Source of the DNA: Bythopirellula sp.
GTDB taxonomy: Bacteria; Planctomycetota; Planctomycetia; Pirellulales; Lacipirellulaceae
Direction of reading: 5' to 3'
Length of the DNA stretch: 64,000 bases
NCBI GenBank assembly: GCA_965216565.1
Contig: OZ244170.1
Location: 3,584,001-3,648,000, forward strand
The notes under the pieces were generated by a model. That model ran no database searches. It worked only from the letters and a program-made list of their open reading frames with translations, and was not told the origin of the DNA. The position numbers and the translations under genes are program-made. The number at the start of each line of letters is the position of its first letter. Within the stretch, counting starts at the first letter, position 1. Positions 1 to 64,000 of this stretch are shown here, one piece after another.

Positions 1-688
1 GATCATCGAGTCGCCCGAGCACCTTGGCGATCTTACCGACCTATCTGCCGAACATTTGACCACAGTGCTCGCGGTCTATCGCGATCGGGTGATGTTTCAT
101 TTGAAGCAGGACCAGAACAAGCAGATCAGTTTATTCAAGAATGTTGGCTATGCGGCAGGGGCCTCGCTGGAGCATGCGCATAGCCAGCTGATTGCGCTGC
201 CCTATGTGTCTCCAGTTCTCGAAGCTGAGTTAACGGGAACGCAGCAATACCATCAGCAACACGGCAGTTGCCAATTCTGCGATTTGCTAGCAGAAGAACT
301 TGCATCCGGAGAGCGACTTGTCGTCGACGAGGAGCACTTCGCCGTGATCTGTGCCGTGGCCGCGCGTCAACCTTTTGAATTGTGGATCGCACCCAAAGCG
401 CATGCGGCCAACTTCACAACTGCCACGAATGACCATCTGACGCAGCTTGCAAATCTCCTGCAACAGATTCTCAAACGTCTGCAGCATCACTTGAAGCCTC
501 TGTCCTACAACCTTCTGTTGCATACCTCCCCTGCCGGTGAGCAGTACGAGGAGACCTTTCATTGGCATTGGGAATTAATCCCGCGCACAGCCCAGCTGGC
601 TGGCCTGGAATGGGGCAGTGGCGTCTATATCAACTCGCTTTCGCCGGAACGTGCCGCCAAGTTGCTGCGGCAGACCGAAACAGCCTAG
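1..688 (+). CDS. galT: Galactose-1-phosphate uridylyltransferase (GalT/HIT-like), 5' truncated by the window edge
   Basis: FKNVGYAAGASLEHAHSQ (HxHxQ catalytic motif), CQFC zinc site, HWHWELIPR and AGLEWGSGVYIN; the frame is open upstream of 56. Confidence 0.85.
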   Translation, partial: IIESPEHLGDLTDLSAEHLTTVLAVYRDRVMFHLKQDQNKQISLFKNVGYAAGASLEHAHSQLIALPYVSPVLEAELTGTQQYHQQHGSCQFCDLLAEELASGERLVVDEEHFAVICAVAARQPFELWIAPKAHAANFTTATNDHLTQLANLLQQILKRLQHHLKPLSYNLLLHTSPAGEQYEETFHWHWELIPRTAQLAGLEWGSGVYINSLSPERAAKLLRQTETA

Positions 689-984
689 TGAGGCTCGCCC
701 CACGACAGCGAATGTGTCGTTCCTACTAGGAAATCATTCAGAATAGGCGTCCGCACGATATCCCAACGTGCTCTGGTGGTGAAGAGTAACGATCCTGTAG
801 AATAAATGGTCTCAGGAAACCTTCACTTGTGTGCCTGTTACGGGTTCCATTCGTGGCGATCCTGCCAATCATTTCACCGTTTTCTCCGCCAGATGGCTAG
901 TCGTAGTCGGGCTAAATTGCAATCTTGGAAGGAACTGGTTTAACTCCTAGCTATTCACCGACCCGGCCAACCATACCTACTGCT

Positions 985-3168
985 ATGAATCATCCTCTCC
1001 GCCTTGTTCTGGTTTTGCACAACCATCAGCCAATTGGCAACTTTGATGGCGTCTTCGAACAAGCATACCAAGACAGTTATCTGCCGTTTCTGGACGTTTT
1101 CGACCGGTTCGATACTCTACGGATCGCTTTGCATACCAGCGGTTCGTTGATGGAGTGGCTCGACGCCAAACATCCCGAGTATGTCGACCGCCTGGCCGGG
1201 CTGGTGGCCTCGGGAAGAATTGAGATTGTCGGCGGAGCCTACTTCGAGCCAATCTTGGCCATGATCCCCTCACGTGATCGCGTGGGACAAATTTCCTCCT
1301 ACAACGAATGGCTCGAGGCACGACTGGGGGCAAAAGTTCGCGGCATGTGGGTTCCCGAGCGTGTGTGGGAACAATCGATGGCCAGGGACATCGTCGACGC
1401 CGGCATCGGCTACACGATTCTCGACGATTTCCATTTCAAAAATGCGGGCCTCTCCCAAGAACAGCTCCACGGCTACTACGTTACCGAAGACGATAGCCGT
1501 GTACTCAACGTCCTGCCCGGCAGCGAGCGGTTGAGGTATCTAATTCCCTTCCAGGATGCCCACCAAACTATCGATTACCTGCGGTCTGTTGCTGAGCAAC
1601 ACCCGGGGGCGGTGATGGCCTTCGGGGATGATGGCGAAAAGTTTGGTACCTGGCCTGGTACGAAGGAGCACGTTTACAATCATGGCTGGTTGAACAACTT
1701 TTTCGAAGCACTGGTTGCGAACAGCGATTGGCTGAAAGTCACCACTCCCTCGGAAGCCATCGAGAATGTACCCCCACTAGGTAAGCTGTACATTCCCGAA
1801 GGTAGTTATCGGGAAATGACCGAATGGGCTCTACCCGCGGCCAAAATCAACCAGTTCGACGATATGTATCACGATCTCGAACATCAAGGTCAGTGGGAAA
1901 AAGTCGCTCCATTCGTACGCGGAGGTTACTGGCGAAACTTCAAGGTGAAATACCCCGAAACCAACGCCATGTATTGTCGAATGCAGATGGTAAGTCGTCG
2001 CTTGCAGGAGGCGGTCGAAGCCGGCGCCAAAGGCGAACTTATTGATCAAGCACGCTTAGAACTGTATCGAGGACAATGCAATTGCAGCTACTGGCATGGT
2101 GCGTTTGGAGGAGTCTATCTTCCTCACCTCCGGAATGCCGTCTACGAGCATCTGATCGCGGCAGACAATCTGCTTAACCAAGCAGAAGATCGTGGTTGGC
2201 AGCCTGGGCAACAGCCTTGGGTAGAGCTGGAAGCAGATGATTACAATCTGGATGGTCGACCCGAGACGCTGCTGGCCAACAATCGGCTGACCGCGTTGGT
2301 CTCGCCGGTCGAAGGTGGACAGATCTACGAGCTCGATGTCAAATCGATTTGCCATAATCTACAAGCATCGTTGACGCGTCGTCCCGAGGCTTATCACCGT
2401 AAAGTCTTGCAGGGTCCCTCGTCCGATAACGGTGAGGTCGCCAGCATCCACGATCAGGTGGTGTTCAAGCAGGAAGGTCTCAATGAGCGTCTCGATTACG
2501 ACAATTGGGCCCGCAATAGCTTGGTCGATCATTTCTATTCCGCAGATGTTTCCCTAGAACAAATCGCAAATGGTCAGGCCGAAGAGCACGGTGATTTCGT
2601 ACACGGACCCTACGAGGCCAAATTGCGTCGCAACGAGGATCGCGTCCAATTGCAACTCATTCGCACAGGTACTGTTCATGGTCGTGAAATCAAAGTTACC
2701 AAGGGCATCTCTCTGAATGTTGAGGAATCGGCACTAGAGATCGCTTACTTAGTAGAAAACATACCGAACGATGTCACCCTGCATTTAGCACCAGAGTTCA
2801 ACATTGCCGGGCTCCCTTCAGGGGCGGATGATCGATTTTTCCGCGGGGCCGATCAGCAAGCGATGGGCCAATTGGGAACCCAGCTTGATTTGCATGAAAC
2901 AACGGAACTGGGACTCGTGGATCAATGGCTCGGCATCGATGTCGGACTCACATTCAATCGTCCCACTTCGATTTGGACCTATCCGGTCGAAACCGTCAGC
3001 CAATCGGAGGGTGGGTTCGAGCTTGTTCACCAATCGGTAGCCGTGCTGCCGCATTGGGCGCTTGTGCCCGACCTCAATGGTCGCTGGAGCATGACAATGC
3101 AGCTTGCCATTGATACCAGTCTGGCAGAATCGCGAATGGAACAGTTGCCCGAAGTCGCAAGAGTGTAA
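985..3168 (+). CDS. GH57 alpha-amylase/4-alpha-glucanotransferase (DUF1926 C-terminus)
   Basis: HNHQP, GMWVPERVW, GDDGEKFG and QCNCSYWHGAFGGVYLPHLR motifs; ATG at 985 preferred over TTG at 925. Confidence 0.9.
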   Translation: MNHPLRLVLVLHNHQPIGNFDGVFEQAYQDSYLPFLDVFDRFDTLRIALHTSGSLMEWLDAKHPEYVDRLAGLVASGRIEIVGGAYFEPILAMIPSRDRVGQISSYNEWLEARLGAKVRGMWVPERVWEQSMARDIVDAGIGYTILDDFHFKNAGLSQEQLHGYYVTEDDSRVLNVLPGSERLRYLIPFQDAHQTIDYLRSVAEQHPGAVMAFGDDGEKFGTWPGTKEHVYNHGWLNNFFEALVANSDWLKVTTPSEAIENVPPLGKLYIPEGSYREMTEWALPAAKINQFDDMYHDLEHQGQWEKVAPFVRGGYWRNFKVKYPETNAMYCRMQMVSRRLQEAVEAGAKGELIDQARLELYRGQCNCSYWHGAFGGVYLPHLRNAVYEHLIAADNLLNQAEDRGWQPGQQPWVELEADDYNLDGRPETLLANNRLTALVSPVEGGQIYELDVKSICHNLQASLTRRPEAYHRKVLQGPSSDNGEVASIHDQVVFKQEGLNERLDYDNWARNSLVDHFYSADVSLEQIANGQAEEHGDFVHGPYEAKLRRNEDRVQLQLIRTGTVHGREIKVTKGISLNVEESALEIAYLVENIPNDVTLHLAPEFNIAGLPSGADDRFFRGADQQAMGQLGTQLDLHETTELGLVDQWLGIDVGLTFNRPTSIWTYPVETVSQSEGGFELVHQSVAVLPHWALVPDLNGRWSMTMQLAIDTSLAESRMEQLPEVARV

Positions 3169-3176
3169 CTGCCAAC

Positions 3177-3860
3177 TTAAGTACTCGCCGTGGCGAGATC
3201 GTTCCAATTGACCTCGGTTGCGAATTCTTCTGCTTTAAACTCGACTTGCCCCAAGAGGGGCACACTACAGCGACGAGCAATCTCGCCAGCGTTAGTCGCC
3301 AAACTATCGTCGGTCCTGCTGGTAGGTTGATTGAGTACGACTCCAGCGATCGGCAAATCTGGAGCTTTCGTCTGGGCGGTGATCACCGTTTGCAATGTGG
3401 CATTGATCGTACCCAATTCGTTGGCGGAGACAATTACCAGGGGATATCCAAACTCTCTAGCCAGGTCGATGTTGTAATCGTCCCAACTGAGTGGCGACAT
3501 CAGACCTCCGGCGCCCTCAACGATCACCACTTCTGAGAGGTTCCGCCAGTAATCCAATCCGGATCGGAGTAAATCACGGTCAACCTCTTTTCCGGCAGCC
3601 CTCGCGGCTTGCGGTGGTGCCACGGGCAGCTCGAAGCATTGAGGACAGACGCGAGCAAACTCACCCGGCTTCCCAGCCGCTTGCCACAGCAGTTCAGCAT
3701 CTTCTGCGATAAGTCCTGCAGATTCCCGACGACATCCGCTAGCCGCCGGTTTATAAACGCCGACGCGGCATCCTGCGCCGGCCAACTCCCGCGCAATCAA
3801 TGCTGCGACATGAGTCTTGCCGACTTCGGTATTTGTACCGGCGATAAACAGGCCTGCCAC
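3177..3860 (-). CDS. bioD: Dethiobiotin synthase
   Basis: GLFIAGTNTEVGKT, YKPAASG, VEGAGGLMSP and LGTINAT motifs; GTG start at 3860 inferred. Confidence 0.92.
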   Translation of the reverse strand: MAGLFIAGTNTEVGKTHVAALIARELAGAGCRVGVYKPAASGCRRESAGLIAEDAELLWQAAGKPGEFARVCPQCFELPVAPPQAARAAGKEVDRDLLRSGLDYWRNLSEVVIVEGAGGLMSPLSWDDYNIDLAREFGYPLVIVSANELGTINATLQTVITAQTKAPDLPIAGVVLNQPTSRTDDSLATNAGEIARRCSVPLLGQVEFKAEEFATEVNWNDLATAST

Positions 3861-3892
3861 GAAAGAAGTTCCCAGTCCGAAAAGGCCAAAAA

Positions 3893-4759
3893 TTATAGAA
3901 CTAAAAACTCTTCCACAGCTTCGCGCATCGTTTGACGATCTGCCGAGACGCCCGTCCAAGCCTCGAACGCCAAAGCCGTTTGTTCGATTAAGAGCGTCAA
4001 ACCATCGATCGTCGTGCAATCGAGTTCTTGCGCCTCTCGCAACAGAGCCGAGGAGGGCGGATTGTAGACCAAGTCGGCGACAACAGTCTCGCGCGGGATG
4101 GTCGCCAGTTTTATCGGCATTTCATTGGACGATGGTCCTTGTCGGAGAGAACTGGCGTTGATCAACAAACGACACTCTTCGCCAAGATTCAAAGACTCGT
4201 TGCTTGGCTGCGAATGGCAAGTGCAAGATTCCAACGGAGTTTGTTCAACCAAGGTATCTACAAACTCTTTTGCTTCGGCTTGTTGATCAGCATCCTTGCC
4301 AATTAGGAGAACTTCCTTGGCACCCTGCAAGGCGAATTCCGCTGCTAGTACACGTGCCAGCGGGCCAGTCCCCAAGATTGTAACTTGGTTGCCCCGAATA
4401 TCTGTCGATTGCTCAACAAGGTGACTCAGGGCTTTTCCCAGCGTGTTTTCGCCATGCAACTGACCGCCGACCTGCTTAATGCAATTGACCTGCTTGCTGA
4501 GGCGAGCCACCTCCGAAATCTCCTCCAGATAGGGGAGCACGGTCACATCGTGAGGCGGAGTCAGCATGATGCCACGAAAACCGAAAATCCTGGCGCCTCG
4601 CAGTGCCCCTTCAAAATCGAGAGCTGGAATCTGGAATGTCAGGAACCGCCAATCGAGCCGCCCGGCCTCAATCGCCTTTTCCAACATATATTGGGTGGGA
4701 TTTCCAGCCACACGATCGCCCATCAAACAACATACATCTTGCTGGGGCTGATTGGTCAC
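3893..4759 (-). CDS. aroE: Shikimate dehydrogenase
   Basis: MLTPPH, VNCI...GENT, ILGTG, ADLVYNP and IDGLTLLIEQ motifs. Confidence 0.85.
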   Translation of the reverse strand: MTNQPQQDVCCLMGDRVAGNPTQYMLEKAIEAGRLDWRFLTFQIPALDFEGALRGARIFGFRGIMLTPPHDVTVLPYLEEISEVARLSKQVNCIKQVGGQLHGENTLGKALSHLVEQSTDIRGNQVTILGTGPLARVLAAEFALQGAKEVLLIGKDADQQAEAKEFVDTLVEQTPLESCTCHSQPSNESLNLGEECRLLINASSLRQGPSSNEMPIKLATIPRETVVADLVYNPPSSALLREAQELDCTTIDGLTLLIEQTALAFEAWTGVSADRQTMREAVEEFLVL

Positions 4760-4967
4760 CGGTTTGTCCTCAGGAATACTCTTCGATCAAAGCTGCTCAT
4801 GCGACGGCGTATCTGGAAATCCTATTTTGACTGGCTCTAGGTTAGTTTTCAACGGCACCTGAAAACTAGATTCTGCCTGAAAAATATTCCCGTCGTCCTC
4901 TCTGGCAGGCGTAACGTACAATTGCAGAACCACATCGGGCCCGACGTACTCAACTCATATTGCTGCA

Positions 4968-5774
4968 ATGTTGCGACGTAATCCGCTAACTATCCTGCTG
5001 CTGATAGCTACTATTGTAGTCGACATCGTATTTGTGACAGTCCGTTTGCCCGGCGGGCTCGACAAACGGGCGCTATTCGCGGGGCTTCTGTTCGGACAAA
5101 TGGCGGCCTGTGCCATTTGGGCCGCTCGCGGAAGTAGTGGGCACCGTCTGGGGCGGGGCAGTTTGCTCGTGATTGCTGCTTGCTTAATTGGACTAGCCTC
5201 GGGAGGCAGCGCCCTGCTGGGACGCTATCAATGGCTGGCAATCTTAGTCGGCTATACCCTCACCGTATATGGCGCGACTGTTCTGTTAGCCTTCGCACAG
5301 AAATACACCTCCCAGAAATCCGAAGATTCTCCGGCCGAGCCAACCTGGCAAGTCTCGATCATCGAGCTCTTTGGCTGGACGATTTTGGTGGCCATCGCCA
5401 GTTTCGCAGCCCGCTCGATGGAATTTGGTTTTATAAGACTCGACAATCACATCATTGAGAAAGTTGTCTTGCTGTTAGCCTTACCGCTAACCTTGGCTAC
5501 GTTCATTCGCAAAGACCTGGGCGATCTTTCTCAAGGAAAAGCGGCGACAATTGTGCTGGTCGTTCTGACGGTAGTTATCGCCTATCTACTTCGTACAAGA
5601 GATCCCAACATCGCGTTGCCGCTAATTTTCGGACAGGGAGGCTATCTGGTGCTGTGGTTTTTAGTGCTTGGCATGGATCGGCTCGTCCGGCAAGCCCAGG
5701 GTACAGAAGAACAAGTGGCACGGTTCGCTCCTCCTCCGGAACAGGCAGAAGACTCACAGCAACTCGATCCCTGA
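4968..5774 (+). CDS. Hypothetical multi-pass membrane protein
   Basis: 268-aa ORF with many hydrophobic segments and a planctomycete-type WQVSIIELFGWT motif. Confidence 0.7.
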   Translation: MLRRNPLTILLLIATIVVDIVFVTVRLPGGLDKRALFAGLLFGQMAACAIWAARGSSGHRLGRGSLLVIAACLIGLASGGSALLGRYQWLAILVGYTLTVYGATVLLAFAQKYTSQKSEDSPAEPTWQVSIIELFGWTILVAIASFAARSMEFGFIRLDNHIIEKVVLLLALPLTLATFIRKDLGDLSQGKAATIVLVVLTVVIAYLLRTRDPNIALPLIFGQGGYLVLWFLVLGMDRLVRQAQGTEEQVARFAPPPEQAEDSQQLDP

Positions 5775-6593
5775 CGTGCTTGTCTGTTCAACCGTCTTTC
5801 GAGCCTTGATGCGTACATACGGCGCAATCATTTGCGAACGATGGCCGAAAGAGCCCGGTTCGGCCTTGGCATCGGCATGCATCGGTTCAATCAAATCCTC
5901 GATTACAAAGCCGGCTCGGCATATGCCACCGACAATCTGTTCCCAACGGTGCAAGAATTCCAAGGTGCCTTGTTCCCGTAGGCGACAGGGCTCATTGGCC
6001 GGCAAGGGTCCCTCTCGATAATACGTTTGCTGAATTCTATAGTGGCTCCCTTCTAAGCTCGTATCCGATTGCAAGCTGACTGGAGTCTTGTGCTGGCTTA
6101 CGTAGATTCCACCGGGTCGAATCACCGTGGCAACCTGGCAAAACACGGGATCAACATCGGGGACATAGCATGTGCTCACCGGGTGAATCACCACGTCGAA
6201 ACTCGCCGGTGAGAACATACTTAGATTGTCCATCGAGCCCTGAATGACTCGGATATCGTACCCACGCACTTCCGCGACGGTACGATCCAGCGCAAGCATT
6301 CCCGCACTAATGTCAACGACCGTCACACGGGCACCACACGCTGCGTACAAGATACTATGCTTTCCACCTCCGGCAGCTAAGCAAAGAACGTCCGAACCGG
6401 CGATAGAGTTTCCCAGCCACCCAAGCGGATCGACTGTCTTGAGCGGTTCTCTTAAATCTTCGTCTCGCACAGGCTGAGCTAAGGCAGCTTGTTGGCGAGC
6501 CAATTGATCCCACGCCCGCGCATTATGTTCTAGGGTAGCGGCGGTGTTGCGATTAGTACCTGAACTCTTCGGCTCCGCCATGATTTCGACCAA
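5754..6593 (-). CDS. Class I SAM-dependent methyltransferase
   Basis: VLCLAAGGG, VVDIS, FDVVIHPVS and IRPGG motifs. Confidence 0.85.
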   Translation of the reverse strand: MVEIMAEPKSSGTNRNTAATLEHNARAWDQLARQQAALAQPVRDEDLREPLKTVDPLGWLGNSIAGSDVLCLAAGGGKHSILYAACGARVTVVDISAGMLALDRTVAEVRGYDIRVIQGSMDNLSMFSPASFDVVIHPVSTCYVPDVDPVFCQVATVIRPGGIYVSQHKTPVSLQSDTSLEGSHYRIQQTYYREGPLPANEPCRLREQGTLEFLHRWEQIVGGICRAGFVIEDLIEPMHADAKAEPGSFGHRSQMIAPYVRIKARKTVEQTSTSGIELL

Positions 6594-6625
6594 GTACTGG
6601 TTCTCTGGAAACTAATTAATCAGAA

Positions 6626-8062
6626 CTAGCTATCAACGACTAAGATCGTGTCGATCGGATGTTGATCACCTTTTGGCAGGAGAATATTGAAATTACCTGA
6701 GGGTACTTTTTCAAACTCTACCGATTCGCCGGAATCAAAATGTCGTAGCGACTCAGCCTGGAGTTTGCCGGTTCCTGGCAATTCGATCCATCCCTCGTCG
6801 TTGGGTGGTGGCGGATCAAGCAGGTGAAGATAGATTGTGCCGCCGCTCTTGGTGGTCACCCCCCAGTCTTGAGGCGGACAAGGGCCTGCTTCGCTCGCAT
6901 AAACTGTCTTCCCAAACTGATCGAGCCATTTCCCAATAGCTTCTAATCGCTCGGCAAATTCCTCCTGAATAGTTCCGTCCGGGCGAGGGCCCACGTTAAG
7001 CAAGAGATTCGCATTCTGGCCTGCGGCTCGAACCAGGTAGTGAACTAATTGCTTTGGCGTCTTGAACTTTTTGTCATGGACATTGTAGCCCCACGAACCA
7101 TTGATCGTATCGCAAGTTTCCAAGGGCAGACTGCCTATGACAGAATCCTCACTGAATCCGGTCGTGTTCTGCCCCGGCAAATCGCGTTCGAACATCTGAA
7201 AGTCTTCCCCAGGGAAAGGTGCCACATGATGATTGTTCCCAATCAGGCATGTCGGTTGCAGTCGATGAATCAGGCCGTAAGTTTGCCCGAGCCGCCAATC
7301 AATCTGTGTCTCCTTGGGGTCAAAGTTGCCCTGGTTCTCTTTGTTCTCCGGGAGTTTCTTTGATTTCTGGTCCCACCAACCATCGAACCAAATCCCTGCA
7401 ATTTTGCCATACTCTCCGCCGAGTAACTCGGTGAGCTGAGCATCCATGAAATCCAGGTACTTGGAAAAGTCACCCGACTTGGGACGCCCCGAGTGCCGTC
7501 CTGTTTTCCCTCGCGGATAGTAGTCGGGATGTGTCCAGTCGAGATGAGAGTGATAGAAGAACAGCTTCAAACCTTGCTTCTCACACTCCTTAGCCAATGG
7601 CTTGAGTAAATCTTGGCCATAGGGAGTTGCGTCCACGACGTTCCAATCGGTAACGTCCGAGTCCCAAAGTGCAAAGCCATCGTGGTGCTTACTGGTGATG
7701 GTTACATACTTGGCACCAGCACGCTTAAACAGAGATACCCATTCGGCCGGATCGTACTTTACTGGGTTAAACTGTTTTGCATACTTCTTGTACTGGTCGA
7801 CGGTCATCTTTTCGTTGTGCATCACCCATTCACCGCGCTCCAGTCCACTGTAAACTCCCCAGTGAATAAAGATCCCAAATTGATCATCGCGAAAATCTTG
7901 TTGCTCGGCCTGGCGTTGTTCCGACGGCGAGGCCTGCTGCTCTTTCGTGACGCCTACCTCTTGACTCAAGGCAATGCATGAGCCGTTGAGCAGACTAGTA
8001 ACTATCACGCACAGGAACGCGAATGAAACCGCACATTGTTGGCGGGTTGCCAAACCGTTCAT
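6626..8062 (-). CDS. Alpha-L-fucosidase (GH29), secreted
   Basis: FGIFIHWG, TSKHHDGF, GIWFDGWW and NLLLNVGPRPDG motifs; signal peptide. Confidence 0.92.
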   Translation of the reverse strand: MNGLATRQQCAVSFAFLCVIVTSLLNGSCIALSQEVGVTKEQQASPSEQRQAEQQDFRDDQFGIFIHWGVYSGLERGEWVMHNEKMTVDQYKKYAKQFNPVKYDPAEWVSLFKRAGAKYVTITSKHHDGFALWDSDVTDWNVVDATPYGQDLLKPLAKECEKQGLKLFFYHSHLDWTHPDYYPRGKTGRHSGRPKSGDFSKYLDFMDAQLTELLGGEYGKIAGIWFDGWWDQKSKKLPENKENQGNFDPKETQIDWRLGQTYGLIHRLQPTCLIGNNHHVAPFPGEDFQMFERDLPGQNTTGFSEDSVIGSLPLETCDTINGSWGYNVHDKKFKTPKQLVHYLVRAAGQNANLLLNVGPRPDGTIQEEFAERLEAIGKWLDQFGKTVYASEAGPCPPQDWGVTTKSGGTIYLHLLDPPPPNDEGWIELPGTGKLQAESLRHFDSGESVEFEKVPSGNFNILLPKGDQHPIDTILVVDS

Positions 8063-8096
8063 AGAGTCACTCCTGAGTCGGACCGAGTTGGAACCT

Positions 8097-8972
8097 TCAA
8101 CTGATCATCTTACGCCACCGACCTCTGCGGTTGAGGAACATAGTGAAAAAAGTTGCCGACAGAATCAAGGCGTTCGGCTCAGGAACCTTGTTGATCGCTC
8201 CCACAGCATCGAGATCCATGCCACCGGAGCCGGTCGTGTGCCACGTGTCGAGAATAGGATTACCCAGCGAATCTACGACCGAGCCATCTCCCGGAATATC
8301 GACCAGTCGAACGAATTGAATCGCATTCAGATCCACCGAGCCACCCGTGACCAACGGATCGCTGGCCAACTCGCTGAGGTCGAATGGCGTTCCAGTCAAA
8401 GTCAGATTGACTCCGGCAAGATTCTCGATGTTGGTTGTGTTTGCGCCTGCGAAATCTCGCCCAAAGGGGACGTGCAAGTCTCTATCTGGATCGGGATTAT
8501 TGGGATCGGGTTCGATGTTGAGCGAGGTCGCTGGAAAGCGCGCGAAATCTGTTCCGTTCGAAGATACTTCGACAAAGGCCAACTCCGCAAAGACGATGTC
8601 CGGATTGACGTTGGGATCAAACGTAAAATCAAAAGCGTTTTCGAACACAGCGAAGTCAGCACCGGGGCCATCGACGATCGTGGCTTGGAAGCCCACTGTA
8701 ATCGAACCCGGGCCCTCCCCTCCCCCTGTGGGATCGGCAAGATCACCTAGCGAGACGATTACACCATCCGCTGCGCCCAGGCCTTCAGAGGCGTCTCCGA
8801 ACGACCCCAAATCAACTTCGCTCGTGGGCGAGTAATCGACGACCGTCGTGGCCCAAGCGGCAATGCTGGCGGGGTCGACGCCAGCATCGAGGTGGGAATC
8901 AAACGGCCCTGCTTGAGAAACTGCGACGGGAAGGAGAAATGCCAAAAGCGATGTCATTCGGAAACGTTTCAT
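8097..8972 (-). CDS. PEP-CTERM-anchored cell-surface protein, possibly cobalamin-binding (BtuH-like)
   Basis: Signal peptide; VSLG...GSITVGF...DGPGADFAVFENAF, EVSSNG and DLDAV motifs; C-terminal VPEP + TM + basic tail; lies in a B12-riboswitch operon. Confidence 0.7.
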   Translation of the reverse strand: MKRFRMTSLLAFLLPVAVSQAGPFDSHLDAGVDPASIAAWATTVVDYSPTSEVDLGSFGDASEGLGAADGVIVSLGDLADPTGGGEGPGSITVGFQATIVDGPGADFAVFENAFDFTFDPNVNPDIVFAELAFVEVSSNGTDFARFPATSLNIEPDPNNPDPDRDLHVPFGRDFAGANTTNIENLAGVNLTLTGTPFDLSELASDPLVTGGSVDLNAIQFVRLVDIPGDGSVVDSLGNPILDTWHTTGSGGMDLDAVGAINKVPEPNALILSATFFTMFLNRRGRWRKMIS

Positions 8973-9001
8973 TTGCTTGTCCTATCTATGGGTGTTGAAA
9001 T

Positions 9002-10030
9002 TCAAGGGGATGTTCTTCTAAATCTTCCACCCGCCAGTATCAGCCAGCTACTCGCCAGGAAGAAACCTGCAGGTTCGGGGACTACGTTCAAAGTTCCGAC
9101 GGGCAGAGCAACACCCTGTTGCCAGAGCAAAAAATCGAGTCCGCCAACATAGCCATCTTCATCGGCATCTCCGGAGGTGAATGTTGCGCCGGACGTCGTA
9201 CCATAATGCGTTTGCCAGATGTTAAGATCTTGCGAATCAACAATACCGTTGAGATCGAAGTCCCCAGACGTAGCAGCGACCTCCAGTACCAAATCGTCGA
9301 TGGCGACATACGCGGGCGTGTTCATTCCAAAAGAAGGATGCGTATCGCTGGAACTGAGACGGAAATCGAGCCGGGAAACGCCTAAGCCTGACAGTGCTGC
9401 GAGATCCACTTCGGTCCAGTCCTCGAGCAGGTAATCCTCGTTCGGATCGGTAAAGCGGTAATCCGCCAGATAAAACGGGACACTGCCTACAAAGTTGTTG
9501 GCATCGTTATAACCTTCGACCGTGAGCAGAAACCAATCGGGGTCGTTCCCCGACAGACCGCCAAATTTCTTCGCAAAAGTATCGCCGTGCAACATGCTCA
9601 AAGCTGAGTAGGTGGTATTGGTGATTAGCACGCTTGCCGGTTCGGCACCTGCAGGAAGGGAGATCTCGGGCACAATGCCTCCGCCGGCATCGAGGCCACT
9701 GAAAGCCACGCCATACTTGGCCGACCCGTTCGCACCGCCACCCGCGTATGCGCTATATTGATTGCCCGGTCCCGGTGTATTGGGATCGGTCGTTTGCGAA
9801 TAAGCCCAGCCGTTCCAGCAACAGCCACTACCAAAATCGGTGTACAGATTGTTGAACATCGTGCCATAACTGGTGAATCCGCCTTCTTCGTCGGAGCCGT
9901 TGTAGAAGTCTTCGCCAACGAGCGGCAACTCTTCGAAATCGATGGTGACGGTCACGGCCTGGGCAAAGCTGGCCCCCAGCATCAGCAAAACCGCAATCGT
10001 GAGACTGAGGGCATGCTTTTTCATTCCCAC
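9002..10030 (-). CDS. DUF4465 protein with dockerin-like repeat and PEP-CTERM anchor
   Basis: WNGWAYS, NQYSAY, ITNTTY, FAKKFGG, FYLADYR and GMNTPAYVAIDD motifs; GDFDLNG..D/GDADEDG repeat; VPEP. Confidence 0.85.
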   Translation of the reverse strand: MGMKKHALSLTIAVLLMLGASFAQAVTVTIDFEELPLVGEDFYNGSDEEGGFTSYGTMFNNLYTDFGSGCCWNGWAYSQTTDPNTPGPGNQYSAYAGGGANGSAKYGVAFSGLDAGGGIVPEISLPAGAEPASVLITNTTYSALSMLHGDTFAKKFGGLSGNDPDWFLLTVEGYNDANNFVGSVPFYLADYRFTDPNEDYLLEDWTEVDLAALSGLGVSRLDFRLSSSDTHPSFGMNTPAYVAIDDLVLEVAATSGDFDLNGIVDSQDLNIWQTHYGTTSGATFTSGDADEDGYVGGLDFLLWQQGVALPVGTLNVVPEPAGFFLASSWLILAGGRFRRTSP

Positions 10031-10893
10031 CCTCCAATTGCCTCGCCCCCGGCGCGGGAGCAGAGAGCGGCAAGCACTTTCAAGTCGAGATCGTCAGAAA
10101 GAAAATGAACCGAACCGCTGCAAGTCAGCCCTTGCGCACCACCCGGGTGTTCGCTGCGGATGTCGTTTTCGGTTTTGGGATTCGCCTTTTTCGAGTTGAT
10201 TTCGTAGGCCTGAGTCAGAATGTTGCGTCCGTTGATCCATTGTCCGTCGGCAAAGCGAGAATCCTCTGCCACGATCAATGTCGAAACGGTTCCGTCTGTG
10301 ATTTCAGAGACACTGACTTCCCGATCAACTAGCAAGACACCTCGTTGAGGATAGTTAGGTGTGACGGTGTTCTCGCCATTGATACCGGCGTAGTGGGTCG
10401 GACCGCGGCTTACCTCGTCCAACTCCGCGCTGGGGCAGAGGTAAACGGCGACCATCGAGGAAGCAGGCTCTTCGTTCACAGGATGGTCGAACGGTTTGCT
10501 CAAATCGAGGCGATTGTAAAGCGATTGCTGTTCGAGATGAGGGAGCAAATAGGCAGACCAGGCCAGTTGCCGTTGGTCCCTTCCTCCCCAGGGACGCCAT
10601 TCTAAGCAGCCGACCGGATACGCTTCGTGCACATCGTGATACGCAATCAGTGCAAGTCCCAATTGCTTGAGATTGTTCTGGCACTTCACGCGTCGTGCAG
10701 ACTCTCTTGCCGCCTGAACAGCGGGAAGCAGCAGAGAGATAAGCGCGCCAACAATGGCGACGACCACTAGCAATTCGACCAGGGTAAAACCATCTCTAGA
10801 GCTACCGACCCGAAATCGATTCATGCCAAACGCGCTGCACCTTGCGGTGCCACCAGCGCCTCCGCCTTTCATCATTCCCGATTCGATTGCCAC
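10021..10893 (-). CDS. DUF1559 prepilin-type N-terminal cleavage protein (start uncertain, 10824-10893)
   Basis: GFTLVELLVVVAIVGALISLLLPAVQAARESARR..CQNNLKQLGLA, YLCPS and HPGGA..L.CSGSV motifs. Confidence 0.92.
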   Translation of the reverse strand: MAIESGMMKGGGAGGTARCSAFGMNRFRVGSSRDGFTLVELLVVVAIVGALISLLLPAVQAARESARRVKCQNNLKQLGLALIAYHDVHEAYPVGCLEWRPWGGRDQRQLAWSAYLLPHLEQQSLYNRLDLSKPFDHPVNEEPASSMVAVYLCPSAELDEVSRGPTHYAGINGENTVTPNYPQRGVLLVDREVSVSEITDGTVSTLIVAEDSRFADGQWINGRNILTQAYEINSKKANPKTENDIRSEHPGGAQGLTCSGSVHFLSDDLDLKVLAALCSRAGGEAIGGWE

Positions 10894-10967
10894 AGCTCAA
10901 GTAACAGCGTGCCCGTCCAGCACGGCCGAGCAAAGACCTGATAAACCAGTCCTGAGGCAACCAATCG

Positions 10968-11017
10968 AAAAAAAGACTCATTACGAAGCTTTCTACCCGC
11001 GAGAAAACTTCATACCA
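10968..11017 (-). terminator. Putative terminator/expression platform downstream of the cobalamin riboswitch
   Basis: Minus strand ATGAAGTTTTCT-CGCGGGT-AGAAAGCTTCGT hairpin, followed shortly by a T7 run. Confidence 0.5.
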
Positions 11018-11018
11018 A

Positions 11019-11205
11019 GCGTTGGTAGGTCTTCTGACTCCCAAACTCAAGCCTGGCAATGCCTTCTCGGTCGCCGAGGCGGCCAATGGCTGAAGAAATG
11101 CCTTGCTTGAAGTCGTTTGGTCACAGCGGCGGGGCCGTCCCGGATTCGCACCGGAGTTCCCTGTTTCGTCGGTCGAAGAGCAATCTTTCGACCGACCACC
11201 AACGC
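11019..11205 (-). ncRNA. Cobalamin (B12) riboswitch
   Basis: Minus strand: P1 GCGTTGGT/ACCAACGC, AACAGGGAA, CCGGTGCGAATCCGG, CCCCGCCGCTGTG and B12-box AGTCAGAAGACCT. Confidence 0.93.
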
Positions 11206-11346
11206 ACGTTCAATGCGAAAGCTGTTATAGGCCTGTCATTTCTAATTGTCAAACCCCACCAACTCCGGCTAAAACTTGTTGCTCCCCCCTCTGCGAGCTA
11301 GAATCGAGTATTGAGCTGGGTTGGGGAACCTCGAGAGGATGCACCT

Positions 11347-11892
11347 GTGCCAGAAACTGCGCAGTCTTTTGCTCAACTTTGGCTTCGCGATTACGGAGAC
11401 AAACTGTACGCCTACGCGCTGAGTCGCGTTGGCGGTGATCGTGCGTTGGCCGAAGATTTGGTGCAAGAAACGCTGCTAGCCGGGCTCAAAGGGTTTGCAA
11501 ATTTTGCCGAGCAGTCGACCATCGAAACTTGGTTGTTCAGTATTCTGCGACGCAAAATTATCGATCACTATCGTCAGCGCGGCCGCCGTGGCAAAGAGTT
11601 TGCCTATGAAGACTACTTTTCCGAGCACGGCAGTATCAAGCATTTAGGCGATTGGCGGTACGATGCCGAGCAATTACTGCAGAACCAGGAGTTTCTGGAA
11701 GCTGTCCATGGATGCCTGCAAAACCTAAGTGAACCGCTGGCCGAGGCGTTCTCCTCCAGTGTGATTGACGGACTCGAAACCGAAGAGGCTTGTAAGCGTT
11801 TGGATATTACACCGACTAATCTATCGGTCCGATTACATCGAGCTCGGCTTGCGGTGCGTCGATGCCTAGAAATCAAGTGGTTTGAGGAATAA
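11347..11892 (+). CDS. ECF sigma-70 factor
   Basis: AEDLVQETLL, TWLFSILRRKIIDHYR and NLSVRLHRARL motifs; GTG start inferred. Confidence 0.92.
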   Translation: MPETAQSFAQLWLRDYGDKLYAYALSRVGGDRALAEDLVQETLLAGLKGFANFAEQSTIETWLFSILRRKIIDHYRQRGRRGKEFAYEDYFSEHGSIKHLGDWRYDAEQLLQNQEFLEAVHGCLQNLSEPLAEAFSSSVIDGLETEEACKRLDITPTNLSVRLHRARLAVRRCLEIKWFEE

Positions 11893-11896
11893 CTGG

Positions 11897-12175
11897 ATGT
11901 CTGTTTGGCGTGCCATAGTGATGTTGCTGACGCTTAAATGCGATCACGCTACACACTTGGTTTCCGACAGTTTCGAGCGCGATCTCACCGCCGTCGAGCG
12001 CTGGGCCCTCAAACTCCATCAGCTGAGCTGCAAATACTGTCGACGACTAGCCAAGCAACTTGAACTCATTCACTCCGCTGCCCGCACCACCGCAGCACCG
12101 GCCGGAGAATTGCCGGCGGAGGCCCGCGATCGTATCGCCGCTGCCATTTCCAGCTCAGAAGAGAAAAACAGCTAG
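11897..12175 (+). CDS. zf-HC2 (ZAS) anti-sigma factor
   Basis: C...HQLSCKYC (HxxxCxxC) directly downstream of the ECF sigma gene. Confidence 0.85.
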   Translation: MSVWRAIVMLLTLKCDHATHLVSDSFERDLTAVERWALKLHQLSCKYCRRLAKQLELIHSAARTTAAPAGELPAEARDRIAAAISSSEEKNS

Positions 12176-12495
12176 TCCAACGCAGCTAGCAGGACCACTC
12201 TCATTTTTTCTCAGATTTCTTGTAGTCGTTCGCTCTCAACCACGACTAACAGTTCAATCGCACCCAAATAGTCACTCATGCTGACTACAGTTCGGGGCCG
12301 GAACACGGAACTTTCTTCGAGAGCTAGTGATACCTAAACAACTATTCTAATCGTCCTGGAACAATACATCTTGGCCTGGGCTCAACCCACGCTGACGACG
12401 CTCGACCAGACGAACTAGTCCGACCCTTTTTCAAAATCACCTTTATTTTCTGCGCGAAATGTACGCGCCCACCACACCCTGAGGAGCACCCACTT

Positions 12496-13335
12496 ATGTT
12501 ACGAACCAACCTAATCGCTACCGTCCTTACGCTGGCAGTCCTATCCGCTAACGCCAACGCACAATTGGCGTCGACCGACGTCCCTTCCACTCCCACCGAT
12601 ATCCAGGTCACCGTCACTAACGAAGGCAATTCCGATTTCACGCTCACGCCGCTTTGGTTTGCATTCCAGAATGGTGGCTTCGATCTATTCAACACGGGCG
12701 CCGCACCGTCGCCTGGATTGGAACTGATTGCCGAAGATGGCGATGTCGCAGTACTCACCTCTGAGTTCGATGCCGCCGGCCAACCTGGGAATCGGCAAGG
12801 TGCGGTGTTTGCCCCCGGTGGATTCGGCGGAGCTCCAGTGATCGAGCCCGGCGAAACTGGCACGGCTTACATTACGCCCATCAATCCCAGCAACTATCAG
12901 TTCTTCAGCTTTGCTTCGATGATCATTCCTTCCAACGACACATTCATCGGCAACGAGAGTCCCACGCAGTATCAGGTGTTCACCCCTGGCGGTGACATTA
13001 ATGATCCTTCCGGAACGTTTACGATTCAGATTTTTGGAAACGATCTGCTCGATGCGGGAACGGAAGAAAACAATGCGATGGGAGCAGCATTTTCCACCGA
13101 GGGAGGCAGCCCCACCGACACGACTGACGGCATTGGACCGGCCGGCGACTTGAACGAGTTCTTGAATACGGGAACACCTTCAGGGCTCACCATCACCGAT
13201 TTCATTGCACCTGGAGAACTCGTAGCCACAATTACGATCTCGCAGTTACCAGAACCTTCGACGGTCACACTCGCGATGCTTTCCCTCGGTGGAATCATCG
13301 TGAGAAGAAAGAGGTCGCTTCACACAGCATCATAG
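12496..13335 (+). CDS. Spondin-domain PEP-CTERM protein
   Basis: LTPLW, SPGLELIAEDG, ASMIIPSNDTF and LDAGTEEN motifs; LPEP + TM + RRKR. Confidence 0.85.
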   Translation: MLRTNLIATVLTLAVLSANANAQLASTDVPSTPTDIQVTVTNEGNSDFTLTPLWFAFQNGGFDLFNTGAAPSPGLELIAEDGDVAVLTSEFDAAGQPGNRQGAVFAPGGFGGAPVIEPGETGTAYITPINPSNYQFFSFASMIIPSNDTFIGNESPTQYQVFTPGGDINDPSGTFTIQIFGNDLLDAGTEENNAMGAAFSTEGGSPTDTTDGIGPAGDLNEFLNTGTPSGLTITDFIAPGELVATITISQLPEPSTVTLAMLSLGGIIVRRKRSLHTAS

Positions 13336-14400
13336 AGCACTACGACCTAGTGAGAGTGGCGGAACACGACTCCCCCCAGTTCCGCACGTGTGAAGCTTGG
13401 GCGACCGGTCCCCCACCGGTCGCCCTTTTTTTGTGCGTAGTTGCAATGCGACGACCAAAGATAGAAATATCGCAAAAGTCGATGGCTCGGGGACCACCTG
13501 GTCAGCGGCGAAGTTTGATACAAAGCCGTAGTTGTTTTCCCACAAAGCAAGATCGCCCGTAGTGTAGAGCGACGGAAACCCACTTTGCCACTCGAGAAAA
13601 TCTAGTCCGTCCACGTTGCCACTAAAGTCGAAGTCTCCATCAATCGCGGGACTGGCATCGAGTCGCACGTCGTCGAAGTCGACTTCCTGATCTGAATTCG
13701 TATAGTTGGGATCCTCTTCATTGAGATGGACGAGCAAGATGCCCAGCGATTCGTTCATCTGGGGATGGCTTGCTCCCGTGGTGAATGTCACTGTACTGGT
13801 AGCGAATTCACCATCAGGGATCAAACCAGCAAGTGTATTGTCATCTTCTTCGAGCATCATGCCCCCCGCTTGCAGTTCCACACGGTATCCCGTGAAGCCT
13901 TCTAGTGGAAAAAACTGTCCGCTCATGGCTGTGGCGGAATCAATGTTACCAATGCCAACTTCAAGCGTATAAGTGGTGTAAGGCTGAAGCGTTGCAGCTA
14001 GTTCTTGATAGAACCCATACTCATGTCCCTCGCTGCCATCGAAATTAAATGCAATGCCGACTCGCTGACCTTCTGGTGCACCTGCTGGAAAGTTAGCAAA
14101 CACTCCGGGATTCCCGATGGGATCTGGTTCAAACGGAGTCAACGTTCCGATGAAATAGGTGGGCCCATCTCCCTGGCTTGTCACGTCATTGGGGTCGTAC
14201 AGATCCCAGCCGTTGAGCTCGCCGAACGTGAACTCATTGACAACATTTTCACCGGTGATGTCTTCAAAGCCCGGATTCGTGACGGCCACCGGCGCTGCCC
14301 ATCCAGGAAGAGCGAACAGCAAACACACAACAGCTAAAACAGTGGCAATACACTTCGAGGAGCAATTCATAACCCGCCTGCAATTCAATACAGAGTTCAT
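13330..14400 (-). CDS. PEP-CTERM protein with a Stig-cyclase (HpiC1/FamC1)-like domain
   Basis: NPGFE, GW..YDP, APEG.RV, LQP.T.YTL.V.IGN, GF.GYRVEL.AG and VDFDDVRL motifs; dockerin-like repeat; VPEP. Confidence 0.7.
   Translation of the reverse strand: MNSVLNCRRVMNCSSKCIATVLAVVCLLFALPGWAAPVAVTNPGFEDITGENVVNEFTFGELNGWDLYDPNDVTSQGDGPTYFIGTLTPFEPDPIGNPGVFANFPAGAPEGQRVGIAFNFDGSEGHEYGFYQELAATLQPYTTYTLEVGIGNIDSATAMSGQFFPLEGFTGYRVELQAGGMMLEEDDNTLAGLIPDGEFATSTVTFTTGASHPQMNESLGILLVHLNEEDPNYTNSDQEVDFDDVRLDASPAIDGDFDFSGNVDGLDFLEWQSGFPSLYTTGDLALWENNYGFVSNFAADQVVPEPSTFAIFLSLVVALQLRTKKGRPVGDRSPKLHTCGTGGSRVPPLSLGRSAL
13399..13432 (+). terminator. Intrinsic terminator after the spondin gene
   Basis: GGGCGACCGGT-CCCCC-ACCGGTCGCCC followed by T7. 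Confidence 0.8.
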
Positions 14401-14445
14401 GGCTTCAATTCGATTCTAAGTGGACATCACGCGAATGAACAGCAA

Positions 14446-15504
14446 TTACACAGCAAAATCAGTCACTTGCTGCGCCGCACGCAGACGCCGGTTCTCCTGT
14501 CGCACCAGTTGCCCACAAGCCGCTGCAATATCCGCCCCCAGCGAATAGCGAATCGTCGTACTCAGGCCGTCCTGCTTCAGCACCCCAGCAAACGCGTCGC
14601 GCACCTCTCGATCGCTGCCCACCAGTTCCGGGGCATCCTCGATCGGATTGTAAGGAATCAGATTCACGTGGACATCGAGACCTCGGAGCCAAGCGGCAAG
14701 CTCCCGAGCATCCTCCAAAGTGTCGTTCATCCCCGCCAACATGAGATACTCGATCATTACCGGCTTGCCTTGCAACTTGTTGAGCTGAACTAACGCCGAC
14801 CGCAGTTCTGATAATTGATATTGCCTGGCAAGGGGAATCAATCGCTCCCGCGTTGTTTGATTCACGCTGTGTAAACTCAGTGCCAGGTTAACCTCGGGAA
14901 AGCGGCGCACGCAGCGAATCATTGCCTCAGGTATCCCAACCGTGGAAACCAAGATTTTCGCGGGCGAATGGTGAAACATCTCTGCAGCCGTCAGCAACTC
15001 AAGAGCTTCGTACAAATTTTCTTCGTTGTGGAACGGTTCGCCCATGCCCATGAAGACAATATTCCGCACACGGCGTTGTTCCTCAGCCAGTAGCTGCCCA
15101 GCTTGCAAAACTTGATCGGCGATTTCCGGCGCGGAAAGATTCTGAGCAATGCCCATTTTGCCAGTTGCACAAAACTCGCATGCCGCAGCGCAACCCACCT
15201 GACTCGAAACACACAGCGTCGTGCGGCCGGTCGCGATACGAAGAATCACCGACTCGATAAGCAACCCCTGCCCGGTGCGGAACAGCAGCTTACTAGCGCC
15301 ATCCAATTCCGAGTCGACTTGAGAATGGAGCTCCAAAGGATGCAAGGCAAGTCGCTCAGCCGCGGGAAAATCCGCCAGGGCCACTTCGTCTTGCTGAAAT
15401 CGCTTGAGCAGCGCCGCCCGCAATTGCTTAATGCGCTGCGGATCGATTTTCAATTCGCGATGTAGCTTTTCAAGCTCGGCAGTGTGGTAGATGCTAACTG
15501 ACAA
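14446..15504 (-). CDS. rlmN: 23S rRNA/tRNA m2A methyltransferase RlmN family (radical SAM)
   Basis: CVSSQVGCAAACEFCATG, FMGMGEP, LSLH, NLIPYN and DIAAACGQL motifs; TTG start overlapping the epmB stop. Confidence 0.9.
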   Translation of the reverse strand: MSVSIYHTAELEKLHRELKIDPQRIKQLRAALLKRFQQDEVALADFPAAERLALHPLELHSQVDSELDGASKLLFRTGQGLLIESVILRIATGRTTLCVSSQVGCAAACEFCATGKMGIAQNLSAPEIADQVLQAGQLLAEEQRRVRNIVFMGMGEPFHNEENLYEALELLTAAEMFHHSPAKILVSTVGIPEAMIRCVRRFPEVNLALSLHSVNQTTRERLIPLARQYQLSELRSALVQLNKLQGKPVMIEYLMLAGMNDTLEDARELAAWLRGLDVHVNLIPYNPIEDAPELVGSDREVRDAFAGVLKQDGLSTTIRYSLGADIAAACGQLVRQENRRLRAAQQVTDFAV

Positions 15505-16525
15505 TGGTCTTGCTCGCCTCGCCGGGCAGTTCTTGCACATATCGCGGCACCATGTAGCCCGGCAGTTCGCTACGCAGTTGCTGTACGATTCGTTTCCCTT
15601 CGCTCAGAGGAACCTCAAAATGTGCGGCGCCCGTCACCCGGTCCAACTGATGTAGATAGTAAGGCAACACATCAATTTCTATGAGCCGTCGGCTCAACTC
15701 CGCTTGCGTTTCTACGGAGTCGTTCACACCACGTAACAGTACCGCTTGATTGAGCAACATGACCCCCGCAGCGCGGAGACGCCCGAGCGCACTGGCAACC
15801 TGGCCGTCAAGCTCCTGAGCATGATTCGCATGAACCACCACAATCGGCTTGAGCCGCGACTGCGTCAGCCAGGCCATCATCTCCTCAGTCACACGCGCAG
15901 GAACAACAATCGGCAATCGGGTATGGACACGCAACAGACGAACATGCTCAATGGCTTCGATGCATGCAACCAATCGCGACAGCTTCTCGTCGACCAACAT
16001 CAGCGGATCGCCACCACTGAGGATCACTTCGTGGATGGTGTCGTCATCGGCAATGGCCTGCAATGCACTATCCCAGGCCGTGTCGCTATGAGGAATGTCG
16101 TGATAGGGAAAATGTCGTCGGAAGCAATAACGACAATGCACTGCGCACGCGCCAGTTGTAACGAGCAAAGCGCGGCTAGCGTACTTCTTCAGCACACCGG
16201 CTTCGAGTTGAGCCTCCGCATCGCCTACCGGATCGGAGACATAGTCTAGCTCCGGATTCGATTCGCTAGCCAGCGGCAGCACCTGTCGCAACAGAGGATC
16301 ATTTGGATCGCCCACCTGTATTCGGGCCAGGTACGAGGGCGGCACAAAAACGGGAAAATCTGCGGCCCCACCCGCGCCAGCCCCAGCCAATTCCGGCGGC
16401 AGTTCCAGTAACCGGCACAGAGTCGGGGCATCCCGCACGGCGGCTTTTAGCTCGTTCTGCCAAGGCATTGACGCCTGCACAGATTCGGCGCCGACAACAC
16501 TCCCATTACTCGCTAAAATGCTCAT
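15494..16525 (-). CDS. epmB: EF-P beta-lysylation protein (lysine 2,3-aminomutase)
   Basis: CAVHCRYCFRRHFPY, SGGDPL, HTRLP and NQAVLLRGVND motifs; divergent from efp. Confidence 0.92.
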   Translation of the reverse strand: MSILASNGSVVGAESVQASMPWQNELKAAVRDAPTLCRLLELPPELAGAGAGGAADFPVFVPPSYLARIQVGDPNDPLLRQVLPLASESNPELDYVSDPVGDAEAQLEAGVLKKYASRALLVTTGACAVHCRYCFRRHFPYHDIPHSDTAWDSALQAIADDDTIHEVILSGGDPLMLVDEKLSRLVACIEAIEHVRLLRVHTRLPIVVPARVTEEMMAWLTQSRLKPIVVVHANHAQELDGQVASALGRLRAAGVMLLNQAVLLRGVNDSVETQAELSRRLIEIDVLPYYLHQLDRVTGAAHFEVPLSEGKRIVQQLRSELPGYMVPRYVQELPGEASKTIVS

Positions 16526-16580
16526 TTTGATATTCTAAACAAACCCCACTCATACGCACAGTCTTACGGAAAGATCACCA

Positions 16581-17162
16581 GTGGCAACATATAGTACCAA
16601 CGAATTTAAGAAGGGGCTGAAGATTCAGATCGATGGCGTACCATACCAAATGATCGAGATGAACTTCCGCAAGCCCGGCAAAGGAACTGCGCTCTACGAG
16701 TGCAAATTGAAAAATCTCATTCGCGGCACCGTCACCGACCGCACTTACCGCGCCGGCCAAACCCTGGAAGCGGCCGACGTCTCGGAGTTCACCGCCCAGT
16801 ACCTCTACCGTCAGGGCGAGGGCTTCGTCTTCATGAACAATTCCGATTACGAGCAATACGAGCTCTCCGCCGAGCAGGTTGGCGACGGCGCCGGTTTTCT
16901 GAAAGAAGGCATGGACTGCCAACTCGTCATCTACAACAACAACCCGATTGGCGTCACACTACCCAACCACGTCATTCTCCAAGTGACCTACTGCGAGCCT
17001 GCCGTCAAAGGCAACACGGCCACAAACGTCACCAAGCCTGTCCAACTAGAGACGGGCGCCGAAATCCTCGCCCCCGCCTTCATCAACAACGGCGACTGGC
17101 TCCGCGTCGATACCCGCACGCAGGAATACGTGGAACGGACGAAAGAGCCCGAGGGTGATTGA
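16581..17162 (+). CDS. efp: Elongation factor P
   Basis: KPGKG, KGNTAT, LETGA and VDTR...YVER motifs. Confidence 0.96.
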   Translation: MATYSTNEFKKGLKIQIDGVPYQMIEMNFRKPGKGTALYECKLKNLIRGTVTDRTYRAGQTLEAADVSEFTAQYLYRQGEGFVFMNNSDYEQYELSAEQVGDGAGFLKEGMDCQLVIYNNNPIGVTLPNHVILQVTYCEPAVKGNTATNVTKPVQLETGAEILAPAFINNGDWLRVDTRTQEYVERTKEPEGD

Positions 17163-17170
17163 GTCTTTGT

Positions 17171-17403
17171 CAACGCAGAGCACACGGAGAAGCAGAGGGC
17201 CGCGGAGAAGTTAAACTACTACAACATCGACTGACTGGTTTGCCGTGGATATGAATTTATCTATTTTGGTTTGAGATTGCTCCAAAGATAACTTCTGAGA
17301 ATTATCTTGTGGATCCTGCCAATCCCGTCATCCTGTCTAACAAACTCTCATTCTTATTTTGAAATTCTCCGCGACCCTCTGCTTCTCCGCGCACTCTGCG
17401 TTG
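17171..17403. repeat. 39-bp inverted repeat pair built from 9-nt-periodic units (REP/MITE-like)
   Basis: 17171-17209 CAACGCAGAGCACACGGAGAAGCAGAGGGCCGCGGAGAA matches the reverse complement of 17365-17403 at 35/39 positions. Confidence 0.85.
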
Positions 17404-18712
17404 AATCCCCTTCAAACCGAACAATAAGACTCCGCAAGCGCCGTCGGTAACTGTAGTGCTCCACTTCTAGCAAGTGACGCGAGGTATCGAGATAGCGAAT
17501 GCCGCCGCTTGTGGTTTCGCCATTTTTCCGTTTCAACTCCTGAAACCATTTGAAATCCTGGGCGGGCTGGTCGAGTGACTGCAGATAGCGCGTGATGAGC
17601 TGGGCCTGATAGTCAACCAACCCCCATTGTCCACTGTCTGGTTGAATCAGCCCGGCACAGAATAGATCGTCCCGCTCCGGATGAAACACATTGAGAAACA
17701 ATTGCGGCTTGCCGTCGCTCCAGTTTAGGTGCTTCTGGTCGATAAACGGAAAACTGATTTGAAAACCGGTGGCAAACACAATCAAATCGACTTCGGCCTC
17801 AGTACCATCGACAAACTTGACCGTCTGTCCTTCGAAACGCTCAATGTCGGGGCGTGCCGCCAAATCGCCATGGCCGAGATAATAGTGCATTTGCGAATTG
17901 ATGATCGGATGGCTCTCGAACAGCTTATGATCCGGCTTGGGTAGCCCAACTTGTTCGGCACTGCCCAGTGTCCATCGCACAACCATCCGAGCCCCAAATC
18001 GACGCAGCCATAACGGCATCCGCCAGCGCAGCCAACGTTCGTTGAATTGATCGATGGGCATCCCTTTGAAAAACTTGGGGAGCACGTGATAGCCACGCCG
18101 CAAGCTGATGAGTGCCTCCTCAGCATGAACTGCCGCGTCCACCGCGATGTCGCAACCACTGTTGCCACCGCCCACCACCAGCACCCGCTTGCCCTGCATG
18201 ACGTCTGGCGTTTTGTATTCCCCAGAGTGCAACACATCACCCGTGAACTCACCGGGGTACTCCGGACGATTTGGGTGCCAGTTGTGGCCGTTGGCGATGA
18301 TGACACCCCGATAGCTACGCTGACAACCATCGGTTAGGGTCACTTGCCAGCCGCCAGTGACTGGTTCCATGCGGTCGACCGCGACACCGAATTCAATGTG
18401 TTCGTAAAGCTTAAACTCGCGTGCGTAACTGTGCAGATACTCAAGCACCTGCTCGTGGCTGGGGAATTCCGGATAGTCCGTCGGCATCGGAAAGTCGGGG
18501 TACTCAGTCAGTCGCTTCGAAGAGATGAGATGGGTCGAAGCGTAGACGCTGCTATGAGGTTTTCCGAAATTCCAATTCCCGCCGAGGTCATCCTCGCGTT
18601 CCAGGCAATCAAAAGGAATTCCTGCCTGGAGAAAATTCTTAGCCACTGCCAGCCCAGACGTACCCGCACCCACTATGCAGTAGCGTTCGGTGGAGGAATT
18701 GGGAGCGATCAC
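17354..18712 (-). CDS. Flavin-containing monooxygenase (FMO-like)
   Basis: IVGAGTSG, FTGDVLHSGEYK (FxGxxxHxxxY), VVGGGNSG and FATGF motifs. Confidence 0.9.
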   Translation of the reverse strand: MIAPNSSTERYCIVGAGTSGLAVAKNFLQAGIPFDCLEREDDLGGNWNFGKPHSSVYASTHLISSKRLTEYPDFPMPTDYPEFPSHEQVLEYLHSYAREFKLYEHIEFGVAVDRMEPVTGGWQVTLTDGCQRSYRGVIIANGHNWHPNRPEYPGEFTGDVLHSGEYKTPDVMQGKRVLVVGGGNSGCDIAVDAAVHAEEALISLRRGYHVLPKFFKGMPIDQFNERWLRWRMPLWLRRFGARMVVRWTLGSAEQVGLPKPDHKLFESHPIINSQMHYYLGHGDLAARPDIERFEGQTVKFVDGTEAEVDLIVFATGFQISFPFIDQKHLNWSDGKPQLFLNVFHPERDDLFCAGLIQPDSGQWGLVDYQAQLITRYLQSLDQPAQDFKWFQELKRKNGETTSGGIRYLDTSRHLLEVEHYSYRRRLRSLIVRFEGDSTQSARRSRGSRRISK

Positions 18713-18866
18713 AGCGGCACTGTTCTAGGCAGGATTCTTCGGGTAATCCCCGATTTTTCCCGACCCACTGCTACATAGCAATGCCCCGCCCTTGACTACT
18801 TTACCCAAATAGTGTACGTCTGTATATATTCTCACTATTTAGCAGTAAACCCTCCCCGCCATCATT

Positions 18867-19400
18867 ATGCCCGCAATCCCCGTGTTGACCCATGATCTGC
18901 GAACATTGCATGGGGCCAACGTGCGACGGCTCATGGCCCGACTGAATCTGACACTGCAAGACGTAGTCGAGGCCTCGGATCTCGACGAAAGGACCGTGCG
19001 CAGCATTCTGCAAGGCGTCACACGACCCCATGCCCGTACGCTCCACAAACTAGCCACAGGCCTGGGAGTTGAGGCAGACGAGCTATTTCAGGATCTATCG
19101 CACACCCATCGAGCTTCCTTCGACCGGGCTACCAATCCCGCTGTTTCGGCGGCAATCGATGCCGATCCCCAGCGGTTCGCAGACTGGACCCCCGCCGAGT
19201 TTGAAGAACTATTCAGCCGCATGGCGGTGGGAGGCGAACTGACCGAAGAGGGCGTCCTCACCTCGGCCGAGGCGATTAATTCGCGTCGTCAATTGATGAG
19301 CCAGATAGCTGTGATTCTAGAAAGCGGCGAAGCCGATCACCTGCGCGAGTTTGTCGCCATGCTCTATCATCGCGTGACAGATGTCAGCCATCTCACGTAG
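18867..19400 (+). CDS. XRE-family helix-turn-helix regulator, convergent with the capsid cluster
   Basis: NVRRLM...LTLQDVVEASDLDERTVRSILQG..RPHARTLHKLA.GLGV. Confidence 0.85.
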   Translation: MPAIPVLTHDLRTLHGANVRRLMARLNLTLQDVVEASDLDERTVRSILQGVTRPHARTLHKLATGLGVEADELFQDLSHTHRASFDRATNPAVSAAIDADPQRFADWTPAEFEELFSRMAVGGELTEEGVLTSAEAINSRRQLMSQIAVILESGEADHLREFVAMLYHRVTDVSHLT

Positions 19401-20040
19401 AAACGCGCACTACTTTGGCGATGGGTAACTTGTCGATCCGCGCTGCCTGCTCGATCGATTCCAACCGATAGATTGCGCCATCGGAACCGACGAAGCGATC
19501 GTCCGACTCCACAGGAAACTGCTCTCCCATGACAATTGTAAACCGCTCGATAGCGGTGGGAGCATTGGAGGTGTCGCTCACCGTAGTTTCATCCGGCTGA
19601 ATTCGCACTGGCATCGCAGTATAGACATCGTCCCAACTAGTGATCTCAGGCCCCTGGCCCAAGTCTTGCCAAACGGCCCGCTGTACGTCTACAGAATCGT
19701 CGCAGCCCAAGGCAACGCGCAGTTCCCGCGTTTCGCACTTCAATCGGCCTAGCAGCGAATGCTGGTCCACTGCCAACACAGTCCACTGAGAATCGTCGGC
19801 ATCGATGATGATGTCCCCCAGTTCCAACCGTGTTCCAGCATCCGGCAATTCCAAATACCACACGGCATCCGATTGAACACTCGTACCACCACTCGGCTCA
19901 GCTTCACTCGAAATCTGCTCTCGACGCAGCGAGGTAAGACCGGCCACGAGCGATCCTGACTCGCGCTTACGCAGGGACACGGTTTCCAAACCATCTACCG
20001 AAGTTACAAAATCTTGGCTAGGATCAAACTCAATGCTCAT
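19393..20040 (-). CDS. Putative head-closure/head-tail joining protein (two similar beta domains)
   Basis: Last gene of the head operon; two halves ending GDIIIDADDSQWTVLAV and DDRFVGSDGAIYRLESI. Confidence 0.5.
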   Translation of the reverse strand: MSIEFDPSQDFVTSVDGLETVSLRKRESGSLVAGLTSLRREQISSEAEPSGGTSVQSDAVWYLELPDAGTRLELGDIIIDADDSQWTVLAVDQHSLLGRLKCETRELRVALGCDDSVDVQRAVWQDLGQGPEITSWDDVYTAMPVRIQPDETTVSDTSNAPTAIERFTIVMGEQFPVESDDRFVGSDGAIYRLESIEQAARIDKLPIAKVVRVST

Positions 20041-20255
20041 CCGGTAGTTCCTTCCGACCTAATTTCAAAAGGATCGCAATCAAGCAACTTGCGATCGCAC
20101 CAATCGACGGTGCGCTGTAGCGACTCGACATAGTCAACCCAGGCAACACTTTGGCCATCAATCGAATAAGTAGGTTTGGGACTGGCTCGTAGCTCTTCGA
20201 GCTGCGTCAGCGTCTGAGCTCGAATTGTGGAAATCTGCTCGGTTTCGCTCGACAT
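20037..20255 (-). CDS. Putative head-completion adaptor (gpW-like)
   Basis: Small helical protein with a KPTYSIDGQSV.W hairpin motif, downstream of the capsid gene. Confidence 0.55.
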   Translation of the reverse strand: MSSETEQISTIRAQTLTQLEELRASPKPTYSIDGQSVAWVDYVESLQRTVDWCDRKLLDCDPFEIRSEGTTG

Positions 20256-20257
20256 GG

Positions 20258-20656
20258 TTAGATACACCTCAATTGGAAACGGAAAATGGTTTTCTGCCCT
20301 GTAACGGGCGTTAGTTCATAACGAACTTGATAGACCTTGCCGGCGTCAGGAAATGCTTCGTTCGTAGAGACATAGATTTCGTGCCGGAAGTTGTACCCAT
20401 CGCTATCTACCGTCCAGGTGTCGTCGGTTTGCAAGCTGTCGAACACCACGTCACTAACCGTCAACGAGACCGCATCGTGACCCGTGACGGCACTCAAGCC
20501 AGAGGGGTCGTTGGTCGTTAGTTCGTAGATGCTGTATTCGATTGACGAAACAGATGCCTGGTTCAAATACTGCCCCGACGCGTTGACGACCCGAGCCATG
20601 AGAACGGCAGAACCATTTCGAAACACTTTTGATTTGAAATCAGCCGCTATCGGCAT
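20258..20656 (-). CDS. Hypothetical beta-rich virion-associated protein
   Basis: 132-aa ORF tightly coupled within the head operon. Confidence 0.55.
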   Translation of the reverse strand: MPIAADFKSKVFRNGSAVLMARVVNASGQYLNQASVSSIEYSIYELTTNDPSGLSAVTGHDAVSLTVSDVVFDSLQTDDTWTVDSDGYNFRHEIYVSTNEAFPDAGKVYQVRYELTPVTGQKTIFRFQLRCI

Positions 20657-20727
20657 TTACTCGCTCCTTCCAATTGAAGTGGTCAATCACAACAGGCCCC
20701 TGGCAAAGGCAACTCGCCGCTAACACG

Positions 20728-21492
20728 TCACGCCGCAAACGCTTCGGCCCCAACATTTTCGATTCCTGAGAGATTGACCTCCGCACGCTCGGCTCCATCT
20801 GTTTGCAAGCCCTCCTGCTCGACTGTGTAGGGCCCCGAGAAACGGCAAGGCTGAATGACGGCCTGGCCTCCACGCGGCATGAGCACCCGAGGGTGTTCGG
20901 TCGCGATTGTCCCTCCGGAACTCGTCGCAACTGGTCCCCAACCGGGATGGTTCAACCGGCGTACGCAGTTGTGGTAACAGAGTAAGTTGCTTAGATCGGA
21001 GATCATTAGCGGAGAAATCCCGGCTGCCAACGCCTGGATGTCACCGTCTTGCAGAGCGATATCCAATAACGCAACTTCCGCAGCATCGACTGCGGTGCTT
21101 GTGGCAAGGTTCCCCAAGCTGAAATCATTGACGCCATCAAAGAGTCTTTCGTGATTCACTTCGGTTTGGTTCCCACCGTCCAAATAGACACGCCTGGCAG
21201 TCGCCGATTCAAAGACTCCCGTCACTTGATGCCATTGATTCGCAGACATCGGCGCAGTCGACCGTGCCGCACTGGTACTGGAAACTCTAGATATCGCAAC
21301 CACTTGATTCGCATTATGTCCCTCGTAGTTCAATCCGTGATACGATCCCGTCGTCGTGTTGCTGACACGCATCAAGGTCATCAACGTAGAACTGCTTGGA
21401 ACGCGGAACCAACCCGTCAAGGTAAACGGATAGTCCGTCACAGATAGCGAACCAAGGTCTACTAGATTGCTCGATCCTATTGCCAAAGCCAT
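20728..21492 (-). CDS. LamG/concanavalin-A-like domain protein
   Basis: PFTLTGWFR, NQWHQVTGVF, RRVYLDG, AEVAL.D.AL...I..LA motifs. Confidence 0.75.
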   Translation of the reverse strand: MALAIGSSNLVDLGSLSVTDYPFTLTGWFRVPSSSTLMTLMRVSNTTTGSYHGLNYEGHNANQVVAISRVSSTSAARSTAPMSANQWHQVTGVFESATARRVYLDGGNQTEVNHERLFDGVNDFSLGNLATSTAVDAAEVALLDIALQDGDIQALAAGISPLMISDLSNLLCYHNCVRRLNHPGWGPVATSSGGTIATEHPRVLMPRGGQAVIQPCRFSGPYTVEQEGLQTDGAERAEVNLSGIENVGAEAFAA

Positions 21493-21498
21493 CGTTGG

Positions 21499-21984
21499 TT
21501 ATGCCTCACGCAATTCTAAGGAAATGAGTTCCACGTCTCCCACCAACGTGTCAGCCACATCGGCCGCCTGGCGATTCACTAGCACCTGCAGAACATCGCC
21601 TGCGGCTAGCCCCGTGACCGCGATGGAATCGCTCACGGCAACAACGATGTCTCCGCTAGTTGCAGGGGCTGCGGTGGTTACTTGGCTGCTTCCACTCGCC
21701 GTTGGAGGAGAATCGAGGTTATCTCCAGCGGCAAAATGCACGAGTTCAACCTCGAATTTGCAGTTGCCCGTTACAGCCGAACTGGTTGTCCAAGTCAAAA
21801 GGGCTTCGATCTCACCGCCCGCAAAGTGGCTTGGGACAACCGCTTGAAATTGAGCTTGCTCTTCCGTGGAGTCATCAAAGTCCAGCACCACAAAGTCGCC
21901 TCGCATGTCGACCGTGGCAAAGTCGGCACTTGGCGGTCGATTGGACAATGCGTCGGCAGTCATCAAAGAATCACCGCTTGCCAT
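21499..21984 (-). CDS. Hypothetical jelly-roll virion/fibre-like protein
   Basis: LDFDDSTEE and AAGDVL.V.V.R.AADVADTL.GD..L motifs; AGGGAG RBS before ATG 21984. Confidence 0.55.
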   Translation of the reverse strand: MASGDSLMTADALSNRPPSADFATVDMRGDFVVLDFDDSTEEQAQFQAVVPSHFAGGEIEALLTWTTSSAVTGNCKFEVELVHFAAGDNLDSPPTASGSSQVTTAAPATSGDIVVAVSDSIAVTGLAAGDVLQVLVNRQAADVADTLVGDVELISLELREA

Positions 21985-22083
21985 TTGCTCTACACTCCCT
22001 TCGATTCGTTTGTTGGCATGGAGAAATATTTGTGAATGGCCAGCCACCAGTGCATTGCTGACTGGCCATTCACTCTGGAAGTG

Positions 22084-23244
22084 CTAGCCAGTGCACTTGA
22101 CGACATACCGAGGGTTGAGAACCGCTGGAGCCCCACGTTCGCTCGCCTTGAAGCGAAGCACGATATCATTATTGAAATCGGCTTCACTATTGATGGGTGC
22201 TTGCGTCACCGTAATTGGCCAATTCTCCATGTAGGCGAACGCCTTCGAGAAGTCGCCGATAAACCAGTACTTCTTCGCATCGGCGGCAGCAACGCCCGAG
22301 TTCACGAGCCGCCGGTAAGCAAGGCGACTTTGCTCCACTCGATAGTTGCCCAAGGGATTGGTAGCGGTCGTCGTGGTCGGCAGGCCCGATCCCACGTATG
22401 CAATCTCCGTGGCGTTGAACACGCGATGAGCGGCATGGCGATAGGCTGGCATCACCAACACGCTTGTCCCGCTAACGAGAACGGGTTCGCCGGTCGCTGG
22501 ATCGCTCATTTCGGCAAACAACTGCTCAGCAGCATCGACATTGGTCCAGTCTACTAACTCGTTCGACGCCAGCAGATTCGCCCAACTGCCAGCGGCAGAG
22601 AACGTATTGAAGTTTGCCCCGTTCTGGTTGAAAGAGTTGGTAATACCCATCACGGTATCGAGTAACCGCTTCTCTTTGTTGAGCCCCAACACCTCGCCTA
22701 CCTCAGCGGCACGCGACAAGATTAAGTTAGTCCTGTCGAAGAAAATCGCTTCTTTCGTCACCGGGACAATAAAACCATGCTTGGCAGTTGACGGCGTTTC
22801 GATGTAGTCTTCGCCGAATCCGAGATGAGGATAGGGCATTCCGTTCCCTACTTCGTCGATTCGATCCTCAATGCGATTGACTCCCGGGATCTTTTCTCCA
22901 TCGAATCGTGTCGGAATCGTTTGAACAAGTTTTGATGCAACGAAGGCTTCCTGGGAATAGGAGTCCAAGATTTTCGAATAGATCACCTGGCCTGCGATGT
23001 TTAGAAATGCGGTGACATCGATTCCGTCGGACGACTCCGTCAAGCTTACTGAACCGCTGCTCCGGGGATCGAGCATCCGCACCCAATGACGGCCTTCGGG
23101 GACGAGTGCCTCCGCCAAATCGCGGATGCTAAAATCTTCTGGTTTCAGATGCCCTTCACTGAGCGATTCGGAAAGATGCCGAACCGTGTTTCCGGCTCCG
23201 TCCAGATCGTAACGCCTCTTAAGTTCTCGATAGTTCAAAGTCAC
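22084..23244 (-). CDS. Major capsid protein (HK97-fold, Mu gpT-like)
   Basis: Position after protease and decoration genes; EVGNGMPYP, KHG.IV.VTKEAIFFDRT, LVMPA and WFIGDF motifs; AGGAG RBS before GTG 23244. Confidence 0.82.
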   Translation of the reverse strand: MTLNYRELKRRYDLDGAGNTVRHLSESLSEGHLKPEDFSIRDLAEALVPEGRHWVRMLDPRSSGSVSLTESSDGIDVTAFLNIAGQVIYSKILDSYSQEAFVASKLVQTIPTRFDGEKIPGVNRIEDRIDEVGNGMPYPHLGFGEDYIETPSTAKHGFIVPVTKEAIFFDRTNLILSRAAEVGEVLGLNKEKRLLDTVMGITNSFNQNGANFNTFSAAGSWANLLASNELVDWTNVDAAEQLFAEMSDPATGEPVLVSGTSVLVMPAYRHAAHRVFNATEIAYVGSGLPTTTTATNPLGNYRVEQSRLAYRRLVNSGVAAADAKKYWFIGDFSKAFAYMENWPITVTQAPINSEADFNNDIVLRFKASERGAPAVLNPRYVVKCTG

Positions 23245-23306
23245 AGATTCTTCTCCTGTTTTGCGGGTAGTCTGATTCTGGCTCTCTGCCTCATCACTCT
23301 TCGAAA

Positions 23307-23780
23307 TTAGGCGGCCGCCTGCGGACCTCCGCGGACCACTGTGCTGACGACATCGACAAACACACTCGTGCTGGCAGTTGGAACCCGCTTCACGCACCGT
23401 CCAATGGCGAGGTTCGCAGAAGCGACCCCTTCTACAATCTGGTCTTCCAGCTCCGTTCCCAAAGCTTCTTCGGCACCGCCGATGAAGTCGCCAATCTCAA
23501 ATGTTGACGAGCTGCACTCGAACTCAAACACGCCACTCGTGGCGACTCGAATGGAACCCGATGATTCCGCTGGTGAGGCCTGCATCGCGACGCCAAGAAA
23601 CTGGTCGTGCAATAATTCTTGATTTGCTGCCGGTGTTCCCTGGTCAGTCAGACCCGAGGCCGGCTTTGCCGTCCCACTATCGAGTACGACCAGATCGCCA
23701 ATTTCGATTCCCGCTGAACTCGAAACCGGCATGAGGATCGGATTCGTCTCTCCGTAACGCCAACGCATAGAACTTGCCAT
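23307..23780 (-). CDS. Head decoration/capsid cement protein
   Basis: IEIGDLV, FLGVAMQAS and IRVATSGVFEF motifs; between protease and capsid genes. Confidence 0.65.
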   Translation of the reverse strand: MASSMRWRYGETNPILMPVSSSAGIEIGDLVVLDSGTAKPASGLTDQGTPAANQELLHDQFLGVAMQASPAESSGSIRVATSGVFEFECSSSTFEIGDFIGGAEEALGTELEDQIVEGVASANLAIGRCVKRVPTASTSVFVDVVSTVVRGGPQAAA

Positions 23781-23829
23781 GAATTTCTTCTCCTGAATTT
23801 AGGGTGTGCAAATAGACAATCGGCTTTGT

Positions 23830-24792
23830 TTAGTTGAGGGAGCCAACACGCTGAATAGCCTTGGCAAACGCTGAAGCACCTTCCGGCTCATTGGAAGGCT
23901 GAGATTGCAGAGCAATTTGATCGACGGAGCGAGGAATCCTGGGCGAGTTTAGTTTCGAGGATGTACCAGCCGTCTCAAGAAGTTCAACCCGCTCCAACAC
24001 TAGCTGTTCGAGTTGCGAATCGTCTTCGATTGCGAGCAACATCTCATAGAAAGCCCGGCTTACCGTTTGAGGCCCCGCAGCACTCCTGTTGCCATTACCT
24101 TCCCGGTGCTTTGGTAAGCGAAGCCCATGCTCACAGAGCAACTCCAGCGTCTTCCTCTGTCGGGCGAGCCCCGCACATCGAACTTCCGACTCTTGCAACT
24201 TTTCACGCAGGCTCTCAGCACTTTGACGACTGTGCTCCTCGAGTAAATCTGGGCGACAATTCTGCAGATGCTCCAAAGTAAGCTCATTCCACTTGAGCCC
24301 TTCTTGATCGTACTCGTACAAACCCAGCGTCGCGGCAGGATCGGCGACCAAGTCGACACTTTGAACATGCGTAATCTCTTCCACCACAGTCGATTGCCCA
24401 TCTCGCGTGACACGTGCGAGTACGTTGTGAGAGACTCCCACATTCCGAGGATTGTGCTCAGCATCCCAAACCAGTTGCTCCGCCAAAGGATGTTTGGGAT
24501 TGAAATGCAAGTCTCCAAACAGCCCTTCGCTTTCGCGAAACTGAACCTCCCGAATCACGCCCAGCCGATCCTGGTAGTCGCGTGGCGATAAGGGCCCGCT
24601 CTTGGGATGATTCACGTTGACTTTTGCTCCTTCATAAAGCGATTGAGCCTTCCGCAGTGCATTTGGTTCATACACCCGGCCATTGCGCGAGGTGAGTCCG
24701 ATAAGCTTCACTCCCTTGAGCACGCCGCGTTTCGAGTCGACACGAAGCGTTGTTCCTTGCGAGTCGACAAATTCTTGTAGAGCTTCGGCCAT
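23830..24792 (-). CDS. Prohead protease/scaffold fusion
   Basis: GVKLIG..SRNGR.Y, VNVNHP, VGVSH and VQSVDLVADPA motifs; coiled-coil C-terminus. Confidence 0.75.
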   Translation of the reverse strand: MAEALQEFVDSQGTTLRVDSKRGVLKGVKLIGLTSRNGRVYEPNALRKAQSLYEGAKVNVNHPKSGPLSPRDYQDRLGVIREVQFRESEGLFGDLHFNPKHPLAEQLVWDAEHNPRNVGVSHNVLARVTRDGQSTVVEEITHVQSVDLVADPAATLGLYEYDQEGLKWNELTLEHLQNCRPDLLEEHSRQSAESLREKLQESEVRCAGLARQRKTLELLCEHGLRLPKHREGNGNRSAAGPQTVSRAFYEMLLAIEDDSQLEQLVLERVELLETAGTSSKLNSPRIPRSVDQIALQSQPSNEPEGASAFAKAIQRVGSLN

Positions 24793-24824
24793 TGTCTGTC
24801 AGTCCTCATTCATCCTTAGTGAAT

Positions 24825-24870
24825 AAAAAAAGCCTCGGACAAAAACCTCAAGGGTTCTCGTCCGAGGCTC
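24825..24870 (-). terminator. Intrinsic terminator/attenuator upstream of the protease-capsid genes
   Basis: AGCCTCGGACGAGAACC-CTTGA-GGTTTTTGTCCGAGGCT followed by a T run. Confidence 0.85.
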
Positions 24871-24943
24871 GATGGGATACGCCTGCCGCTCAATCAGCAC
24901 ACGCTCTTTTCGATACCTGTTTGCCTGGGGTCGCTTACGCCGC

Positions 24944-25123
24944 TTACTTCACCATCCGATCTACGTTGACCCGTGTGTACTGAATGTGTCCGTCTTGTAC
25001 GTTCACCGTCACACTTGCGGTACCAAAGAAGCCACGACCACTGACGCTTTCGATGAGCCTGTCAAATTCCTGACGGGCTTGGGTGCTTCGATCAGTCGAA
25101 TTCAAAGAGTTTTGTTTGCTCAT
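24944..25123 (-). CDS. Small YezD/DUF2292-like protein
   Basis: 59 aa, helix followed by GFFGTASVTVNVQDGHIQ..RV. Confidence 0.55.
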   Translation of the reverse strand: MSKQNSLNSTDRSTQARQEFDRLIESVSGRGFFGTASVTVNVQDGHIQYTRVNVDRMVK

Positions 25124-25168
25124 GATGGGTCTCACTTTAGCAAAATGCGAAGGTCATTTCAGCAACTA

Positions 25169-26572
25169 TTATTGGCCACTTTGGTTGGCCGATTCGTCAC
25201 GATGCATGAGGATGTTCTTTTGCTCCTGGTCATAGTCGAGCCCCAACCGCAGGCTCCATGTTTGAGGTGAAATTAGTCCATTGTCGAACGCCACCTTTTC
25301 GACCTGGCAGTCTCTTACCTGGTCGCGCACCCGTAGCGACGGAGGTGTGATCTGAAGTTCGATCAATTTTCGGGTGTCGCGGTGTAGGCGTCCTTGGGCG
25401 ACCGCATTTTCGATTACATGCCACATCACGCGGCGATCGTCTTCAATGACACTGGCCTGAAGTCTTTCAAACATTTTTACCGCAGGACCCTCTGCTACGA
25501 GTGTCGAGGCATAGTTTGAATTCGAGGCGTCGGAAGTAAACATATACTCTGGCATCACCAGCCTGGCGGCCACGGCACGCAGCTCTGCCTGTAGCACGGT
25601 TACGAAATTACTGGCGTTGATCCCCGCAGCAGGAAAGTCGTACTCGGTGCCGTCAGGGGCATCGAGAATCGTGCCCGGTGAATACTGCGAAAGCTGACGT
25701 CGCCGGCCACTTGCCGGGTCAAGACCACTCGCTTCGCTATTACCGCTGACAAACTGTTCGACACCCGTGCGAGAAGCGCCTCGATGCTTGCGAATTAACG
25801 CAATTGCCGACTGAATTTCTGAAACAATGCTCATGTTTCGCAGCAGTTTTTCTATCCGACGCAGATTCTTGCTCACCGGGTAATACAGGGGCAAACCTCG
25901 TTTCACGTTTCGATCCACGTTTGCCTTTCGATGCTGAACCTCCGTGGCAGGCACCACCTCACCGTCAACAAAATAGGACAAGACCGATTCCACATCATTT
26001 GCCTCTGTATGAATCCCAAAACTAGCCTCCGGACTCTGTAGGAGTTCCCGCGGTGTGACTACTTGATCTGGCTCAACAAATCGAACACGAGTAATACCTG
26101 CGGAATCAACAAAGAATCGAAGAAACAGCTCTCCGTCGCGATCCATACGACGCATCATCTCCTGTTGCCTTGATTGCCATGAGTTCTCTTCCATAAACTC
26201 CTCGAGCAGTTTTTGCACATCCATTTCCAAATTGGTCGGAGCATTAGCACCTTTCCGAGCTGACGCCCGATAATGATGACCGACCCCGACGACATAGCTC
26301 GTCCGGTTTTCAATGCCGTTAATTGCAAACTCATTGGTTGCTACCAAGCGTCGACTCTGTTGGCGGATCTCTGCCAGTTGCTCAGTATTCCCATATGGCA
26401 CGCTGCGGGCTGGGACGCTGCCCTGTTCGCTGGACACAACGTTCCACCAAACGCCATCGTCGTGCACATAGGCTTCAGAGGGATCGACCAGTTGACTCCA
26501 CAACGCATCGCAAGCTTCGGTCAGGCGTTGTTCTAATTGCGCTTGGCTATTGCCGTTTGCCATCGTTGTCAT
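25169..26572 (-). CDS. Phage portal protein
   Basis: RDGELFLRFF, VRFVEPDQV, RGLPL and DASNSNYAS motifs; follows the terminase gene. Confidence 0.88.
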   Translation of the reverse strand: MTTMANGNSQAQLEQRLTEACDALWSQLVDPSEAYVHDDGVWWNVVSSEQGSVPARSVPYGNTEQLAEIRQQSRRLVATNEFAINGIENRTSYVVGVGHHYRASARKGANAPTNLEMDVQKLLEEFMEENSWQSRQQEMMRRMDRDGELFLRFFVDSAGITRVRFVEPDQVVTPRELLQSPEASFGIHTEANDVESVLSYFVDGEVVPATEVQHRKANVDRNVKRGLPLYYPVSKNLRRIEKLLRNMSIVSEIQSAIALIRKHRGASRTGVEQFVSGNSEASGLDPASGRRRQLSQYSPGTILDAPDGTEYDFPAAGINASNFVTVLQAELRAVAARLVMPEYMFTSDASNSNYASTLVAEGPAVKMFERLQASVIEDDRRVMWHVIENAVAQGRLHRDTRKLIELQITPPSLRVRDQVRDCQVEKVAFDNGLISPQTWSLRLGLDYDQEQKNILMHRDESANQSGQ

Positions 26573-26652
26573 CGTTCTTGCTCCCGATTTGTTTAACGTG
26601 TTGAAATGGATTCATGGATACTAGTTGACTGTTGTGTCATCCTCGATACGAA

Positions 26653-28269
26653 CTATCCGACTGCCAATCGGTCGCCCAGACCATCGTCGGGAATGTTCTG
26701 GTTCACACTACCAATCAGCCGCACTGCCATCTCGAGGGCGTCCGGACCATCGTCGTGAGCGCCCAGCGGAAAGTCGCGCAGTTGGTCTACAAGTAGCGTG
26801 GTTGAGACGGAGCCTTGCACAAAACGCAAACGCCGCTGCGAAAGCAATGCCTCCAATCGGCGTATTCGAGATTGCTTATTCAGAGTATTGTGAATCGAAC
26901 AGACTTGTAGCGAGCGGAGCCCGCGTGTGTTGCACTCCCGACGAAACTCGTCGGCTAGCAGTTCTTGAAACTGATTGGCTTCTACGCCAAAGGTATTAAC
27001 CCGATGCCGCTCGCAGAGCGTCAACCCATCGGCGACCATCTGCGAGATATGCCGTTTCGCCAAATCGGCTTCGACGTACATGACTCCGCGATCGTCCATG
27101 CCTAGGACAACAAAAGCAGAGTAGTCGCCCTGTCGAGACTGCACGCCTTTGCTGGGATCCAAAGCAATTACTTTCCGCGGCAACTGTTCCGGCCACGCTT
27201 GGAACCACACGTGCTCGCCAAAGTACTCATCCGGCCATTCGCAACGTTCGGGATCGATCGGTGAACTTTGCTTTTCTCTCTCAAATGCACTGCGGCCTTC
27301 TTCCACACACATTTTCATCAGCGTGTATAGATCCTCTTCCTCAGGCCATAAGAGTTCCGCACCTTCATCCATTGCCTTTCTGTTCTTGACATAGAAAAAC
27401 CAAGCATCGCGGCGGGCAGAGTGGTTGCTGAGATCGCAATATATCGTTTCCCATCGCTTCCACAGTGCGTCGTTCGTGGGCCATTTGAGAATTGCCTTGA
27501 ACTTCTTCGAACGCCACCCTGGATTGCGATCGAACTGCATCGCCAGCGCATCGCGGTGGAGGGCTGTTGCTAGGTTGAGAACGTTCGTGTGCTTGGTCCC
27601 CGCCTTGAGTAGGGTTCCATGAAACCAGCGCGTCGAGCTTTCTCGGAGCGTGGCCGATGCCATGTGGTCATCGTTTTGCAAATCATCGCAGACGATCAGC
27701 GAGGGGCGAGACTCTCTGATTCGTCTGCCTCGCAATCGCTGCCCAGTTCCAAAACCTTCGATCACAACTCCATTTGGAAGAATCATAGAACCACGTCGCC
27801 AGCGGGCCCCGCGTCCTGTTGCCTGCGGAAAGTCGCGCGCCAGGAGCGGATTGCCCTCTAGCTCGGCTTTGATGTTCTCCAGATGAGTTTGTGCCTGGTC
27901 CTTGGTATCGGAGACTAGCCAGATGTAAGGCTCCCACGCATCTAGTGCCGCCCGGAGGATGTAGCACAGACTTCCAATGGTCGACTTGGCCCCGCCTCGC
28001 GGGCCGATGACATTGATTTTCGTGCCGCGCTGGTTGTGCATATCGTCCAGCTGCTGTCCTAGCCAGCAGTGCATAACCGAAGGCTGCCGGTGGAAGTGCC
28101 GCGGCAAGTAGCGACGGCCCCACGATAGTGTGTCGAGCTGACTACTACGTTGCTTGCACCGGATACGTCGGCCAATGCCCTGGAACAACGCACGCGACAA
28201 TCGGCTGACGTGGCTATCTACCTGGCACGAGTCGGAGTTGGGGTCGATTCGCCGCCTGTGGTCACTCAT
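26653..28269 (-). CDS. Terminase large subunit
   Basis: Walker A GPRGGAKST, Walker B LIVCDDLQ, nuclease ALDPS..GDYSA, VEANQFQ and HDDGPDAL motifs; ATG overlaps the small-subunit stop. Confidence 0.92.
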   Translation of the reverse strand: MSDHRRRIDPNSDSCQVDSHVSRLSRALFQGIGRRIRCKQRSSQLDTLSWGRRYLPRHFHRQPSVMHCWLGQQLDDMHNQRGTKINVIGPRGGAKSTIGSLCYILRAALDAWEPYIWLVSDTKDQAQTHLENIKAELEGNPLLARDFPQATGRGARWRRGSMILPNGVVIEGFGTGQRLRGRRIRESRPSLIVCDDLQNDDHMASATLRESSTRWFHGTLLKAGTKHTNVLNLATALHRDALAMQFDRNPGWRSKKFKAILKWPTNDALWKRWETIYCDLSNHSARRDAWFFYVKNRKAMDEGAELLWPEEEDLYTLMKMCVEEGRSAFEREKQSSPIDPERCEWPDEYFGEHVWFQAWPEQLPRKVIALDPSKGVQSRQGDYSAFVVLGMDDRGVMYVEADLAKRHISQMVADGLTLCERHRVNTFGVEANQFQELLADEFRRECNTRGLRSLQVCSIHNTLNKQSRIRRLEALLSQRRLRFVQGSVSTTLLVDQLRDFPLGAHDDGPDALEMAVRLIGSVNQNIPDDGLGDRLAVG

Positions 28270-28732
28270 CTTGCGGTTCCTCATGAGTCTCGTCGGGTTC
28301 TGCTTCCGCCATCTGGGCCATTTCAGCAAGTTTCATTAGTACGCGATCACGATCTTCCTCGCAGTTGACGCTAGTGAAAATCACTTCGATCAGCTCTTTC
28401 AAATATTCCTGCAGATCCTTGGTGGTCACAGGCTTGCTAGAATTCCGGTTTCGACGCCGTTTTGCTTTTTGCTCCAACCACCAGGTGGCTGCGCGCCAAT
28501 GCTTTTCATCCTCGGCCGCCTTGTGAACCGCCTTCATACGATGAAGTTCCGCCATCCCTTCGCTGCGTAATAACTCTTGGGCGAACTCTGAGTCGTCCTC
28601 CATCTGTTTTTGAAGTTGAACGATGGTCGCACGCATAGCCTGTGCGGCGGACGCCCGTTCGCAACCCATCTGCACCATGTGACAGATCGCGTGTTTTTGT
28701 TCTGTGGAAAGAGGGGGCGTTGATTCGGGCAT
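28262..28732 (-). CDS. Putative terminase small subunit
   Basis: N-terminal HTH-like segment and WRAATWWLE motif; directly upstream of TerL. Confidence 0.65.
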   Translation of the reverse strand: MPESTPPLSTEQKHAICHMVQMGCERASAAQAMRATIVQLQKQMEDDSEFAQELLRSEGMAELHRMKAVHKAAEDEKHWRAATWWLEQKAKRRRNRNSSKPVTTKDLQEYLKELIEVIFTSVNCEEDRDRVLMKLAEMAQMAEAEPDETHEEPQDE

Positions 28733-28790
28733 ACACGAGGCGATTGGGGCGAGTCAATCCGTTAAGGCTTGTTCATTTGATTCGTTGCGG

Positions 28791-29942
28791 CTAGTCCCCG
28801 ACATATTCAAACGACACCACAGCCCGGCCGGCGGAACTTCGATAGTTGGCAAACCGTTGCGCATTGGACCGGCCCGAGCCAGTTTTCTTTACGCTAACCG
28901 CTTTCCATTGTGTAGAACGTTTGCAATGGCGAATGAGCGATGGGTGACTGCTGGTGACGTTGATCCGCAATCCCTCTGCGCGATGCAGCGACGCCACGGC
29001 AGCCACCACCCGCATGCCGATGCCCATGCCTTGAAAATCTGGCAGCGTCACTATTCGCGTGAATCGCCTGTGACCTTTCTTCGCAATCACAGGAAGCGTG
29101 GCACAAAACGCCACTGGCTCGCCCTCCCAGGTGGCCAGGTAGCTGCGCGCTCCGATGGCAAGAGAACCGCTCAGATAGTGATGCTTCGCAAACAGTTTCC
29201 AAGCAGCCAATTTCGAGCGGTGGATTTCCAATTGAATTGGGGGTCGCCGAAGACGCCTCCGGTGCAGTTGACGCGTGGCCATATCCAAGACCCAATCCGC
29301 CTCCAGCCACTCCGCCACGTCGTAGTGGCAGGTGACCGCTACGAAGCGGCGCGGGATATTCCTCTTGCGAACTGCCTTGGAGATGGCCGTCGAGCAGGCC
29401 TTGGCCACATTGCGATCAACCACACTCGTGAACTCATCGAAAACGACTAGGGGTCTAGAGTCTAGAGACGAGAGCCCAGAGCCACTCTGTCCGCGAGTCT
29501 CTTCTGGCTCTCGACTCTCGTCTCTAGACTCTCGACTACCCAATAACGCCTTGGCCAGATTGCAACGAAACTGTTCGCCACAACTTAGCACCTGGTAAGG
29601 TTTGATCCAGGAAGGCGGCGAACTGAATCCCACTGCAGTGAACAACTCGACAACTTGCTTCACTGGCAAATCCTCGAAGCAGTCGAGCACGGATCGTTCT
29701 GCTGGCCAGCTCTCGGTGCTATAGAGTTCTTCTCCGTACAGCTCATTGGCAATGGTACTTTTTCCGCTTCCCGAGGGGCCCACGATCAGACCGATGTCCC
29801 ACGATTCCTGACGACTGGGTGTCTCCACCGAGAACTTCTCGGAAACCCTCTCCTCTAGCGGCACATCGAACATGCCTGCCACCTGCTGCACTCGAAACGA
29901 ATCATAGATCGGGCAACTCACTACAACGTCAACACTCGACAT
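28791..29942 (-). CDS. ABC-type ATPase fused to a GNAT acetyltransferase (Mom-like)
   Basis: GPSGSGKST, LSCGEQFR, FDEFTSVVDR, CHYD, FAKHHYL and RIVTLPDFQGMGIG motifs. Confidence 0.85.
   Translation of the reverse strand: MSSVDVVVSCPIYDSFRVQQVAGMFDVPLEERVSEKFSVETPSRQESWDIGLIVGPSGSGKSTIANELYGEELYSTESWPAERSVLDCFEDLPVKQVVELFTAVGFSSPPSWIKPYQVLSCGEQFRCNLAKALLGSRESRDESREPEETRGQSGSGLSSLDSRPLVVFDEFTSVVDRNVAKACSTAISKAVRKRNIPRRFVAVTCHYDVAEWLEADWVLDMATRQLHRRRLRRPPIQLEIHRSKLAAWKLFAKHHYLSGSLAIGARSYLATWEGEPVAFCATLPVIAKKGHRRFTRIVTLPDFQGMGIGMRVVAAVASLHRAEGLRINVTSSHPSLIRHCKRSTQWKAVSVKKTGSGRSNAQRFANYRSSAGRAVVSFEYVGD
29451..29541. repeat. Palindromic heptamer-repeat element inserted in frame in the ABC-GNAT gene
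   Basis: TAGAGTC-TAGAGAC-GAGAGCC-CAGAGCC ... CTGGCTC-TCGACTC-TCGTCTC-TAGACTC-TCGACTA. Confidence 0.75.
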
Positions 29943-30478
29943 CGACGCCCCTCCTCTCGCATACGCTCGTAGATTTCGCGCTGTTCCTCTTCGTTGTCGC
30001 ACTGCACAACGACTTGAAATAACTCGGGAATTTGCAATTCTGCTTCGGCCAGCGAATCTTCTCCGCCATTGGCATGTGCTCCCGTCTGCAATTGATCCAG
30101 CATTTCGGCGACATGCGGACTATCGAAATCGCATAGCCCCAGCAAGTCGTCTACCTGGCCCATGTTTGTTTCAGCCAACGCCGCCAGGGGATCGTGCGTT
30201 AACAGAATCTTCAGGGCTTCCTCTTCGTTCACGTCGAGCACCAACACCGGCACCTTGGCATCAGGTGTGGTTTCGGCGCGGAGATGCCCATCAATTAATT
30301 CCAATCGGCCGTCCTCCAATTCTCTGGCCAGCAGTGCATCGGCATAGCCAATCTCCGCAAGCACGCCGCATAAGGCATCGCGTTGTGCGGGAGGATGGCT
30401 ACGCCAATTCCTGGGATTAGGCACCAAGTCGCTGGCCCGAACGCGACGCAGCTCTTTTATGCGATCCTGTATTTGCAT
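29921..30478 (-). CDS. ParB N-terminal domain protein (terminase-linked)
   Basis: LVPNPRNWRSHP, IGYADALL and LIDGHLR motifs. Confidence 0.85.
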   Translation of the reverse strand: MQIQDRIKELRRVRASDLVPNPRNWRSHPPAQRDALCGVLAEIGYADALLARELEDGRLELIDGHLRAETTPDAKVPVLVLDVNEEEALKILLTHDPLAALAETNMGQVDDLLGLCDFDSPHVAEMLDQLQTGAHANGGEDSLAEAELQIPELFQVVVQCDNEEEQREIYERMREEGRRCRVLTL

Positions 30479-30505
30479 CTAATGACTTTCTCTGCAATCA
30501 GTCGC

Positions 30506-30805
30506 TTAATGCTGTTTAAGCAACTGCCTGACCAAGTCGCGGACCTCTTTGATTTCGCTGCGCAGTTCCGTCCGCATGCGTTGGTTGCCTATCTCGATGG
30601 CTGCCAATCGGGCTTGAACTTCGCCGATTTCCCGAGTGGAAACGTAGTCTCTCGCATTCCTGGTAGCGAAGTCTTCCTCGGGTTCCGACGGCGACGCCAC
30701 CGTGGTGGCCACGGCACCCAGAATTGCCGTAATCAATGTCGCCGCCGCAGGCCAACTTAGCTCTCTGCGATGGGGCTTCGTTTGCGATGGTTCAGTTTGG
30801 TCCAT
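30506..30805 (-). CDS. Small single-TM coiled-coil protein (holin/spanin-like?)
   Basis: WPAAATLITAILGAVATTVA hydrophobic segment followed by a heptad-rich tail. Confidence 0.55.
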   Translation of the reverse strand: MDQTEPSQTKPHRRELSWPAAATLITAILGAVATTVASPSEPEEDFATRNARDYVSTREIGEVQARLAAIEIGNQRMRTELRSEIKEVRDLVRQLLKQH

Positions 30806-30820
30806 ACACCTGGGCCCTTC

Positions 30821-31501
30821 CTATTGAACTTTTCCACCTGCGGTTTCGGAACGTAAGTTAGGCGAGTCACCTGGCCCCAGTGGCTCTTCGCTTGGCCGTA
30901 CACCAGCCGCCATATCGGTACGATTCGCATCGCCAGCAAACGCATTGAGGTATTCCAAAACTTGCACGTAGTTGCCGTACATTCGCATCGAATCGTTGAC
31001 GTAAATAAACGTGCCGCGAAATCGACTTTCCAGGCGCGTCCAATTGCAGATAGCTCGATCAATCGCGCCTAGCAGAATCAGCGCGTTCTGACTGCGGAAG
31101 TTGAGTTGACTGCTGACGGGGATATTGGGATCGCTACCGTCTACCGCCCAGGGCAACGCAATCAAGCCACCAGGAGCGTCCTGAACGTCGTCGCCGCCAA
31201 AGGGCTCGGTCGAACCCAATAGAGTTTGGTTCGAGTCGATCGCACGCTCGATAAGTTCTCCCAGCGGAGTTTTCTCCGGATTGTAGGTCACCCGGCGACG
31301 CATCCGATCGCAGGCTAATAAATGTGAGATGTAGTGCGACTTGGTGGTATTATCGAGACCGCCCCGCACACCGAACTCATCGTTTGAAACCACTTCGCTG
31401 CGAAAATCGAACAGGGGTCCCAACGCGGCCACGATATGTAAGTTGCGAAATTCAGAGATTGCCCGACGAAATTGTTCTTGTCCTGGGTCACCAGCTGGCA
31501 T
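30821..31501 (-). CDS. Hypothetical protein of the capsid cluster
   Basis: 226-aa ORF with AAGGAG RBS. Confidence 0.7.
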   Translation of the reverse strand: MPAGDPGQEQFRRAISEFRNLHIVAALGPLFDFRSEVVSNDEFGVRGGLDNTTKSHYISHLLACDRMRRRVTYNPEKTPLGELIERAIDSNQTLLGSTEPFGGDDVQDAPGGLIALPWAVDGSDPNIPVSSQLNFRSQNALILLGAIDRAICNWTRLESRFRGTFIYVNDSMRMYGNYVQVLEYLNAFAGDANRTDMAAGVRPSEEPLGPGDSPNLRSETAGGKVQ

Positions 31502-31503
31502 GG

Positions 31504-31857
31504 TTAGTTCTCCTTTGTCTGAACTTGAAGTTTGGTGGGAGCAATTTCATTGAACCGCTCTCGTAAATCTCTTCTCAACGCGTCAGCCCAACTTCGCTCG
31601 TCCTGCGACGAACGGTCACTGTCGGCAATCGCATCGAGTCGATCGAGTGCAAGCCTTCCTGCAACCGCATCTTGTAACGGGTCACGTCCCTCATGTCGCG
31701 AAAGTTGTAGAAGTTGTCGAGCCTCATGGTCGTCTCGCTGGATGGGTTGAAATATGGCCGCCGATTCGTCGGCGACCTCCTCTTCTTCCTTAGATGCTGC
31801 GGTTGATTGCTGCGTACTATTCCCCGAGAAAGGGACGCCGACGACCTCGGGCGTCGT
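31504..31857 (-). CDS. Start-less helical ORF, possibly a frameshift extension of the protease
   Basis: 117 sense codons (...QRDDHEARQLLQLSRHEGRDPLQDAVAGRLALDRLD...KEN*); it fills the gap and stops 2 nt before the next ATG; no ATG or GTG, and the only TTG is near the 3' end. Confidence 0.6.
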   Translation of the reverse strand, partial: TTPEVVGVPFSGNSTQQSTAASKEEEEVADESAAIFQPIQRDDHEARQLLQLSRHEGRDPLQDAVAGRLALDRLDAIADSDRSSQDERSWADALRRDLRERFNEIAPTKLQVQTKEN

Positions 31858-32908
31858 TCAATCGGTTCTTCATTCCGCGTCCCACTAGCCAACCAGCCAC
31901 CGTCCCAACGGCCAGCACTGCCCAGCCTGCGGGACCGCTGAGCCCGAGAGTCGTGGCGATCTTACTGCCAACGTGTTTCCCAACACCGACGCTTCTTGAG
32001 GCAACCAGGCTCCTCACTTTTTCTAGAATCGAATCTTGCTGGGAATCAAGTTGTTGCCGGGTCGCATAGTCGCCACTCGGTTGCTTTTTCCGCTCGAGCC
32101 TCTCAACGTCGGCCGCCAATCGATCAAGGCGCGCGTCTCGCACAATTGAAGATTCTTCGCGCTCGGCGATCCGTGGCTGTTGGGGATGCTGTGGAATCGG
32201 CGTGAGAGGCTGCGCGGGTTCGGGCATGGCAGGGCGAGGACAGAGTCCGTTAGGGCAGTTCACCACAACCTGCTGTTTGCGACCGAGAACTCTACCTACA
32301 AAGCTTCGCAAGGGACGCCCGCAGCTGGCATACGTTACCCCATCTCGCTGGCCCCAAACCACCGCAACGAGCTGGCCGCGGTCATTGAACACCCCGCCCC
32401 CAGAGTCGCCCGTTCGCACTGCACTTCCCAACAACACACTCGTCTGCCCTTGCTGATTCGAAGTACCCACGGCCAGGCCCGAAACACATCGATACTGACC
32501 CGACTGGCCATACCCACAGGCGGTCAAGTTTGATTTCTGATTTAGTTCAAACGCCACAGGCGCTGGTTGCACAGGTGGATTGGCGATCACGAGCGCTGCC
32601 AGGTCAGCAGATTCATCAAGCGCGACTAACCGTGCCCCGTACGTACGGCCACTGGCAAACTGCACTACAATCTTCCCCGTACCTTCGCGAAACAGGTGCC
32701 AGCAACTGAGCACCAGCCCCGCACGCTGGTCGTTCGAGCAATCGATCAACGTACCGCTGCCGACGTTCGAGAAACCTGATAGCTGGTTGAGGACGCGACA
32801 CGACGCCTCCGCAGGTACGCTTGCCTCTGACCTTGTTGCACATAGCGATATCAAAGCCCCGAGCGCGAATGCAATGGTAAGCTTCTTAGAAATCGGTAGG
32901 TTTCGCAT
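31817..32908 (-). CDS. Secreted trypsin-like serine protease with C-terminal membrane segment
   Basis: Signal peptide; GSGTLI, LSCWHL, DLAAL and GDSGGGV catalytic triad motifs; C-terminal GPAGWAVLAVG.VAGWLV. Confidence 0.88.
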   Translation of the reverse strand: MRNLPISKKLTIAFALGALISLCATRSEASVPAEASCRVLNQLSGFSNVGSGTLIDCSNDQRAGLVLSCWHLFREGTGKIVVQFASGRTYGARLVALDESADLAALVIANPPVQPAPVAFELNQKSNLTACGYGQSGQYRCVSGLAVGTSNQQGQTSVLLGSAVRTGDSGGGVFNDRGQLVAVVWGQRDGVTYASCGRPLRSFVGRVLGRKQQVVVNCPNGLCPRPAMPEPAQPLTPIPQHPQQPRIAEREESSIVRDARLDRLAADVERLERKKQPSGDYATRQQLDSQQDSILEKVRSLVASRSVGVGKHVGSKIATTLGLSGPAGWAVLAVGTVAGWLVGRGMKNRLNDARGRRRPFLGE

Positions 32909-32909
32909 C

Positions 32910-33500
32910 TTAGACCCCCGCCAATGTAAAGCGATATCGATAGAACGGACTACGGGCCAGATCGGCGGGTTCTGTCACCCGGTCGGCCAAGTGCGGCACC
33001 GGATCGATGCCTCCCCCTACACGATCAGCCAGAGCGCAGGCTTCTGAGCAAAACGGCGGTCGGCTGGTAATCTTTAGATCATCCATATCTGGACGCACCC
33101 ACAATCGCCACATCGGCATGTGCCGCAACGCGGCGAGGAGCACGCCGAAATATCCGTAGTCGCAGCCAGCCAACCGCCGAATGTACCTCACAGCACCCGG
33201 TTGGTCGTAACCTCGCCAACGATCGCCGGGATTGGTTTCGAACACGTCAATCGATCCGGGCAGTCGTGCCACCTGGCTTTCCAGTGTCACGGCACGGCCT
33301 CCCTGCAGTTCGCGCACTTCGCAGCAAAACAAGGTATCGCCCCACCAAACCGCTCGCGCCGCATGGGTGTATTCGCTACGACCCGCGATGCGAATCAAGC
33401 GTGCCAAGAATCCGCGACCTCGAAAGAGCAATAGATCGCCGTCGCAGATGCGATCTTCCGCGTGCCGAAGCAACAACAAGGATCGAAAGTTGGTTTCCAA
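32910..33500 (-). CDS. Permuted papain-like (YiiX/YaeF, NlpC/P60) protein
   Basis: DGDLLLFRG, YTHAA, G.DY, FCSE and VTEPADL motifs; GGAGGGG RBS before TTG 33500. Confidence 0.75.
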   Translation of the reverse strand: METNFRSLLLLRHAEDRICDGDLLLFRGRGFLARLIRIAGRSEYTHAARAVWWGDTLFCCEVRELQGGRAVTLESQVARLPGSIDVFETNPGDRWRGYDQPGAVRYIRRLAGCDYGYFGVLLAALRHMPMWRLWVRPDMDDLKITSRPPFCSEACALADRVGGGIDPVPHLADRVTEPADLARSPFYRYRFTLAGV

Positions 33501-33527
33501 GAGTGTTTCGCCCCTCCGAGTGCGCAC

Positions 33528-33570
33528 AAAAAAAGCCCGGCGAGAACACAATGGTCCTCAGCCGGGCTCT
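33528..33570 (-). terminator. Intrinsic terminator/attenuator in the leader of the cluster's first gene
   Basis: AGCCCGGC-TGAGGACCATTGTGTTCTC-GCCGGGCT followed by a T run. Confidence 0.8.
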
Positions 33571-33910
33571 TCGGATACCTGCATTAGGCTCTGGTAGATA
33601 CCTCAACGACAAGAGCTAACTTATCGCAAAGCGTGGCCCAAGTTCAAAGAGAAAGTGAGAAGATTTCGAACGCGCCTTGGCATGACTCGATAGCAACGAC
33701 GGTCCTTGGCTTCGGAATAACATCAACACTAAGATGTTCTTAGTGAGCCTTCCCCTAGATGCGTCGGCCGATGAAACCCTGTGCAGGTTAGTAAGAGTGG
33801 ATATGCTCCAGCTTTGGATGTAACTACAATGTACATCCGCTACATAGAAACGTGTCCGCCACTACTTTCAATGCCATGATAAAACTTGTCCTCTCTTACA
33901 GGCCATCCCT

Positions 33911-34603
33911 ATGCACTTGAAATACGAGAACAGAGTTTTCGGAGAACCTCTACAACTCCTTGACCCTCCTAACTCTCGACTCATGTGGCAAACCCTAGGT
34001 CCTGCGTGGCGTATATCAAGTGGTAACGTTTATCGCTTGAGCTTTTTCCCATCCGTTGACGGCATACAGAAAATTCGGTCTTCCGACATGGCGTTTCCAG
34101 AGGAATGTTGCGTCTGTAGCGAGCCTTCAACGTGTATGCTTCCAATCAGGCCACGGTCGTGGATGCGTTATTTACTAGAGAGATTCGGATGGAAAGAGCC
34201 ACTGAGTATTCCTCATTGCAAAAAGCACTCAAATAGAAGATATGCTGTTTTTTGCGGTGGTTTCTACCTCATTGGCTCACCAGAAGTTCGGTGCTATTGC
34301 CTAGGGCTTAACCAACAATTCCTAGAGAAGATCCGTGACTCTTATTCAGAAGGGGAATGCCAACCGCCTTGGGAATTTGCACCTAGACATCATTGTGATA
34401 GTGGCTGGCACCTCAGTACCGTTGAAGAGAACTGGGTAGGTAACTATTGGCGTCCATTTTGGACCAGTTTGAATGAAATAGAAAGGCTAGAGTATCTAAA
34501 GCGATGGAACGCTGACGAAACCTGGAGGGCTTCCTTTCTGAATAAAGACGGTGCATGGCACAGAAGAAGCGACGAAAAATACTGGACTGCCGACTCTAAA
34601 TGA
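33911..34603 (+). CDS. Hypothetical protein (Cys/His-rich N-part, Trp-rich PPW domain), AT-richer
   Basis: 230-aa ORF; CCVC...HCKKH; PPW...W...YWRPFW..L...ER.EYL. Confidence 0.6.
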   Translation: MHLKYENRVFGEPLQLLDPPNSRLMWQTLGPAWRISSGNVYRLSFFPSVDGIQKIRSSDMAFPEECCVCSEPSTCMLPIRPRSWMRYLLERFGWKEPLSIPHCKKHSNRRYAVFCGGFYLIGSPEVRCYCLGLNQQFLEKIRDSYSEGECQPPWEFAPRHHCDSGWHLSTVEENWVGNYWRPFWTSLNEIERLEYLKRWNADETWRASFLNKDGAWHRRSDEKYWTADSK

Positions 34604-34762
34604 AAATCCCAGCATTCACCTCGTCAAAATCTTGATTACCGAGAATTGTGCTTATTTACCAGGTATTTTTGCCATCACTTACGTAGTGCGACCAGCAAAT
34701 CGGCTTTTGGATGAGCTACACCGGCGTGAAACGCCTGGGCAGGAGAAATCAACAGAAACTAC

Positions 34763-35824
34763 TCAACGTCCAGCGAAGTTTCGCCGGCTCGCGATGCGGC
34801 CATTGTGGTCGCGCTCGTAGATACTGAACTCTGCCCACACGGGAAAGTGATCGGAAACCTCTAAGGCTTGCTTCTGAGTGAGGTTGTAGAGTCGCATGAC
34901 ATCTAGCACACCCGATCGGCCTGCGTACTCAGTCGTCGAGGCTTGGTGAATCAGAATGTTGTCGTACTGCTTATTCTGCCGCGTGTTGGTCCAGACGCCG
35001 GAAATCAATGGGTAGATACCAGGGAGTTCACCCAGACGCCGCATATGGCGATCGTCGGCGTTGAAGTCACCGAGCAATATAATGTCGTCCTCACCACGAC
35101 TCGATCGCCGTACCACGCGATACACCTCGGCCAGCGCGTCGAGTTCATGCTGCAAGACTTTAGAACTGGGGTCTGTATGCGTGTTAATCAAAGTGAACGT
35201 AAATGCTTCGTCCGGATTCGCTTGGCGGGCTCGGAAGGTGGCCACCAACGGCTCGCGATGAAGCATGTTATCGGGGTCGCCAATCGTGTAGACACTCTGA
35301 TGATCGATCTCCACGGTGGCTGAATTGAAGATGTACGCGTACTGTTCTTTTTGAGTCGTATTACCAATGCGTCGGCCAATTACATAGTCGAAACGAGAGC
35401 CAGATTGATTGATCAACTTGATGAAGTTGGGAATCAGGTATTCATCTTTAGAACTAATTTCCTGAACGGCTACGACATCGAATTTTCTGACGATATCAGC
35501 CAGTGAATGCATGACGTACGTTTTGCTGGACTTCTTTTTACCGAAGTCCTGGATATTGTACGAAGCAATCCGCAGCAAAGGCCCGCTGTCGGGACCTGTA
35601 TCGATGGCGGCACCGGCCTGTGCCGGATATTGTTGTTCCGCCGAAGCCGGAGTGGGCGCGGGCTGTTGCCAAGCACCGGGAGTTTGGTAGTTCCCCGAAG
35701 TGCGAGATTCTCGCGGTTGGTTGCGAGCTGACTGGCCAAGTTGGTCTAGACCTCCCCCTTGCAGGAATAGGTATCCAAACCCACCCATGATTCCCAGCGT
35801 GATCAATGAGAAAAAGCGCTGCAC
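34763..35824 (-). CDS. Endonuclease/exonuclease/phosphatase (DNase I-like), membrane-anchored
   Basis: IASYNIQ, AVQEI, REP, LGDFNAD, YDNI and SDHFPV motifs. Confidence 0.9.
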   Translation of the reverse strand: MQRFFSLITLGIMGGFGYLFLQGGGLDQLGQSARNQPRESRTSGNYQTPGAWQQPAPTPASAEQQYPAQAGAAIDTGPDSGPLLRIASYNIQDFGKKKSSKTYVMHSLADIVRKFDVVAVQEISSKDEYLIPNFIKLINQSGSRFDYVIGRRIGNTTQKEQYAYIFNSATVEIDHQSVYTIGDPDNMLHREPLVATFRARQANPDEAFTFTLINTHTDPSSKVLQHELDALAEVYRVVRRSSRGEDDIILLGDFNADDRHMRRLGELPGIYPLISGVWTNTRQNKQYDNILIHQASTTEYAGRSGVLDVMRLYNLTQKQALEVSDHFPVWAEFSIYERDHNGRIASRRNFAGR

Positions 35825-36025
35825 AAGCCCCTCCTTGGGCGACGTGCGATTATAGAGTCTCTTAACTTATCGTCCGTTTGCCAAACTTTACCGAAACCAA
35901 AACGCGCATGAACAAACGAAGCGAGAAGAAAAATCGAGGTAAGTTATCCAACTTTACAAGAACGAGCCAGACAGGCCAGTGCTAGCAATCCGCAATGAGA
36001 AAGTGCAGCAAAGAAATGCGCTGTG

Positions 36026-36580
36026 CTAGCTGTTGGCGAGCGACACCAAATGTTCCAGCTCGGGAACAATCACTTCCTCCATTGCCAGTCGCACTGCAGG
36101 CGTGGAACCTGGCATCGTGAGCACGACTGTCTGGTTTCGAAGTCCGCCTAAGGCGCGGCTTAGCATCGCGGCGGTGCCGATTTCTCGGTAACTGAGCATT
36201 CGCAACAATTCGCCATAACCGGGCAACTCCTTGGTGAGCAAACCAGCAATTGCCTCTGGTGTTTGATCTCGGCTAGAGATCCCCGTGCCGCCGGTAATGA
36301 GAACGACGTCGACGTCTTTACGATCAGCAAAGTCGCGCACTAATTGGGAGATAGCGGTAGGCTCATCCGCAACGATCTCTCGCGCAGCAACCCGATGTCC
36401 GGCCCATTCGAGAAACTGCACGATCGTTTGTCCACTACTGTCGGAGTCTAGATCCCGGGAATCGCTTACTGTGAGAATCGCGCAGCTGACGCTCTCTGGA
36501 GCGGCTTCGCGGTGCTGCTCGACTGGATCCTTACTCTCAGAATCCCTCATCTCTGAATCGCCGCTCTCTGGGCCAGCCAT
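36026..36580 (-). CDS. moaB: Molybdenum cofactor biosynthesis protein MoaB/MogA
   Basis: LTVSD, ITGGTG...RDQTPEA, LSRA and MPGS motifs. Confidence 0.88.
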   Translation of the reverse strand: MAGPESGDSEMRDSESKDPVEQHREAAPESVSCAILTVSDSRDLDSDSSGQTIVQFLEWAGHRVAAREIVADEPTAISQLVRDFADRKDVDVVLITGGTGISSRDQTPEAIAGLLTKELPGYGELLRMLSYREIGTAAMLSRALGGLRNQTVVLTMPGSTPAVRLAMEEVIVPELEHLVSLANS

Positions 36581-36676
36581 TTTATGTTCTCCTGCATCGG
36601 TTCCATTAGCTATAATTGAGCATAGGGAACATTTGATACCAATGTAACCGAAACCGGAACAACAGAGCCTGTTCGC

Positions 36677-37879
36677 ATGAGATTTTTGTTGCCAATTTTC
36701 GTAGTGGCGATCTCCGCTTTAGCCGCGTGTAGTGATCCGACCCGTGCCGACGTATTCGAGCTTGAGGATGGAGGGCGAATTGTCGGCACGCTGATCGAGC
36801 ATGGTAATGAAGGGGAATCCGTCATTCGCAGCGAGTCGGGGGCTCTGGTCACTCTCGAAGAGAGTCAAATTCGCAAGGTCGTCCGTGTAAGCGACGATTT
36901 ATTGGAATATCAGCAACGCAGCCGTTCGATCCCCGACACCGTCGGAGCGCATCACCGATTAGCTGCCTGGTGCAAAGAGCATCAACTTTCTCGTCAGCGA
37001 AAGCACCACTTACAGCGCGTCTTAGAACTTGACCCCAGCGACCGAGAGGCTCGCATGAGTCTGGGCTATCAAGAACATCAGGGCCGCTGGCTCACTCGCG
37101 ACCAAATCATGCAGGCGTGGGGCCTGGAGATGTACAAGGGGGACTACCGCTCCGTACAGGAGATTGCGCTCCTGAAACGTCGTGACAAATATGAAAACGC
37201 GGACGCCGAGTGGTTCGACAAGCTCAGGTTATGGCGACGTTGGCTCGATAGTCGCAGACGCGACGAGGCACTGGCCAATCTTCGAGATGTCCGCGACCCC
37301 GTGGCCGCTCCCGCGCTGATTAAGCTGCTGAACAAGGAACGCAATCTGGAGGTTCAGGAACTGTACCTTTCCATTCTAGGAGAACTCCCTCATGCGGCGG
37401 CCATCGAGAAGCTGGTCGAGTTTTCCATCTACGATCCACTCCCTGAAATCCGCGAACTGTGCCTCGAGAGTTTGCTTCGCAATCATCAACCGTTGCCGCT
37501 GACTCCCTATACGAAGGCCTTGAGAAGTCGAGACAACGATCATGTTCGGCAAGCGGCTGCGGCTTTACATCGCATCGGAAATACCGAAGCGATCAGTCCC
37601 TTAATCGATGCCTTAGTAACGACCCACAAGTACAAGAACCTTAATGCTCCGCCAGGAGAGATGAATGCTTCGTTCTCGCCGTCCGGCGGCGGTGGAGGGT
37701 TGAGCATGGGCGGAAACAAGAACAAGGTAATTCGTGTTGTGAAGCACAACGACGAGGTCCTCCGAGCCCTGGTCGATCTCTCAGGCGGCCAAAATTACGA
37801 ATTCAACGAGGAAGCCTGGCGACGCTGGTACGTAAATACCCAAATCTACGAAAACGTCGACGCTCGGCGTGATGAATAG
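36677..37879 (+). CDS. Secreted HEAT-repeat protein
   Basis: Signal peptide; LAAWC..H, LGY...GRW and HEAT-like repeats. Confidence 0.7.
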   Translation: MRFLLPIFVVAISALAACSDPTRADVFELEDGGRIVGTLIEHGNEGESVIRSESGALVTLEESQIRKVVRVSDDLLEYQQRSRSIPDTVGAHHRLAAWCKEHQLSRQRKHHLQRVLELDPSDREARMSLGYQEHQGRWLTRDQIMQAWGLEMYKGDYRSVQEIALLKRRDKYENADAEWFDKLRLWRRWLDSRRRDEALANLRDVRDPVAAPALIKLLNKERNLEVQELYLSILGELPHAAAIEKLVEFSIYDPLPEIRELCLESLLRNHQPLPLTPYTKALRSRDNDHVRQAAAALHRIGNTEAISPLIDALVTTHKYKNLNAPPGEMNASFSPSGGGGGLSMGGNKNKVIRVVKHNDEVLRALVDLSGGQNYEFNEEAWRRWYVNTQIYENVDARRDE

Positions 37880-37937
37880 AGTTATCACCACTCAATACGT
37901 TTCGTTTCGACCCTGACAACTCATAACGGATTAGTTC

Positions 37938-38315
37938 ATGTCACAACCTACCGTCGCGATCGTTGGTGCTAGTGCTGACCGAGAAAAATTTGGCAACAAA
38001 TCAGTCCGCGCTCATGTGGCCCAAGGGTACGAAGTATTTCCTGTGAATCCCAAAGGCGGAGAGATCGAGGGCCTGACCGTTTTCAAAACCCTCGCCGAGA
38101 TTCCTGCCGAACGCCTCAACCGCATCAGCATGTACGTACCGCCCCAAGTGGGACTCGCGATGATCGACCAGATTGCCGCTCAGGGTTGCGACGAACTGTG
38201 GCTCAACCCGGGTAGCGATAGCCCCGAGCTAACTGAACGTGCCCGCGAACTGGGCCTGGAACCCATCACCGCCTGCAGCATCGTCGACGTCGGCATAAGC
38301 CCGAGTGAACTATAA
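37938..38315 (+). CDS. CoA-binding protein
   Basis: VAIVGAS..R.KFGN, FPVNP and LWLNPG motifs. Confidence 0.88.
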   Translation: MSQPTVAIVGASADREKFGNKSVRAHVAQGYEVFPVNPKGGEIEGLTVFKTLAEIPAERLNRISMYVPPQVGLAMIDQIAAQGCDELWLNPGSDSPELTERARELGLEPITACSIVDVGISPSEL

Positions 38316-38341
38316 AGCTAATTCTGCGGCTCAAAGTTCTT

Positions 38342-39715
38342 TCACGCCGCCGAGGCGGCTTTTCTTCGTTCCCACCAACCAGCACTGATTTTCGAAAGTG
38401 CGATACGGTCTTCCAGGTTGGGCCGAAAGATGGTGAGCAGTAGCAACGGCAAGTACCAGGCGATAAAGATGCCGCCGTTATAGGCATGCCAGAATTGGGC
38501 CGCCAGCATGATTGCCGCCGAGCCAGAAATCAATGTGCCCAGGTTCTTCTGCAAGGGCCACACGGTGTAGCTAAAAGAGAGACCCACAAAGGCCGCCAAT
38601 AGTGGATAGCGGTAATAGTGGCTCCAGGTTGTCCAAATTCCTTCCAGCATCGCAGCGGTCGGCGAGCGGAGGCCAAACATTTGCAGTACGCGTTCGAAGA
38701 ACATTTCGAGACTGGTCGCTGTAAATGCCAGAGTGCCGATTAAAACAACAATCATCAACAGCACACCAAAAACGAATCGTTTGACTCCGCGCTCCCAATA
38801 AAAGCTACACCACAAGGGAACCAGAAACACAGGGTAGTAAATTGTCCCGGAAGCCAAACCTACGAGCATGCCTGCCCACAGCGGATAGCGATACAACACG
38901 ACCGCCCACACCAGAAGCGACCCTGGTAAAGCATGCAGCACATCGCCGGTCCAGAGGGCCGTGTAAGGCAGCATCAAATATAATGTCGCCACGGCAATTC
39001 CACCGGTCAGGCTTTCGAAGTGCCAACGACCGATGACGATCACGCCCAGGACGATCATCGTATGCGACAGAATCGCCATCACCCGAGCGGTTGCCTCGTG
39101 GACTTTCCTGCGCTGAATGTCTTCTTGCTCGTCGACAGTGGCTGTGGACTTACCTTCTTCAGCCGAGATAATCCGCTGCGTGGCAATTCGCGGCATCGTA
39201 TAGATAAGCCAGAATCCCGGTCCATCCGTAGTGAAACTGTCCGACTCTGTCTGCTCGATATCTTGTTCGCCTTCGGCGCGAATCTCTTCTACCTGCCGAG
39301 CGGGCGACAGATCGCTTGCGCCGGGACGACCCGTCACCACATTGGCCATCAGGAAAAACATCAGAAAGCTGCCCATGAAAAACAGCCCTGCCGAATTCAG
39401 ATTGGGCTCTAGCAGCGGTCGTCGCACCATCGCCGTGTCGAGTAGCAATCGCAATAAGAGCACCCCTCCAGCGACAAACAGCCATAAGAATCCTAAGTAC
39501 TCGATCTCCATCGAACGTTGTACGAGATCGATATTCTCCCAAGCCCATTGCACTAAGAGCAAACCAGGTGCGAGTGAGATCAGCAGAAACAGGTCGACGT
39601 TCCTCAAGCTCCAAATTCGATTGAACTTGAAGTACAAGGCCAACATCAACAGCGACGAGAGATAAGCCCAACTTGTGGGATTCACTCGTTCATATTGGAA
39701 TAGGATTTCTGCCAT
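38342..39715 (-). CDS. Multi-pass membrane protein (GT-C-like)
   Basis: 457 aa with more than 10 hydrophobic segments. Confidence 0.65.
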   Translation of the reverse strand: MAEILFQYERVNPTSWAYLSSLLMLALYFKFNRIWSLRNVDLFLLISLAPGLLLVQWAWENIDLVQRSMEIEYLGFLWLFVAGGVLLLRLLLDTAMVRRPLLEPNLNSAGLFFMGSFLMFFLMANVVTGRPGASDLSPARQVEEIRAEGEQDIEQTESDSFTTDGPGFWLIYTMPRIATQRIISAEEGKSTATVDEQEDIQRRKVHEATARVMAILSHTMIVLGVIVIGRWHFESLTGGIAVATLYLMLPYTALWTGDVLHALPGSLLVWAVVLYRYPLWAGMLVGLASGTIYYPVFLVPLWCSFYWERGVKRFVFGVLLMIVVLIGTLAFTATSLEMFFERVLQMFGLRSPTAAMLEGIWTTWSHYYRYPLLAAFVGLSFSYTVWPLQKNLGTLISGSAAIMLAAQFWHAYNGGIFIAWYLPLLLLTIFRPNLEDRIALSKISAGWWERRKAASAA

Positions 39716-40142
39716 ACCGTATCAAACAGCGTCCGCGTGCCTTGTGAGAATAGAGTATTACCAAAGCACCTAGTTGCGCTCTGTGGACCTTGTCTTTGCG
39801 GAAGACAAATTGCATCAAATCTAAAGGACGCCTAGTCCTGCAGCGATATACCAGGAGTCGAAAAATAGGAACTGGCTCGACGCGTAAACTCGGTTTGAAC
39901 CGCCTGGCGGGAAATGGGGACAGGCACCTGATTGCGGCAACGCGTAAACGGTTTCTACGTAAGACTTCGCAATCACGAGCCAGTCCCCATTTCAAGTTCA
40001 CATTGCGCTGGAGGACTCGACTCTCTTAGGATAAGCACTACAAGTAGAGTTGCAACTGGAAATGAGAGAACCTAGGCCGCACAAGAGCTTTGACGACAGT
40101 GGTTTAGGCAAAGCTCTCTCCGCACCTGCACCACGCTTCGAG

Positions 40143-41360
40143 CTAACTACTTACCACTTCCAGCCTGGTTCTGGCCATGGTTGCCCAAGGGCTCTCAGGA
40201 GCCAATTCCAAGAACATCTGCCAGTGCGCCTCTGCTTCGTCCGAGGAGCCTAGACGATCGAGAAGACTCGCCAAGTGATAGTGCACGTCGGCGTATTCAG
40301 GATGGATTGCTAGTGCTCCCTGAAAGGCCGCCAAGGCCAACTCTAGCTCATCGTTCTCTACGAGCACACATCCCAAACTGGCTCGTGCTTCGACGTATTC
40401 TTCATCCAACTCGATGGCCATGTAATAGCGCTCGCGAGCTGCGGAGAGATCGCCCCGACGATACAGTAGATCGGCCAACGAAAAGTGATTTTCGGGCGTC
40501 TGATCTCCTGCCACCAGCAAGGTGCGATAAACTTCTGCCGCTTTGTCGAGTTCGCCTTCGTCTTCCCACTGTTGGGCACTCTGTTGCAACATCTCCGCAG
40601 TAGGTATCGATTCCTCCCCGGATGTGTCAATTTCCAGCACCGGCGCTGCTTCGAATCTCAAGGCCGGTTGTTGCTCATCTTCTTCGATCTTATCGAAGTC
40701 AATCAGCAGTTGCCCGCCCGGTTCGGCTAAGTCGTCTCCCCGCCGAAGAAACAAGCGCGACCCTTCCACCACGATTGCAGGATCTGCCAGGGGTCGATCG
40801 GAATCGGGACACAGCTTATTCAGCTCGCCAAGCTTTCGCTCGATGACATGCAGAGAGCAGCCATCATGAAGCAGTGCTGCCAAATGACGGGCAATGGCCA
40901 CTTCTTGAAAATCAAAGTAGGGCAAGCGGCGAACCATTCGGCACGCCTCGAGAGCGCCGCATCGATGCCACCGTCGGATGGCTGCGATGGGGGCTTCCAC
41001 CAAGTCGGCCAACATGGCTGGTGTATAGAGTTGCCGCACTCCTTGGGTTTGGTCAACGAGGCCTAGTCGCTCCCAAAACTCAGATTCTTTCACGACCTCG
41101 GCATCGTGTAACGCGGATTTGTCTGCCCACATTGAGGGTGCTGACTTGTCGTTCCCTAAGGCAGCGGCCAAATCTGCGTGCTCGTCGCCAATCACTATCA
41201 GTGTAGGCAGGGTTTGCTCGCTTGAGACCACTTCGCCGCTACGCTCGGCAATCAATTTCTTCGCCTCACGGCGCGACATTCCCGATAGCCGACCGACCAG
41301 CGCTACACGCTGATTTGCGAGCGTTTGCTTCTCGGATGTGTGTTCTTGCGCACTCGACAT
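40143..41360 (-). CDS. BRCT-like + MerR-HTH + TPR protein
   Basis: VALVGRLSGMSRREA..LI...G, YTPAMLADLV....IRRW and C-terminal TPRs. Confidence 0.75.
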   Translation of the reverse strand: MSSAQEHTSEKQTLANQRVALVGRLSGMSRREAKKLIAERSGEVVSSEQTLPTLIVIGDEHADLAAALGNDKSAPSMWADKSALHDAEVVKESEFWERLGLVDQTQGVRQLYTPAMLADLVEAPIAAIRRWHRCGALEACRMVRRLPYFDFQEVAIARHLAALLHDGCSLHVIERKLGELNKLCPDSDRPLADPAIVVEGSRLFLRRGDDLAEPGGQLLIDFDKIEEDEQQPALRFEAAPVLEIDTSGEESIPTAEMLQQSAQQWEDEGELDKAAEVYRTLLVAGDQTPENHFSLADLLYRRGDLSAARERYYMAIELDEEYVEARASLGCVLVENDELELALAAFQGALAIHPEYADVHYHLASLLDRLGSSDEAEAHWQMFLELAPESPWATMARTRLEVVSS

Positions 41361-41472
41361 GATATCCCAATAGAAAGACGACCCTCAGCCAAGTAGGTAG
41401 TCTCTAACAGGGCCGCGCGAGTGTCAACGAGGCGTTGCAAAGTGCTGCGAAACTGCGGGAATGCAGCGGCGC

Positions 41473-42738
41473 CTAGCGAGCCTCGTTGCTGACCAAGGCA
41501 AATAGCTTCGGCTCGTTGGCCGATTCGGCTAGCTGGGTGTCGTCCGCTCCCAGAGTTCCTGCCGGCTCGTTTTGGGCACAGCAGGCGTCGCAGACGGGCA
41601 CTTTCATCATGATCGTTCGCGGCACACGATATGTGTAGGTGACGGGTACTTTACGGCAAACCTTGCGAGAGACATTAACCGTCTCCTGCTTCTCCATCAT
41701 TCGACAAACGCGCACCTCGTAAGGCTCGACCCGTTCCTCCTGCACATAGCGGCATACCGTGTACGGCACCTTGCGGCAACGCTCTTCGGTGACCATCCGG
41801 CAAACACGCACGGGAACCTTACGTTCCACACGCTCGACGACCTGACGACAAACCGAATACGGCACCTTGCGACAACGCTCTTCAGTAACCATGCGGCAAA
41901 CCTGCACAGGAACCTTACGTGTCACTCGTTCTGGCACCATGCGACAGACTTGCACGGGGACCTTCTGGACCACTTCTTGTGGACAGTGTTCGGTAATGGG
42001 CACTTGGCAAGCAACCAAATTTGGCCGCCAAACACGCTGCACCACCTGCTGAGGTGGAGCCTGTACATTAGCCCAGACAAAACCGGGACGCTGATACTGC
42101 AACGTGCCCGAAACTGGATTGACTACCTGGGTTCCAGGCATCCAGGTCAGGCCCCGTCGCGCGGGAGCGGCAGGCTGCACCGCGGCTACCTGATTGACAT
42201 AACAACCGCGGTCGGCATACCGCGTAACATAGCGTGTTACAGGACGCATCACGGTGTAGCGACGCTCTCGACACTCGGTTTCTACGACCTGCCGCATGAC
42301 CGTATAGCACTCTTCACGCTCTGCGGTCTCCCAGACGGGACGTTGCACAGTGTATCGCTCTTCGCGTTCAGCAGTTTCGATGATATTTCGCACACGGTTG
42401 TAGCTGCAGTCACGCATTTGAGTCTCAAAAACAGGTCGCTGGACCGTGTATCGCTCTTCGCGGACGTTCGTTTCATGTACCGGGCGAGTCACTGTATAGC
42501 GGCGCTCACGGCACTCTGTTTCCCACACCGGCACTTTGCGTGTGACTTGCATTTGCTCGCAGACCGTATCCTCAACTAGACGATAGGCGGTCACCTGCCG
42601 TTCTTCGAATACAGTTTGACATTGCACCTGATAAGCGGGCCCACACGTGGCGCACTGCGCCCGTGCTTCCCCTGGAGCTACGATCCCGAACATGCACGCC
42701 AATGCGGCGCACCCTAACAAGCAGCTCGTGCTGTTCAT
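41473..42738 (-). CDS. Cys/Val-rich YTV-like repeat protein (planctomycete envelope)
   Basis: Signal peptide; 22-aa repeats RYTV.RPV.ET and RKVP..VCRMV.E. Confidence 0.75.
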   Translation of the reverse strand: MNSTSCLLGCAALACMFGIVAPGEARAQCATCGPAYQVQCQTVFEERQVTAYRLVEDTVCEQMQVTRKVPVWETECRERRYTVTRPVHETNVREERYTVQRPVFETQMRDCSYNRVRNIIETAEREERYTVQRPVWETAEREECYTVMRQVVETECRERRYTVMRPVTRYVTRYADRGCYVNQVAAVQPAAPARRGLTWMPGTQVVNPVSGTLQYQRPGFVWANVQAPPQQVVQRVWRPNLVACQVPITEHCPQEVVQKVPVQVCRMVPERVTRKVPVQVCRMVTEERCRKVPYSVCRQVVERVERKVPVRVCRMVTEERCRKVPYTVCRYVQEERVEPYEVRVCRMMEKQETVNVSRKVCRKVPVTYTYRVPRTIMMKVPVCDACCAQNEPAGTLGADDTQLAESANEPKLFALVSNEAR

Positions 42739-43100
42739 ACCAATAAACCCCTGCGTGTTTTGATAAGACCGGGCGAAGGTTAAGTGAAATCTGTTCGCCT
42801 GAAAAAGTCCCTCTAGATTAGTGTTGCGGACAAACACCCCGAGGGCAAATTTCCATTGGCACTGAAATTCACTGCTAGCGGCTGGATTCCTACGAACCGC
42901 TAGCGCACGAAATCGTCCGTTTCTCGCACTATTTCAATCTGAACGGGCAAGTGGAGAACGATCAATGGGTCCGACGAACTGAGGAAAGAATTTCCCGATC
43001 GGCACGCGCCACATTCGTCATAATCGTTACAGCTTCACAGAATCTATGCGCTGCAAGCAAGAAAACCAGGGAACTCCATATTTCCCCTTAAGTGGAGCCG

Positions 43101-44171
43101 TCATGGCGAGGCCTTCAATTCCGCAAGTACCTCACGAGCCTGCTCCACCAGAGCTTTCAGGGAGCGGTCGTAATTGTCCCATTCAGGAGCCGTTGCGATG
43201 AATTCCTCGATGGCGGCCGACAGCCGAGGGAGCTCTTCCTCTGGATTCTTCTCGTGAATTGTGCTGGCGCTCTCCAAAGCATTGCGAATTATCGTGTTCC
43301 GCTTATAAGTTTGACGACCCGGCGACTGCTCGCGCGAGACACTTGTTTCAATAGCATCGCGGTCGAGCATCTCGCGAATCGCTCCTAACGACTTGAGACT
43401 CCCCTGTCGTGCTAAAGCTAAGGCAGCGTTGTAGCGAGTGTCTGTATGCAAATCGTCGACTAGCTTTTCTAATTCCGCGGTCAACTGCGCATCGGCTTCG
43501 TCATGCTGGGTAATCACGCCCAATGCGTAAGCCGTCTGCGAGCGGATCAGATCGTCTGGTTGATTGGCCAGTTCCACAAAGGTCTGCACAAGGTCGGGAT
43601 GCTCGGGCGCCACGGGCTCGTCCCCTTCGAGTGCCGTTTGTGCCCGGACGGCAATGGCGTCAATCGCGGCACGTTGGACACCAGGATCAACATCTTCCCG
43701 AGCCGCAGTAAGCAGCTCTTCCAGTCCCTCGGGAACCTTAAAGGCTCCCAGTGCCGAGCAAAGAAACATCCGCAGCTTCACCGAGTTTTCATCCGTCTGT
43801 TCTGCTTCGATTTGCTCCGCCAAGAGTGTGGCCAACTCGCTCGCGAGTTTTTCATTTCTTTTTAGCTTTGGGTACCGCTGTTCGACCCGCAACATATTGG
43901 CCAGTTCATAAGCCTCCTGCCAACGATTCTGATTCGAGCTACGCAGCTTCTCAACCATGGCGGTCGGATCTTCCCCGCTACTGGTGGCCAAGCTCGTCAC
44001 AAGCCACCATACTCCGACGACGAACATCACAATGATAGCCGGCACCACAAACAACTGGATCAAGAATCGCGCATTGGGCGGCTCGACCGGCGGTAGCAAA
44101 GGCTCGTCTGGCAGGGAAGAATTTCCGTCAGTTCCTGGGTTTGCTTCTGAATCAGGTGGGTTGGATGACAT
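43101..44171 (-). CDS. Membrane-anchored HEAT-repeat protein
   Basis: Single TM segment; R..AAYALG and RYNAALALAR repeats. Confidence 0.75.
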   Translation of the reverse strand: MSSNPPDSEANPGTDGNSSLPDEPLLPPVEPPNARFLIQLFVVPAIIVMFVVGVWWLVTSLATSSGEDPTAMVEKLRSSNQNRWQEAYELANMLRVEQRYPKLKRNEKLASELATLLAEQIEAEQTDENSVKLRMFLCSALGAFKVPEGLEELLTAAREDVDPGVQRAAIDAIAVRAQTALEGDEPVAPEHPDLVQTFVELANQPDDLIRSQTAYALGVITQHDEADAQLTAELEKLVDDLHTDTRYNAALALARQGSLKSLGAIREMLDRDAIETSVSREQSPGRQTYKRNTIIRNALESASTIHEKNPEEELPRLSAAIEEFIATAPEWDNYDRSLKALVEQAREVLAELKASP

Positions 44172-44303
44172 CGTGCTTGATGGGAGGATGAAAATAGCGT
44201 GGCATGAATTTGGGCGGCTGGGCCGATTGCCCGAACCTCCTAGAGTATCATGTCGGTTGCATCCGGACGAGTACCGCCCCCAGAACCCTCTGGCTCTTTT
44301 GAA

Positions 44304-45035
44304 ATGCTATTGCTAAATCAGACGCTGCCAACCCCTGCGGAGAACCTTGCGCTGGACGAAGCGCTCTTGGAAATGGCGGAGGCTGGTGGACTTCCAGGCG
44401 GCGTGCTGCGGATGTGGGAATCACCCACCTATTTTGTCGTGTTGGGACGCAGTTCCAAGGCCGAGATTGAAATCGACTTGGAAACTTGCCGACGCGAAGG
44501 TGTGCCCATCTATCGCCGACCCAGCGGCGGGGGGACAGTTATCTCCGGACCTGGCTGCATTTCTTATGCGGTGGTTCTAGATTTTGAATCGCTCCCCCAT
44601 CTCCGGGCCATCGACGAAGCGCATCAATATGTCCTAGGCCGAGTCTGCAAGGCACTAGTCAAACTTATGCCAAACATCGCCCGCGCGGGCACCAGCGACT
44701 TGGTCATGACTTCCGACGACGACAGACATCGAAAATTCTCCGGAAACGCGCTCCGCATGAAACGCAACCATTTTCTGTACCACGGAACACTGCTGTACGA
44801 TCTTTCGCTAAAACTAGTCGACCGCCTCTTGGCGACTCCCACGCGTACACCTGAGTATCGGGAGGGTCGAAGTCACGCCGAATTCATCACCAATTTGCCG
44901 CTGGATCGCAACACGATCGAGTCGGCTATGATCGAAGAGTGGGAAGCGAAAGAACCCTTTACCGAGGCACCCTGGCAACGAACTACCGAACTGGCAGACG
45001 AGAAGTATAATGAGCTGCCCAACCCTGCCCAATAA
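44304..45035 (+). CDS. Lipoate-protein ligase A family protein
   Basis: NLALDEALL, RRPSGGGTV, KFSGNA and YHGTLL motifs. Confidence 0.88.
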   Translation: MLLLNQTLPTPAENLALDEALLEMAEAGGLPGGVLRMWESPTYFVVLGRSSKAEIEIDLETCRREGVPIYRRPSGGGTVISGPGCISYAVVLDFESLPHLRAIDEAHQYVLGRVCKALVKLMPNIARAGTSDLVMTSDDDRHRKFSGNALRMKRNHFLYHGTLLYDLSLKLVDRLLATPTRTPEYREGRSHAEFITNLPLDRNTIESAMIEEWEAKEPFTEAPWQRTTELADEKYNELPNPAQ

Positions 45036-45065
45036 TTATGATTCACAGGGGGCCAACGGCTCACA

Positions 45066-45635
45066 ATGCATCGCCAACCGCTGCAAACAATGCTTGACCT
45101 CTACGCGGACTCCTACCGCGACGAACTAGAAATGGTCGATCGCATTCGGCGATTGGTCACGGCTCACGACGATTGCTTCGAGCGGACTTGTCGGCCTGGA
45201 CACATCACGGGCTCGGCGTGGATTCTGTCTCATGATCGTACGCAGTGTTTGTTGGTACACCATCGCAAGCTCAATCGCTGGTTGCAACCGGGAGGCCACG
45301 CGGACGGCCAAACCGACGTAGCGGATGTTGCGCTTCGCGAAGCCGAGGAGGAGACCGGTCTCACAAAGCTGGAATTGGCACTGAGCAGTGGGCAGGTCGT
45401 GCCATTGGACGTCGATGTGCATCTGATTCCTGCACGCCTGGATGAACTGGGAAACGAAATTGAATCCGCCCACGAGCATCACGACATTCGATTCTTGCTT
45501 GTTGCTGAACCCGACCAACCGCTGGTTCTCAGCGATGAGTCTCACGATCTACGCTGGTTTTCCAAGGATGAGTTGCTAGAGGCCACAGATGAGGAGAGCG
45601 TGCTTCGTATGCAGCGTAAGGCAGGGCCGCGGTGA
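45066..45635 (+). CDS. NUDIX hydrolase
   Basis: GHITGSA and WLQPGGHAD...ALREAEEETG motifs. Confidence 0.9.
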   Translation: MHRQPLQTMLDLYADSYRDELEMVDRIRRLVTAHDDCFERTCRPGHITGSAWILSHDRTQCLLVHHRKLNRWLQPGGHADGQTDVADVALREAEEETGLTKLELALSSGQVVPLDVDVHLIPARLDELGNEIESAHEHHDIRFLLVAEPDQPLVLSDESHDLRWFSKDELLEATDEESVLRMQRKAGPR

Positions 45636-45745
45636 GCAAAACGCCGCCGCTTCTCAACTGCCCATTGCCGTGTTAATTTAGTTGTTGAAAATACAGGCTT
45701 GATTGCAAAGCCCATTCCCTCAGCATTAGCCCCTACAGAAAACCT

Positions 45746-46189
45746 ATGTCCACCGGATTCGGTCTCACCAAGATTAGCCGCGACGAACTCCCAGAAGGCG
45801 AAGTGCTGTGCGAGTATTGCACCGCCAAGTGCTGCCGCTACTTCGCCCTACCTATCGAAACGCCGGAGGACTATGGCGACTTCGAATACATCCGTTGGTA
45901 CCTTCTCCACGATCGAGCTAGTATTTTTAAGGAAGACGACGATTGGTATCTGCTGGTGCACACCACCTGCAAGCATCTGGGTGAAAATAATATGTGTGGC
46001 ATCTACGAGACGCGCCCGCAAATTTGCCGCGACTACACAACTAAGAATTGTGAGTACGAAGACGAGTGGACCTACGAGTTCTATCTAGAAACGCCAGAGC
46101 AGGTCCACGATTACACCGAAGCCGTGGTACAGCCCAAAGGAAAAAGCATTCGCAGTCGCAAGCCCGAGTTGTTGCCGGTGATTGGCTGA
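45746..46189 (+). CDS. YkgJ-family Cys-cluster protein
   Basis: CEYCTAKCC, CKHL and CGIYETRPQICR motifs. Confidence 0.85.
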   Translation: MSTGFGLTKISRDELPEGEVLCEYCTAKCCRYFALPIETPEDYGDFEYIRWYLLHDRASIFKEDDDWYLLVHTTCKHLGENNMCGIYETRPQICRDYTTKNCEYEDEWTYEFYLETPEQVHDYTEAVVQPKGKSIRSRKPELLPVIG

Positions 46190-46315
46190 TCGTTGTCAGT
46201 CGACTGTAGGCCGTAGGCAGTAGCCAGTTGTGAGCACTCCACGGCTTGGATTTATCTGCGTCGCTCCTTAAGCACACTTCAACATTCAAACTTCACTCAT
46301 CGAACTTCTCCCCGC

Positions 46316-47653
46316 ATGGCTGATCGAATCAAACCCCGCACGCTCAAGGGATTTAGGGACTATCCACCCGCGGCAATGATTCCGCGCGAGGCGATCATCG
46401 AGACGGCTCGTCGGGTGTATCGCTCCTATGGGTTCAGCCCGATCGATACGCCGGCGCTCGAACACCTGGAGATTCTCACTGGCAAGGGCAGCGAAGAGAC
46501 CGATAAACAGCTTTATCGGTTCGAAGACCACGGTGGTCGCCAAGTGGGCCTGCGATTCGATTTGACGGTGCCTCTTGCTCGTTTTGTCTCGCAACACATT
46601 CAAGATCTGGGGACGCCTTTCAAGCGCTATCAGATCGCCACAGTGTGGCGCGGCGAGAACACCCAACGCGGTCGTTATCGCGAGTTCATGCAGTGCGACT
46701 TCGATACCATCGGCACTACGAGCACCACCGCTGACATCGAAACCGTGCTGATTGTGAACGATCTACTGGTGGCGATTGGTTTCAACGAGTTCACGATCCG
46801 GGTCAACAACCGACTGGTCCTCAATGGTCTATTGGAAAAAGAGGGACTCTCCGACAAGAGCGGCGCCGTCCTGAGGGCATTGGATAAACTCGGAAAGATC
46901 GGCCCGGAAGGGGTCACCAAAGAGCTGACTGATAAAGTGGGAACCTCCGCCGACCAAGCCGAAAATGTTCTGCAATTGGCGAACCTCACTGGCACGAATG
47001 CCGAGATGCTCGAGGCATTGAAGCCGCTGCTGGGAGACAACGAGACAGGTGGGCGCGGTTTAGCGCAGCTTACAGAATTGATTGAAGCAGTCTCTGCGGC
47101 AGGTGTCCCAGCCGAACGGGTGCAGCTAGATGTCTCGATCGCTCGCGGGCTGGACTACTACACCGGCATGGTGATCGAAACGTTTCTTGGCGAACTCCCA
47201 GAAATCGGTAGCGTCTGCAGTGGCGGCCGTTACGACAATTTGGCGGAGCTCTACACCAGTCAACAATTGCCCGGCGTGGGGGCTTCGCTAGGGTTAGATC
47301 GATTGCTGGCAGCCATGGAAGAGCTGGGCCGTATCGAACCGAAGCAGACTCCCGCAGAAGTTTTTGTTCCGCTGTTCGTCGCCGAGCGGAGGGACGATTA
47401 TTTGCGACTGGCCTCGCAACTGCGTAACGCTGGGCTGGGCGTTGAACTCTATCCCGAAGCGAAAAAATTGGGCAAGCAATTGCAATATGCCAACCGCCGT
47501 GGATTTCCGATCGCATTAGTTCTAGGTGATGAGGAATTCTCCGCAGGTAAATGCCAGGTCAAGAATCTTACGACCGGCGAAAGCACCACGGTCGTTTTGG
47601 AAGACGATGTCTCTGCGATTGCGGCAGAAATCCGCGGCCAATTGGCCCTGTGA
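46316..47653 (+). CDS. hisS: Histidine--tRNA ligase
   Basis: KGFRD, LRFDLT, GRYREFMQCDFD, ARGLDYYTG and GGRYD motifs. Confidence 0.96.
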   Translation: MADRIKPRTLKGFRDYPPAAMIPREAIIETARRVYRSYGFSPIDTPALEHLEILTGKGSEETDKQLYRFEDHGGRQVGLRFDLTVPLARFVSQHIQDLGTPFKRYQIATVWRGENTQRGRYREFMQCDFDTIGTTSTTADIETVLIVNDLLVAIGFNEFTIRVNNRLVLNGLLEKEGLSDKSGAVLRALDKLGKIGPEGVTKELTDKVGTSADQAENVLQLANLTGTNAEMLEALKPLLGDNETGGRGLAQLTELIEAVSAAGVPAERVQLDVSIARGLDYYTGMVIETFLGELPEIGSVCSGGRYDNLAELYTSQQLPGVGASLGLDRLLAAMEELGRIEPKQTPAEVFVPLFVAERRDDYLRLASQLRNAGLGVELYPEAKKLGKQLQYANRRGFPIALVLGDEEFSAGKCQVKNLTTGESTTVVLEDDVSAIAAEIRGQLAL

Positions 47654-47745
47654 TCCGAGAAGTGTGACAAGCACTTGTCACCGCAAGTCCAGCATTCTCT
47701 ATGAGGTGTTTCCCCCGCCTCCACTAAAATCAAGCCGGCCCCTCT

Positions 47746-48360
47746 GTGATTTCCGATCCATGTTTTGCCCCCTGCTCCATGAGCCCTTCCCCAGTGACCA
47801 AGCGCAGCAATCACTACGAATCGGCGTTCGAAGGCTATCTCCGCAAGCACAAGATCGCCTACGTGGCGGTCGACGAAAAACGACGGAGCGTCGTATCGCA
47901 AGGCTCGGGGACACTTAAGAATCTCGATTTCATCGTCTCGCCCAGCGATTCAGTTTCACTTCCGATCGACATCAAAGGGCGTCGCTTCCCTTCTGGCACG
48001 AAGAACAAACAATATTGGCGGAACTGGTCGACTTGGGACGACCTAGATAGTCTCGCTCGCTGGCAAGAGAAACTCAGCCCCGGCAGTTGCGGCCTGTTGG
48101 TTTTTGCCTTCGACGTGGTCGGTAGTCGTTCACCGATTGAAGTGGAAAGGCTTTTTCCATTCCGCGACCGCTGGTACGCGTTTCTGGCCGTTCGGGTGGC
48201 TGACTACATTCAGTTCTCTCGACCGCTCTCCGCCAAGTGGAACACCGTGGCCATGCCTGTCCCGCTGTTTCGGCAGGCCGCTTTTCCTTTTGACGACATT
48301 CTGCAGGGGGAATCCTGCCATGGGAAACTGCCGGTCGACTCGCTCCATACCAGCGATTAA
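47746..48360 (+). CDS. HYExAFE family protein (PD-(D/E)XK-like); true start probably slightly downstream
   Basis: NHYESAFE, LDFIV and IDIKGRRF motifs. Confidence 0.8.
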   Translation: MISDPCFAPCSMSPSPVTKRSNHYESAFEGYLRKHKIAYVAVDEKRRSVVSQGSGTLKNLDFIVSPSDSVSLPIDIKGRRFPSGTKNKQYWRNWSTWDDLDSLARWQEKLSPGSCGLLVFAFDVVGSRSPIEVERLFPFRDRWYAFLAVRVADYIQFSRPLSAKWNTVAMPVPLFRQAAFPFDDILQGESCHGKLPVDSLHTSD

Positions 48361-48361
48361 A

Positions 48362-48391
48362 CTAGAGACAGCTGATTGACCGCTGTCTCTA
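48362..48391. terminator. Hairpin between convergent genes
   Basis: TAGAGACAGC-N9-GCTGTCTCTA. Confidence 0.55.
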
Positions 48392-48534
48392 CCAAGAAAG
48401 AACTAACCTATGGCTTGGGCCGTCGTCCTACTCTGTATTATTCTTGGCTCGTTTAGCGCGCTGCGTTCAAGCGGGCGAAAGACGGACTTCCGTCGCACCA
48501 AAGAAATCGATTAGTCGGCTGAGCAAGAATCAGC

Positions 48535-49713
48535 CTACGCCGCGCGATGCTCTGCTTTGTTCGCGGCTAGCTGTCCGACGAACTCTGCGATGGCAGCGAC
48601 CGTGTGGTCGAATTCCTCACAAGTTAGCTCGGCAAAGATGGGCAGGCTCAGCACTTCTCTTGCCGCTTGCTCAGTGACGGGCAAGCTACCCGCCTCATAG
48701 CCCAACTCTTGGTAGCAAGCCTGCAGGTGCAACGGCACAGGATAGTAGATGGCCGAGCCGATTTTGCGTTCCGCCAAGAATTGCTGCAATTGGTCGCGCT
48801 GACCATGTGGCACGCGGACGGTGTACTGATTCCACACGGACTCGTGGACCGAGTCAACCTGAGGTACACCCAGATGTCCGTCGACGCCCAGTCGTTTGAA
48901 TTCTTCCGCATAGCGATCTGCATTTTGCCGTCGTCCCTCGGCCCAGGCATCGAGATGTTGCAACTTGACGCCCAGCACAGCCGCTTGCAAAGAATCGAGC
49001 CGACTGTTGACGCCAACCATGTGATGATAGTAACGGGGGCTCTGTCCGTGATCGCGAAGTACCCGCAGCTTATCCGCCAGTTGCTCGTCGCTGGTGGTAA
49101 TGATTCCACCGTCGCCAAATGCCCCAAGATTCTTTGTCGGATAAAAGGAAAAGCAACCCAACTGGCCTAAGGAACCGGCAGGCCGTCCTTGGTACTTGGC
49201 ACCGATGGCTTGGGCGGCGTCTTCGATAATTGGTAAGTCGCCTGTTACCGCGGAGAGGCCCTCCATGTCGACCGTTTGACCGAACAAGTGCACCGGCATG
49301 ATGGCCTTGGTCGCGAGCGTGATTTTCCGTTCGACATCTGCCGGATCGATGTTGAAACTGTCTGGCAAGATATCGGCAAACACCGGCTTCGCGCCGAGTC
49401 GCCAGACCGCACCAGCTGTTGCAAAAAACGTGAAGCTAGGAATGATCACCTCGTCGCCGGGGCCAATTTCCAACGCCATCAACGCAAGTAGCAACGCGTC
49501 GCTCCCCGATGCACATCCAATTGCAAACTTGGTGTCGCAGTAGTCAGCCATAGCGGCTTCGAAATCGCGACAAGCAGGCCCATGCACGAATGCACCCGAC
49601 TCAATCACTTCGCCAATAGCCGCTTCAATCTCAGTACGCAGTGGAGCGTTCTGACGCTTGACATCTAACATCGGGACAGGTGAACTAGTGGGGCGATCAG
49701 TTCCGGCAGTCAT
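48535..49713 (-). CDS. DegT/DnrJ/EryC1/StrS aminotransferase
   Basis: SGSDAL, PVHLFGQ, EDAAQA, SFYPTKNLG.FGDGG and NSRLD motifs. Confidence 0.92.
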   Translation of the reverse strand: MTAGTDRPTSSPVPMLDVKRQNAPLRTEIEAAIGEVIESGAFVHGPACRDFEAAMADYCDTKFAIGCASGSDALLLALMALEIGPGDEVIIPSFTFFATAGAVWRLGAKPVFADILPDSFNIDPADVERKITLATKAIMPVHLFGQTVDMEGLSAVTGDLPIIEDAAQAIGAKYQGRPAGSLGQLGCFSFYPTKNLGAFGDGGIITTSDEQLADKLRVLRDHGQSPRYYHHMVGVNSRLDSLQAAVLGVKLQHLDAWAEGRRQNADRYAEEFKRLGVDGHLGVPQVDSVHESVWNQYTVRVPHGQRDQLQQFLAERKIGSAIYYPVPLHLQACYQELGYEAGSLPVTEQAAREVLSLPIFAELTCEEFDHTVAAIAEFVGQLAANKAEHRAA

Positions 49714-49848
49714 AGATTCTCTCGGCTCAATTGCTTGGCAAAAGGGACTCGGGGCACAGGGTGCATGGAAGTCGGGAGAGAATAGCAATTTCGCCTATTC
49801 AGGCAAGCTCAGTCAGCCGCCAACCGCCGCCGCACAACAATAAGTCCG

Positions 49849-50520
49849 TTGCAGAGAGTGCTAGCAGTGGCCATAATCTTGGCGAAACGTTCACGTACCT
49901 ACCAAATTCTCCCACGCCCCGGAGTTAGCGCGATGTATATTCGCCCCGTAAGTCATAGTTTTCTCTCTGCAATGGTTGCGCTTTACATAGCTGTTGCCGC
50001 CTCGCACTCAACAGCTCACGAGCATGAAGAGGCACACACGGATGCCTATGAAGTGCTCAAGCAGGATGTTGGCACATGGGAGACCGAAACCTCCATCTGG
50101 ACCGCACCCGGGGCCGAGCCCTTGGTTAGCCGAGGCAAAGAGAAAAGCTATATGCTGGGGAAATTTTGGTTAGTCTACGAATTCGAGGGTTCTATGGCTG
50201 GCCAATCCTTTTCCGGGTCTGGAAATCTTGGCTATGACGCGAAGAGAAAAAAGTACATCGGCACTTGGGTAGAGAGCACTAGCCCCAACTTGGGACTGCA
50301 CGAAGGCACCTGGGACGAAGCGACAAATTCGTTCACTATGTACTCCGTCGCTCGCGACCCATCAGCCCAGCCCGAAAAGGCCCATAAGATGGTTAGCACC
50401 TACCAAGACAAGGACCACCGCAAATTTGTGATGTACGAACAGATGCCGGGCGAAACCGACGAGTGGCGTAAGATGATGGAAATCAAATACACACGTCGTC
50501 AGCAAGACAAAGACGAATAA
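49849..50520 (+). CDS. DUF1579 family protein (start probably at 49933 or later)
   Basis: VGTW, GYD..RKKYIGTWVES and MEIKYTR motifs. Confidence 0.75.
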   Translation: MQRVLAVAIILAKRSRTYQILPRPGVSAMYIRPVSHSFLSAMVALYIAVAASHSTAHEHEEAHTDAYEVLKQDVGTWETETSIWTAPGAEPLVSRGKEKSYMLGKFWLVYEFEGSMAGQSFSGSGNLGYDAKRKKYIGTWVESTSPNLGLHEGTWDEATNSFTMYSVARDPSAQPEKAHKMVSTYQDKDHRKFVMYEQMPGETDEWRKMMEIKYTRRQQDKDE

Positions 50521-50575
50521 TCGTTGCACCGCCAGGCCACGGCACATAGGCTCGACGGGAAGTAACAGAGTGGAG

Positions 50576-51517
50576 TTACTGCCGGAATTTCTCGAGCTGA
50601 GCGACTGCCAGTTCAGCAAGCTGCGGCGTATCTTGATATCGATCCGCCATCCGCTTAAGCAACGCTGTGGCTTTCGCTTGCTCTTTGGGTTCGCCCGAGT
50701 TTAACAGGTTTGTTGCCCGATCGAGCTCGCGTGCCCGTTGATAGAGTGTGCGTGTTTCTTTCGAGCGAGTGAATTTCCTCTCGGCAATTTTTAAGTCCTT
50801 CTCCACGGTCGGCCACCGGGAGAGAACTCGTTTGGCCCGAGCCAGGTTAAGTGCCTGCTCCGTGGGGCTGGCGGAGGAAGAGTCGCTTCCCAAATCCTCT
50901 GCAAACTTCTCGGCATGTCGGCCGATCTGCCCTAGCAACGAATCTAGCTCCTTGCCTTCCTGGGTCAGTTGCAGGACGTGGCCCCGATTCTCCACCGAGA
51001 CTAGCACCGATTCTAAGCGTTCGATCGCCTCCAAAAGCTGCTCGTCTTCGAGCAACTGCTTTGCCTGGGTGGTGAGTTCTTCAATCTTCTCCCACTGTTG
51101 CTCGGTGGGCAATCTTCCTGCCTTGACCAGCGAAGCGATCATCAATTCCTCCAACCGTTTTGTGGGCAGCGAGCCCGTCTTGGCATACAAGGCCTCGCCG
51201 GCGGGCGTCACGATGTAGAGCGCCGGGATTGCGGATCGTTTACGCGGGAAAAACTTTTTCCACATTTGAAAATCGCGACTAGAAACATCCATCTTGAGAG
51301 GGACGAACTCTGCGATCAGCGGTTGCAGCTTCTCTTCCCCTTGCAACCGTTTCATCAAAGTCACGCAATGCGGGCAACTGGTCGCTCCGGCCACTGCAAA
51401 GATGGGTCGTCCCGTACTCTGTGCTTCTTGAACAGCACGCGCTACGGACTGCGCTAATCCATAGTTAGCCGAGAACACAACTGCCAATAGAACGACCGCT
51501 GATAAGAGTGGCTTCAT
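50576..51517 (-). CDS. Secreted thioredoxin-fold protein
   Basis: Signal peptide, CPHC, FVPLKMD and IPALY motifs. Confidence 0.75.
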   Translation of the reverse strand: MKPLLSAVVLLAVVFSANYGLAQSVARAVQEAQSTGRPIFAVAGATSCPHCVTLMKRLQGEEKLQPLIAEFVPLKMDVSSRDFQMWKKFFPRKRSAIPALYIVTPAGEALYAKTGSLPTKRLEELMIASLVKAGRLPTEQQWEKIEELTTQAKQLLEDEQLLEAIERLESVLVSVENRGHVLQLTQEGKELDSLLGQIGRHAEKFAEDLGSDSSSASPTEQALNLARAKRVLSRWPTVEKDLKIAERKFTRSKETRTLYQRARELDRATNLLNSGEPKEQAKATALLKRMADRYQDTPQLAELAVAQLEKFRQ

Positions 51518-51656
51518 CGCTAGGACTCCCCAGGAGCCAACTTAGAAAGTAAACCAATAAGAAGAGCACCTCTATTGGCCGCCCCAACCTGCTCAGGCTC
51601 CAGAGCGTAATTGTCCTCCAGATCGAGGGCATATGCAACTGGCCGGTTTACCCCAT

Positions 51657-52367
51657 TCAACGCAGCGGAAACACACCGGCTTTATCGGCGTTTTCCTCAA
51701 TCAGCTGACGCGTGGCACGTTCTTGATTTTCCAAGGCACGGGCAGCCGAGCGGCGAACGCGACGGTCTGCAATGCTATGCGCAAACCAAGGGGCATCGGT
51801 TTTGATAGCCTGCGTCAGTTCCAGTTCCACTTTGGACTGTTCTCCATTGGTTTCAGATTCATCGCGTGAGAATCGAGTCAGCAGTTCGTAGCCAACCAGT
51901 TTTTCGGATCCCTTCTCAAGCGTGGCGTGCGACTCAATCATATCGGGGCGAATCTGTACTTCTTGAGCCAAGTCGATCACGTTCTTGCCGATGTATTCGT
52001 CCAAAGTGCGAACCTGCAGGGTCCCTTTGAGATCGATTCCCCAGTCGGGACTGCCCGAAAGCACCGTATTGAGCAGGACCTGACCAAAGTTCTCACCGGA
52101 AGTGTCGATCTCGGCCTCGGTCCACTTTTGGCTAACAAACTCACTGTCGCCGCCCATAGTGACGATTTCTTTCGAAGCATTGGTGCGGACCATGATCTTC
52201 CGTAGCTTGGTGAATTCCATATCGATCGTAAACTCGCGTCGCACCGTTTGCTCGGTGGTGTATTCGCCACGAAAGATTAACCCACTAACGATGACCGCCA
52301 GCACGATCAACAGAGGGATGCCGATGAACCAGGCGTAACGACGTTTCGATGCTACGTTTTCAGACAT
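51657..52367 (-). CDS. Hypothetical membrane-anchored protein
   Basis: ATG 52367 followed by a TM segment; the longer ORF-track start overlaps the divergent gene. Confidence 0.6.
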   Translation of the reverse strand: MSENVASKRRYAWFIGIPLLIVLAVIVSGLIFRGEYTTEQTVRREFTIDMEFTKLRKIMVRTNASKEIVTMGGDSEFVSQKWTEAEIDTSGENFGQVLLNTVLSGSPDWGIDLKGTLQVRTLDEYIGKNVIDLAQEVQIRPDMIESHATLEKGSEKLVGYELLTRFSRDESETNGEQSKVELELTQAIKTDAPWFAHSIADRRVRRSAARALENQERATRQLIEENADKAGVFPLR

Positions 52368-52614
52368 AAAAATAAGTGCCGGAAATGGGTTGAAAATGAG
52401 TTCCTTCACTGTAAACACCGAACAGGCTTGCTGCCACTGCCAAAAAGTCCGGCTTTTGCGATTTGCTTCTCGCCAGGCCAACTGCTGTAGAGCTTGCTCC
52501 AGTAGGTCGTCCGCCACACGATCTTGGTTGGTCGTCATTTGATGCCCCATCGGCCGTATTATTCGTGTAGATTGGTGTGGATTCGCGGTCAACTTCTTTC
52601 GACAACATCCCTCC

Positions 52615-53517
52615 ATGAAACTCACCCCCGCCCAGGCCCTGCTCCGCGCGCTGGTTGCCACGCTGTTCTTCTGCAGTGCGCCTGCCTGTGTGCGTGCTGT
52701 GGAAATGAACGCCTACACGCTAGGTGTGGCCCGTTTGGGGATGGCAAGCTTGGGCGTATTTGCCGTGCTCCTCTGGCAAAGGAAACTCTCTGTCAGTCAG
52801 ATTGCGCAATGGCCCGCCCGCACTTGGCAGGCGATGCTCTCAGTCGGCCTGATGTTCGGCCTGCACTGGCTGTTATTCTTCGTCAGCATCAAATGGGCGA
52901 GCGCCTCGATCGGCGCGATCGGCATGTCTACCTACGGTATCCAACTCTTAGTTCTGGGATGGGTGCTGGGCTTCGGTCGAGTCACGCCTATCGACGTGGT
53001 AGGCTTTTTCTTTGCTGTCACGGGCACCATCCTGCTGGTGCCAAAATTCGACCTGGCCAACCAACAAACGTTAGGTCTAGTGATGGCGATAGCCAGCGGA
53101 ACGGCCGCCGCCACACTTCCGCTGTTGCATCAAAAATTCTCCGACGTCGACAATAACCTCCGCACCTGGGGACAATTCACTTTTGGCATTCCCGTCTTCT
53201 GCCTCTTTTTTCCCGAACTGAATTGGGACGTTCCCTCTAGCGATTGGTTGCCGGTCCTGTATCTAGGCTTCGGTATTGCGCTGGTGGGTCACGCTCTTTG
53301 GATCCAGGCCACCACCGCTCTATCGACCACCGTCACTGGTATCCTGGCTTATGTCTATTTGCCTGGATCGCTGTTGTTCAGTTATCTGACCATCGGCGAA
53401 CGCCTGACGGGAATCATGCTACTGGGCACCGCCTGCGTCCTGGTGGCCAACGCCCTAGTGCTCTGGAATCAGTCGAAGCTCCGCGCGCTTGAAGCGAATG
53501 TGCCAGAAACTATGTAG
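52615..53517 (+). CDS. DMT/EamA family transporter
   Basis: About 10 TM segments in two repeats; HWLLFF.SIK and IGERLT motifs. Confidence 0.85.
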   Translation: MKLTPAQALLRALVATLFFCSAPACVRAVEMNAYTLGVARLGMASLGVFAVLLWQRKLSVSQIAQWPARTWQAMLSVGLMFGLHWLLFFVSIKWASASIGAIGMSTYGIQLLVLGWVLGFGRVTPIDVVGFFFAVTGTILLVPKFDLANQQTLGLVMAIASGTAAATLPLLHQKFSDVDNNLRTWGQFTFGIPVFCLFFPELNWDVPSSDWLPVLYLGFGIALVGHALWIQATTALSTTVTGILAYVYLPGSLLFSYLTIGERLTGIMLLGTACVLVANALVLWNQSKLRALEANVPETM

Positions 53518-53611
53518 GGGCACGGGCAATGCTGCTGTTCGCAAATGGCCTGCAGAGGATTGCTACTTGTACTTTGCGCAAAGCACCTAGTGGGTCGCTG
53601 CATGAATGCTG

Positions 53612-53803
53612 CTACAGCGAATCGTCTCCCGTGCGTGTGAGGGCGAAGTAGATCACGTAGAACCACGACAGGAACCCGGCCACAATGGCCCAGAAGATCG
53701 ATTTATTTCGTTCCCAGCTGCACACCACGGCAACGGCTGCACCTAGTGTAATGCCGGAGTGCGTGACGTTTTGGACAACGGTTTCGGCGAGAAGCATCGG
53801 CAA
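53612..53803 (-). CDS. Small membrane protein
   Basis: GITLG...AVVCSW.RNKSIFWAI..GFLSWFYVIYF. Confidence 0.65.
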   Translation of the reverse strand: MPMLLAETVVQNVTHSGITLGAAVAVVCSWERNKSIFWAIVAGFLSWFYVIYFALTRTGDDSL

Positions 53804-53987
53804 TTTCCCTTTGGCTTTGGTTTTCTAGACGGAGTGTTATTTTGCCACAGAGGGCACAGGGAACATAGAGAAACAACTATGTGGACAAGACTTCCACGTA
53901 ATCCATCCTTGAAAGTTCTATCCGGGTATTCGCTCCGAACTGCCGGATATTGGCTTTTTTGAAGAGCCTTTTCCGTGAGTGCAAGAA

Positions 53988-54335
53988 TTACGAGTCTGAG
54001 TTTTGCCTGGCAAGCAGCAGGGGATCGACGCTCGCCTCGATCTCCGCAATGAGGTCTGGATCCATGTATTTATACTCGTCGGGAATATCCAGGACGTGAA
54101 ATTCCTGGTGCCGCATCTCCCCGGGAAATTTGCTCGCCACCCGTTGGTGATGTTTCCGCTCCATGAAGAATACGACGTCGGCCCACTTCAAATCCGCCGA
54201 CGCCACGGTTCGCCGCGCGGTGGGACTCGTCCCCGCCGACCGCACCTGCGCCCGCGGATGCCTGGCATACACCTTCTCCGCAGTCGGACTCCGCCACTGA
54301 TTCATCGTGCAGATGAAAAGAAGATTAAGCGACAT
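53988..54335 (-). CDS. Low-molecular-weight phosphotyrosine phosphatase-like protein
   Basis: LFICTMNQWRSPTAE (CX5R), SAGT and LDIPDEY motifs. Confidence 0.85.
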   Translation of the reverse strand: MSLNLLFICTMNQWRSPTAEKVYARHPRAQVRSAGTSPTARRTVASADLKWADVVFFMERKHHQRVASKFPGEMRHQEFHVLDIPDEYKYMDPDLIAEIEASVDPLLLARQNSDS

Positions 54336-54557
54336 CGGCTCGCTCTGTTTGGTTTCGTGGTGTGGTAATTCGCTGCCCGATAGGTGGGGCCTTTTTAATT
54401 TACCACAGAGGACGCGGAGGTCGCAGAGGTGAAAAGTCCTTAGTGCCACTGGTTTTGTAACTAGAGTAAAGATGGTGAATACATAGCTAGCGATATCTAG
54501 GCTATGGTCATATCAATGGGCGGGTGGTGTTGAAGTGGTTTTATCCCACTGTTTTCC

Positions 54558-55247
54558 TCACTCGATATTGTCTCGCTTCTCAAGGTTATGTCGAACGCAT
54601 AGTAGCTGAACATTCTCTGCTGCCAATGATGTTCCACCGCGGGAATAAGGCAGAATGTGGTCGAAGTGTAGTTCATCGTTGGCACCACACATTACACACT
54701 TTCCTCTGTCTCGCTTCCATACCTCGAGCTTGATTCTAGTTGGTATTAACCTGCCATGAGATAGCTCTGCGGTCATCTCGGACTTTTTGCCAGCTTCAAC
54801 ATTCTTTATGCGAAGCGTGAACTTGAAGACTTTCCTAACGCCATTCCCTTCCAAGCAAGAATCAATGAGCTGAAACACCCCATTAAAGGACCAAATTCCG
54901 GGACGCAGCTTCTCGTAAACGCGTACCATTTCTGGAGAGCGAAGTTTCGATTTGTATTCGTTCGCGGCATTATGAAACTTACCGTTCTCGGTGAGTTTTC
55001 CACTTGGCAATCGCTCTGGTTGATCGACTAGTTTTGGATTTGGGCATGTTGAAGTTTTCGGTTCATCGTGGCCCTCATAGATTAGTGTTAGACCATCCTT
55101 AGTAATTGTATCTGTATAAGGTGCATTGCTACGCTGCGACATTAGCAAGATCGAGGGCCGACCAGAGGACGAGAAGTTCATCCCTCTCTGTAAATTGAGA
55201 CCTTCTCGTTGGCACATCTCGGCATAAGAAACAATTTCGTTCGACAT
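54558..55247 (-). CDS. HNH endonuclease with an SRA-like N-terminal domain
   Basis: VWKRD.GKCVMCG...HFDHILPYSRGG...ENVQLLC..HN; N-terminal PY.D...LIYEG. Confidence 0.85.
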   Translation of the reverse strand: MSNEIVSYAEMCQREGLNLQRGMNFSSSGRPSILLMSQRSNAPYTDTITKDGLTLIYEGHDEPKTSTCPNPKLVDQPERLPSGKLTENGKFHNAANEYKSKLRSPEMVRVYEKLRPGIWSFNGVFQLIDSCLEGNGVRKVFKFTLRIKNVEAGKKSEMTAELSHGRLIPTRIKLEVWKRDRGKCVMCGANDELHFDHILPYSRGGTSLAAENVQLLCVRHNLEKRDNIE

Positions 55248-55358
55248 AGTATCTCTTCATCTGTGAGTCATCATTCTGTACATTCCCATAATATAAATAG
55301 CGACCACATTCCCTTCCACTAGACTCCGCACCCTCCGTGGCTTTCTCCCTCTCCAATG

Positions 55359-55394
55359 AAAAACGGGCCCCGGTGCAATACACCGAAGCCCGTT
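55359..55394 (-). terminator. Intrinsic terminator downstream of nrdJ
   Basis: AACGGGCTTCGGTG-TATTG-CACCGGGGCCCGTTTT. Confidence 0.7.
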
Positions 55395-55589
55395 GGGAAA
55401 ACCATTCATTGCGAGGCACTAGCCCCTAGCCCCCAGCTCCTACCCACTAGCCCCTACCCAAAAAATATCGCTGCTCGCGGGCGTCGGTGCCCCGAGCGTC
55501 CTGCTACGAGCAGCGGTTGGAAGTGGTTAGCTGTCAGCTCTCAGCTTGTCGAAACAAGGCTGAAAGCTGACCGCTGAATGCTGATGGCT

Positions 55590-58500
55590 TTAACTACATC
55601 CCATCGAATTGCCACAATTGTGGCACAGGTAGCAGTTGCCGTTGCGGACCGTGATGGAGCCGCAGCCGTCGCAGCTGGGGGCGTCGGTTTGGAAGCCGGC
55701 AAACTGCTCGTTGCGGTCGCCACCGGCTTCGTCGTCGGTCCCCATCATCACCCCAGCACGCGCCAGTCGGTTGGTGTAGCCTTTGGAGTGACCGTTGGCG
55801 TGGCCATTGGTAGTTGCACCGTTTTGGCCTACCTCTGCCTCCTTGGCAACTGCCTGCCCGTCGGACTTCTTGTCGACGGGCTTGGTCTCGGTGAGATCGT
55901 CGCCCAGATCTGCGTTCGGGGACGAAGCGGCTCCCCCACCCCCTGCTCCCTCGCCGAGCGTCGCCTCCTTGTAGCCGGGCAAAAACTCGTTGCCCAACCA
56001 GCGGAAGATGTAGTCGATCAGACTCTTGGCGATGCGGATGTCCGGGTTCTTGGTGTAACCCTGCGGCTCGAACCGCATGTGCGAGAACTTGCGGACGTAG
56101 TCTTCCAACGGCACGCCGTATTGCAGGCTCATCGACACGCTGGTCCCGAAGGCGTCCATCAAACCGCCGATGGTGCTGCCTTCCTTAGCCATGGTGATGA
56201 ACAGCTCGCCGGGGCGACCGTCCTCGTAGAGGCCCACCGTGATGTAGCCCTCGTGGCCGCTGACGCTGAACTTGTGCGTGAGCGAATGCCGCGTTTCGGT
56301 CAGCCGTTCGCGACGCGGTCGTCCCACCGTGGCGGCCAGCTTGTCTTTGGCCTTGTCGCCCTCGGTCGACGTGCTCAACGGTTGGCTTTCCTTCGAGCCG
56401 TCGCGGTAGATCGCCAAGGCTTTGAGACCCAGCTTCCAGCCGTCGACGTACGCCTGACCGATTTCCTCCGGCGTGGTTTCCCGTGGCATGTTGACCGTCT
56501 TGGAAATCGCCCCGGAAAGGAACGGCTGCGCGGCACCCATCATCGTCACGTGCGCTTGCCAGGCAATCGAACGCGTGCCGTTGCGGGGTGAAAATGCACA
56601 ATCGAATACCGGCAGATGCTCGTCGGCTAGTTCCTTGCTGCCTTCGATCGTGTCGTGACTATCGATGTACTCGAGAATCGACTCGATCTGCGGCTGGTCG
56701 TAACCCAACGTCTGCAGTGCCAGTGGTACGGTTTGGTTGACGATCTTCAGCATGCCACCGCCGGCAAGCTGCTTGTACTTCACCAGGGCGATGTCCGGTT
56801 CGATGCCGGTGGTATCGCAATCCATCATGAAGCTGATCGTGCCGGTAGGCGCGAGCACCGTGGCCTGGGCGTTGCGGAAGCCATGCACGCGACCGGCGGC
56901 CAGTACGTTGTCCCAAGACTTGCGAGCGGCAGCGACCAGATAGTCCGGACATTCCGGCTGGATCTGCTCAACCGCGTCGCGATGCTTTTGCATCACTCGC
57001 ATCATCGGTTCGTGGTTGGGCTCGTACTCGTCGAAGGTGCCCACGGCCTCGGCCAGCTCGCTGCTGGTAAGGTTCGCCGCACCGTGCATCAGCGAGGTAA
57101 TCGCTCCACAGATGCCGCGGGCTTTGTCGGAATCGTAAGCCACGCCGCCAGACATTAACAAGCTGCCCAGGTTCGAGTAGCCGAGTCCGAGTGGACGGAA
57201 CAGATGGCTATTGCGGGCGATGTCGGGCGTCGGATAACTGGCGTGATCGACCAAAATCTCCTGCGCGATGAAGAACGTCCGGCAAGCCGTTTGGTAACGC
57301 TCGTGATCGAACGTGCCATCGTCCTGACGGAACTTCATCAAGTTCACGCTGGCCAGGTTGCACGCCGTGTCGTCGAGGAACATGTACTCGCTGCACGGGT
57401 TACTGGCATTGATGCGACCACTGTTGGGGCACGTGTGCCAATCGTTGATGGTCGTGTCGTATTGCACGCCGGGGTCGCCACAGTGCCAGGCACATTCGGC
57501 CATCCGACTCACCACTTCGCGAGCCGGATAGGTTGGGCCAGGAATGTTTTCGTCGGTGACCCAACGCGTGGTCCAATCTTCGTTCTTTTCGACCGCTTGC
57601 ATAAAGTCGTCGGTGACGCGGACGGAGAGATTGGCGTTTTGGAACATGATCGAGCTATAGGCTTCGCCATTAAAGTTGGCCTCGTAGCCGCCCTTCTCGA
57701 TCAGCACGCGAGCCTTTTGCTCTTCTTTCCACTTGCACTCGATGAACTCCATCACGTCTGGGTGCCAGACCTTGATCGATTGCATCTTGGCGGCGCGGCG
57801 CGTTTTGCCGCCACTTTTCACCACGGCTGCAATTTGGTCGTAGACACGCATGAACGAGAGCGGGCCGCTGGGGTTGCCGCCGCCGGAAAGTTTTTCCCGA
57901 TGCGATCGCAGCGTGGAGAGGTCGGTCCCCGTACCGCTACCAAACTTGAAGAGCATCGCCTCGCTGCGGGCCAGCTCCATGATGTCTTCCATGTTGTCAT
58001 CAACATGCTGGATGAAGCACGCGCTGCCCTGCGGATATTCGTACGGATTCTCCGGCTGCGCGACGTTCTGCGTCACCGGATCCCACCGCCAGTTGCAGGG
58101 ATCGCCCGACACGCCGTACTGATGGAACAGACCGACGTTGAACCACACTGGTGAATTGAATGCACCATGCTGATGCAAACAGAGCCAAGCCAAATCGCGG
58201 TAGTAGCGCTCGCCATCTTCGGGGCTGGCAAAGTAGCCATCTTCCAAACCCCAATCGGTAATGGTGCGGGCAACGCGATGCACCAATTGACGCACGCTGT
58301 ACTCGCGCTCTTCGGTGCCGATTTCGCCGTAGAAGTACTTGCTGCAGATAACGTTGGTGGCAAGCTGCGACCAGAAGGAAGGCACTTCGCAGTTGGTTTG
58401 CTCGAACAGCAGTTCGCCGTTCTCGCCTTTAATCTCGGCACTGCGGGTTTCCCATTCGACGGTGTCAAAGGGATCGGCAACGTCCGTGGGGCAGAAGGTG

Positions 58501-58607
58501 GTATCGACCTTTAGCCGACCATGAAAACGCTTGACACGTTCCTGGCTATCGGAAAGACCGGGGTTGGTTCCTTGTGAGCTCTTCATTCCAAAGTCGACAG
58601 TGGCCAC
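55590..58607 (-). CDS. nrdJ: Vitamin B12-dependent class II ribonucleotide reductase
   Basis: FNSP, SACFI, SNPCSEY, ACNLAS, APTGTIS, SGAISKTVN, YRDGSK and C-terminal Zn ribbon; AGGAGG RBS before GTG 58607. Confidence 0.96.
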   Translation of the reverse strand: MATVDFGMKSSQGTNPGLSDSQERVKRFHGRLKVDTTFCPTDVADPFDTVEWETRSAEIKGENGELLFEQTNCEVPSFWSQLATNVICSKYFYGEIGTEEREYSVRQLVHRVARTITDWGLEDGYFASPEDGERYYRDLAWLCLHQHGAFNSPVWFNVGLFHQYGVSGDPCNWRWDPVTQNVAQPENPYEYPQGSACFIQHVDDNMEDIMELARSEAMLFKFGSGTGTDLSTLRSHREKLSGGGNPSGPLSFMRVYDQIAAVVKSGGKTRRAAKMQSIKVWHPDVMEFIECKWKEEQKARVLIEKGGYEANFNGEAYSSIMFQNANLSVRVTDDFMQAVEKNEDWTTRWVTDENIPGPTYPAREVVSRMAECAWHCGDPGVQYDTTINDWHTCPNSGRINASNPCSEYMFLDDTACNLASVNLMKFRQDDGTFDHERYQTACRTFFIAQEILVDHASYPTPDIARNSHLFRPLGLGYSNLGSLLMSGGVAYDSDKARGICGAITSLMHGAANLTSSELAEAVGTFDEYEPNHEPMMRVMQKHRDAVEQIQPECPDYLVAAARKSWDNVLAAGRVHGFRNAQATVLAPTGTISFMMDCDTTGIEPDIALVKYKQLAGGGMLKIVNQTVPLALQTLGYDQPQIESILEYIDSHDTIEGSKELADEHLPVFDCAFSPRNGTRSIAWQAHVTMMGAAQPFLSGAISKTVNMPRETTPEEIGQAYVDGWKLGLKALAIYRDGSKESQPLSTSTEGDKAKDKLAATVGRPRRERLTETRHSLTHKFSVSGHEGYITVGLYEDGRPGELFITMAKEGSTIGGLMDAFGTSVSMSLQYGVPLEDYVRKFSHMRFEPQGYTKNPDIRIAKSLIDYIFRWLGNEFLPGYKEATLGEGAGGGGAASSPNADLGDDLTETKPVDKKSDGQAVAKEAEVGQNGATTNGHANGHSKGYTNRLARAGVMMGTDDEAGGDRNEQFAGFQTDAPSCDGCGSITVRNGNCYLCHNCGNSMGCS

Positions 58608-58835
58608 AGCATAACCTCCTGTTAAATAGATTCCTGGGGCATCCATACCAATGATCGGAAACATGTACTCCTGTACACCAATCCAATCTAAGTGTAACCA
58701 ATATTAGGTCTGTCCGCCAAACATGTTTTCAGCGAGCGATGCTCGGAAGGAAACAAGCTTCTGGGTTGTCGGGTACCAGATTTTGGGGGGTGATAGACCT
58801 TGACTCGTCAAAAACGAGGTAATTTATTCGCCAAA

Positions 58836-58970
58836 AATCTACATGTTGTATGTGATGCCCTAAAATACATACTACATCCAGTTTTGAAGGGCCTGATCTT
58901 ACACTCTTCGGCCCGGCCGTCAACTGGATATTGTATTTTTCTTAACCTGCTAGCACACAACAGGTTGTGG
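58836..58970 (-). promoter_or_regulatory. nrdJ promoter with several NrdR-box-like palindromes
   Basis: AATCTACATGTTGTAT (58836), ATACTACATCCAGTTT (58869), CAACTGGATATTGTAT (58921) and ACACAACAGGTTGTGG (58955); TTGACG-N16-TAAGAT at 58923-58896. Confidence 0.6.
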
Positions 58971-59129
58971 CGAGTGTGCAGTGCTAGCGAAATGTCCAGG
59001 GGAGAGTGGTCGATAAGTTTGAGAGGCTAATCGTTAAACTCTGCCACGACCGGGCTTTAGCCTCGCGATGGCTGTGTAAAGCAGCTACCCTCCCGGCACT
59101 GCGAGTTTCCCCACGGAGGTTTCTGAGCC

Positions 59130-59381
59130 ATGAGAGTCCTATCCTGTGTTTTCGTAGGAGTTGCGATTTCTGTCTGCACTGGCTGCACATCGGTTCGAGC
59201 GACACTATTCGAGGGATTCATGGATTCAATGCTCTGTTCTCTGCTTGATTCCGACGAAAAGATCGACGCCCACGTGCTTAAACGCAAGGGAATTGAGCCA
59301 GGCAGCAAGGCGCACAAGAAGCTGGAATATCACGAAAAATTCAGCCGCGACTTCTATCGAAAACACGACTCAAACTACTAG
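59130..59381 (+). CDS. Small putative lipoprotein
   Basis: Hydrophobic N-terminus with a CTGC lipobox-like site. Confidence 0.5.
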   Translation: MRVLSCVFVGVAISVCTGCTSVRATLFEGFMDSMLCSLLDSDEKIDAHVLKRKGIEPGSKAHKKLEYHEKFSRDFYRKHDSNY

Positions 59382-59400
59382 AGATACTTTAGGGCCCGCC

Positions 59401-59889
59401 TCAACCGAGCAGCTCTGGATTGAGCCGTACCAGGGCGAAATTAAGTGCCGCGGCAAACGAGACCCAGGCCAGGTAGGGCGTCAGCAGCAGCCCCGCTGCG
59501 GGCTTAATCCGCCAGAATGCCACGATCGTTGCCACAATCAGACCCCAGAGCAAACCGATGTCTACCAGAGCCATCGTGCCCTGTTGCCAAGCAAAGAACA
59601 GCCAACTCCACAAGGCGTTCACAATTAGCTGTGCGACAAATAAGCCCATCGCTAGCCGGGCACCAGCGAAGCCTTTCTCTCGCCACACCAGCCACGCGGC
59701 AATGGCCATCAATGCGTAGAGCACCGTCCACACCGGGCCAAATAACCAAGCCGGCGGCGACCACTCGGGACGAATCAACTCGGCGTAGAAATCTGGAGCA
59801 TTGACCGAAGCAATCGCACCCACGGCCGACGCTGCAAAGCTAAAGAGCAGCCAACCAATGAGACCTAGAGTTTGATTTCCGACAGACAT
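59401..59889 (-). CDS. tspO: TspO/MBR tryptophan-rich sensory protein
   Basis: PEWSPPAWLFGPVWT.LY, NALWSWLFF and PYLAWVSFA motifs. Confidence 0.92.
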   Translation of the reverse strand: MSVGNQTLGLIGWLLFSFAASAVGAIASVNAPDFYAELIRPEWSPPAWLFGPVWTVLYALMAIAAWLVWREKGFAGARLAMGLFVAQLIVNALWSWLFFAWQQGTMALVDIGLLWGLIVATIVAFWRIKPAAGLLLTPYLAWVSFAAALNFALVRLNPELLG

Positions 59890-60077
59890 AAGATTGCGAC
59901 AAGACCTCGAACAAACAGGTTCCTATAGGGTTTTTAGGGCCCTAGATGCAAAAGAGAAGTGGAAAAACCATCACGAGATGACGGAACAAACGAGTATGCG
60001 GCCTGCGGTTGAGAGAGCGAAAAAGCCCGCGAATCTACGCCGATGGACGCGAATAAGGGCAAGGCATCAGATCGAGA

Positions 60078-60581
60078 TCAGTCCCTCATGTGACCGAGGA
60101 TTTGAAGGACTCTAAAAACGGGGTTGCGCGCATCATATGTTTCATTTGAAGCGAGTTCCAGCAACTCGGTAATCTTGGCTTTATACTGCTCGTTGATAAT
60201 TAGTTCCAAATCTTCAATCTCCTCCAAATGCTCTGTAATAAATCCCTTCGGGACATAAGGAGACCAAAACTGAAATCGCAAACTCTCAAATGTTCGCAAG
60301 TAGTGCTTTGAATACTCTTTCTGTCGAGAGATCTTTCTCGTAACTCTCTCGACAGTTTCTTGATTGCTACCATACTGCAATCCCCGAATGTGAGTGGTGA
60401 CCTCACACAGGATAGCTTCTCGATTCGCAAAATTTAGCCCCAAGACGTCAAGCTCATTGAGACCTTGCAGACCACCACCTGGGGGCCTGACATTGTAGTC
60501 AACGACGTCGCACTGTTCGATTAACTGAAGATATGCACCAACAAAATACTCACCAACGTCAGTAAGCATTAGTTCTCCCAA
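60078..60581 (-). CDS. Hypothetical PD-(D/E)XK-like protein, AT-richer
   Basis: DVGE..VG.YL, ELDVLG and ILCEVTTH motifs. Confidence 0.6.
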   Translation of the reverse strand: MGELMLTDVGEYFVGAYLQLIEQCDVVDYNVRPPGGGLQGLNELDVLGLNFANREAILCEVTTHIRGLQYGSNQETVERVTRKISRQKEYSKHYLRTFESLRFQFWSPYVPKGFITEHLEEIEDLELIINEQYKAKITELLELASNETYDARNPVFRVLQILGHMRD

Positions 60582-60646
60582 TAAGAGGAAGCCACGAAAG
60601 AGTTGTCCGATCCGCGCTATTCGTGGTCCTCAACCGAACCACCGAA

Positions 60647-60961
60647 CTAGCTGGAGATCTTCCCAATCTTCACCCGCGTATGAATCGACCGATGACCGGT
60701 CTTGCGGCGAGAGTTTTTGCGGCGGCGGATTTTTTGCACCACGAGCTTTTCGCCCTTTTCGGCTCCCAGCACTTCGGCTTCCACTTTCGCACCATCCAAG
60801 GCTGGCGTGCCGAGCTGCAGATTGCCCTCGCCGTCGCTCACGGCTAGCACCTTATCGAAGGTGAGCTTGTCGCCGGCGGAACCTTCGCGGAAATCGACCG
60901 TGAGTTCTTGACCTTCTTCAACTTTGTATTGGCGACCGCTGTCGGCGATAATGGCGTACAT
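60647..60961 (-). CDS. rplU: 50S ribosomal protein L21
   Basis: MYAII..SGRQYKVEEG and RRKNSRRKTGHR motifs. Confidence 0.96.
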   Translation of the reverse strand: MYAIIADSGRQYKVEEGQELTVDFREGSAGDKLTFDKVLAVSDGEGNLQLGTPALDGAKVEAEVLGAEKGEKLVVQKIRRRKNSRRKTGHRSIHTRVKIGKISS

Positions 60962-61103
60962 GGCTCTGGGAGGGGTTAGGGGCTAGGAGTTAGGGACTAG
61001 GGTTCTCGATTTTTTGGGCGAGCCTTACAATTTAGCGAATTCACGGAACATCGTCGAGGGGTCGGGTGTCGAGAATGGCCGCGATCCGATGGATTGCCGG
61101 GGC

Positions 61104-62729
<1,626 letters not shown>

Positions 62730-62876
62730 GGTGCTACTTTCTGATTGTTTGTGACGCTTCGTCCGTCGATCCGCTTGTGGTTTTCGTTTTGGGATGTCGG
62801 TTTGCATCAGATATTTCGTTGACTTTTATTTCGTTGACTTCGTTATTTGTGTTTCCCAACGCGGTACTAAGTACTG

Positions 62877-64000
62877 CTACACTGGAAACTCTGGGAATAC
62901 TTTGGATAATTCTTCTTTGAGATAGGTTTTCACTTCACGCGCGCCTTCGAGAGTGCGGACGTGCTCGGCAACCTTCTCGCATTGTTCAATATTCACACTA
63001 CGGCAGACACGCTTGACTTCGGGCACTGCCGCTGGAGTGACGCTAAAGGAGCGCAGGCCCATACCCAACAGCAGCATGGTGTACATGGGATTGCCGCTCA
63101 TCTGGCCGCACATACTAATTGGTATGTTGTGCTGGTTGGCTGTTGTTAAAGCCATCTGAATCATACGAATCACAGCCGGATCGGCTCCGGTGTAAAGACT
63201 CGCCACATCCTTATTGCTACGATCCACTGCCAAGCAATATTGGATGAGGTCGTTTGTACCGATACTGAAAAAATCGACCTCTTCCACAAATCGGTCCATC
63301 ATCATGATGGCCGAGGGGACTTCTACCATCATGCCAATTTGTAGATCGCGATTGAATTCGATGCCAAGTTCTTCTAAATCCTCCATGGCATCGGCCAGCA
63401 CCATCTTGGCCTGGCGAAATTCCAGCATCGTGCTCACCAGCGGGAACATAATGCGGATATCACCCAACGTGCTCGCTCGCAGGATGGCGCGCAACTGCAC
63501 ACGGAACAAATCGCGATTGCGAAGAGCCAGGCGAATGCTTCGCAATCCGAGAAACGGATTGCGCTCGTCCTCAGGATCTGGGAGCGAGCGCATTTTGTCG
63601 GCGCCCAAGTCGAGCGTCCGCATGACGATCGGTTGATCCTTGATATCGTTGGCTACGGAGGCATAGGCCTCGAAGTGAGTTTCCTCGGATGGATCGTCAT
63701 CGACCCCCAGGTAGAGAAATTCCGTTCGATAGAGCCCGATGCCGGCCGCGCCACGTTCCTGGCACTGCTTCACTTCGTGGGGGAACTCGATATTACCCAA
63801 CAGAGTGATTTTCTGGCCGCAGGTGGTTTCGGCGGCCAAATCTCGCAACGTTTCCAGCTTGGCTGCTAGGTTGCGCTGCTCTTCTACTTCATGCCGATAT
63901 CGGGCAAGCGTCTCTTCGTCGGGGTGCAGGATGATCTGCCCCTGATCGCCATCGATGATGATGGTATCGCCGCCCGAAATGTCGGTCATGAATGGCCCAA
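62877..64000 (-). CDS. ptsI: PTS enzyme I (PEP-protein phosphotransferase), 5' truncated by the window edge
   Basis: GIGLYRTEFL, RTLDLGADK, NPFLGLR, FSIGTNDL and MCG motifs. Confidence 0.93.
   Translation of the reverse strand, partial: GPFMTDISGGDTIIIDGDQGQIILHPDEETLARYRHEVEEQRNLAAKLETLRDLAAETTCGQKITLLGNIEFPHEVKQCQERGAAGIGLYRTEFLYLGVDDDPSEETHFEAYASVANDIKDQPIVMRTLDLGADKMRSLPDPEDERNPFLGLRSIRLALRNRDLFRVQLRAILRASTLGDIRIMFPLVSTMLEFRQAKMVLADAMEDLEELGIEFNRDLQIGMMVEVPSAIMMMDRFVEEVDFFSIGTNDLIQYCLAVDRSNKDVASLYTGADPAVIRMIQMALTTANQHNIPISMCGQMSGNPMYTMLLLGMGLRSFSVTPAAVPEVKRVCRSVNIEQCEKVAEHVRTLEGAREVKTYLKEELSKVFPEFPV

Follow-up and report, generated by a model that had tools for sequence, protein, structure and literature searches.

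What kind of element is a set of intact phage-type head and packaging genes that stands in a planctomycete chromosome among ordinary host genes? The window, a stretch of 64,000 nucleotides from Bythopirellula sp. (contig OZ244170.1, positions 3,584,001 to 3,648,000), holds 19 such genes between 19393 and 33551 on the minus strand, all co-oriented and intact. An earlier note on this DNA had described a co-oriented, phage-like gene order, which was reproduced here by ORF listing with Pfam and PHROG scans. The genes encode YiiX-like, trypsin-like, ParB-like and ABC-GNAT proteins, TerS, TerL, portal, protease/scaffold, decoration, capsid, LamG and head-completion proteins, along with several unassigned ones. 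We found no description of such a cluster in the literature searched. Its features are as follows.

18867..19400, plus strand: CI/Cro-type HTH regulator, convergent with the cluster (HTH_31/HTH_3 and phrog_3 repressor matches)
19393..20040, minus strand: head-completion (closure or tail-attachment) protein, 215 aa, assigned via matches of its homologues
20037..20255, minus strand: conserved 72-aa ORF immediately ahead of the head-completion gene, resembling an adaptor in position alone
20258..20656, minus strand: FN3/Ig-like beta-sandwich protein, 132 aa (AF2 pLDDT 86)
20728..21492, minus strand: LamG/concanavalin-like protein (Laminin_G_3, 2.4e-11; phrog_8510 virion structural protein)
21499..22047, minus strand: accessory 182-aa protein, lost jointly with the LamG gene
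22084..23247, minus strand: major capsid protein (Phage_capsid_4, 3.3e-15)
23307..23780, minus strand: head decoration/cement protein (Phage_cement_2, 2.5e-5; phrog_122)
23830..24792, minus strand: probable prohead protease with a scaffold-like C-terminal half (weak matches: phrog_207 head maturation protease, 2.3e-4, and phrog_29592)
24830..24870, minus strand: intrinsic-terminator-like hairpin (18-bp stem and T run) dividing the cluster into two units
24944..25123, minus strand: 59-aa ORF that follows the portal gene and is conserved with a three-base period (alignment A8)
25169..26572, minus strand: portal protein, lambda family (PF05136, 2.6e-23; phrog_21, 1e-43)
26653..28329, minus strand: TerL (phrog_38, 1.3e-77; Terminase_6C)
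28262..28732, minus strand: TerS (phrog_4102, 3e-5)
28791..30002, minus strand: ABC-type ATPase fused to GNAT acetyltransferase (phrog_11143, 2.4e-99)
29921..30478, minus strand: ParB-like nuclease-domain protein (phrog_620, 4e-9)
30506..30805, minus strand: 99-aa protein whose sequence shows a single hydrophobic helix and a coiled-coil tail
30821..31501, minus strand: 226-aa protein, the most conserved cluster gene (84–87% identity in the genus; dN/dS 0.02)
31504..31755, minus strand: small conserved ORF (about 80 aa) whose frame differs from that of the longest ORF, 105 aa
31817..32908, minus strand: trypsin-like serine protease (Trypsin_2, 1.7e-16; N-terminal signal-like and C-terminal hydrophobic segments)
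32910..33551, minus strand: YiiX-like (permuted papain fold) protein, the first cluster gene (weak matches)

On balance, we lean towards reading the cluster as the head-and-packaging half of an ancient siphovirus, now a fixed, host-inherited element of Pirellulales whose tail module was deleted in this lineage. Its gene set is best read as that of a domesticated system producing tail-less heads filled with DNA, apparently a viral remnant that the host has turned to its own use.

TerL had been said to keep its ATPase and nuclease motifs, and its Walker A, Walker B and nuclease Asp residues are indeed invariant in all 10 aligned orthologues. It is the sole Terminase_6C match in the genome, and the phages closest to it are Mu-like Pseudomonas siphophages, sharing about 33% identity across 93% of the protein. 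The portal gene has a dN/dS of about 0.05. The capsid protein, 68–81% identical within the genus, found no counterpart by tblastn among 50,697 phage records; its ORF reaches 23397, and homology begins near residue 50. In the protease/scaffold protein, which has no PDB sequence match, His62 and Ser121 are invariant in 16 sequences. The 59-aa ORF has no Pfam match. The hairpin is kept with compensatory changes in seven of seven genus genomes, so we expect two transcription units, and its site is a hot spot of insertion and inversion in relatives.

At the head-closing end, Pfam and PHROG scans of the 215-aa protein itself found no match. Among 15 relatives, three match Phage_HCP (best 8.6e-7) and two match Phage_attach, and homologues also match phrog_161 and phrog_501, head closure Hc1. 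The 72-aa ORF, called an adaptor in the earlier note, has no family match in Pfam or PDB sequence searches; of 80 GTDB loci, 71 retain it in conserved form, as do all 20 loci of other families. The model of the 132-aa protein resembles FN3 domains (VIA Z up to 7.1) and has weak Foldseek matches to phage neck chains (E 0.02). The LamG gene is accessory (missing in L013, L016, L020 and L022), and its 182-aa neighbour has no family match in Pfam or PHROG. The convergent HTH gene (dN/dS 0.04–0.12) is missing, as is the cluster, from the empty site of G019 and also borders tailed versions of the cluster in other families; the regulator is therefore part of the element, a point that had been missed.

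Upstream of TerS, the ABC-GNAT protein has homologues in 61 phage records (34–41% identity), where they adjoin ParB-like genes. The earlier note described a host-type repeat inserted in frame. A palindromic insert of about 85 nt is present in frame in this gene, at 29456-29539, but it is not an abundant host repeat, since only one partial copy, of 30 nt, occurs elsewhere in the genome. The three ORFs reported as unknown are also present, although the longest-ORF rule had assigned one of them to an incorrect frame; its true coordinates are 31504..31755. This small ORF has no ATG, GTG or TTG start in the present genome, and we count the missing canonical start against our preferred reading. The family of the 226-aa protein has 603 members and no Pfam domain; among the 120 matches listed, the named ones are all hypothetical and planctomycete. 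Its AF2 model was unusable (pLDDT 50). The 99-aa protein, with no family match in Pfam or PHROG, may have a lysis or membrane role. The trypsin-like gene also stands before ParB in tailed versions. The YiiX-like protein had no match in its own Pfam scan, two of 13 relatives match Peptidase_C92 (best E 0.0082), and its best PDB profile match is a cysteine peptidase (E 0.02). The protease, YiiX-like and lysis assignments depend on weak matches, which we likewise count against the preferred reading.

The window contains no integrase, att-like repeat, replication gene, tail gene or tRNA. The genome has eight Phage_integrase matches, the closest 238 kb from the cluster, and none of the 20 largest of 46 repeat families includes a direct repeat pair of att type, in line with the claim that integrase, att repeat and tRNA are lacking. 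Composition had been judged host-like, and GC (0.547 in the cluster, 0.536 in the genome) and GC3 (0.586 against 0.594 ± 0.021) agree with this; the RSCU correlation with host genes, 0.891, falls just short of the 5th percentile (0.900) for random sets of host genes.

A comparison of synteny, which the earlier note had proposed, places the cluster in the same chromosomal slot, MoCF-EEP-[cluster]-HTH-FMO, throughout the genus. The same five upstream genes occur in a genome of another family, and FMO lies downstream of the element in two further families. The cluster occurs in 21 of 24 genomes of the genus (TerL in 20, the capsid gene in one more), and TerL in 11 of 16 other families. Of 301 sampled genomes of the order, 182 have the capsid gene, rarely with more than one match, and within the same family it was found in 31 of 33 genomes; the element is near-universal and single-copy in several families. 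Only six of 201 genomes sampled from the phylum were positive. Within the genus the cluster has been lost outright at least twice (in G019 with G003, and in G017), which had not been noticed before, makes the cluster dispensable and counts against the reading that we prefer. It is split by an inversion in G005 and by 4–8 kb insertions in G008, G010 and G012.

The cluster is vertically inherited and under purifying selection, as the suggested tree and dN/dS comparisons showed. All supported clades are common to the cluster tree and the host tree, the latter built from one marker. Distances correlate with those of the host marker for TerL (0.80) and portal (0.78), values reached by none of 2000 Mantel permutations each. 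In the closest pair, dS is 0.38–0.68 for cluster genes and 0.48 and 0.73 for two host genes, which puts cluster and host genes at the same level. Most cluster genes have a dN/dS of 0.02–0.18, with TerS at 0.12–0.36. Within the genus, the portal correlation is weak, at 0.25, and 47 of 2000 permutations attained that value; this and the single-marker host tree we count against the preferred reading.

These patterns bear on whether the cluster is simply a defective prophage remnant, or a still-mobile satellite, without host function. Its phage origin, its classification as viral by IMG/VR pipelines and its absence from three of 24 genus genomes speak for this. However, its genes are all intact in more than 20 species with dS saturated and dN/dS well under 1, its slot is fixed across families with no integrase or att site, and its near-universal, single-copy presence and congruence with host trees are hard to reconcile with this explanation, which we disfavour as highly improbable.

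The lack of tail genes extends to the whole 5.2-Mb genome, in which sequence-based searches found no tail and no second portal, capsid or terminase. PF04860 portal, PF05065 capsid, PF10145 tape measure and PF04984 sheath were without match, and 349 (100 + 249) tail-region ORFs of relatives used as probes gave no true match. A single apparent probe match was antisense of a kinase gene and was rejected. A complete particle system with tail genes elsewhere in the genome, too diverged to recognise, is very unlikely. Searches by sequence could overlook such genes, PF06841 was without match in any genome, control included, and clusters can split, as the inversion and insertions in relatives show; RcGTA has accessory loci apart from its main cluster. 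Against this, tail proteins of same-order relatives are 30–60% identical to one another and should have been detectable with the probes, and the position of the tail module in relatives corresponds in the present genome to the junction of the head-completion and HTH genes.

Of 80 GTDB loci, 15 have tail homologues after the head-completion gene, as do 11 of 20 loci of other families, and in five of these 11 the same convergent HTH gene borders the tail module, which lies exactly where the present genome has the two genes abutting. Among the matches in the module are tail completion gp17, a terminator-like protein and phrog_22694, together with a weak one to a major tail protein. In G032, head and tail together occupy the chromosomal slot that the cluster has here. 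Tails have been lost or reduced in at least four families with heads kept. The tail-less state is thus derived, having arisen by secondary loss of the tail from an older element that other families keep in this slot, a point that the earlier note had missed.

We infer expression, particle formation, packaged DNA, release and host benefit from these genes. The CI-type regulator would hold the element silent until a signal, after which the two units parted by the terminator would be expressed. Portal, protease/scaffold, capsid and decoration proteins would build procapsids, and TerS and TerL would load them with DNA, probably by headful packaging, as the nearest TerL relatives are Mu-like headful packagers. 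The DNA would be mostly host chromosome, because the element has no excision or replication genes. The 72-aa and head-completion proteins may plug the portal, and the YiiX-like, trypsin-like and small membrane proteins may aid release. The product would be tail-less, DNA-filled heads unable to inject DNA on their own; the host could use them through completion by tails of related infecting phages or in some tail-independent role.

A stricter version of such use is a gene transfer agent (GTA), with heads carrying random host DNA to kin by way of tails supplied in trans by related phages, as in capsid-forming satellites, or by a tail-free uptake route. The role is an unproven hypothesis, and we regard it as possible but rather doubtful. 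Genomic hallmarks of GTAs are present (no replication or integration genes, vertical inheritance, purifying selection), and the head-completion and 72-aa proteins, the tail-docking end, are kept in most tail-less lineages (dN/dS 0.07–0.16). Tailed relatives with homologous connector proteins are known both as phages and as chromosomal versions, and published work on cf-PICIs offers a precedent for tail-less capsids that are released and then bind foreign tails. The present genome, however, has neither tail genes nor a helper prophage, and the head-completion gene is gone in G005, G008 and G012, with partial matches only in two more genus genomes. All five keep their remaining cluster genes under selection, which argues against tail docking as the selected function everywhere, and perhaps also against stable DNA retention; this weighs on the preferred reading as well. 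To our knowledge, moreover, every GTA is tailed.

The head module appears valuable without its own tail, because tails were lost repeatedly, in four families, while heads were kept. This also suits an anti-phage decoy, in which, when a related siphophage infects, the resident terminase and heads would trap phage or host DNA in dead-end, tail-less heads and might in addition soak up phage tails; in both cases the burst would be cut, and the selected function would be defence rather than gene transfer. TerS, which encodes the subunit that recognises DNA, is by far the fastest-evolving cluster gene (34–45% identity in the genus versus 60–87% for other core genes), consistent with a conflict-driven function, although TerS proteins of phages are generally fast-evolving. 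Related phages are present in viral contig collections, and a CI-type regulator could sense infection. No PADLOC model fits the cluster, however, no known defence genes lie within it in the present genome, and the idea is purely inferential; we consider it unlikely.

Among the known systems close to this element is its own tailed form in other families of Pirellulales (for example L172, L193, L265, L268, L278 and the G032 locus). Both have orthologues of ParB, ABC-GNAT, TerS, TerL, portal, protease, decoration, capsid, 72-aa and head-completion genes, the convergent HTH regulator and, where flanks are visible, the same neighbouring host genes; only the tailed versions have a 6–12 kb tail module between the head-completion and HTH genes, which is deleted here. 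The cf-PICIs similarly have TerS, TerL, portal, protease, capsid and head-tail connector genes of their own with no tail, and they make and release tail-less, DNA-filled capsids able to bind phage tails later. They are mobile, with integrase, excision and replication genes and identical copies across species, whereas the present element has none of those mobility genes, keeps one chromosomal slot and co-diverges with its host. The phages nearest by TerL, the transposable Mu-like Pseudomonas siphophages H70, DMS3, MP38 and JBD30, differ in that the present capsid protein has no detectable match in any phage record, no transposase was found, and the element occupies a fixed position rather than random insertion sites. 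GTAs of the RcGTA type, from Rhodobacter capsulatus and other Alphaproteobacteria, are chromosomal, phage-derived structural clusters of about 15 kb. They share with the present cluster the lack of integrase and replication genes, long vertical inheritance, purifying selection and occasional loss. RcGTA has a full siphovirus-like tail, in contrast to the present cluster, which has no tail genes, comes from another phylum and uses unrelated protein families (lambda-type portal, Phage_capsid_4 capsid, Mu-like TerL); random-DNA packaging and transfer are hypothetical here. Tailocins (R- and F-type pyocins and their relatives) are likewise half a phage, domesticated, chromosomal and maintained by selection. 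They are the mirror image of the present cluster: tailocins kept the tail and lost the head and packaging genes, whereas here the head was kept.

The cluster consisted of 19 ORFs in the same orientation and without internal stops, running on the minus strand from 33551 to 19393, in a source genome made up of one contig of 5.21 Mb, of which the window spans positions 3,584,001–3,648,000. Gene order and labels were assigned from Pfam and PHROG scans. We note that the labels YiiX-like, protease, adaptor, and lysis are weak or positional assignments. The features, in gene order and with the adjoining regulator last, were as follows.

First gene, minus strand: YiiX-like protein (weak evidence)
Second gene, minus strand: trypsin-like protease
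31504–31755, minus strand: conserved small ORF, after the trypsin-like gene
30821–31501, minus strand: 226-aa protein of unknown function, between the small ORF and the 99-aa gene
Minus strand: 99-aa protein with a single hydrophobic helix
Minus strand, after the 99-aa gene: ParB-like protein
Minus strand: ABC-ATPase/GNAT fusion (phrog_11143, 2.4e-99)
Minus strand, directly before TerL: TerS
Minus strand: TerL (phrog_38, 1.3e-77)
Minus strand: portal, lambda-family
Minus strand, after the portal gene: conserved 59-aa ORF
Minus strand: probable protease/scaffold (weak evidence)
Minus strand, before the capsid gene: cement/decoration protein
Minus strand: capsid protein (Phage_capsid_4)
Minus strand, after the capsid gene: 182-aa protein of unknown function, then LamG protein
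20258–20656, minus strand: 132-aa beta-sandwich protein, after LamG
20037–20255, minus strand: 72-aa ORF, before the 215-aa gene
19393–20040, minus strand: 215-aa protein, last gene; homologues match head completion (3 of 15) and head-tail attachment (2 of 15) families
18867–19400, plus strand: CI/Cro-type HTH gene, convergent on the last cluster gene

Three descriptive claims of an earlier note, made from the sequence by eye, held in these analyses. The scans recovered its gene order. TerL, said to keep both ATPase and nuclease motifs, retained Walker A, Walker B, and the nuclease aspartates, which were invariant in ten of ten orthologues. Composition was host-like, though codon usage was slightly atypical. 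The CI-type HTH gene adjoining the cluster is conserved, and ordinary planctomycete genes lie on both sides: FMO, EF-P, and radical SAM on one, and EEP (endonuclease/exonuclease/phosphatase), MoCF, HEAT, and CoA-binding on the other. Genes adjoining the element include an HpiC1-like cyclase, two radical SAM genes, a flavin monooxygenase, and EF-P (window 13330–18712), and in Botrimarina-type loci radical SAM genes and EF-P directly abut the cluster. Between the cluster and EEP, a 1.2-kb low-GC stretch (~0.50) holds a 230-aa ORF without a family match (33911–34603, plus strand); the stretch looks like an insertion private to this genome, since the same gap is only ~180 bp in the relative's locus L017. 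Elsewhere in the window, a class II ribonucleotide reductase gene (55590–58664) is immediately followed, on its downstream side, by an HNH endonuclease gene (54558–55247, minus strand).

Genes for mobility and for a tail were missing from the cluster, and tail genes, as far as searched, from the rest of the genome as well. In agreement with the earlier reading that there is no integrase, att repeat, tRNA, or replication gene, the nearest integrase match lay 238 kb from the cluster, none of the 20 largest repeat families (of 46) was an att-like direct repeat at the boundaries, the window held no tRNA, and the Pfam and PHROG scans contained no replication gene. The cluster TerL was the sole Terminase_6C match genome-wide, and PF04860 (portal), PF05065 (capsid), PF10145 (tape measure), and PF04984 (sheath) had no match in the whole genome; the PF06841 tail-tube search was uninformative, as its control matched in no genome. 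The search for tail genes elsewhere in the genome, which the earlier note had proposed, was sequence-based and found none, either with Pfam families or with 349 probe ORFs from tailed relatives: these ORFs (100 + 249), taken from downstream of the head-completion gene, gave no true tblastn match. One apparent tail-protein match, at genome position 3,119,019–3,119,636, came from the antisense strand of a Ser/Thr kinase gene. Profile searches for terminase, portal, capsid, integrase, tape measure, and sheath detected no helper prophage in the genome, although an external phage might act as helper. PADLOC-DB 2.0 defence-system models did not fit, with only weak, generic matches (trypsin, ABC, HTH).

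The cluster was widespread in the order and fixed in position. TerL orthologues occurred in 20 of 24 same-genus genomes and in 11 of 16 other families of the order, mostly as a single full-length copy, and a capsid search found the cluster in one of the four TerL-negative genus genomes, for 21/24. In the 20-kb loci examined, the cluster was collinear throughout and occupied the same slot among host genes, MoCF–EEP–cluster–HTH–FMO. In one genus genome (G019) the slot is empty and 96 bp separate EEP from FMO, which shows the HTH gene to be part of the element. This genome groups with G003 in a single clade that falls within the cluster carriers, and G017 is rearranged immediately after EEP; together these indicate at least two losses within the genus. 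Where synteny breaks in G017, which lacks the cluster, there is a duplicated 3' EEP fragment (L257:4251–4421) that looks like a rearrangement scar. Across broader samples of each group, in which some genomes were incomplete, the capsid gene was present in 182 of the 301 genomes sampled at order level. It was near-universal in several families (31/33 in its own family; 30/32, 17/18, 11/12, and 12/13 in others) and had no match in further ones (0/33), and a phylum-level sample of 201 genomes contained it in only 6. Among cultured strains, the cluster is present in records titled Bythopirellula polymerisocia, Botrimarina colliarenosi, and Aeoliella straminimaris.

Divergence of the cluster followed that of its hosts. 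A TerL and portal tree (21 genomes) agreed in every supported clade with one built from RNase G, the host marker (35 genomes). Pairwise distances correlated with those of the host marker (Spearman 0.80 for TerL, 0.78 for portal; neither reached in 2000 Mantel permutations), with a weak portal correlation within the genus (0.25, reached by 47 of 2000 permutations). The vertical inheritance proposed earlier is therefore supported by the fixed slot, tree congruence, and distance correlation, with a single marker, RNase G, standing for the host and a weak within-genus portal signal. Values of dN/dS were 0.02–0.18 in the closest pairs, and up to 0.36 for TerS, in keeping with the suggested purifying selection. 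In the closest pair, cluster dS was 0.38–0.68, matching host RNase G (0.48) and FMO (0.73). Near-identical copies across species, a sign of horizontal spread, were not seen; orthologues diverge in step with the host. Absence or degradation in close relatives, a concern of the earlier note, applied in part: the cluster is intact in more than 20 species, but has been lost outright at least twice in the genus. A decaying cryptic prophage is ruled out by these intact ORFs, the low dN/dS, and the presence in 31 of 33 family genomes.

Conservation differed among parts of the cluster. The 59-aa ORF and the protease gene are separated by a strong hairpin that resembles a terminator, T run included (24870–24830), and was kept with compensatory changes in seven of seven genus genomes. 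The gap between the portal and protease genes carried 4–8 kb insertions of ordinary genes in G008, G010, and G012 and an inversion in G005, which, together with the conserved hairpin, makes the cluster at least two units. These insertions leave both cluster halves intact; in one genus clade, bPH_2, beta-lactamase family, and kinase/pyrophosphorylase genes were inserted (L023:4538–8897, L024:10930–19032, L025:3184–8919). Genes after the capsid gene were the least stable of the cluster: the 182-aa and LamG genes were missing from four genus loci, and the 215-aa gene was missing in G005, G008, and G012 and gave only partial matches in G009 and G021. TerS was the least conserved gene (34–45% identity), and the most conserved was that of the 226-aa protein (84–87% identity, dN/dS 0.02), whose family lacks annotation and has only planctomycetes among the named members listed. 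This protein had no usable ESM Atlas match and an AF2 model with pLDDT 50. PDB profile searches with the 226-aa, 215-aa, 132-aa, and protease sequences gave nothing below E 0.6 or no match, and the 72-aa ORF had no PDB or Pfam match. The 132-aa fold is a generic FN3-like sandwich, and its Foldseek matches to chains of phage necks (E 0.02) are too weak to make it an adaptor.

The ParB-like and ABC-like genes are a recurrent, uncharacterised phage gene pair. In four genus relatives, an extra gene encoding 560–577 aa lies between the 99-aa gene and ParB; of three scanned (L013:3617–5350, L016:14546–16225, L022:3660–5345), two had SASA carbohydrate esterase and SWM repeats, one of them also LamG, and the third had DUF2341 only. 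The SASA/LamG product may be a particle protein that binds surface glycans. The linker of the ABC-GNAT fusion contains a palindromic insert of ~85 nt with 28-nt arms (29456–29539). The earlier description of a host-type repeat inserted in frame was correct as to the in-frame insert, but the rest of the genome has only a single partial copy, of 30 nt. An Rfam scan of 18000–35000 returned only two microRNA-like chance matches, both on this insert. The small ORF (31504–31755) has no ATG, GTG, or TTG start here, with ATA where two relatives have ATG, and nucleotide conservation in the first ~130 nt of its block was unusually high in a comparison of 13 genomes, which could reflect an RNA or DNA signal overlapping the ORF. 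The high dN/dS of a "105-aa ORF" was an artefact of a wrong frame. A sigma-70 promoter scan found fewer sites than in shuffled sequence and was uninformative.

Comparison with relatives indicates that the tail was lost. Distant IMG/VR relatives (capsid identity near 50%) were ordinary siphophage-like contigs, in which the 215-aa homologue is followed by genes for head closure, neck, and tape measure. One IMG/VR contig with a capsid 71% identical (L072:3466–11997) had different co-oriented genes after the capsid, including a phrog_290 "minor tail protein", and lacked both the 132-aa and the 215-aa homologue. Species-representative genomes contained 350 capsid relatives, and the best 80 of these were sorted by what follows the capsid gene: 45 loci were tail-less, being bounded by the HTH gene or by host genes no more than 4.5 kb from it, 15 had tail homologues, three were bounded at a greater distance, 12 were on too-short contigs, and five were ambiguous. 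The tail-less set takes in every locus titled Bythopirellula, Lacipirellula, or Botrimarina on a contig long enough to judge; the three Aeoliella loci were ambiguous. In a genome from another family (G032), the five host genes upstream are the same, and the head genes are followed by a ~6.3-kb tail module and the convergent HTH gene. Tail modules were present in 11 of 20 further loci (nine families), five of them visibly HTH-bounded and one followed by FMO. Five of the 20, in three families, had no tail gene or at most one, and four were ambiguous; two of the 20 were the same records as two query sources. No integrase was found within 12-kb flanks of two tailed chromosomal versions. Just upstream of one tailed version, in another Pirellulales genome, there is an MreB/Mbl-like fragment match (2.8e-27, ~100 residues; L246:704–1900, minus strand).

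The tail-less state is derived, the tail having been lost secondarily. On the simplest reading of these sequences, a single ancient insertion would have been fixed before these Pirellulales families split, with integration and replication genes already gone by then, as judged at least from the two tailed versions that were inspected. Independent loss or reduction of the tail would have followed in four or more families, with selection continuing to act on the head module.

More broadly, we tentatively suggest, at somewhat less than even odds, that the cluster is an order-wide domesticated siphovirus, held at one locus since before the Pirellulales families split, which repeatedly discarded its tail and kept a working DNA-packaging head under strong selection for a tail-independent function, a "head-only viriform" and counterpart of the tailocin. 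If so, candidate functions would be capture of incoming phage DNA or tails, as a defence, or export of capsid-protected host DNA, and the tail-retaining versions would give Planctomycetota its first candidate gene transfer agent. Full-text literature searches returned no paper describing this cluster, and the literature searched contained no described class in which a head-and-packaging module alone is selected over a family-level time span after tail loss. Should particles form, questions would follow about the use of a DNA-filled head without a tail, planctomycete gene exchange through such heads, and a role in defence; we know of no well-studied routes of gene exchange in planctomycetes. 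The system is directly testable, with natural comparisons at hand in tailed, tail-less, and head-completion-less forms and in empty-slot genomes. Virus-prediction pipelines call these loci viral, so prophage counts for the order are inflated.

The cluster shares features with two known systems. It resembles capsid-forming PICIs in gene content, with its own capsid and packaging genes and no tail genes, but departs from their mobility: it has no integrase (nearest 238 kb), att sites, or replication module, and it lacks near-identical copies across species, diverging instead with the host. Like a gene transfer agent, it is a chromosomal phage-like structural cluster without integration or replication genes, vertically inherited with the host and under purifying selection. 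Unlike one, it has no homologue of a tail, the delivery apparatus, in window or genome by sequence search. The cluster thus agrees with a gene transfer agent, for which the earlier note made it a candidate, in all genomic features except delivery. The known domesticated parts of phages are either whole particles (gene transfer agents) or tails alone (tailocins, injection systems), and the element, as known here from its genes, would be a head-only form of domesticated phage.

Follow-up and report, generated by a model that had tools for sequence, protein, structure and literature searches.

A conserved RNA element with two predicted exclusive folds precedes the capsid genes of a phage-derived cluster in Pirellulales

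Here, we describe a structured RNA element of about 90 nt that occurs twice, at sites that we call A and B, in a phage-derived gene cluster of Bythopirellula sp. and that, judging from its conservation and covariation, is a real and previously undescribed feature, a proposed RNA switch, of the order Pirellulales, representing an order-wide family absent from Rfam. At both sites, the element begins with the motif GGUAUC-N5-GAGCC, which recurs after a variable hairpin (P1) and is then followed by a strong intrinsic terminator. An earlier note on this DNA had drawn attention to the tandem motif and interpreted it as a protein-gated antitermination switch; the observation itself is confirmed and the interpretation is partly supported. 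What is new here is a structural reason for the tandem motif, together with evidence of an order-wide RNA family.

Results

Two copies of a terminator-linked element

The window, that is, the whole stretch of 64,000 nt that was analyzed, carries site A on the minus strand at 24824..24920, between the gene for a small conserved protein, g63, and the gene for a head maturation protease-like protein. The element comprises, in order, motif 1 (GGUAUCGAAAAGAGCG, 24902..24917), P1, motif 2 (CGUAUCCCAUCGAGCC, 24866..24881), the terminator and a U tract. Motif 1 would provide the 5' strand of an antiterminator, whereas the partner of motif 2 would be either motif 1 or, via GAGCC, the 3' arm of the terminator. 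Re-read on the minus strand, the letters are AGGTATC-GAAA-AGAGC at 24918-24903 and (GGC)GTATC-CCATC-GAGCC at 24881-24866, just as the earlier note had them; its motif pattern stands, with the spacing that it gave as N4 better written as N5. The GAGCC of the variant copy indeed overlaps the 5' base of the intrinsic terminator (24825..24870, minus strand), the stem of which has 18 pairs (24870-24830; 17 bp in the note), 9 of them GC, with a loop of 5 and a T7 run at 24831-24825. From this run, 32 nt lead to the protease ATG at 24792, close to the 30 nt or so originally given.

The recurrence of this architecture at 33.5 kb, also claimed originally, was borne out by a second complete element, site B (33527..33605, minus strand), with motif 1 (GGUAUCUACCAGAGCC, 33587..33602), motif 2 (AGGUAUCCGAAGAGCC, 33565..33580) and an intrinsic terminator (33528..33569; stem 33569-33535, T7 33534-33528), all on the minus strand. 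Its letters are AGGTATC-TACC-AGAGC at 33603-33588 and AGGTATC-CGA-AGAGCC at 33580-33565.

All searches for the element in the genome, loci, family, order and phylum reported below were made with a covariance model, R1. Against the 5.2-Mb genome, site A scores 65.1 bits (E 1.3e-14 to 5e-14) and site B 52.8 bits (E 2.9e-11 to 1e-10); the third-best score, 25.7 bits, belongs to a plain terminator with no motif. Both regions fold into structures more stable than those of shuffled sequences (z -3.47 for site A and -4.01 for site B). By itself, the bare 16-mer is within chance in the window, with 2 exact occurrences and 3.67 +/- 1.84 expected at up to 2 mismatches. Genome-wide, it has 3 exact matches, 2 of which are sites A and B, the third, at C1:3495456, being without a terminator; allowing up to 1 mismatch raises the count to 26, vs 19 for a reversed control pattern. 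Hence, the sites are judged real on the grounds of structure and conservation and not of the 16-mer pattern. A reading of the motif as a genome-wide repeat was ruled out, given that there are only two copies and that both the third 16-mer and the third R1 match lie outside the elements.

The earlier note could not match the element to a named RNA family, and neither could we: no family in Rfam 15 matches site A or site B at the gathering threshold, and in E-value mode the best match reaches 21.9 bits, vs 66 bits, at the level of a hairpin. The sole match at the gathering level in the window is a cobalamin riboswitch at 11007-11218. In the literature, we found no description of the element, of the Pirellulales capsid cluster, or of an antiterminator preceding polymorphic toxins.

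A phage-derived cluster at a fixed chromosomal place

From 33.6 kb, the minus strand encodes, in this order, the PHROG 1128 protein, a trypsin-like protease, small ORFs, a ParB-like protein and a P-loop+GNAT protein, followed, down to 19.4 kb, by the TerS-like HTH protein, TerL, the portal protein, g63, site A, the protease-like protein, the decoration protein, the capsid protein and five more genes. The packaging module (25169..28732) thus lies between sites B and A and consists of the genes for the TerS-like protein (28262-28732), TerL (26653-28329) and portal (25169-26572). Behind site A come the gene for the head maturation protease-like protein (320 aa, 23830..24792, phrog_207, E 2.3e-4), which is the first gene gated by this site, the gene for the decoration, or cement, protein (23307-23780), and the gene for the major capsid protein (22084..23397, Phage_capsid_4), the start of which is probably later than annotated because the upstream decoration gene overlaps it. 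No tail, integrase or lysis family from Pfam or PHROGs was found between 19.4 and 33.6 kb. Related loci have the same gene order and the same host flanks (EEP353/MoCF and HTH177/FMO). A homolog of the protease gene, mostly in single copy, occurs in 222 of 401 genomes at the level of the order, and at that of the family in 53 of 58. The cluster is phage-derived and vertically inherited at a fixed chromosomal place, and is not a recent prophage.

Among the related loci, three (L102, L110 and L118) have the packaging module inverted. In L102 and L118, the unit composed of g63, the element and the protease gene is intact, and the inverted module possesses an element copy of its own; in L110, g63 still precedes the protease gene, and the R1 element was not found there.

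Site B is preceded by a sigma-70-like promoter on the minus strand (33618..33647), with the -35 sequence TTGAAC at 33647-33642, GGGCCAC at 33639-33633, and the -10 sequence TAAGTT at 33623-33618, from which we infer the transcription start of the site B leader. Orthologs of site B share this arrangement, namely, TTTTT, TTGAAA, a spacer containing (G/T)GCCAC, and TAnnnT that ends 15-22 nt before motif 1; the promoter motif is located 5' of 19 of the 23 site-B copies vs 1 of the 68 other copies. The first gene behind site B (32910..33500, minus strand) encodes a protein of PHROG 1128 (196-213 aa) that belongs to no Pfam family and probably starts at a TTG at 33500, 10 nt after GGAGGGG and 27 nt past the T run.

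At site A, the distance from the end of the element to the protease start has a median of 44 nt (range 17-220). This is too short to accommodate a promoter for the protease gene, so that site A would gate the capsid genes, as had been proposed. The protease, decoration and capsid genes, as far as the sequence tells, can only be reached by read-through. With a conserved promoter directly ahead of it, site B would be the cluster's leader, and site A appears to be an internal gate.

Conservation and distribution

The check that the earlier note had called for, an alignment of orthologous leaders, shows that the motif is kept and that the element covaries, as seen both in the RNAalifold consensus and in pair counts. 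Orthologous loci share the layout 5' of the protease gene: GGTATC-N5-GAGCC, a hairpin that varies, (G/A)GTATC-N5-GAGCC, and a terminator with a T run. Of 80 related loci, 76 carry the element ahead of the protease gene, and 2 of the 4 misses have less than 300 nt of flank. Within the family, 54 of 61 genomes have an R1 match, the copy number being exactly two in 37 of them, one in 14, three in 2 and six in 1; the remaining 7 have none. Across the order Pirellulales, matches were obtained in 86 of 151 genomes, many of which contain 3-11 copies, and in the phylum outside the order in 3 of 150, all at 39 bits or less.

P1 and the terminator are supported by covariation. Based on a MAFFT alignment of 73 copies, which underlies both the consensus and the pair counts, RNAalifold arrives at a consensus of 21 pairs, and compensatory changes are seen at 16 of these. 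Within P1 and the terminator, 92.7% of cells are paired vs 34-49% after shifting the 3' partner by 1-3 columns, and the covariation score is 0.66 vs no more than 0.15; none of 500 shuffles reached the observed values of pairing and covariation. The terminators are strong, from -18 to -41 kcal/mol. About 22 nucleotides are conserved in the element, the N positions of the central loop being poorly conserved.

The two copies of the motif pair with each other

The motif is an imperfect palindrome, so that its two direct copies are mutually complementary. When the 3' arm of the terminator is left out, 72 of 84 parsed elements have a minimum-energy fold in which motif 1 is joined to motif 2, a count for which 25 of 109 alignment rows were unparsed and the alignment had been fitted to the model. 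In these 84 elements, the cross-motif pairing adds a mean of -6.9 kcal/mol over P1 alone. The antiterminator fold of site A reaches -19.5 kcal/mol (z -3.06); that of site B just -5.5 kcal/mol, which is no better than shuffles (z 0.27).

At the base of the predicted helix, G1G2U3 pairs with G14'C15'C16', followed by the bulged A4; in the middle, U5C6G7 pairs with C11'G12'A13', followed by an internal loop of about 3x3; at the top, C11G12A13 pairs with U5'C6'G7', followed by the bulged A4' and the base of P1. The helix is pseudo-two-fold symmetric and sequesters CGAGCC, from which the terminator would form its 5' base.

Across the MAFFT alignment, pairing between the two motifs reaches 87.6%, vs 28-50% when slid. 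Eight compensatory double changes, possibly reflecting shared ancestry, occur at two otherwise invariant pairs, in 4 sequences each: columns 10-65 contain CG in 59, UG in 6, UA in 4 and other combinations in 4 of the 73 sequences, and columns 18-57 contain GC in 65, AU in 4, GU in 3 and another in 1. Columns 11-64 and 17-59 are unpaired in 24 and 33 of the 73 sequences, respectively. Because most antiterminator pairs are invariant, they speak neither for nor against the fold, and the support comes from the two pairs that vary. The bases that never vary are GGU of motif 1, GAGCC of motif 2 and GGC of the terminator, an invariance that fits a three-way pairing constraint given that these bases pair in two alternative helices. 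The CC of motif 1 and the GG of motif 2 pair in P1 only and covary freely.

Mini-hairpins formed within each motif (GGU-A-UCG NNN CGA-GCC) were considered and found less likely, as the same positions show 0 compensatory changes and 13 mismatches. In the case of motif 2, the mini-hairpin is disfavored by 8 mismatches at columns 57-65 and by first two pairs that are unpaired in 22 and 9 of 73 sequences; a transient mini-hairpin of motif 1 is possible.

Since the copies of the motif pair with each other, the switch appears to be built into the RNA. The original reading of the tandem motif plus terminator as a switch is upheld with respect to the overlap and the conservation, and refined in that the tandem motif would not simply be two single-stranded binding sites for a protein. 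As for the balance between the folds, 75 of 80 parsed elements include the terminator when folded to minimum energy without constraint, and forcing the antiterminator costs a median of 7.8 kcal/mol in the same set, both figures coming from an alignment fitted to the model in which 29 of 109 rows were unparsed.

Candidate factors

The gene for g63 (63 aa; 24944..25135, minus strand) is always found just upstream of site A. Of 80 loci searched with an HMM of g63, 78 have a match directly 5' of site A and two are without flank; among 5 loci from families in which the protease gene has no element, none has a match. Among the 151 genomes of the order, g63 was detected in 76 and the element in 86, with close agreement by family: three families (f14, f20 and f24) are without both, and three others (f22, f25 and f30) have both in every genome. 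Several genomes, such as G384 (6 copies), G041, G076 and G036, have the element with g63 undetected. The structure predicted with AF2 is a helix plus a beta hairpin, with a pLDDT of 66, which is too low for the model to be fit for a fold search. There is no Pfam match for g63 (for DUF2292, 1 of 18 members gave a hit, at E 0.15) and nothing significant among PDB sequences. We regard g63 as no more than a weak candidate for an antitermination factor. Translational coupling to g63 was rejected as the basis of the switch: the gap between the stop codon and the motif, 26 nt here, varies widely among relatives, and site B is without an upstream ORF.

A gene divergent from the cluster (33911-34603) was likewise rejected as the regulator, with 0 homologs in the 80 loci. 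Among known antitermination domains, CAT_RBD (PF03123) has 0 matches in the genome, which is 94% complete, the control being found in 4 of 14 genomes; NusG (PF02357) has one match, so that there is no specialized paralog of the RfaH/LoaP type; and ANTAR (PF03861) has 0 matches, with the control likewise at 0 of 14 genomes.

The same leader on toxin operons

The genome analyzed here has no extra copies of the element, and we looked at 37 extra loci in multi-copy genomes of the order. One of these genomes, G384, gave no match for the protease, the portal or g63; each of its six copies, which are nearly identical, has a near-consensus promoter (TTGACT, about 17 nt, TACTAT), and 2 of the 6 precede genes for TerS-like HTH proteins homologous to the one in the window. 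The other multi-copy genomes were G090, G132, which has 5 near-identical copies, G099, G141, G041, G076, G050 and G028, where the copies include one site A and four that resemble site B, with a gene for a trypsin-like protein downstream.

At 11 of the 37 loci, a toxin or immunity domain of Pfam is encoded within the first three downstream ORFs, namely, DddA-like with Imm1, AHH with Imm11, WHH with SUKH, EC869-like, SUKH-Ank and DMP19, and at three further loci the products have N-terminal regions in common with those toxins. One extra copy precedes the gene for a DnaE-like polymerase. BLASTP gave no match at 1e-3 between the N-termini of the toxins and the proteins of the cluster. The (G/T)GCCAC sequence was also detected at 9 of the 37 extra loci, 28 being without a GGCCAC element. 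Given that both the capsid cluster and toxin operons stand behind it, the element looks like a common leader of hazardous genes.

Discussion

Taken together, these findings lead us to propose that the element is a cis-acting leader, or attenuator, RNA with two mutually exclusive folds that would be off by default and the antiterminator of which would be stabilized by a factor, probably a homodimeric protein; we regard this proposal as evenly poised between right and wrong. In the terminator fold, P1 would form and GAGCC of motif 2 would close the base of the terminator, and transcription would stop. In the antiterminator fold, motif 1 (GGU-A-UCG...CGA-GCC) would pair antiparallel with motif 2 and extend P1 downwards, in a helix of 3 bp, a bulged A, 3 bp, a loop of about 3x3, 3 bp, a bulged A and 3 bp; this helix would keep CGAGCC from the 3' arm of the terminator, and RNA polymerase would read on. 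The default state would be off because the terminator fold is the more stable, and read-through would require a stabilizing factor because the terminator is favored by a median of 7.8 kcal/mol. The factor, by analogy with LicT/BglG, would most likely be a homodimeric RNA-binding protein that clamps the helix, a proposal based on the symmetry of the helix, the invariant bulged adenosines and the wobble pairs. Termination in vivo, the existence of the factor and its protein nature are what we infer from the sequence. Site B would then act as the promoter-proximal leader, and site A as the same switch 8.7 kb downstream, ahead of the protease, decoration and capsid genes.

The ligand of the antiterminator could also be a small molecule that binds the internal loop and the bulged adenosines, which would make the element an ON riboswitch. 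The element is laid out like a transcriptional ON switch, with an antiterminator that shares a strand with a terminator favored by the same 7.8 kcal/mol, our searches found no cognate protein, and small aptamers embedded in terminators are on record, as in the published account of the HMP-PP thiS class. We nevertheless find a riboswitch unlikely, as the roughly 22 conserved nucleotides are laid out as a symmetric duplex with a poorly conserved central loop, and the capsid, toxin and TerS-like targets have no shared link to metabolism or transport from which a ligand could be guessed. Alternatively, a factor of the Q/AlpA/GafZ kind might bind GGCCAC between the -35 and -10 sequences, board the polymerase and make it ignore both terminators, in which case the RNA motif would be an accessory, a pause or recruitment site, or a tuner of the terminator. 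For such a factor, binding of which to this sequence is hypothetical, speak the conserved (G/T)GCCAC, which 19 of 23 site-B copies and 9 of 37 extra loci have in their promoter spacer; the elements of Q, AlpA and, putatively, GafZ, which occupy the same promoter position according to the sections of PMC11150451 used here; and the internal terminator 8.7 kb downstream, which suits a processive mechanism. Yet a processive factor would need neither the motif repeated at the promoterless site A (1 of 68 copies) nor the covariation between motif 1 and motif 2, and the GGCCAC element is missing from many leaders of the toxin type (28 of the 37 extra loci), so that we rate this mechanism as quite improbable on its own terms. 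Promoter-loaded, Q/GafZ-like action via GGCCAC could, however, coexist with the RNA clamp or replace it.

It is also conceivable, with a probability that we again put quite low, that the element is a factor-independent attenuator or insulator, in which a fixed, low level of read-through shields dangerous genes and the competing helix only tunes the efficiency. Insulation is plausible because in several relatives site B follows a co-directional host gene, for example, EEP353 in L039, L041 and L043, and the terminators are strong (-18 to -41 kcal/mol). Such a function, however, leaves unexplained the invariant bulged adenosines and wobble pairs across the order as well as the presence of the same leader on unlinked toxin operons with promoters of their own. 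We consider it very unlikely that the terminated transcript of about 90 nt is what the element serves to make, be it a small RNA that acts in trans or a sponge for a protein. Such a transcript would come from a dedicated promoter at site B and at the extra copies, and would be a fragment of a 3' UTR at site A. Units of near-consensus promoter, element and terminator do exist in multiple copies, 6 in G384 and 5 near-identical ones in G132, but the downstream genes start 17-220 nt past the terminator, without room for a promoter, and so require read-through anyway. A function at the DNA level, as tandem operators or as a pac site recognized by TerS, seems to us scarcely credible: the TerS-like genes behind 2 of the 6 copies in G384 would fit it, whereas the strand-specific placement with a U tract, the covariation in P1 and between the motifs, and the occurrence before toxin operons would not.

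Returning to the clamped leader RNA, its distribution raises the prospect of an order-wide regulon, in which a leader clamped by a dimeric protein would switch on the capsid and packaging machine together with the toxin-immunity cassettes. We advance this extension tentatively and consider it rather doubtful. If true, the capsid would be part of a program of toxin release or delivery, or of altruistic lysis, and not a relic prophage. The leader before toxin operons in any case offers a handle for finding the regulator and the purpose of the domesticated capsid cluster. More broadly, the element provides a concrete, mutable switch that precedes capsid genes in a cluster of phage origin with conservation throughout Pirellulales, and adds a covariation-supported RNA family to a phylum in which gene regulation is almost unexplored.

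Comparison with known systems

The closest mechanistic parallel appears to lie in the RAT/CAT systems (BglG-LicT-SacY), in which a weak, quasi-symmetric antiterminator with bulges and internal loops is clamped by a dimeric protein and shares a strand with a stronger terminator. Similarly, the antiterminator hairpin of the element overlaps the 5' arm of the terminator and would sequester CGAGCC. The two differ in several respects: the Rfam model bglG-cis-reg (RF03530) scores 14.3 bits vs a gathering threshold of 80, there is no CAT_RBD protein in the genome, the targets are phage-derived genes and toxins here and sugar operons there, and the strands of the helix are a direct repeat split by a variable hairpin. 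ANTAR leaders consist of two small hexaloop hairpins (A1, G4), the second of which overlaps the terminator, whereas the element has a single variable hairpin, P1, with loops of varied length, and its conserved bases are in stems and bulges. With type III toxin-antitoxin systems (ToxIN-like), the element has in common the order of promoter, repeat and terminator, but the downstream genes encode the PHROG-1128 protein, the protease, TerS-like proteins and polymorphic toxins, with no Pfam match to ToxN/AbiQ. Leader terminators and reiterated cis sites (nutL/nutR, putL/putR) are also known from lambda N/nut, HK022 put, lambda Q and AlpA of P. aeruginosa. Unlike in these processive systems, the cis element described here overlaps each terminator and would compete with it locally, and no structure resembling boxA/boxB or put was seen in it.

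With respect to the genes under control, remnants of MuF prophages, which retain terminase, portal and capsid genes and are tied to polymorphic toxins, have been proposed to be toxin-delivery devices (Zhang et al. 2012, PMC3482391). In the sections of that work drawn on here, the link to toxins consists of gene fusion and neighborhood (PMC3482391), whereas in Pirellulales unlinked loci are tied together by a common leader RNA. Our analysis found no MuF domain, and the MuF table in that paper, in the portion used here, does not include Planctomycetes (PMC3482391).

A further comparison is with the gene transfer agent (GTA) of Caulobacter, a domesticated cluster of about 14 kb that, as described in the part of the report relied on here, is kept off by internal terminators and relieved by anti-termination through GafYZ (Tran & Le 2024, PMC11150451). 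There, the terminator consists of three 150-bp GC-rich repeats after the first gene, and GafZ lets the polymerase bypass the terminator inside the cluster (PMC11150451). As in Pirellulales, a conserved element lies between the -35 and -10 sequences of the cluster promoter (PMC11150451). The taxon and the genes are unrelated, and the mechanisms appear to differ, in that GafYZ is loaded at the promoter, with no RNA switch described in those sections, whereas the Pirellulales cluster has a compact RNA terminator/antiterminator at two sites; nor do the consulted sections of either PMC11150451 or PMC3482391 describe an RNA like the element. Thus, if the proposed switch operates as outlined, the Pirellulales cluster would add a second case, after Caulobacter GafYZ and mechanistically different from it, to the domesticated phage clusters that terminators within them keep silent.

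Genes and borders of the phage-like cluster

The phage-like cluster (19393-33650, minus strand) comprises TerS-like, TerL, portal, protease, decoration and capsid genes, and no tail, integrase or lysis families were found within it. Its chromosomal place and host flanks are common to many Pirellulales, and the cluster looks to have been vertically inherited and domesticated, rather than to be a prophage. Convergent with its distal end is an XRE-type HTH gene (18867-19400, plus strand), which tblastn recovers at this position in 35 of 80 related loci and which may be a repressor of the cluster. At the other border, a Cys/Trp-rich ORF of 230 aa (33911-34603, plus strand) separates the cluster from the host gene EEP353; given that none of the 80 related loci contains a homologue, this ORF looks like an insertion particular to the Bythopirellula genome of the window.

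The heptamer AGGTATC occurs 11 times in the whole window versus 3.2 expected, a count reached in 0 of 100 shuffles; only 3 of the 11 lie within the two minus-strand leader sites, the internal copy before the protease gene (24824-24920) and the promoter-proximal cluster leader (33527-33605), the rest being elsewhere. A cobalamin riboswitch (RF00174, 99.1 bits) is located upstream of minus-strand genes at 11007-11218, on the minus strand. Several kb downstream of the cluster, near the 3′ ends of 4 loci (L046, L050, L052 and L058), GACTTCTTAGCGGC-like units are repeated in tandem over long arrays, which probably represent repetitive coding sequence of the opposite strand.

Leader copies beyond the cluster

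Extra leader copies, all with promoters of their own, stand in front of polymorphic toxin-immunity operons (L131, L133, L134-L136, L138, L151-L153, L156, L160, L163 and L164, in genomes G090, G132, G141, G041, G076, G050 and G028). The domains encoded in these operons are DddA-like/Imm1, AHH/Imm11, WHH/SUKH, EC869-like and SUKH-Ank, and 3 N-terminal families have variable C-termini. Leaders of the toxin type (L131, L133, L159, L160 and L162-L164) carry an added 5′ hairpin (GATCAC...GTGATC) adjoining motif 1, and their −10 element (TGnTAGnnT) lies ~65 nt upstream, so that they are longer than the cluster leader. Downstream of one leader copy in another genome (L147, G099:C11) come an ORF of 126 aa and then a DnaE-like DNA polymerase III alpha gene, which hints at a connection to damage-inducible functions.

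Genome G384, in which no protease, portal or g63 (the small conserved gene otherwise just upstream of the internal leader) was found, contains 6 near-identical promoter-leader-terminator units (L123-L128). The repeat extends >250 nt downstream in 4 of the 6 copies, and orphan TerS-like HTH genes lie downstream of 2.

In the promoter of the cluster leader, the spacer contains a conserved ATTGGGCCAC-like element (33633-33639 and the orthologous promoter-proximal leaders), and its reverse complement, GTGGCCCAAT, is found directly upstream of the −35 in the extra copies of genome G132 (L134-L137). This element may be bound by a transcription factor or by a promoter-loaded antitermination factor of the Q/GafZ-like kind.

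An analogous leader with a different motif

In genome G026, from a family without the Pirellulales leader element, the protease gene is preceded, 300 nt upstream (L143), by a different leader made up of a TTGACA-17-TATACT promoter, 2 direct repeats of CGAGACCTTTAGTTAA and then a terminator. This leader is a putative analogous switch, following the same logic as the Pirellulales element with another motif.

Follow-up and report, generated by a model that had tools for sequence, protein, structure and literature searches.

Probable +1 frameshifting at a conserved UUU_Y site in a membrane protease gene of Bythopirellula and related planctomycetes

A trypsin-like serine protease gene of Bythopirellula sp. 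is likely to encode two proteins that differ in their C-terminal parts. The gene lies in the window, that is, the whole stretch of 64,000 nucleotides that was analysed, and its last codons overlap a start-less reading frame in the +1 phase. From sequence comparison, the likely explanation is programmed +1 ribosomal frameshifting by tRNA-Phe at UUU_C, giving a short form of 363 aa and a long form of 467 aa. The initial annotation had proposed that programmed frameshifting yields a short and a long protease, and this proposal is supported on comparative grounds, namely by the phase, the site, the selection on the tail and the existence of fused orthologues. It had also expected an extra domain after the membrane segment of the long form. 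That addition corresponds to a linker plus the conserved tail domain; both are fused to the protease in other genera.

In the proposed mechanism, most ribosomes would stay in frame 0 until the TAG at 31817 and produce the 363-aa protease with its membrane anchor and a short basic tail. Some ribosomes would slip with UUU (31831-31829) in the P site. The tRNA-Phe (anticodon GAA) would move one base onward, from UUU to UUC, and a G-U wobble would be swapped for a G-C pair. The slipped ribosomes would then read 107 more +1 codons after UUC. The long form would have 359 + 108 = 467 aa, its last 108 residues being encoded from UUC (31830-31828) onward, and it would gain the linker and the conserved tail domain, which is predicted to form three helices and presumably lies in the cytoplasm. 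We infer that the slip is ribosomal.

The protease gene and the overlapping +1 frame

The translated protease frame contains, in order, an N-terminal signal-like segment, a protease domain with GDSGG, a linker and a C-terminal membrane segment (Table 1). Residues 50-183 of the frame-0 part match PF13365 (Trypsin_2) with an E-value of 1.7e-16 and a score of 61.7 bits against a curated cutoff of 27.6. Ser169 (GDSGG), His71 (CWHLF) and Asp102 (ADLAAL), assigned by eye from familiar motifs, are candidates for the catalytic triad. The membrane segment is kept in all orthologues aligned, and after it comes a basic tail, RGMKNRLNDARGRRRPF. The positive-inside rule would place the protease outside and the tail in the cytoplasm. 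The 3' end of the gene reads CGT CCC TTT CTC GGG GAA TAG, which encodes the peptide ...GRRRPFLGE*, and the heptanucleotide CCCTTTC occupies positions 31834-31828 of the minus strand. All genes described around the protease are on this strand.

The +1 frame shares an overlap of 41 nt with the protease ORF. It had been described as a protein-like frame of 117 codons that fills the gap to the next gene, and all coordinates of this description check, with the next ATG at 31501. The sole ATG, GTG or TTG of the frame is a TTG at codon 94. The AAGGAG of the following 226-aa gene sits inside the final codons of the +1 ORF, and a homologue of that gene is also found downstream of the protease gene in the fused locus L011.

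Table 1. Features of the protease locus and its surroundings (positions in the window)
Feature	Position	Strand	Remarks
Frame-0 ORF, trypsin-like (S1, Trypsin_2) serine protease, short form	31817..32908	minus	363 aa/codons; exported (signal-like N-terminus)
Hydrophobic membrane segment	31871..31945	minus	about residues 322-346; read from the translation
G-rich SD-like GAGGU	31844..31848	minus	12 nt before UUU, 9 nt before CCC
CCC codon ahead of the slip codon	31832..31834	minus	E-site codon with UUU in the P site; not conserved
Proposed +1 shift site UUU_C	31828..31831	minus	conserved UUU_Y, pinned by L016, L034 and L048
Frame-0 stop TAG	31817..31819	minus	fourth codon after UUU
+1-frame open stretch	31504..31857	minus	117 codons + TAA; opens after TGA 31860-31858; TAA at 31506-31504
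Acidic/alanine motif EEEEVADESAAIF, +1 frame	31750..31788	minus	counterpart of E-A-T-A-A-A-x-x-x-F of the fused orthologues
Conserved core of the tail domain (QPIQRDD...RERFNEIAPTKL)	31528..31749	minus	24 invariant columns in the tail alignment of 38 sequences
Next gene, no family	30821..31501	minus	226 aa; ATG at 31501, 2 nt past the stop of the +1 ORF
Module genes after the protease, in order: 226-aa gene, small membrane protein, ParB-like gene, ATPase-acetyltransferase (ATPase-GNAT), small terminase, large terminase, portal, cement protein, major capsid, lectin-fold protein		minus	

The translated +1 frame has relatives in 21 of 61 related genomes, with E-values of about 1e-30 and 51-74% identity. 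Across the family, relatives occur in 41 of 120 genomes and in 7 of 24 genera. A search of the window's own genome found no paralogue of the tail, which is a single-copy sequence. Over the 78 codons of the tail core in 21 loci, median pN is 0.13, median pS is 0.52 and the median pN/pS is 0.26; pN is lower than pS in 209 of 210 pairs, indicating purifying selection in the +1 frame. Judged from these comparisons, the 117-codon frame is a real coding region.

The consensus of the aligned tails is ...EATAxAxxxF...QPIERDDxEARQLLRLSQLEGRDPLQDAVAGRLALDRLD...RRELRERFNEIAPTKF. An AlphaFold2 model of the tail has three helices (43-55, 60-79 and 85-105) with a mean pLDDT of 68. The tail domain has no match in Pfam or PHROGs. 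A profile search against the PDB gave a chance-level match alone (E 0.13), Foldseek of the model against the PDB had no match with an E-value of 0.001 or lower, and the top score against the ESM Atlas (0.81) is at chance level. Protein databases contain the domain in two kinds of entries. Among longer proteins, 88 of 228-590 aa hold the tail, nearly all of them together with PF13365, and their source names are those of S1 family or trypsin-like peptidases of Lacipirellulaceae and Pirellulales. At a length similar to that of the tail, another 101 matches are stand-alone 'hypothetical proteins' of 70-203 aa, some of them labelled Bythopirellula. As a consequence, the tail is handled as an orphan gene in annotation pipelines.

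Fused and shifted orthologues and the junction cassette

The survey of orthologues covered 64 loci, 40 from genomes and 24 from viral or metagenome contigs. The tail is in the +1 phase in 33 loci and in one frame with the protease in 20; two loci are otherwise broken (L033, L040), and nine lack the protease part at a contig end. Viral contigs yielded one relative, at a contig edge and without the protease part. In the 20 fused loci (L011, L021-L029, L031, L032, L038, L039, L049, L055, L056, L060, L061 and L064), protease, membrane segment, linker and tail follow each other in a single frame. The existence of such single-frame orthologues means that protease and tail make one protein. The fused loci are confined to genera other than those of the shifted loci.

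One of the 33 loci, L035, was set aside because its genus is otherwise fused, its break is elsewhere, it has no cassette and its tail is truncated. The remaining 32 shifted loci come from 21 genomes of three genera and from 11 metagenome contigs; L051 and L059, which look like duplicates of L007 and L044, are counted among them. All 32 share the junction cassette and keep the +1 phase of the tail, and no member of the same clade has the two parts fused. The length of the overlap varies from 20 to 188 nt in the 17 loci of the same genus. In a protease-domain tree of 30 loci with a near-complete protease part, all 17 shifted rows of genera g1 and g43 group together in a single clade (support 91/98), and the divergent L037, also shifted, sits apart on a long branch. 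The shifted arrangement arose once or twice and was then kept through deep divergence, and the shifted loci are not independent replicates. With one or two origins on the tree, the data show long maintenance rather than repeated invention.

Three loci, all from the otherwise fused genus, have breaks of other kinds. L035 (genome G140) has its +1 break upstream of the EATAAA motif in addition to its truncated tail. Of L033 (G129) and L040 (G139), one changes phase within the protease domain and the other has two TGA codons in the tail. The conserved cassette is absent from these three loci, and their breaks look like decay or assembly errors.

An in-frame UUU is present in the overlap of all 32 shifted loci and is followed by C in 30 and by U in two (L005, L020). 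In the long ORFs of this genome, UUU makes up 46% of Phe codons and UUU followed by a pyrimidine 18%. Two kinds of loci delimit the position of the shift. In L016, the +1 frame is closed by a TAA immediately ahead of GGU UUC, which sets an upstream bound, and in L034 and L048 frame 0 ends at a stop two codons past UUU, which sets a downstream bound. As a result, UUU_Y is the only place at which a shift is workable in every locus. The position of the frame-0 stop ranges from the 2nd to the 17th codon after UUU, with the 3rd and 4th as the commonest places. In every one of the 32 loci the A site would hold a sense codon, and in 20 the frame-0 codon after UUU is CGN. Only one tRNA-Phe gene, whose anticodon is GAA, is present in the genome. 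UUU is preceded by CCC in 11 loci, by AGG in 10 and by one of ten different codons in the other 11. The initial annotation had suggested that Pro and Phe tRNAs can re-pair on CCT TTC. Given the frequencies of CCC and AGG, re-pairing of two tRNAs is not the general mechanism.

A second in-frame UUU_CGC occurs in the same gene at 32690-32695 (codons 72-74, CTG TTT CGC, encoding Leu-Phe-Arg within CWHLFRE), with no G-rich motif upstream. This in-frame UUU_C at codon 73 serves as a natural control within the gene and means that the tetranucleotide alone does not define the site.

The shifted loci share a further element upstream of UUU. A GAGGT had been pointed out 9 nt upstream of CCCTTTC; it is present and is conserved as G(A/G)GGU, 12-18 nt before UUU. 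The motif GRGGU is found in 31 of the 32 loci, most of which read GGAGGU or GGGGGU at this position, and L016 has GGUGGU. Its spacing to UUU is 12 nt in 5 loci, 15 nt in 24, 16 nt in 2 and 18 nt in 1. In 30 loci the motif is in codon phase, where its two codons stand for Gly-Gly or Arg-Gly. All 30 use GGU for the second Gly; the first codon of the motif ends in A or G in 29 and is never GGC, a codon that accounts for 40% of the Gly codons of the genome. The motif is thus conserved at synonymous positions. In L036 and L037, from the third genus, the motif is in another codon phase with a spacing of 16 nt. Another codon phase at a nearly equal distance argues for a constraint on the RNA over one on the peptide. 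Substitutions between the motif and UUU fall on third positions of frame 0 (CGC/CGU), so frame 0 is the frame that is read up to UUU.

A strict regular expression for the cassette matches 28 of the 32 shifted loci, as against 1 of the 20 fused loci, and has no match elsewhere in this genome. The four misses are L005 and L020, whose longer T run led the pattern to another register, L046, which is too short for the scan window, and L016 with its GGUGGU; the motif of L046 is visible on direct inspection.

The 3' end of the 16S rRNA of this genome contains CACCUCCU. According to PMC6321510, +1 shifting is promoted by an SD sequence adjacent to the E site and -1 shifting by one at 8-11 nt. The spacing of 12-18 nt found for GRGGU fits neither placement. 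RNAalifold places GGAGGU in the loop of a 6-bp upstream hairpin that ends 9 nt before UUU. Its covariation is modest (7 double-sided cells vs 2.0 in shuffles), and a partner slid by 3 columns still pairs at 75-78%. In single-sequence folds, the hairpin is no better than shuffled sequence in five of six loci. With modest covariation and folding at the level of shuffles, the hairpin was dropped as a reliable signal. Downstream of the site, RNAalifold found 0 conserved pairs on 21 loci. GRGGU is a putative stimulator of the slip and might act by pairing with the anti-SD sequence, through a hairpin on the exit side or through the Gly-Gly-Arg-Arg-Arg nascent peptide.

The 'similar copy' GAGGTCGCCGACG that had been noticed downstream is present at 31779-31767, within the motif at 31750..31788. 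The EATAAA..F-type motif is common to fused and shifted forms, and the copy is therefore not a frameshift signal. In the +1 frame, the cassette (31835-31857) spells P-E-V-(A/V)-A-x-x-x-F, which resembles the E-A-T-A-A-A-x-x-x-F of 31750-31788, and the same is seen in L002-L034. Such a resemblance suggests that the frameshift cassette may have been born by duplication of the EATAAAxxxF segment, which would also explain the similar copy.

Competing explanations and known systems

A split gene would account for two adjacent frames without recoding. An old break of 1 nt could have separated the parts, the tail now being translated alone from any available or non-canonical start or by re-initiation after the protease stop. 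Gene callers do list the 101 stand-alone proteins of 70-203 aa for the tail domain, SD-like GAGGAG or AAGGAG strings are present in the linker, and at least one ATG, GTG or TTG lies between the site and the core in 19 of the 32 loci. However, the positions of these starts vary among the 19 loci, and many of the candidates lie downstream of the conserved EATAAA..F-type motif, which matches that of the fused forms. Between slip site and core, 13 of the 32 loci have no ATG, GTG or TTG. In seven of the 32 (the window, L004, L020, L034, L036, L046 and L047), none occurs between the point at which the +1 frame opens and the core, and across the set no start is conserved. A split gene also leaves unexplained that UUU_Y is kept in 32 of 32 loci and GRGGU in 31 of 32, when the cassette occurs in 1 of 20 fused loci. 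On this evidence a split gene is improbable, and independent initiation of the tail appears unlikely, with only ATG, GTG and TTG scored as starts; for the 19 loci taken by themselves, separate initiation is conceivable. Recoding could also be the same, with the slip made one codon earlier in this gene by tRNA-Pro on CCC_U (CCC to CCU), and the protein would be identical. CCC_N sites are prone to +1 shifting, the window is among the 11 loci with CCC before UUU, and the genome has tRNA-Pro anticodons GGG, UGG and CGG. Yet AGG and the ten other codons stand in this place in the remaining 10 and 11 loci, most of them cannot re-pair in the +1 frame and the arrangement is still kept, which leaves UUU_Y as the feature common to all. 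In L016, the +1 frame does not open until past the codon before UUU. A tRNA-Pro slip is thus very improbable, and tRNA-Phe at UUU_Y remains the favoured agent.

Errors of sequencing or assembly most commonly show up as a phase break of a single base, and a recent inactivating mutation (a pseudogene) or slippage of RNA polymerase could produce a similar picture. In the metagenome runs X5 and X6, which are independent, contigs break off or begin at 31824-31835, and none bridges the site. They cover both sides of this interval and neither confirm nor contradict the sequence of the site. Two other runs cover the whole stretch, and their contigs span the site with no inserted or missing letter; the indel check at read level, which had been asked for at the outset, is answered to this extent, with the limit that both runs may be the assembly's own source. 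Against an error or decay stands the presence of the same break in 32 loci from separate assemblies, at a protease identity of 40-50%, and against a pseudogene the purifying selection on the tail. Known tracts of transcriptional slippage are far longer than the 3-5 bases of the T run here. Sequencing error, pseudogene and transcriptional slippage were rejected, and together they are scarcely credible. The X5 and X6 contigs derive from a near-identical strain and end exactly at the shift site (31824-31835). Their ends could mark a graph branch at the conserved cassette or variation in the population.

The proposed +1 frameshifting at UUU_Y has several counterparts. According to PMC5009743, UUU_Ynn is a sequence at which bacterial ribosomes are particularly liable to shift +1; E. 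coli has shift-prone sites of this type. In the Mesorhizobium symbiosis ICE, FseA (msi172-msi171) has a UUUC slip, a conserved upstream G-rich region and both single- and two-ORF variants, and its shifting efficiency was measured at 4-13%, as given in the accessible part of PMC4755241. FseA appears to be the closest parallel to the protease junction. Insofar as that source describes it, both systems share the move of tRNA-Phe from UUU to UUC at UUUC, as proposed for the protease gene, an upstream G-rich region and the occurrence of fused and two-ORF homologues. They differ in that FseA is a transcriptional activator of Proteobacteria, whereas here a membrane S1 protease with a helical tail is found in planctomycetes. 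A Trp-Gly feature of the nascent peptide, which the portion of PMC5009743 at hand gives for FseA, is absent here.

TyeA of Yersinia is also produced on its own, whereas several tail ORFs here are without any start codon. For YopN-TyeA, the likely +1 site is UUU followed by a pyrimidine with no adjacent stop, and it joins two adjacent ORFs (PMC5009743, in part). Both systems would thus join adjacent ORFs by a +1 shift at UUU_Y without an adjacent stop codon. They differ in the conserved upstream G-rich element of the protease gene, as none is described for YopN-TyeA in the available portion of PMC5009743. The minimal cassette of influenza A virus PA-X is UCC_UUU_CGU, with no evident stimulators and a very low level of shifting according to the same portion of that source. 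It shares with the protease gene the slip codon followed by an Arg CGN in frame 0 (here in 20 of 32 loci). PA-X operates on the eukaryotic ribosome and, as far as this portion of the source goes, with no evident stimulators, whereas a conserved 5' element is present here. The prfB gene (release factor 2) is likewise a bacterial +1 shift with an internal SD-like sequence upstream. A prfB-type mechanism was rejected here on two counts: in all 32 loci the A site would hold a sense codon in place of a stop, and the SD-like motif stands 12-18 nt from UUU. By these comparisons, the protease junction would combine a site and mechanism of the FseA kind with a new protein family and phylum and an oddly spaced 5' element.

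Well-supported conserved +1 frameshifts in bacteria are few, examples being prfB, FseA, YopN-TyeA and some phage genes. The present locus would add a clade-wide case in a different phylum and protein family. No publication was found on frameshifting in Bythopirellula, and none relevant was found on programmed ribosomal frameshifting in Planctomycetes. The 20 single-frame and 32 two-frame orthologues, with a site mapped to 4 nt and an unusually spaced 5' element, form a natural test set for stimulation at UUU_Y. Annotation can be corrected as well: roughly a hundred 'hypothetical proteins' that are listed as orphans and whose starts are arbitrary correspond to the tail, and the protease is listed as complete.

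Genomic context of the protease gene

The protease gene heads a phage-like head module that lies on the same strand within 19393-33551 (minus; gene order in Table 1). No phage tail genes were seen in this interval. The large terminase is present in 98 of 120 family genomes (20 of 24 genera), mostly in one copy and at 51-69% identity, and on every contig that carries both genes a few kb separate it from the protease. From its sequence distribution, the module looks like a domesticated, vertically inherited and possibly GTA-like element. Nothing relevant was found in a literature search for gene transfer agents and prophages of the family.

The GRGGU element or a small hairpin displaying it might be a new kind of +1 stimulator, acting at a distance so far reported to favour -1 shifting. 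The ratio of tail-less to tailed protease could then serve as an intrinsic dosage control for an element of phage origin that has head genes only, is inherited vertically and occurs across the family, for example by coupling particle assembly in the cytoplasm to a periplasmic protease. This proposal is speculative, and we consider it doubtful.

Two features of the module concern the ATPase-acetyltransferase gene. Its product matches phrog_11143 (function unknown) with an E-value of 2.4e-99. The ParB-like ORF (29921-30478, minus) overlaps the ATPase-acetyltransferase ORF (28791-30002, minus, called from GTG) by 82 nt.

Follow-up and report, generated by a model that had tools for sequence, protein, structure and literature searches.

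A conserved RNA rod overlapping an intrinsic terminator in a Pirellulales phage-head cluster: a putative antitermination switch and its candidate 59-aa binder

Introduction

In ANTAR (PF03861) systems, a tandem RNA motif is found whose second part overlaps a terminator. For the BglG/SacY/LicT family, the RAT is described as a short hairpin that partially overlaps a stronger terminator and forms only with the protein (PMC3105407; PMC12591593). For LicT, a dimer of the CAT domain is described that reads the two bulged bases of the RAT with symmetry-related surfaces (PMC3105407). Among the polymorphic toxins, the MuF capsid type is presented by Zhang et al. 2012 as an association of terminase, portal, and capsid genes with nuclease toxin genes, and the prophage-derived capsids are proposed there to be loaded with toxins (PMC3482391).

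The window analysed here is a stretch of 64,000 nucleotides from the genome of a Bythopirellula sp., and all positions refer to it. A sequence-only reading had placed a tandem-motif attenuator in the leader of a phage-head cluster on the minus strand, with another copy near 24.8 kb. Like the ANTAR targets, this RNA is a tandem motif with its second part in the terminator. Like the RAT, it contains a hairpin that partially overlaps and excludes an intrinsic terminator.

Organization of the Phage-Head Cluster

The first cluster gene (32910-33500, on the minus strand like the cluster genes, promoters, and switches given below) encodes a 196-aa protein matched by the profile phrog_1128 and was detected in 102 of the 120 genomes of the family. 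It is followed, still behind the first switch, by the protease, ParB-like, ABC/GNAT, small and large terminase subunit, and portal genes (25169-32908). The gene of the 59-aa protein lies at 24944-25123, and the second switch is followed by a maturation protease/scaffold, a cement protein, the capsid, and further genes (19393-24792). Within the cluster of the Bythopirellula genome, no match to tail families was obtained. Of the 151 genomes sampled from the order, 109 gave a capsid match, and over a large part of the order each genome has roughly one copy of the cluster.

In one relative (L075, genome G202), the cluster is rearranged: a promoter and switch stand before the ParB-like gene and before the portal, and no switch separates the 59-aa gene from the protease. 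At the cluster end in the window, an XRE-type HTH gene (18867-19400) is oriented convergently, likewise in L068, L069, and L075; its product is a possible repressor. A cobalamin riboswitch was also observed in the window, at 11007-11218.

Tandem Motif and Promoters

The letters of the motif reported for minus strand 33603-33528 match the sequence exactly. The ribosome-binding site and the TTG that were said to follow are both located 3' of the motif: GGAGGGG at 33517-33511, visible in the sequence and the leader alignment, and TTG at 33500, where or near where many relatives have TTG, GTG, or ATG. A chance origin of the motif, already doubted in the sequence-only reading, is contradicted by the counts: AGGTATC-N3-5-AGAGC occurs three times in the window, where 0.01 occurrences would be expected, and three or more were obtained in none of 100 shuffles. 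Nor is the motif frequent in the 5.2-Mb genome, with seven single occurrences, three of which are in the cluster, and two tandem ones, both in the cluster. The same two sites were retrieved from the genome by a covariance model (E-values of 8e-7 and 6e-5; next match at 1.4; 150 of 995 candidates scored), and no Rfam family matched at either site. At both copies, the second AGAGCC had been described as the 5' arm of the terminator. A small correction applies to the copy at 24.9 kb, where the second repeat reads GTATC-N5-GAGCC and falls outside the full 7+5 pattern; the terminator base is nonetheless made by this GAGCC.

Both sites are conserved across the order. Among 30 leader loci, a strict pattern detected the element at 27 and a relaxed pattern at all 30; among 30 internal loci, the strict pattern detected it at 25. 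Where matches of the motif carry a name, the titles read Pirellulales, Lacipirellulaceae, Thermoguttaceae, and similar.

Upstream of the element, the leaders contain the promoter consensus TTGAAA-N18-TAnnnT, based on an alignment of 28 rows, from which two wrongly anchored rows were left out. In the window, the predicted -35 hexamer is TTGAAC (33642-33647; TTGAAA in relatives), conserved in the aligned leaders and followed by an 18-nt spacer and the predicted -10 hexamer TAAGTT (33618-33623), whose T, A, and T do not vary in any of the 28 rows. The spacer carries a box at 33633-33640 with an invariant GCCA (28/28 rows), a possible operator. From this conserved pair, transcription is predicted to start at ~33611, about 9 nt 5' of the RNA structure described below, and hence upstream of the hairpin, on the side that the attenuator reading needs. 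A second predicted promoter (25134-25179; -35 at 25162-25157, -10 at 25139-25134), aligned with relatives, precedes the 59-aa gene. The start codon of this gene is located 10 nt after the -10 hexamer here and mostly 7-10 nt in relatives, which would make the transcript near-leaderless. Both copies of the motif lie 3' of a conserved promoter-like site, and the earlier proposal of an attenuator that the capsid genes share with the accessory/packaging genes is supported. A GTGGCCA/TGGCCAC box is common to both promoters (33633-33640 and 25169-25179) and forms an inverted pair in some relatives.

RNA Structure and Terminator Overlap

The tandem repeats are real, but instead of acting as separate boxes they cross-pair to form a single rod. 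From covariation, folding, and the covariance model, the antiterminator rod is predicted at 33564-33602. In the 89 distinct elements that were parsed, GGUAUC of repeat 1 pairs with GAGCC of repeat 2, and GAGC of repeat 1 with GUAUC of repeat 2, a helix from which a variable central stem continues. In the window, the outer helix is formed by 33602-33597 with 33569-33565 and has a bulged A at 33599; the inner helix is formed by 33591-33587 with 33579-33574 and has a bulged A at 33576. The rod consists of two dyad-related, identical GUAUC/GAGC modules around a 5x4-5 internal loop, and the single bulged A of each helix is invariant. The internal loop and the central stem vary freely, and the spacing between the repeats ranges from 5 to over 30 nt. 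A second rod is predicted at 24865-24917 from the sequence and the covariance model.

The pairing was examined on an alignment of 55 elements, 54 of which come from loci fetched by protein and not by motif. Rod pairing amounts to 93.8%, compared with at most 53% for slid controls. Two-sided changes affect seven pairs and 70 cells, a cell count not reached in any of 500 shuffles, which nevertheless overstates the number of events, as kin share changes. Within the conserved modules, the compensatory changes are C-G to G-C (4), G-C to A-U (2), A-U to G-C (2), and C-G to U-A (3). In all 89 elements the rod surpasses local hairpins in stability, and in 76 of them it lies within 1 kcal of the minimum. 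A fold of two local hairpins was rejected, with no two-sided changes and 497 of 500 shuffles pairing as well.

The last five bases of the rod are the first five of an intrinsic terminator, a hairpin followed by U7 (33528-33569), and the rod excludes the terminator base. The second intrinsic terminator, recognized from sequence and alignment, is located at 24825-24870. The same five-base overlap is present at every conserved site, including sites far from the 59-aa gene. In a GTDB scan with a pattern lacking the terminator, in which 80 of at least 119 matches were examined, a terminator follows 38 of 43 Planctomycetota matches vs. 0 of 37 others, and the 59-aa gene lies within 600 nt upstream in 23 of 43 vs. 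0 of 37. That the conserved rod overlapping the terminator is an attenuator can be considered well supported.

The leader rod of the Bythopirellula genome is weak (-5.4 kcal/mol). The leader has a folding energy of -36.0 kcal/mol with the terminator and -20.8 kcal/mol with the rod forced; forcing the rod thus costs ~15 kcal/mol, which makes termination the predicted default. The 'silent by default' of the sequence-only reading can be retained in this form, as a prediction from folding energies for the case without protein.

The 59-aa Protein and Its Linkage to the RNA

The 59-aa gene is present as a single copy in each of 99 of 120 family genomes. Its product, the candidate antiterminator, is predicted to fold into a helix plus a beta-hairpin and appears to be a remote relative of DUF2292. 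In pairwise hhalign, the family profile matched DUF2292 with a probability of 86% (E-value 5e-6), and with 62% in another comparison. The Pfam cut-off of DUF2292 (PF10055) was not reached by the 59-aa protein, and of 79 homologs six matched at E-values of 0.05-0.4. A symmetric homodimer was predicted with a score of 0.69 (best control 0.00; pLDDT 81), a mark that 20 of 30 dimers and 1 of 23 monomers with solved structures also reach, and the prediction runs agree in at least 97% of the contacts. Fold searches with the monomer model (pLDDT 72) gave no clear match (best Z 4.0), and a search from a distant homolog returned no annotated phage and no viral locus. Canonical DUF2292 genes in other Planctomycetota (L136-L154) are mostly followed 3' by tandem short hairpins with a bulged geometry that looks similar by eye. 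These hairpins precede sulfate-binding or porin-like genes, and no Rfam family matched them.

Gene and RNA are lost together. Among capsid loci across the order, the rod was found at E < 0.01 in 12 of 13 loci with the 59-aa gene vs. 0 of 24 without it. Of the latter, 18 had been fetched because the gene was missing and six picked by the capsid alone; three loci at contig edges or with split clusters were set aside. On a capsid tree of 40 rows (one short row dropped, three unlabelled), the gene/RNA label changes seven times, with at least five changes forced by well-supported branches; as the clusters have decayed at many of these loci, general decay may account for part of the co-loss. In G136, an intact cluster lacks the 59-aa gene and both sites, including the leader site 8 kb away. 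In L392 (G247), whose capsid has diverged, a promoter resembling that of the 59-aa gene runs straight into the start codon of the protease, which looks like a joint deletion of gene and switch.

The linkage extends to phages. Among 33 viral matches of the tandem pattern, 24 occur with cluster genes, two belong to one unrelated phage of a 91-kb type, and seven look like chance matches or repeats. The unrelated 91-kb phage contains, in a row, the portal, a homolog of the 59-aa protein (E-value 1e-10), a full rod, and a terminator. The unrelated phages with this gene-RNA adjacency have no other tested cluster gene in common. Other phages carry, 3' of DUF2292-like genes, a one-module form composed of GGUAUU, a stem-loop, AAGCC, and a terminator. 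Of 37 viral pattern matches, 9 (one of them doubtful) have it behind small genes matched by either profile at E < 0.05; it precedes head proteases in several phages and terS in one anammox-type prophage. Two members of the order (L068, L375) have a one-module switch at the internal site that resembles this phage form.

The pairing has exceptions. In an order-wide RNA search, which scored 39 candidates per genome so that misses are not absences, the 59-aa gene was undetected in seven of 63 RNA-positive genomes. Among the seven, which include G240, G173 ends at a contig edge. In G151, G154, G180, G209, and G230 (drafts 91-99% complete), a second look found neither the 59-aa gene nor the portal; their switches are intact despite this, and a canonical DUF2292 is present elsewhere in three of them. 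These five genomes may hold relics, have assembly gaps, or be served by another factor. Conversely, G210 has the gene, and no rod was found. G151 carries four switches (L200-L202, L409) with near-consensus promoters ahead of non-phage genes (histidine kinase, BlaI/BlaR-like) and a second short conserved stretch 3' of the terminator; they are possibly a co-opted regulon.

Switch Copies outside the Cluster

A motif scan had been proposed to uncover unlinked regulon genes. None were found in the Bythopirellula genome, but relatives did reveal them, several with 4-10 switch copies. In 60 regions, a biased sample fetched mostly from multi-copy genomes, 44 complete switches were counted, with cluster leaders at four of the loci. 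Behind the switch at 21 loci, the genes encode polymorphic toxin-like proteins that combine one of three N-terminal families with variable C-termini: the first at L196, L197, L204, L207, L215, L349, L353, and L361; the second at L199, L205, L211, L213, L347, L348, L356, L359, L360, and L374; and the third at L209, L210, and L336. These families, none of which occurs in the Bythopirellula genome, are candidate packaging or delivery signals.

Pfam nuclease toxins (AHH, SHH, WHH, or CDI-type) were identified at six loci in five genomes and immunity domains (Imm11 or SMI1/KNR4) at four loci. No MuF domain was called at the switch-linked toxin loci. In the four cassette-bearing genomes checked, tail-family matches follow the capsid in all four, three clearly and G223 with one minor-tail match. 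As the unlinked copies head toxin/immunity cassettes in tailed relatives, a co-regulated toxin-delivery particle is suggested, and the toxins may, by analogy with the MuF system (PMC3482391), be its cargo. Behind the unlinked switch at L208 stand two small genes without a family match, which we take to resemble a tail assembly chaperone pair.

Discussion

The locus is probably controlled by a protein-dependent antitermination switch, opened by the predicted homodimer of the cluster's own DUF2292-like 59-aa protein, which is the likely binder. Transcription would start ~9 nt 5' of the rod, and the nascent RNA would fold into it. When no protein is present, the stronger terminator would take the last five bases of the rod and RNA polymerase would stop. 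With a separate predicted promoter for the 59-aa gene, located 5' of the second switch, the protein would be made first. Once accumulated, one dimer would bind both modules, and both switches would open. Read-through from the first switch would then yield more 59-aa protein, a positive feedback expected to result in delayed all-or-none expression.

The same RNA switch might have another opener, such as a small molecule, a protein of the host or another one of the cluster, or a canonical DUF2292 paralog, with the 59-aa gene merely travelling with the RNA. The five genomes with intact switches and no 59-aa gene found would be explained in this way, as would the G151 switches between consensus promoters and non-phage genes. 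Such an opener is nonetheless unlikely, since the gene-RNA adjacency recurs in unrelated phages without the other tested cluster genes and the co-loss is seen on at least five branches. Moreover, the freely variable internal loop and central stem are unlike a ligand pocket, and no CAT domain (PF03123) was found in the Bythopirellula genome (94% complete), while four control genomes were positive.

Somewhat less probable still is a 59-aa protein that binds the rod and acts otherwise, in the loading of a nut/put-like processive antitermination complex, in RNA protection or processing, or in negative autofeedback. The large energy gap to the terminator would fit such a role, and so would a gene directly 5' of one site, as for autoregulators; yet the five-base terminator overlap, dispensable for a loading site, is the same at each conserved site. 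Finally, near-identical direct repeats just 3' of a promoter could be DNA operators of a DNA-binding regulator, with ordinary terminators behind them, but this is very improbable given that the repeat spacing varies widely, that the changes are compensatory across the repeats, and that many one-sided G-U changes preserve RNA pairing.

Taking antitermination by the 59-aa protein as the working model, a wider one can be put forward more tentatively, somewhat short of an even chance. A phage-derived, undescribed antiterminator family, made of remote DUF2292 dimers that would read dyad RNA rods with bulged A's, may be the master switch of a domesticated Pirellulales particle that is order-wide, co-ordinating head and tail operons with dispersed cargo toxin/immunity cassettes. 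If true, this would be a new interbacterial toxin-delivery system, from which the Bythopirellula lineage would have lost tail and toxins and kept head and switch for another use, e.g., gene transfer. Expression of one 59-aa protein would then induce the particle, a one-gene route to switch on a phage-like particle inherited by much of a bacterial order. The RNA would serve as a tag locating the unlinked client genes of the particle, many of them polymorphic toxins, and would turn the question of the purpose of the capsid cluster into a direct experiment. The proposed switch also suggests a role for a family of small proteins that has lacked an explanation, and would add a new RNA-protein antitermination pair. 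In the titles and abstract openings searched, no function was assigned to DUF2292, no DUF2292 RNA binder was mentioned, and nothing was found on the motif, the phage-head cluster, the dyad structure, the co-loss, or the toxin regulon.

Compared with the known systems, the switch shares with the RAT of BglG/SacY/LicT two symmetry-related bulges, here the invariant A's, which would be met by a small predicted homodimer. Membership in the BglG/LicT family was rejected, the CAT domain not being found. Unlike the CAT proteins, the candidate binder is a helix-plus-hairpin protein of 59 aa that stands alone, with no sensor domain; unlike the RAT, the RNA places two modules of identical sequence around a loop that varies; and the targets are phage-head and toxin genes instead of sugar genes. 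The dual hairpins of the ANTAR systems differ from the present RNA, where covariation rejects two local hairpins; a search for the ANTAR domain gave no match in the genome, and none in the controls either. The nearest protein family is DUF2292/YezD/OscA (PF10055), to which the 59-aa protein is linked by profile similarity and by the similar geometry of the hairpins after canonical members. It differs from canonical DUF2292 in staying below the Pfam cut-off, in the letters of the RNA, and in its phage-derived targets. As in MuF delivery and gene transfer agents, prophage-derived head genes are associated here with nuclease toxin genes; in contrast to MuF, the toxin cassettes have no called MuF domain and are unlinked, tied to the cluster only by the common RNA switch, and the roughly single-copy occurrence of the cluster over much of an order is a further difference.
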